Origin: Bugula neritina
Lineage: Eukaryota > Animalia > Bryozoa
Assembly: GCA_964035545.1 (NCBI GenBank)
Contig: OZ037766.1
Location: forward strand, 3,348,001-3,412,000
Direction: 5' to 3'
DNA: 64,000 nt
The notes under the pieces are model-generated. The model was not told where the DNA came from, searched no databases, and was given only the letters and a program-made list of their open reading frames with translations. Below, one piece after another: positions 1 to 64,000 of this stretch; position 1 is the stretch's first letter, and every line of letters begins with the position of its first letter. The position numbers and the translations under genes are program-made.

Positions 1-1991
1 TGTTTCCAAATAAGATGCATTCGTATTAAATAACTAATATAGCTTTGTCCACGAGCTTTCAAATTTCACGAGATTTAAGTTTGCTATAATAAACAGAGTA
101 TACCTTGCCAGGTTGAACATGTACTAAGTATAATACAAAACAGATAATCTTCGTTGATTGGGCAGGTTTCACTATTTATAAATTGGCAAAATGCTCCTAG
201 ATTACAGGTTCTGGAATTTTATATTGCGTAGCTAAAAATTCTTTTTTAAGAAAAATTAAGGAATTTTAGACATAAACTGAACTTAACTGCATGAATATCT
301 AATCTCAGCTACAACAGCTACAACAGAAGGAGCTCATACAGTAGCCACAGACCTATACACATGCAGGGTTTCTTACAGCAACCATGCAGTACTAAAAATC
401 TGGTAAGTTGTTAATTGGAGCAAAATTGCCTTGAGTAATTTAACATTAATCAAAAATACACTAATGTATATATTATAAGCACAAAACATGTCTAAAATTT
501 TAAAAAATATTTTAATAAATTATTACTTTGCTATACCTCCTTATATGCTAGCCTTTTTCGAGTTTTAAATTATCAAAAAATATAATCTCACATAAATTGT
601 AAATGTATCACACCATAAATGAAAATAACCTATTATTTCATTTTTATTTGCACATTATGTTCTGTGCAAATTTTGAGTAAAGTTTAAATGATCCAACACC
701 AGCTCTTAATCTCAAAATGCAGAATAATATATATAATGTTTTTTGGTTAACAGGCTTTAGAAAATGGGTGGAAGGCAGAAATAATAAAGATTTAGAGAAA
801 CTGACTTTTCAGGATTATGGAACCTGATCATGGATCATAAAATTAAATTCTTTAACATTAAAACTTCTTGTTTGTTGTTTTTTATTTCATATTCACTCAA
901 ACTGTTTCTTATTATTTTCACCTTTTTAAATTGTTATTAACTGTTATACTTTTTTTGACAAATAAAATAATTAAAACAAACATAACCTATACAATTGCAA
1001 TAAAATTATGAGGCAATCAAAATGATTAGCAAATCAATGTAATAGCTAGGATATACAATTTGCATGCTATAAACTATTATTCTAATTATTAAGGTAAAAT
1101 CTGTATACAAGTTTATTAGAATTATTTGATCTATAACTTTCAAATAAGACCTTATTCTGATCAGTTTTGCCTATTACATATACATAAGTAGCTTGTAAAA
1201 ATAAGCATGAAAACAAAAAATATAAATTCATCATCTAAAAAAATTACATATTCAAAATATTATATATTTATTTATGACAAATATTATGCTTTAGCAATAA
1301 TATTAATCTAAAAGAATATTCATACAGTTGGAAGGCTAGTTTTATTACTATATCAGAGTTGTGTTTCCTTAACTCTGGTCTTAAAAAAATCAATTTTACA
1401 TGCTTCAATGGCTTTTAATGTCAAACAAATCATTTTCTGCATAAGTTTTTAATATGACTCATGAAAATTTCTTGGACATAAAATAAATGAACTGGACTGA
1501 AACTGAGCTGAAATGAAAAATAAATGGACTGGTAAATACGTAATTCAACTAATATATGTGTGTCAATATAATATATGGAGCGGCAAGTGGTTTCAGTATA
1601 CCTATATATTGTATCTCATTATATAGGCTTACATGCAGTAAAGTATTTAGCCATAATTCTTCCTCATATACTCACAAAGCCATCTCATAGGTCCATATAA
1701 TTTGCTCTCATACCTATCATTATTTATGCTCTTATAGGTCTGCGGCTAATAGCAGAGATTTTACATTTATCATTTTATTCAACATTTTGAGCATATTTGC
1801 AGCTTAAAGAGAAAAACACAGTTTTTCTCTTAAATGCACAATTATTGGCTGCCAGTAAAAAAAGAGCTCAATAAGTCAGATATACTACTTTCAAGTTATC
1901 TGGTGAAAATGAATAATTACTGTATAACTATTAAAACAAATTTATTTAAAAATAATTATACTGTTGCTAGGTTTTTTAAATTCCATCTTAT

Positions 1992-1996
<5 letters not shown>

Positions 1997-2077
<81 letters not shown>
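1997..2077. repeat. (TA)n microsatellite
   Basis: Directly visible. Confidence 0.97.
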
Positions 2078-3743
2078 CAGAGTATAATAATATATCTGTA
2101 AGTAAATGCATGTCAGCAAATGACATGCATGTACTAAATTTTTGCTTGAGTGGTAATATTTTTATTTACATGCTGATTATAATGCATGCAAATTTTGTAT
2201 ATAATTCCCTATATGTGTAAGATTTTGACTTTGTGTACATGCAGACTGGTACTAGATCCGTGTCAATAGATGTTCTACAAAAGCTGCTGTCATTCGATGG
2301 TTGAGAAATTAAAGCTTCATTGCTGCCTGAAAATATCCTTCAATCGTTTATCGTACAATTCAATTCTATTCTATACAATAAAACTAATTCTCATTAACAT
2401 TGAAACAAATAGCAGTTCAAAAGCCCATTAGAATGAATTACACAATGCGTCAATTGTTATGCAAACATAACAAAACAAACTTTTTCTCACACCGCGGCGT
2501 TTTAATATAAGGAAGGGAAAAAATTTATTGATTTCAACTATATTATATAGTAACATGAGCATACTAATCTTTGCACGAAAGGCCACTCCTTAGCTTTATT
2601 AATTCTCCCAATTCCCATATAAATTATCTTTAACTGCTTAATGCTTATAGCTTTTATCAAAATCATAACACCATTCACTATTTAAGCCAGGAGCGTTGGC
2701 AGTTTTTAGATTTAGCCTTTATAGATTTATTCAATCTTTTCTTTGCATCTCGTTAAGGACTTCTGAACTCTAGCTAACCATTTTATTAATTGAAAATTAA
2801 TCACTGCAGGTATAAACTGATTCACCGCAGCCATGTGCATGGTTAGCAGAAAGAATAGAAAGTTTCTGTTTGAATGGTTCATTATTCTTCTCACTGAATA
2901 TTGTAATCAAGTATTATCATAGAGTAGGTTCAGTTCTTGTTTGCTACATGCTAATTATATCTTATACAAAGTTCCTTATATCACAACACTTCACGGCACA
3001 ATTGCATTCGACAAGATTACATTCAACTTTTATTGCTATGACCTAAAAAATGGTATGACCTAGTCAACATTTGTCCAAACATACCAATTATTATGGCTAG
3101 GAGCCTGGTGTTTGTAATGTTTTTTCAATGAATATTTTATCAACTAGGAAACTAATTCATGACTCAATACTGGTCGAATAAGCCTTTGAAAGTTATATAT
3201 AAAACAGAGAGTATAACACTAGGCAATGCATTAGTCTACATCCATTCAACTTGTAAAGAGGATTTCTCACATTACTTAAGTTTCAACTACTTATTTTATA
3301 TCTTACTGTGTATATATCACAACATTATACTGTATAGTTATATATATTATATACATACAAGCTTGGTAATAGAGCTTGCTGACAGCAATACTTATACAAG
3401 GAATAGAATCAACAAAAACATCACAGGTATGTGTAATATATACAATCATATAAATTTTATAACTATTTTTGCATTAAAACATGCCAATTTTCCCTCACTG
3501 AGATTAGAACCAAAGTTCTCTGGGTTACTTAAGCTATCGAGTTTACAATTACACTGCAAGGGCCACTGGGTAATCTCCAGGCTTTGTAATGAGACTAAAA
3601 AAAGGACACACTATAAGGCAGTTGGGGGTGTATATGCAATATAACAAAGTCTGTAACCAGACAATCTCATCATAAAGAAATTTGTGTTGAATACTTTTAA
3701 TGGCTATTTTTATTTACCTACTATACTCTTTTAGGCTACAGAA

Positions 3744-3890
3744 ATGGCAGAACCCAACACAAATCAGGAAAACCCTGATGATGGTGGAACAGAAGTGGAG
3801 GAAACTGAGCCTGTAATTAACAGAGTATTTGAAATTCAGGACAGCCGGAGTAGACTTATGACTCAAAATAAACTATCTTTGTTCCTATAA
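3744..3890 (+). CDS. Acidic micropeptide, copy 1 (type A), 48 aa: MAEPNTNQENPDDGGTEVEETEPVINRVFEIQDSRSRLMTQNKLSLFL
   Basis: ATG 9 nt after acceptor ctcttttAG (3733-3734); upstream donor CAG/GTATGT at 3427; TATATAAAA at 3196; AATAAA near 3950. Core is shared with 7 paralogues; versus copy 2, 9 synonymous and 2 non-synonymous differences in the first 20 codons. Confidence 0.8.
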   Translation: MAEPNTNQENPDDGGTEVEETEPVINRVFEIQDSRSRLMTQNKLSLFL

Positions 3891-4427
3891 TAAGCTGCAC
3901 AGGGTAGAAATGAAAATTTAGAAATTGGGATTTAAAAGCTAAAAAGACAAATAAAGCAATAGCTATAATGTCGCAAAAAGTTAGGATCGTGTTTTGTTAG
4001 AATATAATATACAATATGATCATTATTCTCTAGCATATCATATTTTGCCCAGTGTGTTGAATTTTTTTTAGCTATAAATGCTCTCCATTTGCAATTTTGA
4101 GACTAATATAGTGTAAGAGGCAGACTAATGATATTAAAAATAATCCACAGTCTCACAGTTGTATATATAAGTATATTTCATGTGTATCTTTTATATGTGT
4201 GTTTATTTTCTTCTACAATTCTAAAACATGCTTCACAAAAACTCTAATAGTTTATTTCACTGTTGTACTGAGCAATATTTATATAAACAGCTATAATCAA
4301 TAGTACAAAGTATGCTGTTATACATACAAACAAAATTATGAATAAGTTGGACAAATTGTGACTTGATGAAAATGGTTCTATATACATTGTATATTCCTAT
4401 AATAGCTTCTTATTATTGCAGCTTAAA

Positions 4428-5758
4428 CCAGCTATCGTGAGAATAAATGGTATTTATAAAATAGCAGCTACAGTTAATCGAAAACTTGCTAAAACGCATA
4501 TTTTGTTTTCTTTATTTATTTAATAAATTGCTTTTGACACAAATAAACAAAATTTTGGAATAATTATGAATTATTTTGACAAATTTTGACCAAGTGAGTT
4601 CATGCCTAAACCCACTATTGATTTTTACTTGGAGATCAACAGCTTATTGTTTATCGATTATTAAGAATGTATAATTGACTGCCTTTTCTTATTACAGGTG
4701 CCCGTAGCGATGCTGTGTGCAGATTTTATAACATTATATAGTACAATCATACATTGTATGTAGAACAATTTTTATTTTCCGATGGTTTCCTGTGACAAAC
4801 TTTAAACTGCAAGTTGTTTCTCTCATATGTGTGAAGGCTATGTGTAGAGAGTTTGGACTTGGTTTGACTGAGTCAACACTTTTCAAAAATCATTCACTCA
4901 CTGTATATAACTAAGAACAAAGGTTTTTGTAGATAGAAGATGGAGAGTACGATAATAATTTATGATAACATGCACATATAATATTTGTCTGTAGTAAGTG
5001 TTGCTATTGCAGCCATCAGTTCTTAATGGTTACTGTTGGTCCAACAAGGCCGATATTTTAATATGTGCTCTTCGGTTGAGCAACATGTTATTAACACTAT
5101 TAGTAGAGTGCAATGATGTGCATTTTGTGAAAACCTGATTTATATATCAAAACAATAAATGTAATTTTTGTTGTTTATGTGTAATTTATACATTAATGAA
5201 CACAAAATAAACATTAGTTATATTAATATTCAATGAACTATATTATGATAATAATTAAGAATCTTTTCTGCGTTCCAAGTAAGTTTAGGGCTAAAAATGG
5301 GACATGGTGTGCAGATTTTCATGCGAATAATATGCTGAGCTCGTGTGGGTTAATGATTTAATTGGCTGATTACCATTTGGTGAGCACACTATTTTTATTA
5401 CAATTTACGTTTTAGCTTTTAGAGAACTGAATTAAAACAGTTTCCTATAGTTTGCATTTCTATTTTTATAACAGTCAAAGTCACTTTGCCGATGACGTAG
5501 TTTAAAAACAAACGTTTCTAGGCGAGCAGTAAAGTTAGACTCCAAGATCATTAGCTAATAAATTTCCGCACTTACAACACACGCGTTGTGTGTGGCAACT
5601 AGGTCGCTTCCAGGACGAGATTTCAAAATTTTTGAACTCTTTTTGGATAAGCCACCTTGTGTGGCCCTGTATAGAGCGAAATGTATTATAGTGCAATGCA
5701 CAAGCAAAAATGTATCACAGCCATCTATTCTCATATCATTGTCATAATAATAGCTAGC
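4428..5758. mobile_element. Possible old 1.3-kb TTAA-site DNA element (second copy about 21057-23476)
   Basis: Left ttaa-accagctatcgtgagaataaatgg versus a degenerate right end ccatctattctca...atagctagc-tcaa; no empty site is available. Confidence 0.3.
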
Positions 5759-6352
5759 TCAACACTCAACATATGAATAGTTGGATTTACCCATGCATCT
5801 ATAATACGTGTTTCAGTATATGCATTGGAGGGAATCAAGAAAGTATTGTGTTGTCATGGTCATATAATATGTTGACTGGGTCAAAGGATCAGTTCAGCTT
5901 TTGCTCACTGTTCTGATACTGTGGCAAGCACCAAATCCAAATCAATTCATGATCCTTTATCCTACTTCCCTGAGCTAGATTAAACTATATATACATGTTA
6001 TATATACATGTTATGTATAAATAGTGACAGAACCTAAGTACACCCAGAGCAAGGCAGAGGTGTAAGGAGAGCAAATTACTACTTATTATTCAAGAATAAT
6101 TATATTTTCTACTATAGGAATAGCTATATCCTACTATAATATAATACAGGAATATATTCTTTGGAATAAGAATCATTGTATAGGTAACTATAGGAGAACC
6201 ACATTACAGCACGAAATTATATTATCAACTGCCCAATCAGGTGAGTAGAATAAGTAAGTTATAATATAATGGAGAAAAGATGTATAGTTACTATTTGGTA
6301 TGTTCTATAACGTTGCATTATGTAATAGAGTAATTATCTGGTGCAAATCTAG

Positions 6353-6557
6353 GAAGCAGCCGTGGTCTAGGGGTTAGAGCTTTTGCCTATTAGGCACAAA
6401 ATTATGGGTTTGAGCCAAATTTGTGATGTTAGGAAAAGCATGCAGTTATATAATTGCTCTTGTGCCTCATCTGAATAAGTTCTTAGTACAATTTAACAAA
6501 AACGTCTTCCATCAGGGGTTCTCACAGGGATGGTGACTATATAAACTTGCGTGAGTT
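6353..6557 (+). mobile_element. tRNA-derived SINE in the 5'-UTR intron of micropeptide copy 2
   Basis: A-box-like tggtctagggg, degenerate B-box gggtttgagcc; 19-bp TSD ttatctggtgca(a/t)atctag at 6334-6352 and 6558-6576. Confidence 0.78.
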
Positions 6558-6676
6558 TTATCTGGTGCATATCTAGCAATCAAATCTAGTTGGCACACAC
6601 TGTTTCAAGTTAATCCATTTTTGAGAAATTTTATACAAAATATCATAGAACATTATTTTATACTATAGTATACAAA

Positions 6677-6793
6677 ATGGCAGAACCTATCAAAAACCAG
6701 GAGAATCCAGATGATGGTGGTACAGAGGTAGAAGAAATTGTGACTATAAACAGAATGTCAGAAATAAACAACATCTGTGTCGGCAGAAACTGA
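6677..6793 (+). CDS. Acidic micropeptide, copy 2 (type B), 38 aa: MAEPIKNQENPDDGGTEVEEIVTINRMSEINNICVGRN
   Basis: Kozak-like aaaATGG; acceptor AG 6667-6668; donor CAG/GTGAGT at 6241; conserved core. Confidence 0.8.
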   Translation: MAEPIKNQENPDDGGTEVEEIVTINRMSEINNICVGRN

Positions 6794-8744
6794 AAGAAAA
6801 TAGGCTATACAGCATATTATGTAATAGAATGAATGAAAAAATTGACTAATTTCTAATATTCTCCATTATAAATTGTGCACTACAACTCAAAACTCAAGCT
6901 ATAATAGTTATAAGAATATATTAGAAATTAAGCTAACAATTTATTAAATCTCTAGGACCTATATTTTAGGTAATATGTGAATTGTAATAATTGCATGCTT
7001 ATAGTAAACTAGCTATTGCGTACCAGTGATCATTGGCATCCTTGCCTACAATAGTCATAACTTTCATGCTATCTGTGTTTTGTATGAGCATTGAATTTTT
7101 CTTTTAGTTTATGAAGTGATGCAATACTACATATAATACTGTTAGCTTTAAATTCGTTATTTTAACTGTAGCTTTATTTTCACTTTTCCATCTTTTTGTA
7201 TATATAACATGTAGAGATATTATTGTCAGCTACACATGAATAGCAGGGTGAATGTGAATATTAAAGTATAGAAAACTGATTTAGTATTCTTTGAATAATT
7301 GAATAGGATAATTGAATAGGATACAAAGAATAGAAAAACTGCTTAGGTAACTTTGCTTGGTTGAGTACACAAATAAAGTCAACACATAAGTGCTCTCAGA
7401 ATTTCGGAATAGATAGCTTAAAACTGCCAACTCCTGGTTTCTCATCTGAATAACACACCACATGACTCAATAAATAACAAATGACATCATTCTCTCTCTA
7501 ACCTCAGGTATTGTCAGTGTGTAAGAGTCTATTTGGAGTTGTGTTACCTTGAATTAGATGAGTTTCTTAAGAAAACCTTTCAAGTTTACACACTGCAATA
7601 TTTATATAAAACGTCTAACCTACACAATTCCATAACATTTCACTACACTGCACTCTATATGATACATATTTACATTTATCTCTCATTACTTTGGAGGACA
7701 TGCAATAAAACTGAACTGTTTCTTTCTTAGCAAAAACTACAATTACAGTTTTTTAAAGCTGCAGTATTGACTTGGTCAACATTTGTCAAACTCGTTCATA
7801 CTTTTCCCCATTCAAATAGACAAATATATGCTAAGGTTTGTTATTTTTATAATATTATAATTCACACTTTTCACTTCAATTAAATATATTAGGTCCGCTT
7901 GCATGATGCAAGTCCACTTGTCAATACTTACACCCCTATATAGGCTAACATCTTTAAAAAATATACTGTATTATAAGCTATATATTAGATAAGAGGCATT
8001 ATATAATGATTATTATAAGAATAAACTCTAGAAAAGAAATGATGATGCACTGCCAATATAATATTAGTATAGTTTCATCAAAAGCAAAATAAAACAGAAT
8101 AAATTAATTTATATGTTAATGTAAACAAATAAATGTAACATATATAACTAAAAACCATGCAAATGCAATAAAATATATGAGGACAGTAATCTGAACAGTA
8201 GATAATAATCCATAAGACTATGCTCATTGTCTTATGATTCTACATTGATAAACAGTGTCTTAACATTGGTAAGTAAGCTTGTCAAATAATTAATTTTATA
8301 TACCTTTATATATTACAACTGTTTTTTTATCCTGTATGTCTTCCTGTATTAGCCAATGCAATGCCTGTTTAGACAGTCTGAAAAAAAACTTTTTTTTGAT
8401 TAACTAACATACCTTACAGTCTAAGTCTTGTATCTAAAACCATTTTAGCCTAATTTACTAAATGTCAAAATGATCAAATAAATCATATAATAAATTTAGA
8501 ATTTGCCCACAAAGCTGTGCTATAATTTTTAGATTAAATAAATGTATATATTGAGAGATTCACCATCATATATGCCTACACAAAATTATACTTTTATAAA
8601 ACCTGAAATTTTATATTTCTCCTGCACTTTATTTTATAAACTCTCTGAAATATGATGAATAATGTTTAAATAAGAACAAATAACAATAATAAATAAACTA
8701 TAAGCCAGCCCCCAATAAAAAGAATATAATATAGACTTGATATA

Positions 8745-8796
8745 TGACTTGGTCAACATCTGTCAACTCTTGTCAACATTTGTCAAACTTGTTCAT
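8745..8796. promoter_or_regulatory. TGACTTGGTCAA followed by GTCAA at an exact 10-bp period (8752, 8762, 8772, 8782)
   Basis: Directly visible; homologues at 26471, 33002 and 38054 with different spacers. Confidence 0.55.
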
Positions 8797-10528
8797 AACT
8801 TTATACTTTTTTGCATTGAAATATTATTTTGCTTCTACATTTGTCTTTTTATTTTAAGATCAGCATAATAAGCAATGAAGTTGCATTCTATACTAAAAAC
8901 TTCCCTTTTTGTAAATTATTTGTCGTAAGACGGAAAATTTCTATATTTTAACTGTTGCTATTTTATACTTTTTCTTGACAGTGTATTGTTGTCGCCTGTA
9001 TAACAACAAATATTCGTGATGAATCATTATTATTAATTAAAATTTGCTTACCAAATAAATTTTAAAATTTTTTAGCATAAATCTATAAATTCTGATTGGT
9101 TTGTTGGTTTTTTTTTTAATTTGCTTATCTTATAGCCCAAAATTGAATATAAATGTATACTGAAGAAAATACGTACTTTAATTAAGGTATTATACAATTA
9201 CAAATAATCATGCAGACAATGTTTAGCTGGTAATAATTTGCAAAATGTTCAAGTTTTATTATTTGATCAATGATCAAAATCATGCAATAACAGCGCTGCA
9301 AGAGGTAAACTCATTTCATAATTTAATACCATCTATATAAGTTGCTCGAACATTATTATAGTATGATTTTTAGCCTAGATATTTAAAGTGGTGTTTTAAA
9401 TTAAACTTACATATATTGAAATACAAATCATCAAAATAAGTATTTAATAAATTGCAATTTCCTATAGACAGTTTATGTCCCATCTTAAATAAAAATAGCT
9501 TGTAACTCCCTATAATGCGTAGGGGCATCATATATCAGCATTATATATTTATATATTGTATACATTGTAACTCATCTATAGATGAGTTACAATTAATGTA
9601 CACTATAGGGCTTTCTAATATATTATTATGTTCATAGAAATACTTTAACAAAGTTATCTTCCCTTGATTTATTTTGTGCTACAATCAATAGATTTTTACT
9701 ATTGATAACATAGCCAAATAATTTTCTTAATAGAAAAACAACCCATAAGGATCTCTTGAGTTTGAAAACAATTACTTTCCAGCTCTTGAAAAATAATATG
9801 GCAGCTGTAATTGATATCTTTCAAAATCAATAAACCTATAAAATGTATGTTATATAGAAGATTTCAACAGATGTTTACAAAAATCTTTAAACTCATAGAA
9901 TAATGTTCAATATATAAATTTTGCAATAAACTGCACTGTTGCTATATAACAGCATTATGATTGTATATTAATTATGTCTTCCATATTTTATAGAATCAAT
10001 TTGCTGCAAATAAGTTAGTATCCATACACAAAATTATAAAAGGTAGTTTTATTTCCATATAAATTGCTGATCTATAAGGTGTAGTTCAAATTTTAATATC
10101 AAATTAGTCTAGAGTGCTACATTGTTGTTTACTATTTTTGATTTTGTTATTAAACCCTAATAATTATAGTCCACTGCAGCTATAATCCATTTCTTATAAC
10201 AAAAGCTACACTTTACAGCGACATGAATTCTGAATTCAAATTAATTTAATTAAAACGCTATGCACTTATATATTTTTCTTCTGCAGTATAATAATATATA
10301 GTTGTTCAATACTTGAGGTGAAGTCAATGACAGTTATATGTTTTACTTGTTCATAACTGAGGTATTTGGTTAAGCTAACATTTCATCATCTAAACGTTTT
10401 GCAAAGAGACTCAATGAGAGCTCAATAATTCGGTAAGTATTTTGAATAATCACACAGCCTAGCAATCTCTATTTCTTGTGCAGATTATATTTTCCTTTAA
10501 AATCATCAACTTTTAGCAACTATACTTG

Positions 10529-10910
10529 TGACTCAGACAATATATTTGTTGACTGAGTCAAAAGTTTAGATTCAGGAATGCTTCTAAACTATAATTATAC
10601 ACTTGTGTTTTAACTTATTCTTCAACAACTATGTATTGCAACGGTGTAATGCATTACAGGTTTATCATGGTTTGGGAGAGATTTGATTGGCCAACAATAG
10701 CAAACACATCACTTTATTGGTTATAGTTGACTGACATCACTGGGTTCATATATAAAACATATAGAATTGAAAGCAAGCAGCTGTGTATATTTACTACCTT
10801 TGGAGTATAGAGAAACAGACACATCTTTGAATACTCAATAATAACAATATTGTCACATCTTATAGTAAACATATAATTGGATAGTTCATGACTCAACAAA
10901 TACTGCAGGT
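10529..10910 (+). promoter_or_regulatory. Representative distal promoter/first-exon module: double palindrome, ATTGG boxes, TATA, non-coding exon, donor
   Basis: TGACTCAGACAA 10529 and TTGACTGAGTCAA 10549; ATTGG near 10686 and 10716; TATATAAAA near 10749; CAG/GTAAAA 10909. Homologues at about 28170-28570, 33200-33445 and 39190-39560. Confidence 0.55.
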
Positions 10911-11889
10911 AAAAACCTACACTATATATACTATATTATGTTATGATATATTATATTATATAGTATGTATTAGATAGGAAACACTAGTATACAGCATATT
11001 ATAGTATTAATAGTGATGAGTGTCCAGGTATTTAGATAAGATTTCCTAATAGAATACTGCCTATACCCTTTCTGTAAGTTGATGATATATAATATAGTCA
11101 CATTGGATATGACAAAATAGACAAAGTATATTCTAGCTTTTAGTAAATATTTTTAGGTGATGTTGCTCCCTCTTGCTACAGGCCAGCACCTCATGCTCTA
11201 ATGAATAGAATTGTGTTAGGCTACAGTCTATAAACAATTATAAGCCGCAGTGTCAATGTATAATAAGTGGGCTGAATCACTCACACACTAGCTGCAAAGT
11301 CACTACATTTTACTCTTAGCTGACATCTTATATGGCTCCTATAAATTTTTTTAAAAGGCAAGTAATGACTGATATTGCGCATGAGCAATGTTGGAAAATC
11401 CAATATACCATACAGTTACAAAACAGACAGAATTGCTCAACACCGTTTCATTGCCTTATCTGACGACTACATTACAATATTGTTGGATGACTTCCAATAA
11501 GGAAGTCAACTTGGTTTAAATCTGTCAGAGTATAGCTCACAACAATAGAGTTGTTTACTATAAGCTTACACCCCTCATCCTGACTTCCTGACTAGTGTTG
11601 CATAATATAGAAAAACCGGGTATTTCTTGCCTCAATTGATGAGCCAAAAGAAACATTAATTGTATGAAATTTTTTCTATTACAAAGCAATATACCATATA
11701 ATATATTTATACTCCTGTAACACTTAACTAACCGTACTTTTATAAAAACAAATCATACTTTTTATAGAATTATAAAATTATAAACAATGGCAACAAGTGT
11801 CGTAAAAATAAACATGCACTAGCTTATTTATAGTAAGCCATAGTTTAATAGGGTATATAAGTAACAATTGATCACCTAATCTTACAATT

Positions 11890-12145
11890 CTACTCAATCG
11901 CATCCGATCGCACAAGTTGGAAAAGCAAGCTATAAAATGCCATCTCACAGCTGCAGGGAAGAAAAACTTCTCAGTGCAGTTACTGAAAACAGGGCATGCA
12001 GAAGGGCTCAGGTCACCACCAACAGACCGGGTCCACTTACAAGTGTAACCTTTGTGGCAAGGACTACCACTTACACATTGGTCTGCCCAGCCACAGGCTC
12101 TGCTGCTCAGCCTAATCATAAGGTGCATTCCATGCGTTGGAATCT
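11890..12145 (+). mobile_element. RTE-clade LINE 3' fragment
   Basis: Degenerate reading ASDRTSWK...TYKCNLCGKDYHLHIGLPSHRLC, an RTE-type C-terminal C2H2-like motif; homologous to 41290-41670. Confidence 0.72.
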
Positions 12146-12845
12146 ACTAAACTTTCTGACAATCTATAATGATATAACTTGTCAGGCTACATGCAGTCTA
12201 CACACTTCTAGTAGTTTATATTGTGTTGTCCTGGTCAAACATTCTGTTGACTTGGTCAATCAATCTAGTGGGGGTTATTCCACGTTATGTGTGAGTTAAA
12301 TGGTGAAATACATTTTCCTATTGACAAACAAAGACAGTCTACTTTACTACATACTCATACTACTCACACTGGCTGCACTAATCCTTCATCACTTCATTCC
12401 ATTCATTTCATTCCAAGGGTGAAGTGAGCAAGCTATACTATACATGTTTACTATATCTGCAGGTAATGCTTTATAATTTATATTAATATAGGAACAGTAT
12501 AAAGCTATACCCTGAAACAGTGAATAGTCTGTAATAGAAGAACTATAGACGCAAACAAATAAATCCTAACAGTCACATTCAGCTCAGGTGAGTAAAATAA
12601 GTTCCTATATTATATAATACAGTGACGGTATATTGTAGTTAGATTGGTGTAATATGTTGGTTTATATAATATATGATATAAATTATAATATATAGATTGT
12701 ATATGTTTTCAGTAATAGAATACTCACCGCTATATTAGTTAACTCATTTATAGAGAAGTGCATACATCTTATTATAACATATTATCATTTTATACTGTAG
12801 CTGCAAATATAACAGCACGTGTTATACTTTATGCTGTAGTTCAAG

Positions 12846-12962
12846 ATGGCCGAACCTACCAAAAACCAGGAGAATCCAGATGATGGTGGTACAGAGGTAG
12901 AAGAGATTGTGACTATAAACAGGATGTCAGAAATAAACAACATTTGTGTCAGCAGAAACTGA
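12846..12962 (+). CDS. Acidic micropeptide, copy 3 (type B'), 38 aa: MAEPTKNQENPDDGGTEVEEIVTINRMSEINNICVSRN
   Basis: aagATGG; acceptor AG 12838-12839; donors CAG/GT at 10909, 12463 and 12588; TATAAAG at 12498. Confidence 0.8.
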   Translation: MAEPTKNQENPDDGGTEVEEIVTINRMSEINNICVSRN

Positions 12963-14874
12963 AAGACAATTATAGACAGCATATACAATTGACCAATCAT
13001 AAGCATGCTGATATTCCTTATTATATTATATATTTCTATATATAAAACCAAGTACCTTGCTATTTATGGGATAGAATATTATTTATGTTGAATAAATTTT
13101 ACTATAGTAATTTAAGACAATAATATACTAGATAAGCTGCTATTTCATAAATTTATCCTTATATCAAATTATGAAAAATCATACCATGCATGCAGTTATA
13201 TAGCAAAAATAACAATTATTGTAGAAGTTCACACCGCCTGCTCCTTAGATATATGAACTATTAGTTACATATAATAAAATTGTTTACTTCAACTTTTCAA
13301 ATTTAACTGTGGCTTTAATTTCAACTTTCCAACTTTTTGCATATCATAGGATGTTAGAAATATACTATTGTGTACATATGCAGTAATTATTAGCAATTAT
13401 ATAACATGCATATGATATTAGTATAGAAAACTGCCCCAGTACTCTTTGTTTCAATCACACTGCATGGTACACAAAATGAAGTCCACAAATTTACTCATGA
13501 TTTCAGAAATAATAGCTCAAACTTGCCAACTATTGGTTTACATCTGAATAACATTGACATAATTATATTACTGAACTTTCAATAAATGAGATCGTCCTCT
13601 CACTAATTCCTAAACATAATATTGTCAGTGTTTAGAGTTTATTTGGAGTTGTGCTAACTTGGATTAGGTTAGTTTATAATAGCAACCTTATCATATATTT
13701 ATACATATATGTGCAATGTTTATATAAAATATCTCACCTTATTATACATATATTTTTCATATAACATTTTACTACACTCTATATCATGATGCATTCTTAT
13801 ACATGCATTGATATATCATTATTCTTTATGATATAAAAACCTATATTGTTTATCTCTTCACAAGCATGCAATGACTGTATATATAGTAACTTTAAACTTG
13901 TGCTGACTTGGTCAAGATTTGTCAAACTCGTTCATATTTTTGTTCAAATGCTCTAATTATTAAGGTAAAATTTGTATACAAGTTTATTAGAATTATTTGA
14001 TCTATAACTTTCAAATAAGACCTTATTCTGATCAGTTTTGCCTATTATATACACATAAGTAGCTTGTAAAAATAAGCACGAAAACAAACAATATAAATTC
14101 ATCATCTAAAAAAATTACATATTCAAAATATGATATATTTATTTATGACAAATATTATGCTTTAGCAATAATATTAATCTATAAAAGGAATGTTCATACA
14201 GTTGGAAGGCTAGTTTTATTACTATATCAGAGTTGTGTTTCCTTAACTCTGGTCTTAAAAAATCAATTTTACATGCTTCAATGGCTTTTAATGTCAAACA
14301 AATCATTTTTTGCATAAGTTTTAAATATGATTCATGATAATTTCTTGCACATAAAATAAATGAACTGATCTGAAACTGAACTGAAATGAAAATCAAATGA
14401 ACTGGTGAATATAGTAATCTTCAATTTAACTAATACATGTGTGCGAATATATAATATATGGAGCAGCAAGTGGTTAAAAGTATACTTATTGTATCTCATA
14501 TTATATAGGCTTACATGCAGTAAAGTATTTAGCCATAATTCTTCCTCATATACTCGCAAAGCGATCTCATAGGTCTATATATATAATTTGCTCTCATACC
14601 TATCATTATTTATGCTCTTATAGGTCTGTAGCTAATACCAGAGATTTTATTTATCATTTTATTCAACATTTTGAGCATATTTGCAGCTAAGGGAAAAGCA
14701 CAATTTTTCTCTCAAATGTATAAATATTGGTTGCCAGTAAAAAAAGAGCTCAATAAGTCAGATATACTACTTTCAAGTTATCTGGTGAAAAATAAATAAT
14801 TACTATATAACTATTAAAACAAATTTATTTAAAAAAAATTATACTGTTGCTAGGTTTTTTAAATTTCATCTTTT

Positions 14875-14879
<5 letters not shown>

Positions 14880-14964
<85 letters not shown>

Positions 14965-14967
14965 ATA
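14880..14967. repeat. (TA)n(TG)n microsatellite, paralogue of 1997-2077
   Basis: Directly visible. Confidence 0.97.
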
Positions 14968-16560
14968 ATAATATATCTGTAAGTAAATGCATGTCAGCAA
15001 ATAACATGCATGTACTAAATTTTTGTTTGAGTGGCAATATTTTTGTTTACATGCTGATTATAATGCATGCAAATTTTGTATATAATTCCCTATATGTGTA
15101 AGATTTTGACTTTGTGTACACACAGACTGGTATACTATAGCTCCGTGTCAATAGACGTTTCTACAAAAGCTGCTTTCATTTGACGATTGAGTTATTTATG
15201 TGTAAATCAAATACAAAGCTTTATTGCTGCCTGAAAATATGCTTCAATCATTTATTGTACAATTCAATTCTAGTCTATACAATAAAACTAATTACCATTA
15301 ACATTGAAACAAACAGCAGTTCAAAAGCCCATTAGAATGAATTACACAATGCGTCAATTGTTATGCAAACATAAAAAACAAATTTTTGACCGCACCAAGG
15401 CGTTTTGATATAAGGATGAGGGGATAAAAGTTATTGATTTCAACTATAGTAACTTGAGTATACTAATCTTTATATACAAAAAGCCACCCCTTAACTTTGT
15501 TAATTCTCCCAATTCTCATATAAATTATTTTTAACTGTTTAATGCTTATAGCTTTTATCAAAAACATAACACCATTCACTATTTAAGCCAGGAGCATTGG
15601 CAGTTTTCAGATTTAGCCTTTATAAATTTATTCAATCTTTTCTTTGCATCTTGTTAAGGACTTCTGAACTCTAGCTAACCATTTTATTAATTGAAAATTA
15701 ATCACTGCAGGTATAAACTGATTCACCGCAGCCATGTGCATGGTTAGCAGAAAGAATAGAAAGTTTCTGTTTGAATGGTTTATTATTCTTCTCACTGAAT
15801 ATTGTAATCAAGTATTATCATAGAGTAGGTTCAGTTCTTGTTAGCTACATGCTAATTATATCTTATACAAAGTTCCTTATATCACAACACTTCACGGCAC
15901 AATTGCATTCGACAAGATTACATTCAACTTTTATTGCTATGATCTATAAAATGGTATGACCTAGTCAACATTTGTCCAAACATACCAATTATCATGGCAA
16001 GGAGCCTGGTGTTTGTAATGTTTTTTTAATGAATATTTTATCAACTAGTAACCTTAACCATGACTCAATGCTGGTCGAATAAGCATTTGCAAGTTATATA
16101 TAAAACAGAGAGTATGACACTAGGCAATGCATTAGTCTACATCCATTCAACTTGTAAAGAGGATTTCTCACTTACACGTTAGTTAAGTTTCAACTACTTA
16201 TTTTATATCTTACTGTTTATACATCACAACATTATACTGTATAGTTATATATATTATACACGCAAGCTTGGTAATAGAGCTTGCTGACAGCAATACTTAT
16301 ACAAGGAACAGAATCAACAAAAACATCACAGGTATGTGTAATATATACAATCATATAAATTTTATAACTATTTTTGCATTAAAACATGTCAATTTTCCCT
16401 CACTGAGATTAGAACCAAAGTTATCTGGGTTACTTAAGATTTCGAGTTTACAATTACACTGCAAGGGCCACTGGGTAATCTCCAGGCTTTGTAATGAGAC
16501 TAAAAAAAGGACACACTATAAGGCAGTTGGAGGTGTATATGCAATATAACAAAGTCTATA

Positions 16561-19500
16561 CACAGAGAGAAATATTAGTGCAGTGCTTGCACTAAAGTTG
16601 TTCAAAGAGCCTTTTATTGTCAGTATAGCCTGCACCACACCTCTAATAGTTGTTAGACCTGCACTTATTTTGATGAAATTGAAAATTAATCCGGTTAGTG
16701 TAAGCTGAAAAATATTTTGTAGTAGCTCTGAAACCACTTAGTTGTTAAGTCAATGCTACTTTTCACAAGTATTACGTAATTATCATCCCTAGGTCTTAAT
16801 GAAGCTAAACAGTAATTGATAGGAGCAGAAAGTGAGATCAATGCTACAACTACATATGTTCAAGCAAAATTTTATTTACATAAGAATTATGGAACAATCG
16901 GCAGTTGTTCACCTAACGACATTATTCATTCACATGTGCACTAATGATGATCACAAACCTTTATAGGAAGCTAGGATAGAGTTGAACCCTACATTTGGGT
17001 CATTTTGATTGGTGCTTCCCAGTTAGATGCTATTTATACATTTTACGTGCAATTTATTTGAATACTATTGAAATATATGTGCATTTAAATAAATTTGAGT
17101 CAATTGCTTTCTATAATTGGCACACAAATAAATTTTTTTGCTCTGCATAAACCTATTAATTTTGCATTTTCTATATTTTTTGTTTTTTGAAAAAATGTTA
17201 TTATTAATGCATTTAATGCTTTTTTTCAACACAAATTTGGAAAAATTTAAATATTATTGCAAATATATCATATTAATGGTTATTTTATTTTTAGCAATTG
17301 ATATGAAAGTTATTTAAGGGTATATAGGTATATAATACTTAGTACCAAAACAAAAATTACAACCTAACTGAGGAGCATATAAGTGAAATGAAACTCCCTC
17401 AACCTACTAGCTGTTTATGATTTCGAAATTTTTTTGAACCCAAGACATTTTCAAATAGCTTGTTACCAGACTACTATTAAACATTGCCCCACTCCGTTTA
17501 TCAAAGACTTAAGTTGAATTTATCAACAAAAAATTTCAACTGCACATATCTCTTGCATGGGTAGTTTAGGCTTCACTAGTCAATTTCATTCATGGAAAGG
17601 AAAGCCAACTAATTTAAAATGTGTGTAAAAGAGAAATCAGGGAGATGCACCATTAAACTCCAATGTACTCAGTTATCAGCAAATGTGTTTCAAACAAGAA
17701 GCTTAAAATTAACAATGAAACAAGCTACTGAATAGTCAATTGTGGATCAGGTGAACCACTTCAAAAGCCTTGTGTAAACTACCTGGTGGAACAAAAGAAG
17801 ATGTTGCATAACAGAGCTATAGTAAGGAAATATTTAAATTGTAATTCAAAGGCAAGAAACTGGCTTACCAAGCATCGAAAGCGCAAAACAAAGGTTATTA
17901 CATAACAGCACATAGTTTTCATTCACAGCTATTGACAGAAGAAATATTCTGCCGGCATAGTGAACACCAGAGGCTCAGACTAAGAGGTTGTGCTTTGAGA
18001 TTCAGTGAATTTGTGCTTCCAAACAACCTCACAACATGGAAAACATTGAATCATTTCATCACATGGGTAAAGATTGCAGCTACCTCTCAGAGATAGAAGA
18101 TGATCACTTTCTTTCAGAGTTAGGAACTGAAGTTGTCATTGCAGCAAAAGGTAAGCTCAATCATTTGCTCAACGTTGTCATTTTATATCATAATGACAGT
18201 ATGACTATTGCTGTAGACAGATAATTGAATTTGTGCAACTATAACTTTTAAGAGACCACATTACCTGATATTTCCCAAACTACTCTATTCCTATATCAAT
18301 TTGATACAAGTTTTCCTGTAACAATATATTTTCAAAAAATGTAGCGTTTTATTTCCACTTCACCTTCTAGCAATTTGTGCTAAATTCATTAATTTGAATC
18401 CCCCCCCCATTGTAGAAGTATTCATATTGTTAATAATGCAGTTTAGCAGCCTACAAGTAGTTATTAGCCTTAAGCAGCTGCCAAGCTAGCTTCTTGTTTT
18501 ATAGCTAAGTACCAAATTGCCAATATTAGTGGTGAGTTGGCAAAGTTGGCAAAATTTTTCATTAACTTCCTTGTCACCAGTTTATTCTTTTATTTATCTT
18601 TGCACAGCACAATTAAATATATAAAAACATGTTTAAGTAGCAATATTTTTCTTGGTAGTACTTTATTTGTTTTTCAATTTATAGACATACTGAAACTTAT
18701 CAATATCTGTTATCTCGATATGAGGGGTCCATATAAAATGCTGACTCTAGCTTAAATTGTGATTCACTGACATTTTGAGATAATTTTAATGCAGAGAAGC
18801 TTCTATTAACTAAACTAATTATGCCCAACAGCTCTTGCATTTGTAATTAAGAAAGGAGTAAAATAAAATGCCGGCAAAAATTGTTAGTAAATTTTGATAA
18901 GCTCAAACTAACACAAACACTACGCAACATAATGATCATAACTTTGCCAAAGCCTGTATGGTTATTCAGAATCAAACGATTGGTACTATGGTGCTGAAAA
19001 TATGCTAAAAGATTCATAGCTAACATCATTGATACTATTAGTTTTGGCCTTAGACTTCAGCTTCTTCAAAGTTGAACTTAATTCATTTACGCTGCTTGTG
19101 ATTGTATATCTTAACCAAATCTTTACTGTTTATACTAATACAGTTTAAATATTACCCAACTTTTATCTTTTGTTGTAGATCCCATAACATTTTTTAAGAC
19201 CATGCACTCAAAGATGCTGAATAGGAGCACAAAAAAGAATTTGACCGCTACAAAACTTTGAATCATGCTGAGACCTTCAGCCTGCAAGCAGGCGCACTCA
19301 CCACTACATTACAAGCGTCACTGGGTGCTCTCGTCACTACACCTTACCCACTTTTCAAGAACTCAGCTGCCTTTTTTATACTACTCCTTCAAGCTTCCCT
19401 GACCACTCAACTCCTCTCGGAGTTCTACCACACTTTACTAACCGCTGGAATTAGTTATAAAACTTCCTCCTCCCCCCCTCCCGTATTTGGGTTACTATCA

Positions 19501-20263
19501 CAGACCTCGGACTTGCACACAGGTGTGCTAACCATTACACAACGCAACTGCTTGGTTATCGCTACACTACAGAGCAAGAATGTAATGACACACACTATGG
19601 TCTTAGCAGGTTCTGCTAATATTGAGAAAAGTTTACTGAATTTACAGTCGTAGAAAAATTCTGCAAATGCTTATTTTCATGTTTTTTTTCTTATTTTAAT
19701 CTTTAGAAGTTATTTTTTGTTGCATTTCTTATATTCAACTATCATATACAATAAAATCCACATTACTATACTCTCATACTGGTTAGAAGTTATGACAAGT
19801 TAGTTCAGAGTGATCAGTAATAATTTTTGCAGAAGCTTATTTCCAACAAAAATTAGAGCAGCATGGAACATTTATAAGTTCAGCTTTGAATATAACTTAG
19901 TTCAGCATTGAGCATATCTAAGATCATCATTGAACAGAAATAAGATCATCATTAAACATATATAATATCACTATTGAACATAAATAAGATCACTATTAAA
20001 CATATATAATATCACTATTGAGCATAAATAAGATCACCATCGAAAATATTTAAGCTCACCATTGAACATAACTTGGCTCATTGTGATAAATACAAAGAAT
20101 CAACTTCACAACTCTTGATATCAACATTGATCTAACATACTATTCACTGTGAACAGTACCTGACACTAATTTCTATTCACTGCTGGTCAATTTAGGGATC
20201 CAAAAAACGAGAGGTTTTAGTTGTCAGCTTATGTTCACTCTAACACTAATATTTCTCTCTGTG
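16561..20263. mobile_element. 3.7-kb non-autonomous DNA transposon, CACTA/EnSpm(CMC)-like
   Basis: Perfect 20-bp TIR cacagagagaaatattagtg / cactaatatttctctctgtg; TA on both sides; empty site in the paralogous block near 3653; subterminal 22-bp tandem repeats. Superfamily inferred from the CAC...GTG ends and 2-bp TSD. Confidence 0.85.
19880..20072. repeat. About 8 degenerate 22-bp tandem repeats (cattgaacataaataagatcac-like), subterminal in the CACTA-like element
   Basis: Directly visible periodic repeat. Confidence 0.85.
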
Positions 20264-20351
20264 TAACCAGACAATCTCATCATAAAGAAATCTGTGTTGA
20301 ATACTTTTAATAGTTATTTTTATTTACCTACCACTCTTTTAGGTTACAGAA

Positions 20352-20498
20352 ATGGCAGAACCCAACACAAATCAGGAAAACCCTGATGATGGTGGAACAG
20401 AAGTGGAGGAAACTGAGCCTGTAATTAACAGAGTATTTGAAATTCAGGACAGCCAGAGTAGACTTATCACTCAGGATAAACTACCTCTGTTCCTATAA
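20352..20498 (+). CDS. Acidic micropeptide, copy 4 (type A), 48 aa: MAEPNTNQENPDDGGTEVEETEPVINRVFEIQDSQSRLITQDKLPLFL
   Basis: First 34 codons identical to copy 1; acceptor AG 20341-20342; donor at 16332, with the intron expanded by a 3.7-kb DNA transposon. Confidence 0.8.
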   Translation: MAEPNTNQENPDDGGTEVEETEPVINRVFEIQDSQSRLITQDKLPLFL

Positions 20499-22232
20499 TA
20501 AGCTGCACACGGTAGAAATAAAGATTTAGAAATTGGGATTTAAAAGCTAAAAAGACAAATAAAGCAATAGCTATAATGTCGCAAAAAGTTAGGATCGTGT
20601 TTTGTTAGAATATAATATACAATATGATCATTATTCTCTAGCATATCATATTTTGCCCAGTGTGAAGAATTTTTTTAAGCTATAAATGCTCTCCATTTGT
20701 AATTTTGAGACTAATATAGTGTAAGAGGCAGACTAATGATATTAAAAATAATTCACAGTCTAACAGTTGTATATATAAGTATATTTTATGTGTATCTGTT
20801 ATGTGTCTATAATTTTCTCCTACAATTCTAAAACATACTTCACACAAACTCCAAGCAGATGCCTATATTTGTGTGATGTAACAGTTTATTTCACTATTGT
20901 ACTGAGCAATATTTATATAAACAGCTATAATCAATAGTACAAAGTATGCTGTTATACATAAAAACAAAATTATGAATAAGTTGGACAAATTGTGACTTGA
21001 TGACAATGGTTCTATATATTGTATATTCCTAATAGCTTCTTATTATTGCAGCTTAAACCAGCTATCGTGAGAATAAATGGTATTTAATTAGCAGTTTTAC
21101 AGTTAATCGAAAACTTGCTAAAACGCATATATTTTGTTTTATTTATTTATTTAATACATTGCTTTTGACACAAATAAACAAAATTTTGGAATAATTATGA
21201 ATGATTTTGACAAATTTTGACCAAGTGAGTTCATGCCTAAACCCACTATTGATTTTTACGTGGAGATCAACAGCTTATTGTTTATTGATTATTAAGAATG
21301 TATAATTGACTGCCTTTTCTTATTACAGGTGCCTGTAGCGATGCTGTGTGCAGATTTTATAACATTATATAGTACAATCATACATTGTAGAACGATTTTT
21401 ATTTTCCGATTGTTTCCTGTGACAAACTTTAAACTGCAAGTTGTTTCTCTCACATGTGTGAAGGCTATGTGTAGAGAGTTTGGACTTGGTTTGACTGAGT
21501 CAACACTTTTCAAAACTCATTCACTTACTGTATATAACTATAAACAAAGGTTTTTGTAGATAGAAAACGGAGAGTACGATAATAATTTAGGATAACATGC
21601 ACATATAGTATTTGTCTGTAGTAAGTGTTGCTATTGCAGCCATCAGATCTTAATGGTAAGTGTTGATCCAACAACGTCGATATTTTAATATGTGCTCTTC
21701 GGTTGAGCAACATGTTATTAACACTATTAGTAGAGTGCAATGATGTGCATTTTGTGAAAACCTGATTTATATATCAAAACAATAAATGTAATTTTTGTTG
21801 TTTATGTGTAATTTATACATTAATGAACACAAAATAAACATTAGTTATATTAATATTCAATGAGCTATATTATGATAATAATTAAGAACCTTTTCTGCAT
21901 TCCAAGTAAGTGTAAGGCCAAAAATGGGACATGGTGTGCAGATTTTCATGCTAATAATATGCTGAGCTCGTGTGGGTTTGATTTAATTGGCTGATTACCA
22001 TTTGGTGAGCACACTATTTTTATTTCAATTCACATTTTAGCTTTTAGCTAACTGAATTAAAACAGTTTCCTCTAGTTTGCATTTTTACTTTCAACAATCA
22101 AAGTCACTTTACCGATGACGTAGTTTAAAAACAAACGTTTGTAGGCGAGCAGTAAAGTTTGACTCCAAGATCATTAGCTGATAAATTTCCGCACTCACAA
22201 CACACTCATTGTGTGTAGCAGGTCACTCCTAG

Positions 22233-22739
22233 TGTAGTAGATTTGTGGGTTATAGAATTAAATCAGGCAGAGAACATAACTCCTTGCTATAGAAGAGACA
22301 AGAGAGAGGTGACTTCGTGTGTGTATAGTGATCTTTATTATAACAAAGATGTATACAGCTCGGACTCCAGTCTTGAAGTGCTGAGCTGGGCAAAAACGCG
22401 TGCTTTTATACTGACAAAAGACGGGGATTTGGGCCTTCCAGAACATTCCACCGACAGCGGAGCCGATGTTCAGCAGGGGTACTGACATTCGTCGTGTCGG
22501 TTACCGACACTGGACATGTTTGTAGCCGATATTCGGTCTGCCTGTATCCACCTGCTGACATTGGTACATCTGTCGGTTTACAAGTATAAAGAAAAGAATC
22601 AACCAAGAGTATTGTAATGAATGAAGAAAAGAAAAGAAAAGGGCAAACCATAAGTGTTATAATAACTGAGACTGTGTCTGTAATACTAGTTATGGGAATG
22701 GGGCAAGGGGGATAACTTGATATCTGGATATTTACTACA
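22233..22739 (-). mobile_element. Solo LTR, 507 bp
   Basis: Ends TGTAGTA...TACTACA; 4-bp TSD CTAG/CCAG (one mismatch); absent from the paralogous site near 5610; AATAAA on the minus strand near 22335. Confidence 0.82.
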
Positions 22740-22864
22740 CCAGGACGAGATTTCAAAATTTTTGAACCCTTTTTGGATAATCCACGTTGTGTGGCCCTGT
22801 ATAGAGCGAAATGTATTATAATGCAATGCACAAGCAAAAATGTATCACAGCTATGTATTCTCAT

Positions 22865-23448
22865 TGATTGATTGATTTATTACATATCACAAACATGACA
22901 ACACGTTGCAAAATTCAGTGTAAATACTGGCTATAATAAGTAGGAATGAACAAAAATAAGAGAAAAAAATCAAAACTCTGTTGGATTATTTAAAATAAAA
23001 GCTCATTTAAAGTATTTACAAGATGTCGCAAGAAGCTATCTCTGCCCCATGCCCCTTTATATTTGATGGTTCGATATCTTCCAGAAGGGCATTGACTCAG
23101 AAATTTATTGATGAAATGGTCATTGTTCATTATATATTTGATGGCAAGTTCTTTAGTGAGTTTCTGAATGTGCAAATCAATGTTTAGATACTCAATTCCG
23201 AGTTTTGAGCAATCTTTGAGAATTCTTCGAATAGCCTTTTTATCACTGGCATAGATACAAGTAAAAATAGTAGGTAGACAATAGGCGATGCGGAACATGA
23301 TGAAACTTTTGAATAACATATTTGCTAGAGGTTTAGAGCTAAGATACGCAACATTCTTCACAATATACATTCTTCTTGATACTGTTGTTACTACTGATTG
23401 TACATGTTCATGAAATCTCAAATTCTGATCCACTAACACACACTAACA
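22865..23448 (-). mobile_element. 5'-truncated LINE (CR1/L2/Rex1-like RT C-terminus) with AATAAA and a (TCAA)n tail
   Basis: ORF 22990-23439 (LVDQNLRFHEHVQSV...FKSFIMFRIAYCLP) resembles a post-RT LINE region; tail at 22865-22880; absent at the paralogous site near 5733. Confidence 0.82.
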
Positions 23449-24060
23449 CTATCATTGTAATCATAATAGCTAGCTCAACACTCAACATATGAATAGTTGG
23501 ATTTACCCATGCATCTATAATACGTGTGTCAGTATATGCATTGGAGGAATCAAGAAAGTATTGTGTTGTCATGGTCATATAATATGTTGACTGGGTCAAA
23601 GGGTCAGTTCAGCTTTTGTTCACTGTTCGTAGAGTAGTGAAACAAGTACCAAATCCAAATCAATTCATGATCCTTTATCCTACTTCCCTGAGCTAGATTA
23701 AACTATATATACACATGTTATCTATAAATACAGTGACATAACATAAGTACACCCAGAGCAAGGCAGAGGTGCAAAGAGAGAAAATTACTACTTATAATTC
23801 AAGAAAAAGTTATATTTTCTACTATCTGAATAGCTTATATATCCGACTACAATATAATACAGGAATATATTATTCTTTGGAATAAGAATCATTGTATAGG
23901 CAACAATAGGAGAACTACATTACAGCACGAAATTATATTATCAACTGCTCAATCAGGTGAGTAGAATAAGTTATAATATAATGGAGAAAAGATGTATAGT
24001 TACTATTTGGTATGTTCTACGTTGCATTATGTAATAGAGTAATTATCTGGTGCAAATCTA

Positions 24061-24268
24061 TAAGAAAACAGCCGTGGTCTAAGAGTTAGATCGTTTGCCT
24101 ATAGTTAAGCACAAAGTCATGGGTTCGAGCCAAATTGGTGATGTTAGGAAGAGCATCCAGTCATAATTGCTCCTATGCCCCATTTGAATAAGTTCTTGGC
24201 CCAATTTAACAAAAACGTCTTCCATCAGGGGTTCTCACGGGGATGGTGACTATAAACTTGCGTGAGTT
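24061..24268 (+). mobile_element. Same SINE insertion in the duplicated block (intron of copy 5)
   Basis: Intact B-box GGTTCGAGCC near 24122; same TSD. Confidence 0.78.
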
Positions 24269-24387
24269 TTATCTGGTGCATATCTAGCAATCAAATCTGG
24301 TTGGCACACACTGTTTCAAGTTAATCCATTTTTGAGAAAGTTTATACAAAATATCACAGAACATTATTTTATACTGTAGTATACAAA

Positions 24388-24504
24388 ATGGCCGAACCTA
24401 TCAAAAACCAGGAGAATCCAGATGATGGTGGTACAGAGGTAGAAGAAATTGTGACTATAAACAGGATGTCAGAAAGAAACAACATCTGTGTCGGCAGAAA
24501 CTGA
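24388..24504 (+). CDS. Acidic micropeptide, copy 5 (type B), 38 aa: MAEPIKNQENPDDGGTEVEEIVTINRMSERNNICVGRN
   Basis: Paralogue of copy 2; acceptor AG 24378-24379; donor CAG/GTGAGT at 23957. Confidence 0.8.
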   Translation: MAEPIKNQENPDDGGTEVEEIVTINRMSERNNICVGRN

Positions 24505-27500
24505 AAGAAAATATACAGCATATTATGTAATAGAATGAATGAAACAATTGACTAATATAATATTCTCCATTATAGATTGTGCGCTACAACTCAAAACTCA
24601 AGCTATAATAGTTATAAGAATATATTAGAAATTAAGCTAACAATTTACTAATTAATCTCTAGGACCTATTTTTTATGTAATATGTGAATTGTAATAATTG
24701 CATGCTTATAGTAAACTAGTCATTGCGTACAAGTGATCATTGGCATCCTTGACTACAATAGTCATAACATTCATGCTATCTGTGATTTGTATGAGCATTG
24801 AATTTTTCTTTTAGTTTATGAAGTGATACATTAATACTACATAATTATAATACTGTTGGCTTTAAATTCGTTATTTTAACTGTGGCTTTAATTTCACTTT
24901 TCCATCTTTTTGTATATATAACATGTATAGAGGTATTATTGTCAGCTACACATGAATAGCAGGGTGAATGTGAATATTAAAGTATAGAAAACTGATTTAG
25001 TATTCTTTGAATAATTGAATATGATAATTAAATAGGATACAAAGAATAGAAAAACTGCTTAGGTAATTTGTTTGGTTGAGTACACAAATAAAGTCAACAC
25101 ATAAGTGCTTTCAGAATTTCGGAATAGCTAGCTTAAAACTGCCAACTCCTGGTTTCTCATCTGGATAACACACCACATGACTCAATAAATAACAAATGAC
25201 ATCATCCTCTCTCTAACCTCAGGTATTGTCAGTGTGTATAAGAGTTTATTTGGAGTTGTGTTACCTTGAATTAGATGAGTTTCTTAAGAAAACCTTTTAA
25301 GTTTACACACTGCAATATTTATATAAAACATCTAACCTACACAATTCCATAACATTTCACTACACTGCACTCTATATAATACATATTTACATTTATCTCT
25401 CATTACTTTGGAGGACATGCAATGAAACTGAACTGTTTCTTTCTTAACTAAAAACTACAATTATAGTTTTTTTTAAACCTGCAGTATTGACTTGGTCAAC
25501 ATTTCTTGGTCAACTCGTTCATACTTTTCCCTATTCAAATAGACAAATATATGTTACGTTTTGTTATTTTATAATATTATAATTTACACTTTTCACCTCA
25601 ATTAAATATATTAGGTCCGCTTGCATGATGCAAGTCCACTTGTCGATACCTACACCCCTATATAGGCTAGCATCTTTAAAGATATATAACTGTATTAACC
25701 ATAGATTAACCTATTGGACAAAAAGTGTTACATATAATAATTATAAGAATAAAAAGAAAAGAAATAATTATGCACTGGCTATAATTAATTATGAGAGGAT
25801 AATAGTATATTTTCATTAAAAGCAGGATAAAACAGAATAAATTTATGTTAATTTAAATGAATAAATATAGCATATATATAGCTAAAAATCATGCAAATAC
25901 AATATATGAGGACAGTAATTTGAACAGTATATAGATAATTATCCACAAAGACTATGCTAATTGTTCTATGATTCTACATTGAAAAACAGTGTTTTAACAT
26001 TGTTAAGTAAGCTTTTCAAATAATTAATTTTATATACCTTTATATATTATTACAACTGTTTTTTTATCCTGTATGTCTTCCTGTATTAGCCGAAGCAAGG
26101 CCTGTTAAGACAGTCTGAAAAAAAACTTTTTTTTTATTAACCAACATACCTTACAGTCTAAGTCTTGTATCTAAAACCATTTTAGCCTAATTTACTAAAT
26201 GTCAAAATGATCAAATAAATCATATAATAAATTTAGAATTTGCCCACAAAGCTGTGCTATAATTTTTAGATTAAATAAATGTATATATTGAGAGATTCAC
26301 CATAATATAGCCTACACAAAGTTATACTTTTATAAAACCTGAAATTTTATATTTCTCCTGCACTTTATTTTATAAACTCTCTAAAATATGATGAATAATG
26401 TTTAAATAAGAATAAATAACAATAATAAATAAACTATAAACCAGCCCCCAATAAAAAGAGTGTATATATATGACTTGGTCATCATCTGTCAAATCTTGTC
26501 AAAATTTGTCAAAATCGTTCATAACTTTATACTTTTTTGCATTGAAATATTATTTGCTTCTACATTTGTTTTGTTATTCTAAGATCAGCATAATAAGCAA
26601 TGAAGTTGAATTCTATACTAAAAACTTCCCTTTTTATAAATTATTGTTCGTAAGACAGAAAATTTCAATTTTAATAGTTGTTTTTTTATACTTTTTCTTG
26701 ACAGCATATTGTTGTCGCCTGTATAACAACAAATATTGGTGATGAATCATTATTATTAATTAAAATTTGCTTACCAAATAAATTTTAAAATTTTTTAGCA
26801 TAAATCTATAAATTCTGATTGGCTTGTTGGTTTTTTCTTAATTTGTTTATCTTGTAGCCCAAAATTGAATATAAATGTATACTGAAGAAAATACGTACTT
26901 TAATTAAGGTATTATACAATTACAAATAATCATGCAGACAATGTTTAGCTGGTAATAATTTGCAGAATGCTGAAGTTTTATTTAATATTAATTTAATACC
27001 ATCTATATAAGTTGTTCAAACATTATTGGTATGATTTTTAGCCTAGTCATTTAAAGTATAGTGTTTTAAATAAAACTTACATATTATATTGAAATACAAA
27101 TCATTAAAATAAGTATTTAAAAAATTGCAATTTCCTATAGATATAGTTTATGTTCCATCTTAAATAAAAATAGCTTAAATAACTCCCATATATCAGCATT
27201 ATAATATAGATGAGTTACAATTAATGTACACTATGTGCTTTCTAATATATTATTATGTTCATAGAATTACTTTAATAAAGTTATCTTCCCTTGATTTATT
27301 TTGAGCTACAATCATTAGATTTTTACTATTGATAACATAGCCAAATAATTTTTTTAATAGAAAAACAACCCATATGGACCCCTCTCTTGAGTTTAAAAAC
27401 GATATTAAAACTTTCTGTAGCTCTTCAAAATTAATATGGCAGCTGTAATTAACATCTTTTAAAATCAATAAACCTATGAAATATATGTTAGAAGATTTCA

Positions 27501-29216
27501 ACATAAATTATGTTTACAAAAATCTTTAAACTTATAGAATAATGTTCAATATATTATACTTTTGCAATAAACTGCACTGTTGCTATATTATTATAACAGC
27601 ATTATGGTTGTATATTAATCATGTTGTTCATATTTTATAAAATCATTAATTTGCTGCAAATAGTTAGTATTCATACACAAAATTATAAAAGGTAGTTTTA
27701 TTTCCATATAAATTGATGGTCTAAGGTGTAGTTAAAATTTTAATATCAAATTAGTCTATAGAGTGCTACATTGTTGTTTACTATTTTTGATTTTGTTTTT
27801 AAACCCTAATGATTATAGTCCACTGCAGCTATCCATTTCTTATAACAAAAGCTACTTTACAGCGACATGAATTCTGAATTCAGAATAATTTAATTTAAAT
27901 TCCATGCACTTATATATCTTTCTTTATATGTAATAATATAGTTGTTTATTACTTGAGGTGAAGTCAATGACAGTTATATGTTTTACTTGTTTCACAACTG
28001 AGGTATTTGGTTAATCTCACATTTCATCATGTAAATGTTTTGCAAGGAGACTCAATGAGAGCTCAATAATTCAGTAATTATTTTGAATAATCACACAACG
28101 CTACTAGCAATCTCATTTCTTGTGCAGATTATATTTTCCTTTAAAATCGTCAACTTGTAGCAACTATACTTGTGACTCATACAATGTATTTGTTGACTGA
28201 GTCAAAAGTTTGGATTCAGGAATGCTTACAAACTGTATAAAGTCTGAACTATACACACTATAGTTGTAACTCAGTTGGCTTCAACCAATATGTGTTACAA
28301 AGTGAAAAGTGTTCCAGGCTTATCATGGTTTGGGAGTGATTTGATTGGCCGATATTAGAAAACACATCATTTTATTGGTTATAGCTGATTATCATCACTC
28401 ATGAGTCCATATAATACATATATAATTGAAAGCATTAAGCAGCTGTGTATATTTACTAACCTTGGAGTATAGAGAAACAGACACATCTTTTAATACTCTA
28501 TAATAACAATATTGTCACATCTTAGTAAACATATCATTGGATAGTTCACACTCAACAGATACTGCAGGTAAAAAACTACACTATATATTATAATATGTTA
28601 TGTTATGTTATATAGTATATTATATATTATATAAGAAACACTAGTATACAGTATATATATATCATATTAAAAATGATGAGTGACCAGATATTTAAATAAG
28701 ATTTTCTAATATAATACTGCATATAATAAACTCTTTTTGTAAGTTGTTGAAATGTAATATATAATAGTCACATTAAATATGACATGACACGAAATATCGC
28801 AAATATAGACAAAGTATATATCCTAGCTTTTGGTGAGTATTTCTAGATGATGCTAAGCTCCCTCTTGCTATAAAGGCTATAGCACCTCATGCTCTAATTA
28901 ATAGAATTGTGTTACTGAGCTTAATCTTTTTATTAGAAGCTAGCTATATATATATACTCTACTTTATTTTTAGTAACAAAAAAGGCTAATATAGTGGTGT
29001 TGTTAAATATTAAGAAAATTTTGATTTGCAGTAAATGTAGAAGCTATATAGTTTGCTTACATGTACGCATTATGATAGAATTGCTACTGGTTCAACTCAT
29101 ATTCTCATTAAATGTTATAGGTAAAAACAATTATAAGTTATAGTGTCAATGTATAAGGGGGCTGAAGGACTAGAACTACACAACAAAGTGAATTCAATTC
29201 AATTCATGACTGCATC

Positions 29217-29792
29217 TTAGCTCCAATGTTTTTACAGGGTATATAGTGATCACTATTGGAAATTCCAGCCTTACTAGTTAAAAGGTTGACAGTGGCTCAA
29301 CTCAGTTCATTGCCTTATCTGACAAATACATGGCATTGTTGGATCATTTGCAATAACTTCCAACTTTTTTTACATCTGTCAGAGTACCTAGCTCACAACA
29401 ATAGATTTGTCTATACTATACTTTATATACCGCTCCTGACTATAGTGTGTTATACATAATATATTATAGAAAAGCCAAGTAATTCATATATTTGACTGGA
29501 TTTTAGCTCCAATGTCTGTTTACAGGGTATAGTGATCACTATTGGAAATTCCAACGTTTCTAATTATAAAGCTGACATTGGAAATTCCAGCCTTACTAAT
29601 TAATTAAAAGGTTGACAGTGCCTCAACACAGTTCATTGCCTTAGCTGACAACTACATAATATTGTTGGATCACTTCCAACTTTTTTTACATCTATCAGAG
29701 TACCTAGCTCACAACAATAGATTTGTCTATACTATACTTTATATACCGCTCCTGACTATAGTGTGTTATACATAATATAGAAAAGCCAAGTA
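29217..29792 (+). repeat. About 285-bp direct tandem duplication carrying three GGAAATTCC sites
   Basis: 29217-29481 repeated at 29503-29792; single copy in A1 (about 11330-11620). Confidence 0.85.
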
Positions 29793-30064
29793 TTTCTACA
29801 GCCTCAATTGAAGAGTCAAAAGAAACATTAATTGTATGAAATTTTTTCCATTACAAGCAATATACCATATAATATATTTATTATACTCCTGTAACACTTA
29901 ACTAACCGTACTTTTATAAAAACAAATCATACTTTTTATACAATTATCAAATTATAAACAATGGCAACAAGTGTCATAAAAATAAACATGCACTAGCTTA
30001 TTTATAGTAAGCTATAGTTTATGGGGTATATAAGTAATAATTAATCACCTAATCTTACAATTCT

Positions 30065-30285
30065 ACTCAATCGCATCCGATCGCGCAAGTTGGAAAAGCA
30101 AGCTATAAAATGCCATCTCACAGCTGCAGGGAAGAAAAACTTCTCAGTGCAGCTGCTGAAAACAGGGCACACAGAAGGGCTCAGGTCACCACCAACAGAC
30201 CGGGTTCACTTACAAGTGTGACCTTTGTGGCAAGGACTACCACTCAGCCCAACCGTAAGGTGCATTCCATGCGTTGGAATCTACT
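30065..30285 (+). mobile_element. RTE-clade LINE 3' fragment (duplicate of 11890-12145 with an internal deletion)
   Basis: Direct similarity to the 11890-12145 fragment. Confidence 0.7.
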
Positions 30286-30359
30286 AAGCTTTCTGACAGT
30301 TTATAATAATATAACTTGTTAGGCTACAGTCTACACATTTGTAGTAGTTTATATTGTGT

Positions 30360-31420
30360 TGTCCTGGTCAAACATTCTGTTGACTTGGTCAATCAATCTA
30401 GTGTGCGTTATCCCATGTTATGTGTGGGTTATCCCATGTTATGTGTGATCTGCGAATTAAACTACGTTGAAATACATTTTCCTATTCACAAACGTATGTA
30501 AACGTAGACTTTCTTTGTTTGTGTTTGTGTTTGTTACTCATACTACTCACACTGGCTGTACTAATTCTTCATTACTTCATTGCATTCATTTCATTCCAAG
30601 GGTGAAGTGAGCAAGCTATCCTACATGTTTACTATATCTGCAGGTAATGCTTTATAATTTATATTAATATAGGAACAGTATAAAGCTATACCCTGAAACA
30701 GTGAATAGTCTGTAATAGAAGAACTATAGACACAAACAAAGAACTCCTAAAAGCTTCATTCAGCTCAGGTGAGTAAAATAAGTTTCTATATAATAATATA
30801 ATACAGTAATAGTATATTGTAGTTAGAATGATGTATGTTAGTTTATATATGATAATAATTGAAGACCTCAAAGGAAAAATGGCATATGTCCAATTTTTCG
30901 AATTTTCACAAATTGAAAATTAAAGTTTGGAAACTTGCAACTGCTATCGATATGAATCAATTCTAACCAAATTTCATATTATGGTTTTTGAACATGTTTC
31001 AAACAACTAGACAAAAGGAAATTTGACCAAGTTTACATAAAATACATAATTTGCTAGCAATTTGCGCACCGTCATTGGTCAATTGTTATCACATGACTGG
31101 ACATAAGTTATTTTTCTTTTGTGATGACTGGACATAGGTCTTTGTTGCTTTGGGGTGGGTTTCAAATCCAGCCTTAAAACCATGGACAAAATTTGTTTTT
31201 TTCTTTGATAATTTTATGACTAAAACTTTAATACTTGAGCTATCCAAGGGAAGAAAAATCTCATTTTTTTTGAAAATGGACAAATGTCGTTTTTCTTTTG
31301 AGGTCTTCAATTATAATATAAATATTGTATATGTTTTCAGCAATAGAATGCTCACTACTACTATAGTTATAAACTCATTTATAGAGAAGTGCATACATCT
31401 AGTAATATGACAATACTATA
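30360..31420 (+). pseudogene. Type B' micropeptide locus with the coding exon deleted
   Basis: Aligns to about 12228-12770 (palindrome 30380, donors 30644 and 30769). After ...gagaagtgcatacatct (31400) it jumps to sequence matching about 13105 onward, skipping the acceptor and ORF found at 12838-12962. Confidence 0.75.
30861..31308. mobile_element. 448-bp MITE with about 32-bp TIRs and AATT TSD (Sola-like)
   Basis: gaagacctcaaaggaaaaatggcatatgtcca / tggacaaatgtcgtttttcttttgaggtcttc, flanked by AATT; empty site near 12681. Confidence 0.85.
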
Positions 31421-32019
31421 CTTTAAGTAATTATAGCTGCTATTTATAATCTTTATATACTAATTATAAATTCATTCTTATATCAAACTATAAAAATTCA
31501 TATCATAAGCAGTTTGCAAAAGTAACAACTATTGTAGAGGTTCACATAATTATGCTGCCTATATATGAACTATTAGCTACATATTATAATAAAATTGTTC
31601 ACTTCAACTCGATTTTCAAGTTTAACTGTGGCTTTAATTTTAACTTTCCAACTTCTTGCATATCATGGCGTAGAAATACTATTGCGTACATACATTATAT
31701 GCATTGATCACAGTGATTGTTATTAGCAAGATGAAGGTGTATTAGAATAGAAAACTGCCTCAGTACTTTTTACTTCAATCACACTGCATGGTACACAAAA
31801 TGAAGTCCACAAATTTTTTAATGATTTCAGAAATGATAGCTCAAACTTGCCAACTATTGGTTTATATCAGAATAACGTTTATATAATTATATTACTGAAC
31901 TTTCAATAAATGAGATCTTCCTCTCACTTAAACCAAGATATATTGTCAATGTGTAGAGTTTATTTGGAGCCGTGCTACCTTGGATTAGGTTAGTTTAATA
32001 GCAGCCTTATAACATATTT

Positions 32020-32023
<4 letters not shown>

Positions 32024-32091
<68 letters not shown>
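32024..32091. repeat. (TA)n microsatellite, expanded relative to the paralogous site near 13700
   Basis: Directly visible. Confidence 0.97.
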
Positions 32092-32096
<5 letters not shown>

Positions 32097-35000
32097 ATGT
32101 TTATATAAAATATCTCAGGCCTATACATATTTTCATAAAACATTTTACTACACTCTATATCATGATGCATTCTTATACATACATGGGTATCATTATTCTT
32201 TATGAAATAAAAACCTATCTTGTTTATCTCTTCACAAGCATGCAATGACTGTATATATAGTAACTTTAAACTTGTACTGACTTAGTCAAAATCTGTCAAA
32301 CTCGTTCATATTTTTGTTCAAATGCTTTTTACTATATATTTCACAAGCTTTTCCTAAACTAAAAATTATATCTGTTGATAAAGTGTTATAAAGAGTGAAC
32401 TTATATATAAAATCTATTATAGACCTATAACATATACATAGACCTATATATGTGGGATCTATATACTATATAGACACCGTGACTTACAGCTTTAAAGATA
32501 CATGGTTTATTAAAATATATATTATATAAGAAACATGTATTTAAAAATTAATACTAAAATTTTTTACTTTTTTATTGAAATGTGATACATTTGTATAATT
32601 AGTAATTAGTAATTAGTAATAGTATTTTTATCAAAGGCAAGATAAAACACAATCATTTTTGTATAAACTACTTTTTTACTATAATGAAACAATCCACAGT
32701 CTAAATCTAGCGTTTAAATCCATTTTTAGCATATCACTGGTCTCATGACAATCAAATAAGTGAAGCTAGATTACGTACACAAAGTTTATCCAAAGGTGTC
32801 AATTTATAGATTAATTATTGAAAATTCTGACTACCTATATATAACGCTACTGCATGTTTATACAAAACAGTAAATTCGGTATTTGCTACACATTTTACTT
32901 TATAAATTTTTATACAAGATAATAAGTATAAATAATAGAATAGTATCAAACAACATTAATAAAAATATTATAAAGTTTGACACCAAGAATTATATATTTA
33001 GTGACTTGGTCAACATTGGTCAAACCCTGTCAACATTTGTCCAACTTGTTCATAACTTCAAAATACTTTTTTTGCATTTATACTATCTACAGTTCCATTA
33101 TCGAATTATGCATTGATTAACTATATAGTTGGATGGAAGCAAAACTGAAGCCCAAAATTAAATAATATAAACATGTATTGACTATTGTTACAATCAGGCT
33201 TTGAGGAATTTCACTGGTCACCTAATCAGCATATTTGACTAGGGTTGACTAACAACATTGCAGCTAGAGTGATTATTGATATATAAACATAGAGGCAAGC
33301 AGTTGTGCATTATATATATTATATAATACCATCCTTGTATATAGTATATATTATAGAGAGAAGGACACATCTTTTAATACTCAATGATATAGCTGCATCT
33401 TAATAGATTTAATATTGGATAGCAAACTAACATATACTGCAGGTGGGAATTTCTATACACTACATCATACTATAATATATTTGATTAAATTACATTGTGC
33501 TATAGGAATGATCTATTGAGTTGGATTGCAACAAGTATGGAGCAACAATCTTAATCTTTGAATTTATTGTTCACTCCTTGTCTTGTACTCTAAATCAAAA
33601 AAATCAAAAATAGTTAGATTCTGTACGAAAACATATATATATACATATAAGTAACCTTCAAATAATATCAACAAAAGCAAAAACTTCAAAATTATGATGA
33701 CACTTACGAACATCAGCTCTTTAGAGCGTCTTCCTGGCAAGCGAAACTACTAACAATCAACTATAAGTTAATGCAAACCACAATTAATCGTAAGGGCATC
33801 CATACGCATTCATTCGCTTTCGTGGAAACGCAGTGCTTACATTTCTGCTTATAGCAGCAATCTAGCTTACAATTCTATAACATTATATATTATAATTGGA
33901 TCACTTTCAGCCAAAGATTTTAATAACCTTGGTCACAGCTGTGAGAGTAGCTAAAAACAATATAATTTGCTTGATTATATTACTTTAATCCTGATTATTT
34001 GTGCTGTGGCATAAATGGAATAACTTTACTATAAAATACTATTAATTATACTAAGAATTTATGTTTAGTGTTCTAAATTTAGAAATTTTATATGATTAGT
34101 TTAGAGAATTTGCTGCAAATATATAATTTTTGTATGAACAGTTACTTAGCTGTTGTGAAAGTAAAATTTTATGGTATAGTTTATAGGAGCAGAATTTTCA
34201 TCTCTACATAATTATTGTCAGTTAAATTGGATATCAGTGTACACTATACACAATAGCTAATATATGACTATCTTTTATGTATGAAGTTGTGGAGTAGTGT
34301 TCCACACTTCTCCAACATTATTATATATATATGTTTTAGGTTACACAAACACACTTATACTGCATAACTTGTAGTACTTTAGATTGTGTTTCCCCGGTCA
34401 AACATTGTGTTGACTTGGTCAATCTGATGCAGTGGGTTATTCTCATGTTGTGTGTATGTATGTGTAATGTGTATGTGTGCAATTTTGCCTTACTATTATA
34501 ACTTACAATATTACTGTGCCTGAGTATTATATATAAAGCTCTAAAGTATAAAAAAACACTCGCTGTAATCGCTTCATTCAGTGTCATTCTAACTGTGAAC
34601 AGGGCAAGTTACTGCTTACTAAATACATACATTTTGCATGATAATATATTATAACATATTAATGTATAGGAACAGTATATACAGTTATACCCTGAAACAT
34701 TGGATTATAGTCTGAAATAGAAGAACTGAACACAAACAAATAAATCTAAAAGTCACATTCAGCTCAGGTGAGTAAAATATGTTCCTATACACAACTGAAT
34801 ACTATAATACAGTGAAGATACAAAATATTTAATGTGCTTCAGCTGTAAATCAATTATATGGTATTTAAAAATACATATACTGTAGGTAAGAGTTTAAATT
34901 ATACTAAATATTATATTATATATTAACCAATTTAACATTATCATTATATAAAGAAACAGTATATATATAGTATTTAGACTAATTTTCAGTAACTTGATAT

Positions 35001-35171
35001 GATGAAGAAAAGTGTATTATAATGTTTATAATATTTTCAACATTATTGTATCACTCAGACATACATTATGTGCGAGAGATTAATTTTTCTATACTTGGGC
35101 AAAATATACCCAATTTTTGTGCTGTTCAGATTTATTCCTAGAAAAATTAATTTTGTTTTAGAGTTTTCAAC

Positions 35172-35252
35172 ATGGCCTCAGCAGAACCTATCAAGAACCA
35201 GGAACAGCCAGATGATGGTGGGACTGAGGTGGAGGAAGCTGAGATTATATAA
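35172..35252 (+). CDS. Acidic micropeptide, copy 6 (type C), 26 aa: MASAEPIKNQEQPDDGGTEVEEAEII
   Basis: aacATGG; acceptor ttttgttttAG 35160-35161; donors at 33443, 34768 and 34886; AATAAA near 35383. Confidence 0.8.
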   Translation: MASAEPIKNQEQPDDGGTEVEEAEII

Positions 35253-35677
35253 GCAGGATTTCAGATGTATCTATTTTATACTCGCTATAACCTATATATA
35301 ATATACTTTACAAGGAACTGCAATATTTGTCCTCCATTCCATGTTTATGTTCTCATAAATTTCCTTATGATATGCACATCTAAATAAATCCTAAACTCAA
35401 GACTTTTATTTGTTATCAAATTTAAGTGCCCAACTTAGAAAATGATAATTACTGTCATTAGGTGGCAATCTGTGTCTTTTCTTATCAGCCACTATTCAAG
35501 ATGACAGACTCTGACTCAGTCAACATTTGTCAAACATTTAGAAAGCTTCGAAAAGTGCTATTTTGAGTTCTGAATTTAGTGCTGAAATGTCATTTAATAT
35601 AATATACTACCACGTAATGTTGACATTACAATAGAACACTATGCAGGATGCAACATTGCAATGCAGATGATGTAGAG

Positions 35678-35870
35678 CAGGGATGGGCAAATGTTTTTGA
35701 AATGGGGCCAGATCTCTAGATTTAAGGCGTAAGAAGGGCCAGGTAAATTCAAGGTACAATATGCTGCATTACCAAATGCAAATATAAATTGCTTTTTTAT
35801 GTTTCCTGGACTGTAAGTATAAATTGCAAAATGTGGATGCAGGGAGGGGGTCGCCATTTGCCCATCCCTG
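35678..35870. mobile_element. 193-bp hAT MITE
   Basis: 16-bp TIR cagggatgggcaaatg / catttgcccatccctg; perfect 8-bp TSD atgtagag; absent from the paralogous region near 48010. Confidence 0.92.
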
Positions 35871-38800
35871 ATGTAGAGTATTACTGGCCTTGCCCCTCTT
35901 TTGTGACTGCTGATTGTTGAAGTTGTCTTCTCTCGGTGTAGGGTAAATTGCAATCACTAAGTAAATGAAGTTTTTAGACTTTTATCATAACTTGCAGTTA
36001 ATTTAAACTTATTGGTTCAATTAATTCAAAACCGATTGGATCATTTGATTCTGTGAGCTTTTAGACTTTCTCTTTAGTTTTCAGTTTATGAATTTGACCT
36101 AATACATTTTCTCTTATAGCAACAGCAATTCTAACTTGTGATTAAAAAATTCTGGTTACAACTCGCAACATTTATAACAACACATTGCTTTGGTGCACCA
36201 TAAGTCTGCCGTGGTGTTATATTAATTTTTAAACAAGCCTAAATGAACTGTGAAATATTTGTGAAGAAATCAAATTTACTAAACTTTTATTAAAAATTTC
36301 TTCAAAAAAGTTCAAGCTTGTAAATGCAAACGAGACACTGGAGTGGTACTGGCTTTTAGTTTCTAGTGCTTCAATTAGAGAAAAGACAACTCACATTAAT
36401 TTTAAATTATTTATTATAATTAATAAAGTTTAATCCCATGTTCTACAAGTTGTCTGCTCTTGGTTACATTCAGGTATTCAAGAAGATTTTCCTGTTGCTA
36501 AGCAATGCCGATAAAAAATTATACACTCGTTGGAGCAGATGACGTGTACAGTCAACACCTGAAGCCAAATTCTTATTTTGAAGTTGAAGCTTAGTGTGTT
36601 GCCAGGCAACCTACAACACAGCCAAAAAATTAAAAACTTTGTTTAAAGAAGTTGTCTGTTCTTTGATAAATTCAGTGTCAATAAACAAGTATAGAAAGTA
36701 TAGAAAGCTGCTTTATAGCATTCTTGGATTAATTGAATAAACACAATCGTATTGAAGCATTCGGAATCTCAAAATATGAAATGGTTTTGAAGTAATTTTG
36801 ATAAAGCCTACCAACCAGACTACTTTATATAGTTAATGCTTTAACTGAAGATAACACTGAAGTAACTTTGATTGATTGAGTACACAAAGTAAAGTCCATA
36901 CATTCTCTCAGAGTTTTTTCAGCCACTCTTGGTTTCTCATCATATGGATAACACATCACATGACTTTATCATCAATAAATAACAAATGACATCACCCTCT
37001 CACTAACTAGCTGAAGATATTTTCAGTGTGTATAAGAGTCTATTTGGAGTTGTGTTACCTTGAATTAGATGAGTTTCCAGAAACTGTTATAATAATATTA
37101 TTATGATTATACACATATAGCAGTATTTATATAAAACATCTCACCCTATACACATTTTCATATAACATTTTACTATACTGCACTCTACATTATACATATT
37201 TAATTTATACCATTGCTCTTCATGGTAGACAAATGGAGTTGTTTCTCACTTATGCTAATGAACTATACAATGGTCTTAGACTTGTACTAACTTGGTCAAC
37301 ATCTGTCAAACTCGTTCATATTTTCCATATTCAAATGCTTTTTATACTATAAATTATGGTTTATTACTTTTGTGATATAATTCATGCTTTAATTCTACCA
37401 CAATTAAATTTTAGATTAGCTCATAAAACGTACTGCATCATTTCCATCATTCGCATTACTCGAATGAACTTTTCATTTTTACTCAGACTTACATATATAT
37501 AATGACAATTAGCCAACATTTGCCAAACTTGTTCATATCTTGAAATATATTCTTTGCATTAAAATATTATTTTGCTTCTATATGTATTTTTTCATTGTAA
37601 TAAGGCCAGCATAAATAATAAGCAAAAATGTTGTACTGATCCTTGATATATAATACCTGATGCATGATGTAATATTCTGTGAGGAAGTCTAACAAAAAGA
37701 TTTTTCTAGTATACAGACCAATTCAATTCATGTGCACAGTCTAAATCTTCCATTTGAATCCAAGCATTTTTAGTTCATATGCCACATTAGCCTCATAACA
37801 ATCAATCAAATGAAAATAGACTATGTATGCAAAGTTTATCCAAAGGTGTTTAACTTATAAATTAAGTCAACTTATTGAAAATTTTGACTACCTATATAGG
37901 CAGTACTGCTTATTATATAAAGCAGTAAACTTGGTATTTGCTCCACATTTACTTTATACATTTTTCTACAAGATAATAAATAGTAATAGAATTATAGTAT
38001 CAAAGAACATTAATAAAAATATTATAAAGTTTCACAGCAAGAATAGTATTTAGTGACTCGGTCAACATTGGTCAAACTCTGTCAACATTTGTCTAACTTG
38101 TTCATAACTTCGAAATACCTTTTTGCATTAAAATCATATTTTAATTTTAAATGTATTATTTTTAATTGCAAGGCAAGAAAAATAAGCAAAGAGTTAGTAG
38201 GTATTTATACGAAAAGCTTTTTTTTATAAAATATAATCTGCAGGTATCATAAGAAGCAAATAATATTTTTTACTCTTGAGAGTAATTTATGTTGCCCTTA
38301 TATAAATACAAGTATTTGTGGACTTTTTATTAATTTAAATATTTCTATCAAATAGATTTGAGAGCTTTTCAGCATGAATTAATATTTTATAGATTCTGAC
38401 TGGTTTGATTGGTTTCTTACTTAATTTGTTACTATCGTTACTGCAATATGTAACAGAAATGTATATGCTAAAGAAACTGTGCTTTAATTAAAACAGGATA
38501 CAGTAACAGTCGTGCAGCTAATATATATAACTAATTTCTCTGATGATAATGCAAATTATTCAAATTTTTGGACTGCTTAAATAATGATCAAAATCATAAC
38601 AGCTAGTATATAAAAGGCGAAAACATTTTATAATTAAATACTTATTCATATTAATTGCGCTAAACATTGTTAGCATTACTTTAGCCTGGACTTTCAAAAA
38701 ATTATTTTAAATTGAAATTAATAAGTGAGATATCAATTCAAAATAAATACTTATTAAATTGCAAAGCTGCTTCAAATTATTTATGTTAACCACAAAAGTG

Positions 38801-38985
38801 TCAATTACCAGCATTATATGTACAAAAATTTACATTGTATCCTACACCATATGGGACTTTGTAATATCATGTTATGTTAATTTAAGATTACTTTAATAAA
38901 ATCGTTTTCTCCTGATGTAATCTAGACTACTATTATTAGATTTTTACTATTGACAAACATAGTCAGCAAAGCATATTCTTTTAAT

Positions 38986-39067
38986 TTATTATAACCAGTA
39001 TTTACATTGAGTTTTGCAACATATTTTCATGTTTGTGATATGTAAGAAATAAATCAATCAATCAATA
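38986..39067 (+). mobile_element. Extreme 3' end of the same LINE family
   Basis: Matches the reverse complement of 22865-22940, including aataaatcaatcaatcaat. Confidence 0.7.
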
Positions 39068-40851
39068 ATAAAAAGCAACCCAGATCTCACCCTAGCTCTT
39101 CCCAGTTGAAAGACATTCACCAAAAAGCAAGCAATTTAGTCTATGAGTATTATATATCCCTTTAAAATTATCATCAACTTGTAACAACTACTTGTGACTC
39201 AGACAATATAATATGTTGACTGAGTCACAAGTTTGAATCTAAAAAAATAAAGCACAGAAGAGGGTATTATTCACTGGAGCATACACAGCTTGTATATAAA
39301 CTGATTCTTGTTCCAAGGTTTTGAGGAATTTAATTGGTCACAAGTAGCAGGCTGTATTTGACTATAGTTGACTAACAACAATGCAGCTAGAGCACACTAT
39401 TCATATAAACACAAAGGCAAGCAGTTGTGTATATATTAAAAAGTACCATCCTAATTAGAGTCTTATATATAGAGAAGCAGACACAGCTTTTAATACTCAA
39501 TGATATTGTCACATCTTAATAAACATAATATTGGATAGCAACCTAACAGGAATTGCGAGTAAGAAGCTACACTATATATTATATTAGAATAAATTATATC
39601 AAATTGTATCATATTGTATTACATTATACTATATTATATTGTTTTATATACGAAACACTACAAGTAAATAGCATGCATAGTACTATTATTAGTACTATAT
39701 ATGGAAGTTATCCTGCAACTACAACTATAACACTGTATCAGAGCGTCAATATAGCTAAAAGCTGTGAAATTAGCTCACAACAATAGATTTGTTTCCTATA
39801 TTTAACCATGCTGGATTATATTGCTTATACCGTTTCTCACTTTAACTGTTTTAATTCAAATGACCTCACTACAAAAGACTGTTCATTATAATATAACTAC
39901 AAAGAATTTATGTTTAGTATTCTAAATTTATAAACTTTATAGGATTAGTTTAAAAACAATTGCTATACAAATATATAATTTCTGTTTGAAAAGTTACCTA
40001 TGGCTGCTGTAAAAATAAATTTTGGCAGCTTATTCGAGCATCAAATCATATCAATAAATATTCAGTTACAGAGCATATCAGCATACTATTACACAATATA
40101 GTTATATACAATCATATGTATATGATTATCTATTATACATAAGAAAATAGTTGTCCACACTTCCTGGCTTTATTACTTGTTAATAGTTTACAGTTTACAC
40201 AAACTACACACACAATACTGCATAACTTGTAGTTTTATATTGTCCTAGTCCTACATTGCGTTGACTTAGTCAATCCATCTAGTGTGGGTTATTCCCAAGC
40301 CCATTATGAGCTCAATGTTAGATAATAAATATTATATATACTTGCTTATACACCACAAGAGTGAGGGAATAAGTATAAGTACGTACAGTACACTGCTGAT
40401 TACTTTATTCATGTCATTCCAAGTGTGAGGACAGCAGTTCCCTTATCACTTATATAGCTACAGATATTGTGTTATAACATATTAATATAGGAACAGTATA
40501 AAGTTATACCCTGAAACAGTGAATATAGTCTGCAATAGAAGAACTGAACACAAACAAATAAATCCTAAAAGTCACATTCAGCTCAGGTGAGTAAAATAAG
40601 TTCCTACATTATAATATTATAGTGATGGTATATTGTAGTTAGAATGGTGTATGTATGATATATAAATTATAATGATATGTAGATATGTAGATAGTATAAT
40701 ATGTTTTTAGCAATAAAATCTTAATCGTTTACATCACTTGTTACAGTTGACCCAATTTTAGGAAGTGTATATACAACTTATTACGACGTATTATTTTTTA
40801 TATACTGTAGAACAAAATATCACATAATATTATTTTATACTGTAGTACAAG

Positions 40852-40989
40852 ATGGCCGAACCTACCAAAAACCAGGAGAATCCAGATGATGGTGGTACAG
40901 AGGTAGAAGAGATTGTGACTATAAACAGGATGTCAGAAATAAACAACAACTGTGTCAGCAGAAATTATACAATATTTGCAAGGGAATGA
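40852..40989 (+). CDS. Acidic micropeptide, copy 7 (type B'), 45 aa: MAEPTKNQENPDDGGTEVEEIVTINRMSEINNNCVSRNYTIFARE
   Basis: Near-identical to copy 3 up to its stop; acceptor AG 40844-40845; donor CAG/GTGAGT at 40587; TATAAAG near 40496. Confidence 0.8.
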   Translation: MAEPTKNQENPDDGGTEVEEIVTINRMSEINNNCVSRNYTIFARE

Positions 40990-41289
40990 AAGACAGCCAG
41001 TTGACTGATCATAAAGACGCTGATATCTATATAACATAGCACATGCCCAATGAAAGTTGTTGTTTTATAGAAACATGTATATACTATCTTATTATCTATA
41101 TACTCTTTAGAATATAATTAAAGAAGTGAGCTCAAAAGGTTTAACATATTATTATACTTTTGGTTTTGTTTAGATTGCTTTTTTATACAAGCTGTAAATT
41201 ATGGTACATGTACATTACGTGTGTTTAGCAAAGATGTTAAGCTGCACCTTCTATATAGCCATATTTTACTATGATGTGTGAATCAAAAT

Positions 41290-41670
41290 AGTGCCTGTGG
41301 CTGTGCAGACCATTGTGTGCTTAGTAGTCCTTGCCACAAAGGTTACACTTGTAAGTGGACCCCGTCTGTTGGTGGTGACCTGAGCCCTTCTGTGTGTCGC
41401 CTCTTTTTGGCAGCTGCACTGAAAAATTTTTCTTCATCAACTGTGAGATAATATTTTAGTTTGCTCTTCAACTCGTGTGATCAAATGAGACATCCCCCAG
41501 GACGCTGTATTGATGCCAATAGTCGTCATTTTCCTTGTGCAGACATCTTTGAAGTGTAGCTGAGGTCGCCCATGACTTCGGCTACTGCTGGTTAGTTCAC
41601 TATGTAGAATATCTTTGGGAATGCGTCCTTTGTCCATGTGTCGAACATGACCAAGCCATCGCAGTCAGCA
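41290..41670 (-). mobile_element. RTE-clade (BovB-like) LINE 3' fragment
   Basis: LRWLGHVRHMDKGRIPKDILHSEL...GRPQLHFKDVC is the typical RTE post-RT motif. Confidence 0.85.
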
Positions 41671-44634
41671 TTTATGCTATAAGCTTGAAAATATGTCTAA
41701 AATCACAATATAAAAGCTCCATGAGATCATATGTCTCGAAAAGTATAATATAATTATTTTTCAAGCAGTACATTTGAATGTGGATGGAGCTTTAATACAG
41801 GGAAATATACTAATTTATGATATTACTATGACACATATAAACAACATTGCTGCAGTGGCATATTGTTGTTTATGCATACTATATTTATGGTCAACTGCTT
41901 TATGTTTATATTGATCAAATACTGATAACTAGATTAAGCTGTAGAGTTTAGCAGTAGTACATATAACAATTTGTAGTTATAAATTAATATCATAGCTATA
42001 ATAACTATATAAGCTTAGAATGGAGATAGTTCTAAGGTGCTGATCATTTAGTAAGTATACTTAGCTAATATACACGAAAAAATAAGATATGATATATAAA
42101 GGTATCATAAATATTTAGAATTTTTTCAGCTTTAGCATAATATGAAAACAATACTATGTCTATAAGAATTTTAGCACACAACGTCCAACTCGGATGACAA
42201 TAATCATAGAATGTGTATGCCCCCCCCCCCCCTGATAACAGTATTATAATAATGCCACAGATTTAGATACTAATACATCAACATTATACTACATGTATTT
42301 TACATAACCTATTAATGATGCAATAACTCTCTTTAATTCAAAGCTAGTCTTTTGTCCCTAAACAGGCACTTATTGTGTATCATCGAAATTTTAACTATAA
42401 TCTGCATAATGTATACTATAATGCGATGTGAAAAAACAAAACAGCTTACACAAATTCATCATTTGAGGCTTTATCATTCATAAAACACTTTGGTTGTCTT
42501 TATTTGTTTTAATTCACATAGCAAATATATCTGCATCATCTCTGGTCAAAGTGTATAGAGAATTGATTGGCTTAGTCAGTATATTTTTGACTCAGTCAAA
42601 GTTTAGTTAGTTTCACCCATTTAAACGTTCACTGATAGGTCACCATGAGCAGTTTTGTATTATATATTACAACTAAATAGCCTATAACAACCCGCATCAT
42701 ATTTCATATCTCACTCAATTATATAGTAAATAAAAGGGAGGACTGAGTTTTATTATATAAACAAGATAGCTAAGCGCACCCCTAAAAACCTTAGTATATA
42801 TAGCACATATATAAGTTTAATTCTTCAAATATAGAAATACACAAAACGATCACAACTAAATAAGATTAGCTTTAAAATATTATATCTTAAAAAGCAACAG
42901 AAAACTATATTATAGATATTGAAGGTAAGCAATTGTATTATTATAGTTGTATAAGCTACATGTGACGTAGTAGTGATTAAATATCGTTTTAATAGTGTCT
43001 ATAGGCTATTGTCTCATAAACAGAATTTGAAAAAAAATGTGATTATATTATCTTTTTGTAATTCTAACTGCATGTACTTATATATATCATAGTTTCAAAA
43101 TATTGTGCAGGTTAATACCTGTATAACATACATTTAAAAGAAGCAGTACATATATCAATGAAGTATAATGGCAGCAGTTATTACTATATCTATATTAGTA
43201 AATTAAATATAATTTAAACAGTTGTGAAACTGTTGGGTTTACAGTAGAGTGAGCTCGATTATAGTATGATAATTGCAGCGACTTTTGAATTTGTGACAGT
43301 CAAAATATTGTGTTGACTGAGTCAAAATGAGACAAAATAAATTATAGTCTTAAAAGTACTGATATCACCGCATTATTCAACTAAATCAAAACATACACAG
43401 ACCATAAGAGCAAGAGCTCACACCAAAAATCACTAATAAGAGTTTGGCAGTGGCATATAACAGTCTACAATATTCAAAGTACGTACACACAGAAGTCAAT
43501 CAGGACTTGGTTAGTTGAGCTGTGACTTGTCTATATAATATAATATAGTAGATATAACTTGACAAAACAACAGACACTGCAGGTAAGAAATTAAGTATAT
43601 CATACAAATATTTATTATCTATATAATTAACCCAGGATAGTATTATTATGGAAAATCAATCTAATATTTACACTAATTCTTATTAAATAGATGAAGGTAA
43701 AAAGTTCAAATGAAAAATAAAGCTTAACATTAGAGATATTATGTGCAGTAGGTTAAATAGATAGGAGCAGTAAGTGAGAGAGATGAGTAGGCAAAAAAGA
43801 CATTAATAATTAGTAATCAAAAGAATTTTATTATAACACATAAACCTATGTCCTGTATACATAATATTTAAAAGAAATTAAAATGCAATTTAAAGTAAAT
43901 AAACATTGAGCTTACCCCAATTAATAACCAACTTATAAATCTAAAAATATTTTTAGTAAGTAACAAACAAAGCTACTCACATTACTGTTGAACTGAGTTT
44001 GTTACAATAAGAAATATAACTGAATTTCAACTACACTATAAGACTAACAGTAATTAGTCCACAGTGTGGCATATGTATTATAATAACAAAAGGAAGTTAT
44101 GTTATAAATATGCTGGCATAAAAAATACAAAAGTTTTATCACAATGTGCAAATGTGAAAAGCATACATTTTATAAGTATGCTGAGGGGGAAATACTACTA
44201 TTCTATTTATAAAGTTGGGTGGGCTGTTGTGTTTCAAATACATAGAGGTAAATGGGTAGCATGACAAAGGTTATATAAGAACCATTGTTAGAATCATAGT
44301 ATCTTGTTTTTTCATCAACTCTTTTGAATAACACTGCCAGCATACCTTGAGCTAGCTGAGCATAACAAAGCATAGCAGAGAGCAAAGGGCATTCTATTGC
44401 CATTAGGTTCTTAGAAAGTTTGTATATCTATACATGAGAGGAGAGTTTCAATATGGTAATTATACTGTATAGTGTGAAGGTGTCCTCACAATAATATTGC
44501 AATATTATCTCAATTGAGCTATCAGGTGACTATTATCCACTCCAGCTGAAAAATTATGGCAGAGGAATTTTCAACACTGCCAGATACATATATGTAATCT
44601 CATTTGTTATGTTAAATTCATAGTCATAGTCATT

Positions 44635-44644
44635 GGGAATTCCC
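44635..44644. promoter_or_regulatory. NF-kB consensus site GGGAATTCCC
   Basis: Exact match to GGGRNWYYCC, about 1 kb upstream of the proximal promoter module of copy 8. Confidence 0.5.
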
Positions 44645-45015
44645 TTCTATTACCTTCTACAGTAATCGACACTCGCAGTGATTGGCTGTATAATATAGGA
44701 ATTGCATTATAATGTATATCATGGTATGTTCTGTCGTGCAATACAGCCTTATACTATATTCTATTAGTATATAGTTTTAAATAATGTGAAATATATTCAA
44801 TAGTTTCAATATGGCAGCTACTGTGGTGTACTTTCACAATAATATTCTAATATTATTTCAATTGGACCAACAGATATCTAGCATTATCCACTCCTGTTTG
44901 AGAAATATCATGCTGCATGCATCACATGGCAGAACAACGCAGCTACTCTACTCCAATGCACTTCTACTTTGCTATTATTAGCCCCATTTGTTATATTAAA
45001 GAGGCAACTGTCATT

Positions 45016-45025
45016 GGGACTTCCC
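45016..45025. promoter_or_regulatory. NF-kB consensus site GGGACTTCCC
   Basis: Exact match to GGGRNWYYCC, retained in the diverged duplicate unit. Confidence 0.5.
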
Positions 45026-45920
45026 TTCTATATTATCTCATAGTACCACACCTCTCAGTGATTGGCTGTATAGAATTGCATTCTAATGTTATATTATATA
45101 TTCTATTATATACACTACAGTCTTATATTATAGGTTGTATAGTAGTAAATACTTTTAAATCATATTATGTTATATTTAACTGCAATATAGTATTTTATGG
45201 TGCATTATATGGTAATCCAGAAATGTAATATATATATTATTTGGAACTTAATTACATTATGTTTCATCTTACTATAATAGTCAGAGTATTATGTTGTGCC
45301 TAATTAAATAATATAGTAGCTAGTATGATTAGTTGCACATTCTTATATAAATTAAAAAATATATATACAAATATTATATATTAATGGTAAAGGGAAGAAA
45401 TTATATATGAGTTAACCAATGGTATGCTTGCACAATTAGGCCATGGTAACTGCGTTATAAATTTGTGAAACCATGTGAAACTAAATAATGCTAATAATTT
45501 CTGCACTTTGATCATACTACATTCTACAGTTGTGTAGCAGTAGCACATGCAGGTGGCTATAACCTTTACAGCTTTACATAAGATTAATCTTGTGACAGAC
45601 AAAATATTTTATTGACTGAGTCAAAATTTTAGACAGCAAAAAAACTCTTGAGGGTACTGATCATTAACATCAATCAGCCAATAGTAAACACTTCATATGA
45701 ACTCACAAGCCATGTTTTTACTTTAGAGTAGATGAACCCCAGCTACTAATAGAAGAACAACACATCAAAAGACACCTAGCAAATTCTAACACTAGCAAAT
45801 AACAAACAAATATTGTAAGTCCTGAAACGCAAAAGGAGATTCCATGATTTATCAAGATCAGCTATAAATCAACAGCATTGTATGGTAGACTGCAGGTAAG
45901 AGTTTAAGCTATACTATATA

Positions 45921-47238
45921 GGGGTAACGGGGGCACAACGGTCATAGGGGTACAAAAAGCCGGCCAAATTGTGAGAGAACTTATTAACTTAGAGTTGTGA
46001 TTTTTTTTTCATAAAAAGATATTGACATAATTATTCAGCTTTTGTAGTTTCAACACTTGCGGAACATACGTGTTGAAAAGGCGAGTAAAAAGCTGTTTTT
46101 ACCTACTTTTTGTAAATTTTTTAGGACGTCGTTAAAGCCTCATAACTTTTTACACTCAAAGGCAAGAAGCCTATAGATTTTACTAATATTGTTGCCATTG
46201 CTTGTCTCTACAATGCTCAACTAGTATAACAGCAAACACTGAAATAAAATTTCCTTGAGGCATATTTATTCTCAATTTGGCCACACGGGGCACAATGGGC
46301 CACGCTGACTGGGGCACAATGGGCCACCTAATTATTGCACCCTGATCACTGTTATTAGTTTGTTTGCCTAAAAAGTTGGTTGAACTGTTACTAAAATCTA
46401 TAGATATAGCCATTTCTGACCTTTTTGTAAAATATCAAAGACATCATGGTAAGACTACAAAACTACAAGTTGAAGCTCCCCTAATATATACATCTGGTGA
46501 GGTTAAAGCTTTGCAATTTTATACATAATACAAAACACTCTGCTGTTTCTACTAGTAGATTATAGTCATGATAATCATTATATATTACACCATTGAGGGA
46601 ATATACATGTATTTGACTGAAATAAATTGTGATTTGCTCATTTGCTTCCCCTCTCCCCTCCGTACTCCAGTGACAAACCTCAGTCATGCATGCACCTTAG
46701 CTACAATTCATAGAAAAAAGTCTACTCGGATTTTTGTAGTACACGTTACTGAAGTTTTTTTTTGATAAACGTTGCTCTGAAGTGAAAATAACAGAACATT
46801 TTTAGTTCTAAACAGTAGGTAATGATAATGGCACTGCAGAACCGAGTGACGTGCGTTTGATTTTGCCTTCCTCTGCTAACCGTAGTAACACAAACTGTAC
46901 AGCTAAAACATGAATTTTGCTGTAGATCTGAAAGAGAATCTTTATTTATTTGTAATATTAAATAAATAAAAATTAGATGTAACAAAATATACGCAAAATT
47001 TCAATATATATTTGTTGTGTCTCATTGTACCCCGGTACCGGGGCACAATGGGCCGATTTTTTTGTCGTGAACATTTCATTATTCTGAAAGTTGTGAGAGA
47101 GATAGAAACAACAAACTGATACCTGTAATAGACAACATATGCAGCATTAAGACTAAAGATTATTGAACTAGTAACTTGAAAAACAGACGAATGAGAGCAA
47201 CAAATGCAAAATTCGGCCCGTTGTGCCCCCGTTACCCC
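45921..47238. mobile_element. 1318-bp non-autonomous Tc1/mariner(pogo)-like element in the 5'-UTR intron of copy 8
   Basis: 21-bp TIR ggggtaacgggggcacaacgg / ccgttgtgcccccgttacccc; TA TSD; internal ggggcacaatgggcc repeats near 46287, 46311 and 47040; empty site near 34905. Confidence 0.9.
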
Positions 47239-47506
47239 TATTATGTATTAGCCCATAACATTATTATATATAGAGAAATATTATACTATAATTTAGACTG
47301 CTTTTCAATAACTTGATGGTGAAGAAAAGTGTATATAAGGCCTATTTATATTTTCAACTTTATTGTATCATTCAGACATACATTATGTATTATGTATTAC
47401 ATTATGTATTATATTATGTACATTTTTTTCTACTTTAGCAAAAAACACCCCATTTTTGTGCTGTTCAGTTTTATTCCTAGAAAAATGTTGTTTTAGAGTT
47501 TTAAAC

Positions 47507-47587
47507 ATGGCCTCAGCAGAACCTATCAAGAACCAAGAACAGCCAGATGATGGTGGTACTGAGGTGGAGGAGATTGAGACAACATAA
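47507..47587 (+). CDS. Acidic micropeptide, copy 8 (type C), 26 aa: MASAEPIKNQEQPDDGGTEVEEIETT
   Basis: True start lies inside track ORF 47363-47587, 10 nt after acceptor AG 47495-47496; donors at 42925, 43583 and 45896; AATAAA near 47750. Confidence 0.8.
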   Translation: MASAEPIKNQEQPDDGGTEVEEIETT

Positions 47588-49983
47588 ACATGATGTCAGA
47601 TTATGTGAACTATATGTGTACATTTTCTACCTATATTTTACATTTAACTACTTTACAAGCAGCTTAACTAGATATATACTACCACAATATTTGTTCTCCA
47701 TTCCATGTTTATATTTTCATAAAGCTCAGCTATATGATATGCGCATCTAAATAAATTCCTAAACAATTTATATTTGTTACCAAATTCAAGTGCTCAACCT
47801 TAAAAAAGGTAGCAATTTTGTCTTCAGCCGCATGTCACTATTCAAGATGACAGACTTTGACTCGGTCAATGTTTGTCAAACATTTAGAAGGCTTCGAAAA
47901 GTGCAATTTTTTCATGTGAATTTCCAGCCGAAACCTCCCTCAATATACTACCATGTAGTGTTAACATTACAATAGGACACCACTAAGAAGGATGCAAGTA
48001 CATCACAATGTTACACTATAAAAAATTACAGGCCTTACGTCTGTTGTAGCTGTTGATTTAGACACTTTATTGAAGTTTTCTTCTCTTGGTGTAGTGTGGA
48101 TTGCAATCACCAAATAAATAATATATTTCCTTTTTAATAATACAGGCTGATATTGCAAATAAAGTTTTGAGATTTTTATCATAATCTGTATTTAGTGTAA
48201 ACTTGGTTCAAGTAACTTAAAAATAATTTTCGTCATCATATTATATTTCATTATTGTTATAAGTATTTTTAGCTAGGCCATATAGCTTTGTATCACTTGA
48301 TTTTGTGAACTTTCAGATTATCGTATTATTGTTAAGTTTATGAGTTTGACTTAATACTTTTTATTTATAGCAGCAATAAGCAATTCTAACTTTTAATTAC
48401 GCAATTATATAGGATTGCATGCAACATTTACCAATACATTATTATGTTGTATTATAAGTTCATAGTGTTGCTATATTTGTTCTTAAACAATTCCAATTAC
48501 TCAATTGTGTGATATCTGTGAAAACATTAAAATTAGTAAACTTTTATTAAACAGTTTTTCAAAAGAAGCTCAAGCTAATAAGTGTAAATCAAACACTGAG
48601 GTGGTTATAGCCTTTATTTCTCAGTGTTTGAAATAAAGAAAAGACAACTTCACAATAATTTTGAAAACTTTTTACTCTAATTTAAAATTCATTCCCATCT
48701 TCTAAAGGTTGTCTGCTTTTGATTACATTGAAGTTTTTCAAGAAGATTTTCGTGTTGCTAAGCAATGCAGATAGAAAATTATACACCCCTTGGAGCAGGC
48801 GACGTGTACAGTCAACACCTGAAGCCAAATTCTTATTTCGAAGTTGAAGCTTAGTGTGTTGCCTGGACACCTGCAACACAGTCAAAACCTTAAAAACACT
48901 GTTTAAAGAAGTTATCTGTCCTTTGATAATTTCAGTGTTGATAGACAAGAATACTTGGGTTTTTAGCTTTATTCTAATAATTTTTAATGCAGCCGCTAAT
49001 TAATGGCAAAGTTTTATAAATAAACAGATTATTTTCATTGTTTATGAGGACTCCAAGATTTTCATCTCTGTGTTTAACAACTTCATGTTGCTTGCAAGTA
49101 TAAAACTGTTCATGTTGAAAATTAGATCAAATAATAGTATAAATCTGCTAGTTGAACTTTTATGGTTGAGAAACATAGCAATAATATATAGTAATAAAAT
49201 TATATTGTCACAACACTGATTTATAGTTGCAATTTATAACTATGAACCAATTAGAGGCTGACCTTTAATCATATATACTGAGTGAGCACATTATCGTTTT
49301 GTTATTATTTTATGCATGAAATCTAAAATTTCATAACTTAGTTGAAAAATAAGCTTAATTTCTTTAAACAATCATGAATATGTAGTAGGGATCAAAAGCA
49401 TTTCTAATTTTAAGATATAATCAAGTTCAAGTTCACACTAGGCTAGAACGATATTTTTTAGTAATACCTCAAAAGTATTATTGCTGCCACTGCTTATGTT
49501 GCAACTATTGCGCATGGTGTATATTAATTTGAGATGTATTTTTTTAAAGTAACCTACTTTTGAAACAGCCTACAAATCTAAATTCATTAATCAATGTATA
49601 TTTTATTTAATGTCATTCATCATTAAGCATTTGCAGTGTCATATGTGCCAACAACTCCTATATATAGATATTTGAAAGTTTAAAGGATCTACCAGTAAAT
49701 TTTTTGACTCATAGATCAACATTTATTTAGGCTTAGAAATAAGCATCTATCATGCGCTATATTAAATTTAAAGTTGTACAAATTATAATTATGAGGCAAA
49801 AGAAAACAATTTGAATAATGACAAATATTAGAAAAAATGGCAAAATTACAGGAACTTGAAAAAAATATTCTAATTATAGAACTAATGAATTTGTCAGATT
49901 CTCAAAAACATATTTTAGCATATCAGATATAATAAATTTGCAGCAATACAGTTCTATTGACTAACATTTCATGCTAGATGGAA

Positions 49984-51179
49984 TTACCCACTTTTTCTCT
50001 TTTTATTTGGCAGTTCAAAAGCACCGGTTTCTGTATCATCCTCGCTTTTCATCTCCTCATCTTCTTTCCACCATTTTGATTTAGGCAGACACTTGGGGGC
50101 ACAATCCTTCCATGCCATGTTCACCAGCATTGGGTTGTATAAAACTTCTTGAAGATTTTCCTTGATTTCCATAACATAAGATTGTCGGGCTAAACACGCT
50201 TTATTGAATAGGTCAACTGGCTTACCATTACTATAATTATTGGAATTAATTTGCACGGTACCATCCGCATTCTCAAAGTTTGAGTTCTTCACATTATCTT
50301 TCCAACTGGTCAAAAAGAAAATAGCATTAGTACCCATAAGCTTATTTGTCTCTGCCATGAATGTGACGTCTGTTATAACACCCATCCTCGCAGCTACAAT
50401 CTCTTTGTAACAATTTTCTACATGATTTGCATATGCCTTTGAAGACTGCACCAACGCTACATAGTGTGGCAGATTGAAGGGAATGGCCCTTTCTTGAGGG
50501 TCTTCAACAATTAATTCTTGCAACAATAAAATGTACAGAGATCCAGCAATGATAAACACACCAAGTGTGGCGTACTTGCAAGGGTCTTCATACAAGCTTT
50601 TTACAAGAGGCTCGGCATATATAACAAATCCTGTAGCTAAACCAGAGCAAGCATCTTGCTGGTTGTCACAATCCCTTCGAAAGGGTATGTAGACATTCTT
50701 AATCCTGTCGACTAGTTGATTAATTTCAGCATTTATTTTATTCCTCCGATCTTCAGGCATGTTTTCTCCCATGTAAGCTTCTATATCCCTGCTAGCAGTT
50801 GTGAAATAGTCATTCATTTGATTTATAAAAATGCTTTCGACTGAATCCAAACCTTTGCATTCGATTATAGCCATAGTAAGATCATTGGCTATTTGTTGAA
50901 TCTGCTTATCTGCATCAGATGGTGTGGAATCTAAATAAAATAAAATACTTATTACATAACTCTATACTTAATACAACAGTTTCATCTAAATAAATAGCCT
51001 AGCTTGTTATTACTAAATAAAAAAAAATTGCTGATAGTCGGGTTCGAACCCTGACACTGTTTTTTTGCTAGCAGTCAAGTAAACATTGTAGAAGGATAGT
51101 CAAAACTTGATGTTGCAATAAATAGTGAGAAATAGTAACTCAATAAGCATAAATTATGTTCTATACACTTACCTGCCAT
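49984..51179 (-). CDS. Two-exon gene, 317 aa (MADSTPSDADKQIQQIANDLTMAIIECK...PNKKRKSG); putative Cry/delta-endotoxin domain I-like helical protein
   Basis: Exon 1 ATG GCA G (51179-51173) then GTAAGT; 242-nt intron ending ttttatttAG (50931); exon 2 (50930-49984) continues in frame into the 296-aa track ORF; TATA-like TATATA near 51235. Motifs LGVFIIAGSLYILLLQELIVEDP and YANHVENCYKE resemble Cry helices 5 and 6. The gene model is solid; the family call is by eye (about 0.55). Confidence 0.8.
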
Positions 51180-54100
51180 GTTGAAATCCTTGAAACGGCT
51201 GCACTACGAATAACTGTGATAGTGAAGGTCTATATAAGCAAGCGAGCTTTATCAAGCAAGTATATAGCTAAAAAGCTTTCACAATCAGCAATGAAAACAA
51301 AAGCTTTTTTAGCTTAATTCTCATTAATAATTTAGACTGAGGTCCACATGTTACAATAGTCCCATCTTTATTCAAAGTTGCTTTTACTTGTTACGGCTTG
51401 AAAAAGTTTTCTATATAATATAACCAGTTTACATTTCCCCTTGCAGTTATATATAAAGCTGCATAATTATACAGTCTATATTATAGCATGCATTTCTAAG
51501 TCCCTTTTTATTTGGTTATTTTCAACAATATATTATTATAACTTAGCAAATAATATTTAAGTTTTTCTAAACTTACTCATTTCAGACATAAATTGTAAAA
51601 ATCATGCATTTTAATGTCTATGCAAAATCACAGTTCAGGTCAAAACATGTGGAATTGATTATTTGTTATTGTGATTTGAGTATTTTTTTATCTTTTCTTT
51701 ATATTGTCCACCTTTGCTTTCAGCAACACAAAGCTTTACCTAGCTTAAAACCTTCAATTTTCTTTAATAATTTAGGCTTGATTTGGTTTGAAACAATAAG
51801 AAAGGCTATCAAACTCCTACATAATTATCATAAGAAGCTATACTGTGCTATCACAAACAAATCAATTCTTCTAACCTTTACATATGACAAGGAGTCAACA
51901 TTAATCTATTTTATTCAGAGAATAGGAAGAGCAAATGCTTGCTGACATCTCATCTGTTGTACTCTGAATGTACTAATCTATTAATAGATCAGCAACTACA
52001 AAGTTTGCAGAAATGTAGATATATCAACCAATAACATAAGTAAAGACTTATAGCCAGTTAGGTGAATGTGAAACTTATTAAACGTGTGTGTCTGGTAAAA
52101 AATGCTATGCTTTGATAGCTCAGAATTCTCTTGCATATTTTAATAGTTGGAGTTGTCAGCACATTATATAATAGTTAAAGGTTAGAGTTATCTATCAGCA
52201 GTTCTGCATGCTTAGCAGATAACTCCAACTCTGCAAAAAGTTATGAAATACCCCATTTTGAGATACTATAATTTTGCAAAATGGTGGGCGTGGCCAAACA
52301 TCTCTAAAACCTGAAAAGATAAATCAAAATAAAACAAACAAATTTTAAATTTTTTGGGACAGCAAAGTTTGCATATTATAGAATAAACTAGATTTATAAA
52401 TTTCAGTTTTGTTGCCACTTTTCTACTTTTAAGTATGCGTGATGACTACTTTAAATATAACAGAAAGTTTTTGAATAAACATATAGTTTAGGGATAACTA
52501 GTTTAGAATTGTAGAAAAGATGCTACGTTATACTGCCAAACATCCTAACAATGAAAGTGGTAAAAGCTATGCTCACGTTGAAACAAAAGCTGTTGATTTA
52601 CAAAGTGTTTAGCAACCACATTGTCCTATGTGACAAACCAGTTGAATGTGGTAAAGATATTTCTATTTTTGGAAAATTTGATTTCCGTTTTTTCACAATG
52701 ACAGCTACAGATAAAATAATAATTAATAATAAAGAAGATGGAAGCATTTAAAAATCAATCTGTTGACTAAAAAGAAAAATTACTTTTATCTAAAGTCATT
52801 TCATGATTGCAACACCAAATACAATACAGTAACTCAAATTAATTTTATTTGTCACATTGAGTAATAAGTCATGAGCTATGAACAGCACTAAGAATTATAA
52901 TCTCATTTAATCTCTTAAAATTTTCATCATTTCCTGTGACCTATAGTTTTTTATGTAATTGTTTTACAAATCAATCTGCATTCTTTTTATGAGATACCCA
53001 AAAAGTTATTGTTATGGCAGCAGTTAATATACATTAAAATATTAAAATAATATGCACAATTATCTACTATTAAAATGCATTAATAAAGCATTAATAAAGT
53101 TGTAAAAAAGCAGTAGAAATATTTGGAAGATAATAAAATGATTAATAAAGTAAATCTAAATAAAATATTCAGTTTCAACTTTTCAGCCTCACTTTTCTGT
53201 CTACATTGAGCAGGTGAGTAAATTATATCCTAATGCCAGTATTACAAAGTCTGTGGAAAAATAGTATTTGGAGTAGGTTTTTAAACTACATGTATTTCCA
53301 TCTGTTAATAAAAGTTTATTAAAACTAGGCAAAAAGATGATTACGGTTATATAGCTAGCTACCTTATTGAAAATAGTTTTCTGCAGCTTTTCTATCTTAT
53401 CTTGGTTTTTCTGAATTATAGAGGGAGTACACCATTATATAGTTAACTTAATGGATTTATCACCACACATTATAACACAGCCTTAACGTTGCCAAAGTAA
53501 ACACATGTGGTCTGTCATTACGCATATACTTTGTTTTATAATATGTTTTGCTTAGTTAAATAGATTGAAATTACTGGACGCAATTGGTTAAAAATGGCTT
53601 TCTGATGTAAAAGACTATGTCATAAATCCAATAGTGAGTAAACTGTCAAAATATTTTCATTTTAGTGAAGTTTAAATGAGCAAACCTTAATTCTCTGTCT
53701 TAGAGCTATCGATTTTTATGAACTAATCTAGAAAACTTTGTTCATTTATTGAATATTGTAAAATAAACTATTCAAAGTTTAATAAAATCACAATTTAAAA
53801 TCAATTTACAAATTAAATTACTATAGCGTTTTTAGGCTATGGCATTATTATAATATAACATATCATGAACTAAAGTTTATTTCAAGTTTTTTGCCAAATA
53901 TGGCTAAATCGAAAAATTATTCTAGAACTTTTGAGGGAATAACATTACCTGCCAATGACTTGCTAAAATTTTGAAACATAGTTCTATCTGTAATGAAAAT
54001 AGTTTGTCCTTTAGCTGGACATTGAATTTCTGTTGTATCATGCAGCTTTAATTGAATATGTTGGCTTGTCATAAACTTGGCAAGTATATAAATTTTTCTG

Positions 54101-54310
54101 CCACACTTGTTTATCCGTTTTGAGCTTGATACATTATTGTATGCACGAGCTGCGTCTTTGCTACTAATAATAATAAGGTCATGAATTTTACTTCATAGTT
54201 TTGTCTGCAATAAAACTGATAGCTATGAGCTAATAAAAAGAGACAAGCGTTATTACATTTATATCAATATCTTTGACAGGTTTTAAAAAAATTTAAGTTA
54301 TATTACATAT

Positions 54311-57300
54311 TGTTATATTTTGGCTCCGCCCATTTATTCAATATTGTATATCCGGTTTTTGTTAGTTGTAACGCTGCGCATACCAGCGTGGTTTTATTCA
54401 ATTGAAAATATACCTCAGTGAATATATAACAAGCTGGCGACGATTGATGGTCTTTATTTTTATTATTTTGAACTCAATATTTTTCTCTAACTATGCCCGT
54501 GGGCAACATAAGTGAATTCAAGCAGGACACAGAAGATTGGTCTACTTATAAGACCAGATTTACGTCATGGCTAATAGTGAATGATATTAATGAAAATGAA
54601 AAGCGAAAGGCAGCTTTTATTGCTATGCTTGGGAGTGAAGCTGTAAGCCTATTAGTAAGCTTATCAGCCCCTACATCAATCAACGAAATAAATTATACTG
54701 GCTTGCTGGAGCTGTTTGACCATCATTTTGGAGCTAAGAATGAGGTAGCAGAAGCGTATGTATTTGATACCAGAACGCAATCACCTACTGAGTCAGTGTC
54801 TGACTTTATTCTGGCTCTCAAAGCACTGTCTACACACTGCAACTTCGGACCCACTGAGCAGTTAAAACAAAAGCTACGGAACAGGCTTGTGGCTGGTGTC
54901 AGGTCTGACACAATCAGACAAGCATTGATAAGAGAAGGCACAACTCTGACATGGGATAATGCTGTGACTTTAGCGAAGCAAATGGACGATTATCAGTCAA
55001 GTGCTATGGCTAAACAAGCACTGCCATCAGAACCTGTGAATGCAGTCTATTCGGAAAGACAACCCACCAACAGAGGTCCTCATGCTTCAAGGTCCCAGGC
55101 CTCGAACAGTCACACAGCCCCACGCCTGGGACCGCCATTATTCGCAGCTAAGTATTCTAACAGTAATTATAACACAAAATGTTGGAGATGTGGTAGAGGT
55201 CATCATCCAGCTAGATGCAGGTTTAAAGATGCTAATTGCCACTCTTGTGGGAAAAGAGGACACATTAAACCCATGTGTAATGGAGAGAGAGTTCAAACAA
55301 ATATTGCTCAACAATATCATCCTGTACATTCATATGAAAGTGATTTATCATCAGACATGGCTAATATTGGAATAGCTAGCACTCTTTTGGCAGAAAAATC
55401 TAATTTATCTAATCCATATTCTGTTACTTTGCAAATTAATGATGCTAATGTCAATATGGAAATCGACACTGGTGCTTCAGTCTCATTAATTCCCTATTCT
55501 CTGTATCAGAAACATTTTAGCAATGTAAAACTTTCACCTTCTAATGTAAAATTTTGTAGCTTCACTGGAGATGTGGTGAATTGCAAAGGTAAAATGGAAG
55601 TGAATGTCAAACATTTGGCCAGACTAAACGGATGTGGCTTCATGTGCTTGGTGCATCAAAGTTTGCCCTGTTGGGAAGAGACTGGCTGGGAGAGTTGCAA
55701 ATTAATTGGCAAGCCATAAAGAGCGTGGTAAGTTCATCGGTAAATGGCATAGAACAATTGCTGGCTGCGTACTCTGATATTTTTAAAGGTCAAGGTTTGC
55801 TAAAAGGTTCACCAGTCAAGCTTGAGTTGGTTGATGGCGCTACCCCCAAATGCTCTAAACCTTACAGAGTGCCTATTGCACTTCAGTCTGTAGTAGATAA
55901 GGAGCTTGATAGGCTAATTAATGAAGGAATTTTGACACCTGTTGAACACAGTAGCGGGTCCACTAGCTTACTCTTTATCCCCAAACCTGACGGCTCGATC
56001 AGACCTTGTGGTGATTTTAAGTCAACACTCAACCCTCTTCTTAAGGAAGTAGCACCACCTCAAATAAACATGGAAAATATTCTGTGTGGTTTAGCAGAAA
56101 ACAAATATTTCTCAAACTTAGATTTTGCCCAAGCATATAATCAGATGGTCATACATGAGTCATCCAAAGAGTTGCTAACACTGGTCACCCATAGGGGCTT
56201 GTATCAGTATAACAGACTGCCGTATGGTATCAAGACTGCTCCGTCCTTGTGGCAAAATGCCATATAACATGTGCTTAAGGGTATAGAGGGTGTTCATATA
56301 TATTATGATAACATATTGGTTGCAGGGCGAACTGTAGAGGAACATAACCATAGGCTAGAGTTGGTTTTCAAACGTATAAAAGAACATGGTTTGAAATTAA
56401 AGCACTCAAAATGTTCTTTTCTGAAGCCAGAAGTGAAATATCTTGGTCACATAATTAATGGTGAGGGCATTAGGCCAATTCCTGCCAAGTTAGATAGCAT
56501 CCTTGAAACTGAGGCACCTAAGGATAAATCGAAAGTGAGATTTTAAGTGGGCCTACTGAATTTTTACAGGCATTACTTGCCCAACCTTGCTGCGACTGTT
56601 GCCCCTTTGAATGCTTTGCTTGAGGCCAATGCTAAATTTGTTTAGGATAAGACGGCCCAGAATGCTTTTGAAAAATCTAAAAACTTATTGAGAGAAAGTA
56701 AGCTGCTAGTTCACTTTAACCCAAACTTGCCTGTGAAACTAACGTGTGATGCCTCAAGAGTAGGCATAGCAGCAGTTCTTTCACACGTTATTGATGATGT
56801 AGAACGCCCCATACAATTTACATCTCGAAAATTAACATCTGCGCAGGTTTTGTATCCACAAATAGAGCGAGAAGGTTTGGCTGTTGTTTTTGGGTTAGAA
56901 AAATTTAGGCATTTCTTATATGGGTGGAAGTTTACTCTAGTGAAGGACAATCAGGCTCTAAGTAGAATATTTGCCCCAGAGAGGGGGCTTCCGGTTATGA
57001 CAGCAGAGCGTATTCAAAGGTGGGCTTTAAAGCTTTCAGGATATGATTACACTGTTGAGTGGCGCAGAAGCAAAGATAATATGGCAGATTTTCTTTCCTG
57101 GTATCCTGATTCAGTAGCTGCTAGTAAATTGAATGAAGAACCCCATGCCTTTATTTTTAAAGTTGATATCTTGGACTTCCTATCACTTCCTTACAGGTTG
57201 CTAAGCTCACTGCTAAAGACCCAACACTGTGTAACGTATTCAGACTAGTGAGAGAGGGCTGGCCTCAAAAATTGTGTGAGGCCGACTGGGATCTGAACCC

Positions 57301-58784
57301 TTTCTTTGCTAGGAGAAATGAGCTATCTATTATGTCAGGAGTAGTTATGTGGGAAAATCGAGTAGTTATCCCACGTTCTCTTCAAAACCCTCTGTTAAAG
57401 GAATTGCATGTTGAGCATTTAGGTATATGTAAAATGAAATCTGTAGCAAGGTCATTTATGTGGTGGCCAGGTTTAGATAAAAATATTGAAGCAACTAGCA
57501 GGTCTTGTGATTCATGCATGTCTATGAGTAATGACCCTAAAGCAGTTAATACACACCCATGGCTACCCACAACTCGACCATATCAGCGCATTCATATTGA
57601 CTATGCTGGTCCTGTAGAAGGTCATATGTTACTAGTAGTGGTGGATTCATATTCTAAGTGGCCTGAAGTGTGTGTTACAAAATCTACCACTTGCCAAAGT
57701 ACTATAAACATGCTTGGGTTAATCTTTGCTAGATGGGGTGTGCCTATGGAGCTGGTCAGTGACAACGGACCACAATTTTGTAGCGAAGAGTTTGAAGCCT
57801 TTTTGGCACATTTGAGCATCAAGCATAAGAAAAGTGCACCCTATCATCCAGCCACTAATGGTTTAGCAGAGCGGTTTGTACAAACAGTCAAAAGTGCTCT
57901 AAGGGTCTCTCAAGGTTTAGATTTACAGTATCGGTTAGACAGGTTTTTGTTGGCTTATCATAATGCTCCTCACTCGACTACTGGTGAGAGCCCTGCAACT
58001 TTAATGCTTGGTCGAACATTGAGAACAAAGCTTGATTGCTTAAAGCCTGACATAACATCAAAACTACATGATGCAGGTCCTATAGTTATACACCGTAAAT
58101 TTGACATAGGCTCAGATGTTTGGGTGAGGTGTTACTTTGGAACTGTTAAATGGAAAAAAGGGGTAATAATTGACCAGGTTGGCTGGTTGTGTTATTTCGT
58201 ACAGGTAGGAGAAAAAAAATGGAAACACCATGTAGACCAACTCAAGCACCGGGAAGTGAAAATAGCTAATGACCAAAATGAAACCACTCCTTTAGATATC
58301 AGTGTTCAGCCATTTACCGGTGTGCCATGTGATTTAATTTCTAGGAACACACCTCCTTCATTAAGCCATTTGCCGCCAGTCTCTGCACCTCAAACAGGTC
58401 CAACCTCTGAGCACATGGAGCCTCATCCTGATAGTTTTCAAACTCCTGCAACTGTGAGTACACCTTCAGCACCTGTCACCACACCTCCAGAGCCAAGGCG
58501 TTCAAATAGGATACGTAAGCCAAGAGTGCTGTTAGACTTATAATACTTTTAATTTTATTATTTTACAGTGACATTGTTCTTTCATTTCTTTCTGTCTTAC
58601 TTTGGATTTATTACTTGTTTTGTTTCTTAAATGTTTTGTAAGTCAAGCTTTGTAAAGGGAGAATCTGTTATATTTTGGCTCCGCCCATTTATTCAATATT
58701 GTATATCCGGTTTTTGTTAGTTGTAACGCTGCGCATACCAGCGTGGTTTTATTCAATTAAAAATATACCTCAGTGAATATAACA
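54311..58784 (+). mobile_element. Full-length Ty3/Gypsy (Mag-like) LTR retrotransposon, 4474 bp, inactivated
   Basis: LTRs TG...CA at 54311-54431 and 58666-58784 (1 substitution plus a 2-bp indel); 5-bp TSD CATAT; PBS TGGCGACGA at 54435 (tRNA-Ser(GCU)-like); PPT aaagggagaa 58654-58663; domain order gag-PR-RT-RH-IN. Confidence 0.97.
54493..58543 (+). pseudogene. gag-pol of the Gypsy element, broken by frameshifts and stops
   Basis: Two CCHC knuckles, protease IDTGAS, RT YYDN (YxDD mutated), RNase H CDAS/IERE, integrase HHCC plus HIDYAG/SDNGPQF/NGLAER. Split over 5 track ORFs; premature stops include 56265-56267 and 56544-56546. Confidence 0.93.
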
Positions 58785-59840
58785 CATATTACATATTACA
58801 ATATAAAACAAAGGAATGTAACTTTATTATAGAAGGCAATCGAACAAATAAAAGCTATGTAAATTAACAATTTTGTATTTTGAAAGGTTACATATAATAT
58901 TGTGATGGTCAATGCTAATTTATAATCAATAATCAAAAATTAATTATACATCTATATAGAATCAAAAGGATTAATATGTTATTGTGGCGTTTATAGCTCA
59001 TCAATATTTTACAAGGCACTGCTTCTTCAAAGTTCTTTAATTGATAGCTTTTACTGGCACCTGAGCAACATTATTTTTTATATTCTACATGTATAGACTA
59101 TTTTTTATAATCATGTTGCAAATATTTATAGGAAGTGAGAAGCAAAACTTAAAAATATCAATTCTTTCCAGTTACAGCACTATAAATTTTATGTATAAAA
59201 AATAAATAAATTTTTAATATAGAATTCTGGAATAAATTAAGTTTTTTGCATTAAGTTTGTGGCTGTCACATGATTCTTGCCAAGGAAAAATATAAATAGA
59301 AAATGGAAGTTTAAATCACCATATTTTATAATCTGATCAACATATATGATGGCAAGCCAACTGTCTAATTGTCATGCCAAGGTGGTCATTTATGATGCTG
59401 ATTTTGTGGTATAAAAGAAAGGGAAATCTTCAAGTGAAAGCAAACTACTATTTGTCTCTACATCCAGCAGTTGGTAAGTTCATATTGTCACCTAAAAAGT
59501 ATATTAGGTGTGTATTATTTTTTTCAAACTTTTAAATTTATTTATTGCTCAACACTTATTTAATATATTGAGCTATTATAATTGTAATATAAAAAATTAT
59601 TCATATGTGACATCAAATGCTATTAAACGTCAATAAAAACAGGCTATGTATACTTTCAAAATCATGTCATCTGGTGTAGTCATTCTTCAAGTTTGAACTG
59701 CTAAATATAACTACTTCTTATTAAACTAGAAACTTCTATATATAATCCAATAGTTGCTTATGTAACTTTCAATTGTGATTTGTATTATATATATTGTAAA
59801 ATTATTTTCTTGATGACTGTTTTAGAATCAAACTATCAAC

Positions 59841-59990
59841 ATGAAGGTTCTTGCATTTTTCTTGGTTGCATTCCTCATCATTGCTGCTGCTACTGCCAGC
59901 CCCTGGCCTCACCGGAAGCCCTACTACCACAGGCCAGTCTACAAACGACCGCATGTCTATGGAAAATACAACAAAGGAATCTACTACTAA
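59841..59990 (+). CDS. Secreted cationic Tyr/Pro/His-rich peptide precursor 1, 49 aa: MKVLAFFLVAFLIIAAATA-SPWPHRKPYYHRPVYKRPHVYGKYNKGIYY
   Basis: Classic signal peptide (MK, hydrophobic core, A-T-A). TATAAAA 59410; non-coding exon donor GTAAGT 59474; acceptor 59824-59825; GTAAGT directly after the stop (59991); candidate last exon from 60626 with AATAAA at 60670. Confidence 0.88.
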   Translation: MKVLAFFLVAFLIIAAATASPWPHRKPYYHRPVYKRPHVYGKYNKGIYY

Positions 59991-62900
59991 GTAAGTACTC
60001 AATATGCTAACATTTAGTAATATTTTTTTAATATTTTCCAAGTGATTGTCTCAGAGTGATTAAATACAATAGGCCCCGCCACAACATACAAGTATTTCTT
60101 ACCCTAATATTAAATAAAGCAGCTTAATCTAATATTTTGAAAAAAACCTGCCTGATTTATTTATATTTTTGAAAAAATGATGCTTTAATAAGTCACATGG
60201 AAAACTCGCAAACTTTTAATAGTAGAGAAGACAATCCTCAGCATACTATGAGAAGTCATTAGTCATTTGGAAAATGAATTTACATCAACTTGATTTGACA
60301 ATATATAGGTGTATAGCTAAAGAGATATAGCAAAATTGATTTTAAACACTTTCTCTGGAAAGACTCTCTTGCAGCACCCTTATTCACTAAAACAGCGTAA
60401 AAAATGTATAGTGTTTTATTAGCAGTAATCTGGTGAACATACATAATGCATATTAATATAGGCATAACATGATTGCGGAACAGACGAGTATTTTAATATG
60501 TTATATAGAAACTAGTTTCAGCAGCAGCAAACCCACGGCAAGCTTCCATGCAGTGGTAACAAAAAATACTCAGCAGATCTTCATTGTTTTATATATGAAT
60601 TTCTTTTTATTTGGTATATTTTCAGAATAAATGAAGCAACTGCTGTGTAAAGCTATAGATTTATCACTTAATAAAGTGACACATAATATAAAACTCAGTT
60701 GTGCTAAATTTTGAATTTTTTTTTTAAATTCCTATTTTATCTTGCATTTGCAGCACCTCAAATTAAAATCACACATATAAACATACTCATTCTCCATTTA
60801 ATTTTAATAGACAGCTTACAGTTGAAGCTTTGTTCTTCTCTTTAATTATAAATTGCATTTAAAAATTTGTAATTAATTAGGATTATTTTCTACATTATTA
60901 AAAGAATGTGTGCAATGATTCACATATATACATACTATATCACATGGTCAAGTATGAATGAAATGTGCCAAATTGAGTTTCAAATAAACAGATTTCTGCT
61001 GTCAGACATAACCATAAGTATCAAATTTAAACTTTAGAATTAAAACATAAACAAATTTTACCTTATAAATAGACAAAAAATAAAAATTGTTTATTACCAT
61101 ATTATACTAGATTTCCTTATTGAGCAGTGCCGGTTTTTATTTTAATAGCTTAATATAACTTCTATATATTAGGACATGAAATTTTATGTTTATGCCAACT
61201 TTTAGCTCGGGTTGTATTGCTGTTCTTGTAAATATACAAGTTGTTTACATGCATGTATAATTAATAATGCTTTGTGTGTTGCAGAAAACGTTGGCACACT
61301 TTAATATTTTGTATTATTTAATGAGAACAATAAAATTGCTGCACCAACCTAATTGTAGATAATGTAATAAGATGAGCTCTATAAAAGTTGTATTGATATA
61401 AATATTTTTTCATGCATGTAATAAGTGTAAATTCAAATCACATGCCACAAGTTTAAGTTTTAATATTTTTACCTACAATATAGCAAATTCAGCAAATGCT
61501 GACATATTAAACTTTAATATCACTTTGTTAAGTTATAAATACATGCAGTCAAATTATTGAGCTGTTAAAAAGAGTTGAGGAATTAAATTATTAGAAGTTT
61601 GTAAACTGCCACATTTAATCTGCTACCACAATTATATTTCATAAACTATATTAAATTTTAGGAAGTGAAAGATGTCATTTTGAACGCCTTGCAACTTTTG
61701 AGTTATGCATTCCAGCTTGCAATAATTGCAAAACAAAAGTTATCAATTGACTAAGCAATCAAAAAAGTTAAAATTTGACTTTTAATTTTATTTTATATCG
61801 AGTAATTTTTATAACATTTTTTTCATTATTAATGTTATAGGCCTATAGTCAGCTTAAAATTTCAATAGTTGTTCAGTGCTTTTCGGCATACAGTATATAA
61901 TGTGCCAATTCCAAAGACTGAAATATAATTAAAAACACAATTTGATGTTTTAAATTTGATACAAATATGTTCAATGAAAGATCATATTATATGTATCTTA
62001 TAGGTTATAGATATAAAGCAGACAGATGTAATATAAACTTGATTTAACTCGGTTTAAAGAAATAAAGCAGCAGTTATATCGTGTCTTGAATTGCAGTGGC
62101 ATGAATCTGCAGAGACTATATTGTTATAGCTTAGAGACTGGTTAATCAGACAATTCTTATAAATTGCATTAGTTTTTGAGTGGCCATAAATTTTGCTGCA
62201 AATTATATATTGTAAGTTAAAAACTGTTTTAAAGTAAAACTGCTACGGGACAAAAAATGTGAGCTTTTAGCATAAGCGGTTCAAAAGCTTTTGAATTTAG
62301 TTCTATATATAATATAGTCTTGCAGATTACTTTTCGACTTTGTTTGCTAAAATTATGTTTAAAAACTTCAAGTTAATTATATTTTTTAATAACTATTTGT
62401 ATATATACTTAACTTGCACATGTTTAAATAAAAACCATGCATAAAATAGCTTAGAATTAAACATTTTAGCTTGCTTTTGTATGTAAAACGCAATATTATT
62501 TTACTTAAATTTACTGCTAATATATGCAAAAAGATATTTTTTCAAAATAGAGTGGTGGTTTAGTTTTCATAATCTTCTCTTGTCATATTTTTTCTAGTAT
62601 CAACTTTGTAAAGTTGAAAAGCTGTTAGTCTGACGGATGATTTAAATTTAAAGAGGGCTGCTTTTTTATTTCAGTTTTTGAAATTCTATGTAATATGCTG
62701 AGTTAAAATAACATTGGTTCACTGTTTTCTTTACAGCCAAAACATGACTTGCTTTTTGCTAATGTGGAAGTATATTTTAATATCTAAAGATGATAGATTT
62801 AAATTAATCAGTGTCTTATATTCATGTTTAAAATTTACAAAAAATTGTTGAAATATAAATAAATTTATAAAAGACAAAACAGATTGACTGTCACATCCTG

Positions 62901-63440
62901 AGTAACGCGTGTATTAATAGAATTGGAAACATAAATTATTATATTAACTTTTCTTCTCCCACCAAGTGAAGTCATAAAGAGTCACCTCCTATACCACAGG
63001 TGGTCAGTTATGATGCTAAAATTGTGTATATAAAGAAGGGAGTTTGGTTGGTGAAAGCAAACTGTTCTATACTCTCTACAAACACAGTTGGTAAGTACAC
63101 TAACATAATACTAGCCTACAAACATATTAGTATATAGGAAGCTTGTTTTATAAGTACGTTGTTTTATATTATTTTTTGAATTGGGTTTAATTCATCTGAA
63201 ATCAGTATTTGATAAAAAAAGATTCAATTACGAATATATTTGAATTTGAATTATATAATACCCCTTTTGTGTATATATGTTGCTTTTATGTTTTGCATTT
63301 ATAGTTCCTTCAGTGAATTTATTAGCGAAATTTTTTCATAAAAATAAACATCTATAAAAGATGCTGTCATATATAAACAATATTGTATAAAGTATTTTAA
63401 TAAACTATTTTGATGACTATTTTAGAATCAAACTATCAAC

Positions 63441-63599
63441 ATGAAGGTTCTTGCATTTTTCTTGGTTGCATTCCTCATCATTGCTGCTGCTACGGCCAGC
63501 TACAGACCTCACCGTAAATCCTACTACCGCAAGCCCCGCAGGCCAGTCTACAAACGACCACATGTCTATGGAAAATACAACAAAGGAATCTACTACTAA
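63441..63599 (+). CDS. Secreted cationic Tyr/Arg/Lys-rich peptide precursor 2, 52 aa: MKVLAFFLVAFLIIAAATA-SYRPHRKSYYRKPRRPVYKRPHVYGKYNKGIYY
   Basis: Paralogue exactly 3600 bp downstream with an in-frame 9-nt indel. Same architecture: TATATAAAG 63027, donor 63091, acceptor 63424-63425, donor right after the stop at 63600. Confidence 0.88.
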   Translation: MKVLAFFLVAFLIIAAATASYRPHRKSYYRKPRRPVYKRPHVYGKYNKGIYY

Positions 63600-64000
63600 G
63601 TAAGTACTCAATCTGTTAACATTTAGTTATATATTATTATAATATTATTATTTGTGTTCCAGGTAATTGCTTCTTGCATACATGTTGAATACAATAGATC
63701 CGCCTTAACATATAAGCACTTTTTACATTAAGATTCAATTTATATGCTTCAAGTTGCAGTAACAAGCATCTGCATATAAAAAACACAAACTGTATATTCT
63801 TTTCAAATTTCATTGCATGGTTACATGCAGTAAATTTCAGTTTTAAACCTCCTGCACGCTGCATAACTCAGTTTCTTTCAAGTTTAATGTCAATACATCA
63901 TATTTTATCTGTGTGTATATTTCAACCGTTGTTCATCTGCGCTATATGTAACTTTTTTTTCTGTGTTTGTCATCTAGTCCTTGTGAACTCATGAAATGTA

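Follow-up and report, generated by a model that had tools for sequence, protein, structure and literature searches.

A tandem cluster of short acidic peptide genes with a common motif and an upstream palindrome in Bugula neritina

Introduction

In the smORF micropeptides of Drosophila tarsal-less, activity resides in a short repeated motif, and microProteins of the plant type compete with larger proteins of which they are truncated, single-domain relatives. Here we analyse a 64,000-nt stretch of the Bugula neritina genome (the window; assembly tzBugNeri2.1) that holds a cluster of short genes comparable to both. Like the tarsal-less peptides, their products are below 60 aa, combine a conserved short motif with a variable tail and have been missed or mis-called in annotation. 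There is no sequence similarity between the two, however, and the Bugula family encodes one peptide per gene, whereas tarsal-less uses a polycistronic RNA; it has been amplified as whole genes with a common upstream element. As in plant-type microProteins, the short Bugula forms retain one of the two binding units of their longer paralogues, but the parent, at only 59 aa, is small too and for the most part unfolded, and competition would here be a proposed mode of action.

Results

Eight short genes in three subtypes

A preliminary description listed eight small ORFs, all on the forward strand and all with a PDDGGTEVEE core, and their coordinates and translations agree with ours (Table 1). By chance, DGGTE occurred once in 60 simulated windows. 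The core was called invariant, which is so within the window only; members elsewhere show DDG, GE, Q and V variants. As described, a splice acceptor (YAG) lies 6–10 nt before the ATG in all eight ORFs, and type A has an additional YAG 2 nt before it. The proposed start context of A at −3 and G at +4 was found for G in all eight and for A in six; the two type-A genes have G at −3. The ORFs thus combine the length of microproteins (26–48 aa, below 100 codons) with a purine at −3 and G at +4.

Table 1. Features of the cluster, in window positions
Feature	Position	Strand	Remarks
Palindromes, all 26 (about 12 independent sites)	3056..47868		Span matches gene cluster
Palindrome, A1	3056..3066		371 nt before donor; A2 copy at 15957; kept in L016
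CDS A1	3744..3890	+	48 aa, single coding exon; upstream donor 3427
Palindrome, B1	5873..5883		368 nt before donor; B3 copy at 23588; kept in L018
CDS B1	6677..6793	+	38 aa; donor 6241
Palindrome–donor module	10550–10909		Candidate alternative first exon
Palindrome, B2	12248..12258		340 nt before donor; degenerate partner just upstream
Predicted non-coding 5' exon, B2	12492..12587	+	No ATG; frame-breaking indels between copies; ends CAG|GTGAGT; putative splicing
CDS B2	12846..12962	+	38 aa; donor 12588
Insertion in A2 intron, 3.7 kb	16566..20262		Dispersed-repeat pieces and 22/44-bp tandem array
CDS A2	20352..20498	+	48 aa, recent A1 duplicate; donor 16332
CDS B3	24388..24504	+	38 aa, recent B1 duplicate; donor 23957
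Dead ninth unit, B2 duplicate	30381..31470	+	Palindrome and 5' exon (30673–30768) kept; coding exon deleted
Palindrome, C1	34411..34421		357 nt before donor
Predicted non-coding 5' exon, C1	34670..34767	+	85% identity to B2 exon
CDS C1	35172..35252	+	26 aa, motif only; donor 34768
Palindrome–donor module	39217–39570		Candidate alternative first exon
Palindrome, B4	40262..40272		325 nt before donor
Predicted non-coding 5' exon, B4	40491..40586	+	Putative splicing
CDS B4	40852..40989	+	45 aa; donor 40587
Extra promoter-like module (palindrome, then donor)	43314..43583	+	Conserved in L018; putative use as candidate alternative first exon
Palindrome, C2	45613..45623		283 nt before nearer donor; kept in L018
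CDS C2	47507..47587	+	26 aa; candidate donors 45896 and 43583

The peptides are acidic and hydrophilic (net charge −4 to −8, pI about 4.1–4.4, GRAVY −0.8 to −1.2), and the computed charge of both 26-aa forms is −7, as first estimated. Inspection of the acidic, hydrophilic N terminus likewise bears out the absence of a signal peptide and argues against the secreted classes (neuropeptide, antimicrobial or biomineral matrix).

Self-comparison of the window shows that 14–32 kb duplicates most of 1.1–14 kb. Because the genes fall into subtypes A, B and C with recent duplicates and partly shared flanks, the eight represent three subtypes and their copies rather than eight independent observations. 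The flanks of A and B, initially described as not readily alignable, indeed cannot be aligned; types B and C, in contrast, have the predicted non-coding 5' exon in common at 85–92%. Four copies of this exon exist genome-wide, all inside the window. The ATG follows the acceptor by 6, 8, 9 or 10 nt, spacings at which an upstream reading frame is not kept.

Selection acts on the core

Between A1 and B1, the first 20 codons differ by nine synonymous and two non-synonymous codon changes, reproducing the original count from which selection on the peptide had been proposed. Codon-model estimates uphold that proposal: omega was 0.100 among window cores only, 0.116 for window-type cores of both lineages and 0.205 across 21 distinct cores of the whole family, with twice the log-likelihood difference from omega = 1 at about 24, 35 and 45, respectively, and omega = 1 rejected. 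In the P, D, G, T and V columns of the motif the amino acid is invariant and is encoded by two to four codons each, whereas acidic residues beyond the motif change freely. Between lineages, identity is 93–97% in the core against about 80–91% for aligned flank columns. The A1 orthologue (L016:10001) differs in its core by two synonymous and no non-synonymous changes, and its tail is different and shorter; with the core unaltered, the type-A tails of the two lineages have neither the same length nor the same frame. The B4 orthologue (L018:933) has 38 aa, against 45 aa in the window, and the C1 orthologue (L021:285) has 26 aa, as here. In either lineage, type C ends no more than four codons past the motif, so this truncation is older than their split, and the sequence just 3' of the type-C stop still resembles a type-B tail. 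A TRAF-MATH fragment adjoining the L018 orthologue was discounted, being broken there and absent from the window.

On recent branches the signal is weak or short of statistical power: omega for type B is about 0.34 from few changes, the C3 tail has an omega of 0.56, not clearly below 1, and the C5 orthologue pair shows three synonymous and nine non-synonymous changes. Some second-lineage copies carry substitutions inside the motif. Taken together, these comparisons support the view that the window ORFs are real coding genes under purifying selection.

A palindrome precedes each window gene

TGACY-N-RGTCA occurs 26 times in the window (0.09 expected). The 13-bp form has 98 copies in the genome, of which the window holds 16. 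In all eight genes the palindrome lies 283–375 nt before the upstream splice donor; copies also occur downstream of genes (for example, at 7768, 8745, 13904, 35512 and 47858). Most members of the family have the element. Two other loci carry it as well: at C2:2.62 Mb and, for several members, at C3:28.77 Mb, it lies 670–980 nt upstream of the gene; in this assembly, no exact copy was found near either C5 gene or near three of the five C3 genes. It is also clustered in a CPEB-like gene array at C3:15.0 Mb. The extended form of the element is confined to the present cluster. Rfam gave no match, and we found no description of the palindrome in the literature. Elsewhere in the genome, some paired palindromes sit in simple repeats.

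A longer form at unlinked loci

The family was initially presented as the eight genes of the window, but it comprises at least 17 intact genes, which are spread over three chromosomes at five loci and have orthologues in another Bugula lineage. Unlinked members of 59 aa join the motif to a predicted C-terminal amphipathic helix, most or all of which is missing from the window copies. The motif alone is therefore common to the family, and those in the window have the look of truncated derivatives; a motif shared by short forms and a longer paralogue, with the helix only in the latter, is the arrangement expected of dominant-negative microProteins. The C-terminal halves of C5 and C3 proteins align by themselves (E 8e-5). 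For the long form, AlphaFold predicts a helix at 27–58 and no secondary structure N-terminal of it, in keeping with the earlier description of the peptides as disordered.

That description also held the family to be unannotated. This stands for the window-type forms (26–48 aa), for which no protein with an NCBI source was among the matches returned, but not for four 59-aa paralogues that are B. neritina hypothetical proteins in GenBank (EB796_017616, EB796_017617, EB796_013313 and EB796_013314; GCA_010799875.2). These are tandem C3-subtype genes represented by AUGUSTUS models without a function, in which the start lies at least ten codons further upstream, across the predicted acceptor.

Searches for relatives and known motifs

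Phmmer and HMM searches returned no homologues outside Bugula, only Bugula-labelled sequences and repeat-driven or marginal matches (one FN3-repeat protein and two unrelated proteins). Inspection of 20 looser genomic motif matches and one weak HMM match yielded no members, nor did scans of JGI metagenomes, which possibly did not include near-genome records. Pfam gave nothing above cut-off for the peptides, and PDB sequence and Foldseek searches gave no matches; the best ESM Atlas score, 0.85, is a lead only. The family, not recognised in the preliminary description, thus matched no known one in these searches.

We could assign the motif neither to a known class nor to a partner. The LC8/DYNLL-binding motif has Gln at position 0 of its TQT-type core; nearly all members have Glu there, with Gln in one C5-type variant only. 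Hsp70 EEVD, beta-TrCP, tankyrase, EF-hand, PP2A-B56 and FN3 motifs fit poorly. In the literature, the string DGGTEV was found only in four plant proteomics papers, and plant mitochondrial malate dehydrogenase contains DGGTEVVE (PMC2851655). We regard this enzyme, DGGTE in a UBA3-like exon and the fibronectin-III loop P-x-D-G-G-S-E as chance look-alikes of 5–8 residues without flanking similarity; the family has no Pfam or PDB match, and the look-alikes lie within folded domains.

Discussion

On balance, we lean towards these being Bugula intracellular microproteins that work through the linear motif N-x3-P-x-D-G-G-T-E-V-x-E, co-regulated and directed at one partner, with truncated copies as motif-only competitors. 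One dimeric transcription factor would bind TTGACY-N-RGTCAA and control each gene's promoter, and a non-coding exon would be spliced to the single coding exon. The unfolded peptide may dock on one globular partner as a turn and a short strand. The 59-aa form, with motif and amphipathic helix, could be a two-handed adaptor or inhibitor. It is probably the older, a direction suggested by distribution in an unrooted tree; the window copies, their helix mostly or wholly lost, would then occupy or titrate the partner as motif-only binders. Tandem duplication would increase dosage amid a continuing gain and loss of copies.

The acidity of the peptides, the many gene copies and the light calcification of Bugula could also point to a role in bulk without a specific partner, as calcium or metal buffer, chaperone-like agent or store. 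We consider this improbable: it is particular positions that are conserved, P, G-G, T and V among them, and not the acidic residues beyond the motif, a skeletal matrix protein would need the signal peptide that is lacking, and on inspection the spacing is at odds with an EF-hand loop. We rate just as low the proposal that only the 59-aa genes function and that the cluster consists of decaying truncated duplicates whose selection signal predates truncation. The unit without a coding exon, tails frameshifted between lineages, the motif substitutions in the other lineage and the higher omega on recent branches fit decay; yet none of the eight cores is broken, and each gene retains its start context, acceptor, donor and palindrome. 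The proposal also sits poorly with the low omega among window subtypes, the excess of core over flank identity between lineages and the shared type-C stops.

It seems very unlikely that the ORFs serve as the initial coding exons of larger spliced proteins. Type B does have a donor-like GAG|GTAGAA at +51, and a GenBank AUGUSTUS model (P0030) fuses the C5 exon to tuberin. However, no donor is common to the subtypes, codons past the type-B site are conserved with synonymous changes, and the two lineages have kept stops and tails. Tuberin is provided with an ATG by an exon of its own; the fused model takes its donor from within an ORF that continues into sequence homologous to the C3 helix. Neither self-comparison, which showed no duplicated downstream coding exons, nor a full-library HMM search, which found no other long protein with the family's N-terminal motif, gave evidence for a longer gene. 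Least credible of all is a dispersed repeat or non-coding element comprising the conserved stretch and the palindrome: palindromes within simple repeats and the tail-like sequence past the type-C stop would suit it, but not the strong synonymous bias in one frame, the restriction to five loci genome-wide, the confinement of the extended element to this cluster or the lack of Rfam and Pfam matches. A transposon origin, raised at the outset, was likewise not seen, the five loci and whole-gene tandem duplication being what we observe instead.

New here are the predicted helix on the 59-aa members and the arrangement of palindrome and putative donor upstream of each window gene. If the peptides are motif-based microproteins, our best guess at their tissue of action, a tentative one, is the germ line, followed by a stress or immune response. 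More speculatively, and with considerable doubt, a new linear motif and its partner may form a regulatory module of this lineage, in which motif-only competitors arose from a two-part 59-aa adaptor, and one palindrome-binding factor switches the peptide genes on jointly with the CPEB-like array as one programme, possibly in gametogenesis.

The reach of these findings is limited for the present to Bugula neritina, beyond which our searches found nothing. Within that limit, we describe an orphan micropeptide family, backed by selection, from a little-studied phylum, in which a small protein appears to shrink to its bare motif as its gene multiplies. The 10-residue core would make an easy bait in a search for the partner, and the common palindrome may give direct access to the time and place of their expression.

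Probable coding genes in the window and across the genome

Translation recovered all eight small open reading frames that the preliminary description had placed on the + strand, and each encodes PDDGGTEVEE as claimed. Its count of codon changes between types A and B (9 synonymous, 2 non-synonymous) was exact, and a splice acceptor (YAG) lies 6-10 nt upstream of the ATG in 8/8 genes. The proposed A(-3)/G(+4) start context held throughout at +4; at -3, six genes have A but two have G. DGGTE occurred once in 60 simulated windows by chance. The gene order is A1-B1-B2-A2-B3-(dead copy)-C1-B4-C2, the dead copy having retained its upstream region and 5' exon and lost its coding exon. The eight genes are not independent, because most of 1.1-14 kb is present again at 14-32 kb.

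Searches of the genome (216,009,554 bases, 321 pieces) found 17 intact family genes, nine of them at four loci outside the window; looser matches were inspected and excluded as family members. The tzBugNeri2.1 assembly of B. neritina comprises 216.00 Mb in 320 scaffolds plus the mitochondrion (PMC11480708). The core common to the family is N-x3-P-x-D-G-G-T-E-V-x-E. A second element, W-E-x5-Y-L-x-K-Y, is common to both 59-aa subtypes and aligns even when the core is left out (E 8e-5); AlphaFold predicts for the 59-aa form a helix at 27-58, preceded by a stretch without secondary structure. The family had been called unannotated, which fails for four C3-type proteins; these stand in GenBank as hypothetical proteins predicted by AUGUSTUS (PMC7576161).

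Every real homologue belongs either to B. neritina GCA_010799875.2 or to JGI contigs that carry a B. neritina mitochondrial accession as their label. The flanks of these homologues are about 72-88% identical to this genome (BLAST), so we treated their source as a second lineage, probably a sister species within the B. neritina complex. Outside B. neritina, no homologue was detected in protein sets of 5.8 billion and 1.84 billion, and no match in Pfam, PDB, Foldseek, ESM Atlas or JGI metagenomes. Proteins of such small size often go unannotated, and these null searches thus mean 'not detected', not 'absent'. Deep synonymous divergence among subtypes suggests that the family predates the species.

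Features in the window and at related loci (positions without prefix are within the window)
Feature	Position	Strand	Description
Window family genes	3744, 6677, 12846, 20352, 24388, 35172, 40852, 47507	+	8 intact, 26-48 aa
Family genes	C2:2.62 Mb		2 intact, 42 aa
Family gene	C5:4.13 Mb		1 intact, 40 aa
Family gene	C5:2.44 Mb		1 intact, 59 aa
Family genes	C3:28.77 Mb (L009, L010, L062)		5 intact, 59 aa, 1 broken copy; flanked by two UBE2J-like E2 ubiquitin-conjugating genes and by an IDO gene; farther out, WAP-like Cys-rich repeats
CPEB-like array	G000:C3:15.003-15.06 Mb (L046-L051)	-	RRM and CPEB ZZ exons
Palindrome groups	C6:6.75 and 6.83 Mb (L057, L061)		pairs, 46 nt apart
Palindrome group	C3:29.50-29.52 Mb (L054-L055)		three sites near GST-like exons, read by eye
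Palindrome group	C2:17.04 Mb (L053)		pair among macrodomain-like exons, read by eye
Promoter-like modules	10550, 39217, 43314		additional to those of the genes
Short frame in the A2 intron insertion	18012-18221	+	no Pfam match; by eye reminiscent of an inter-alpha-trypsin inhibitor heavy-chain exon
Open frame	49987-50961	-	325 aa; no Pfam match above cut-off
LTR retrotransposon	54311-58781	+	gag, protease, integrase by Pfam, several frames; 116-nt terminal repeats, 99% identity
Second tandem array	59380-64000 and L006		unrelated; ~4 kb unit, extends past window
TRAF-type MATH fragment	L018:1314-1726 (second lineage)		broken; ~270 nt 3' of type-B orthologue; no counterpart in window

A shared upstream palindrome

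The preliminary description had not seen the palindrome TGACY-N-RGTCA, which is an addition to it. All 26 copies in the window (0.09 expected), about 12 independent sites, lie within 3056-47868, and each gene has one 283-375 nt upstream of its donor. Both genes at C2:2.62 Mb and several of those at C3 also have the element upstream, the second lineage conserves it, and the C5 genes have none nearby. Genome-wide, the 13-bp form is not enriched (98 copies vs 126 for the control), and 16 of the 98 are inside the window. Some palindrome copies contain an AP-1 heptamer; half do not. The palindrome is clearly concentrated at one further place, a tandem array of CPEB-like genes (CPEB ZZ domain, E 4e-9), where 11 copies lie between units as pairs or triplets. 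We found no paper describing this element.

Selection and alternative readings

Selection on the peptide, as proposed earlier, was borne out by codon models of the 20-codon core, with kappa on a grid for the test against omega=1. Omega was 0.205 for 21 distinct core sequences, 0.116 when window-type genes of the two lineages were taken together and 0.100 when only the window was used, with twice the likelihood difference about 45, 35 and 24, respectively. In comparisons of the two lineages, identity is 93-97% over the first 60 nt and about 80-91% in aligned flank columns. We are highly confident that these are real coding genes; a non-coding repeat is scarcely credible. The type-A tail differs in length and frame between lineages and the type-A core is unchanged. 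That the peptides act as a bulk acidic buffer seems unlikely. We give an equally low rating to truncated copies in decay. Most of the omega signal derives from deep branches; type B taken by itself gives about 0.34 and the C3 tail 0.56, the C5 pair has 3 synonymous vs 9 non-synonymous changes, and several second-lineage copies have an altered motif. Types A and B end in R-[MV]-x-E-I, which is suggestive and may be a leftover of the 59-aa-form helix, and type C stops at most 4 codons after the motif in both lineages, apparently through a small insertion. The selection pattern fits birth-and-death turnover around a constrained core.

All junctions of the window genes are predicted. All eight have a strong donor sequence upstream, CAG|GTRAG or CAG|GTATG. 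In the dead copy and in B2, B4 and C1, this donor ends a putative exon of ~96 nt that lacks an ATG and carries frame-breaking indels. The acceptor-to-ATG distance varies modulo 3, which argues that the ATG is the start, and no donor within the coding sequence is shared between subtypes. In one GenBank model (on VXIV02000527.1, GCA_010799875.2) the C5 micropeptide exon is fused with the N-terminus of tuberin, and tuberin is broken into two pieces; the model is probably a prediction artefact, because tuberin has a start exon of its own and the C5 frame runs on into the conserved helix. That the window frames are first exons of longer genes is very improbable.

Proposed function

On balance we lean towards intracellular, unfolded motif peptides that dock on one partner. 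The motif would bind this partner. In the 59-aa form the helix would provide a further contact, which the short forms would lack while still occupying the partner. A single dimeric factor on the palindrome would turn the genes on jointly, and copy number would set the dose. Our best guess for the site of action, a tentative one, is the germ line, because CPEB genes have a role in the gametogenesis of other animals (PMC5544531, PMC5536308) and because the C2:2.62 Mb pair adjoins a kinase gene (Pkinase by Pfam) that we take to be like testis-specific TSSK. The alternative would be a role in stress or immunity. Within reach of our searches the family is so far undescribed and is of a known kind, a lineage-restricted smORF family, and its shared upstream element is unusually clear.
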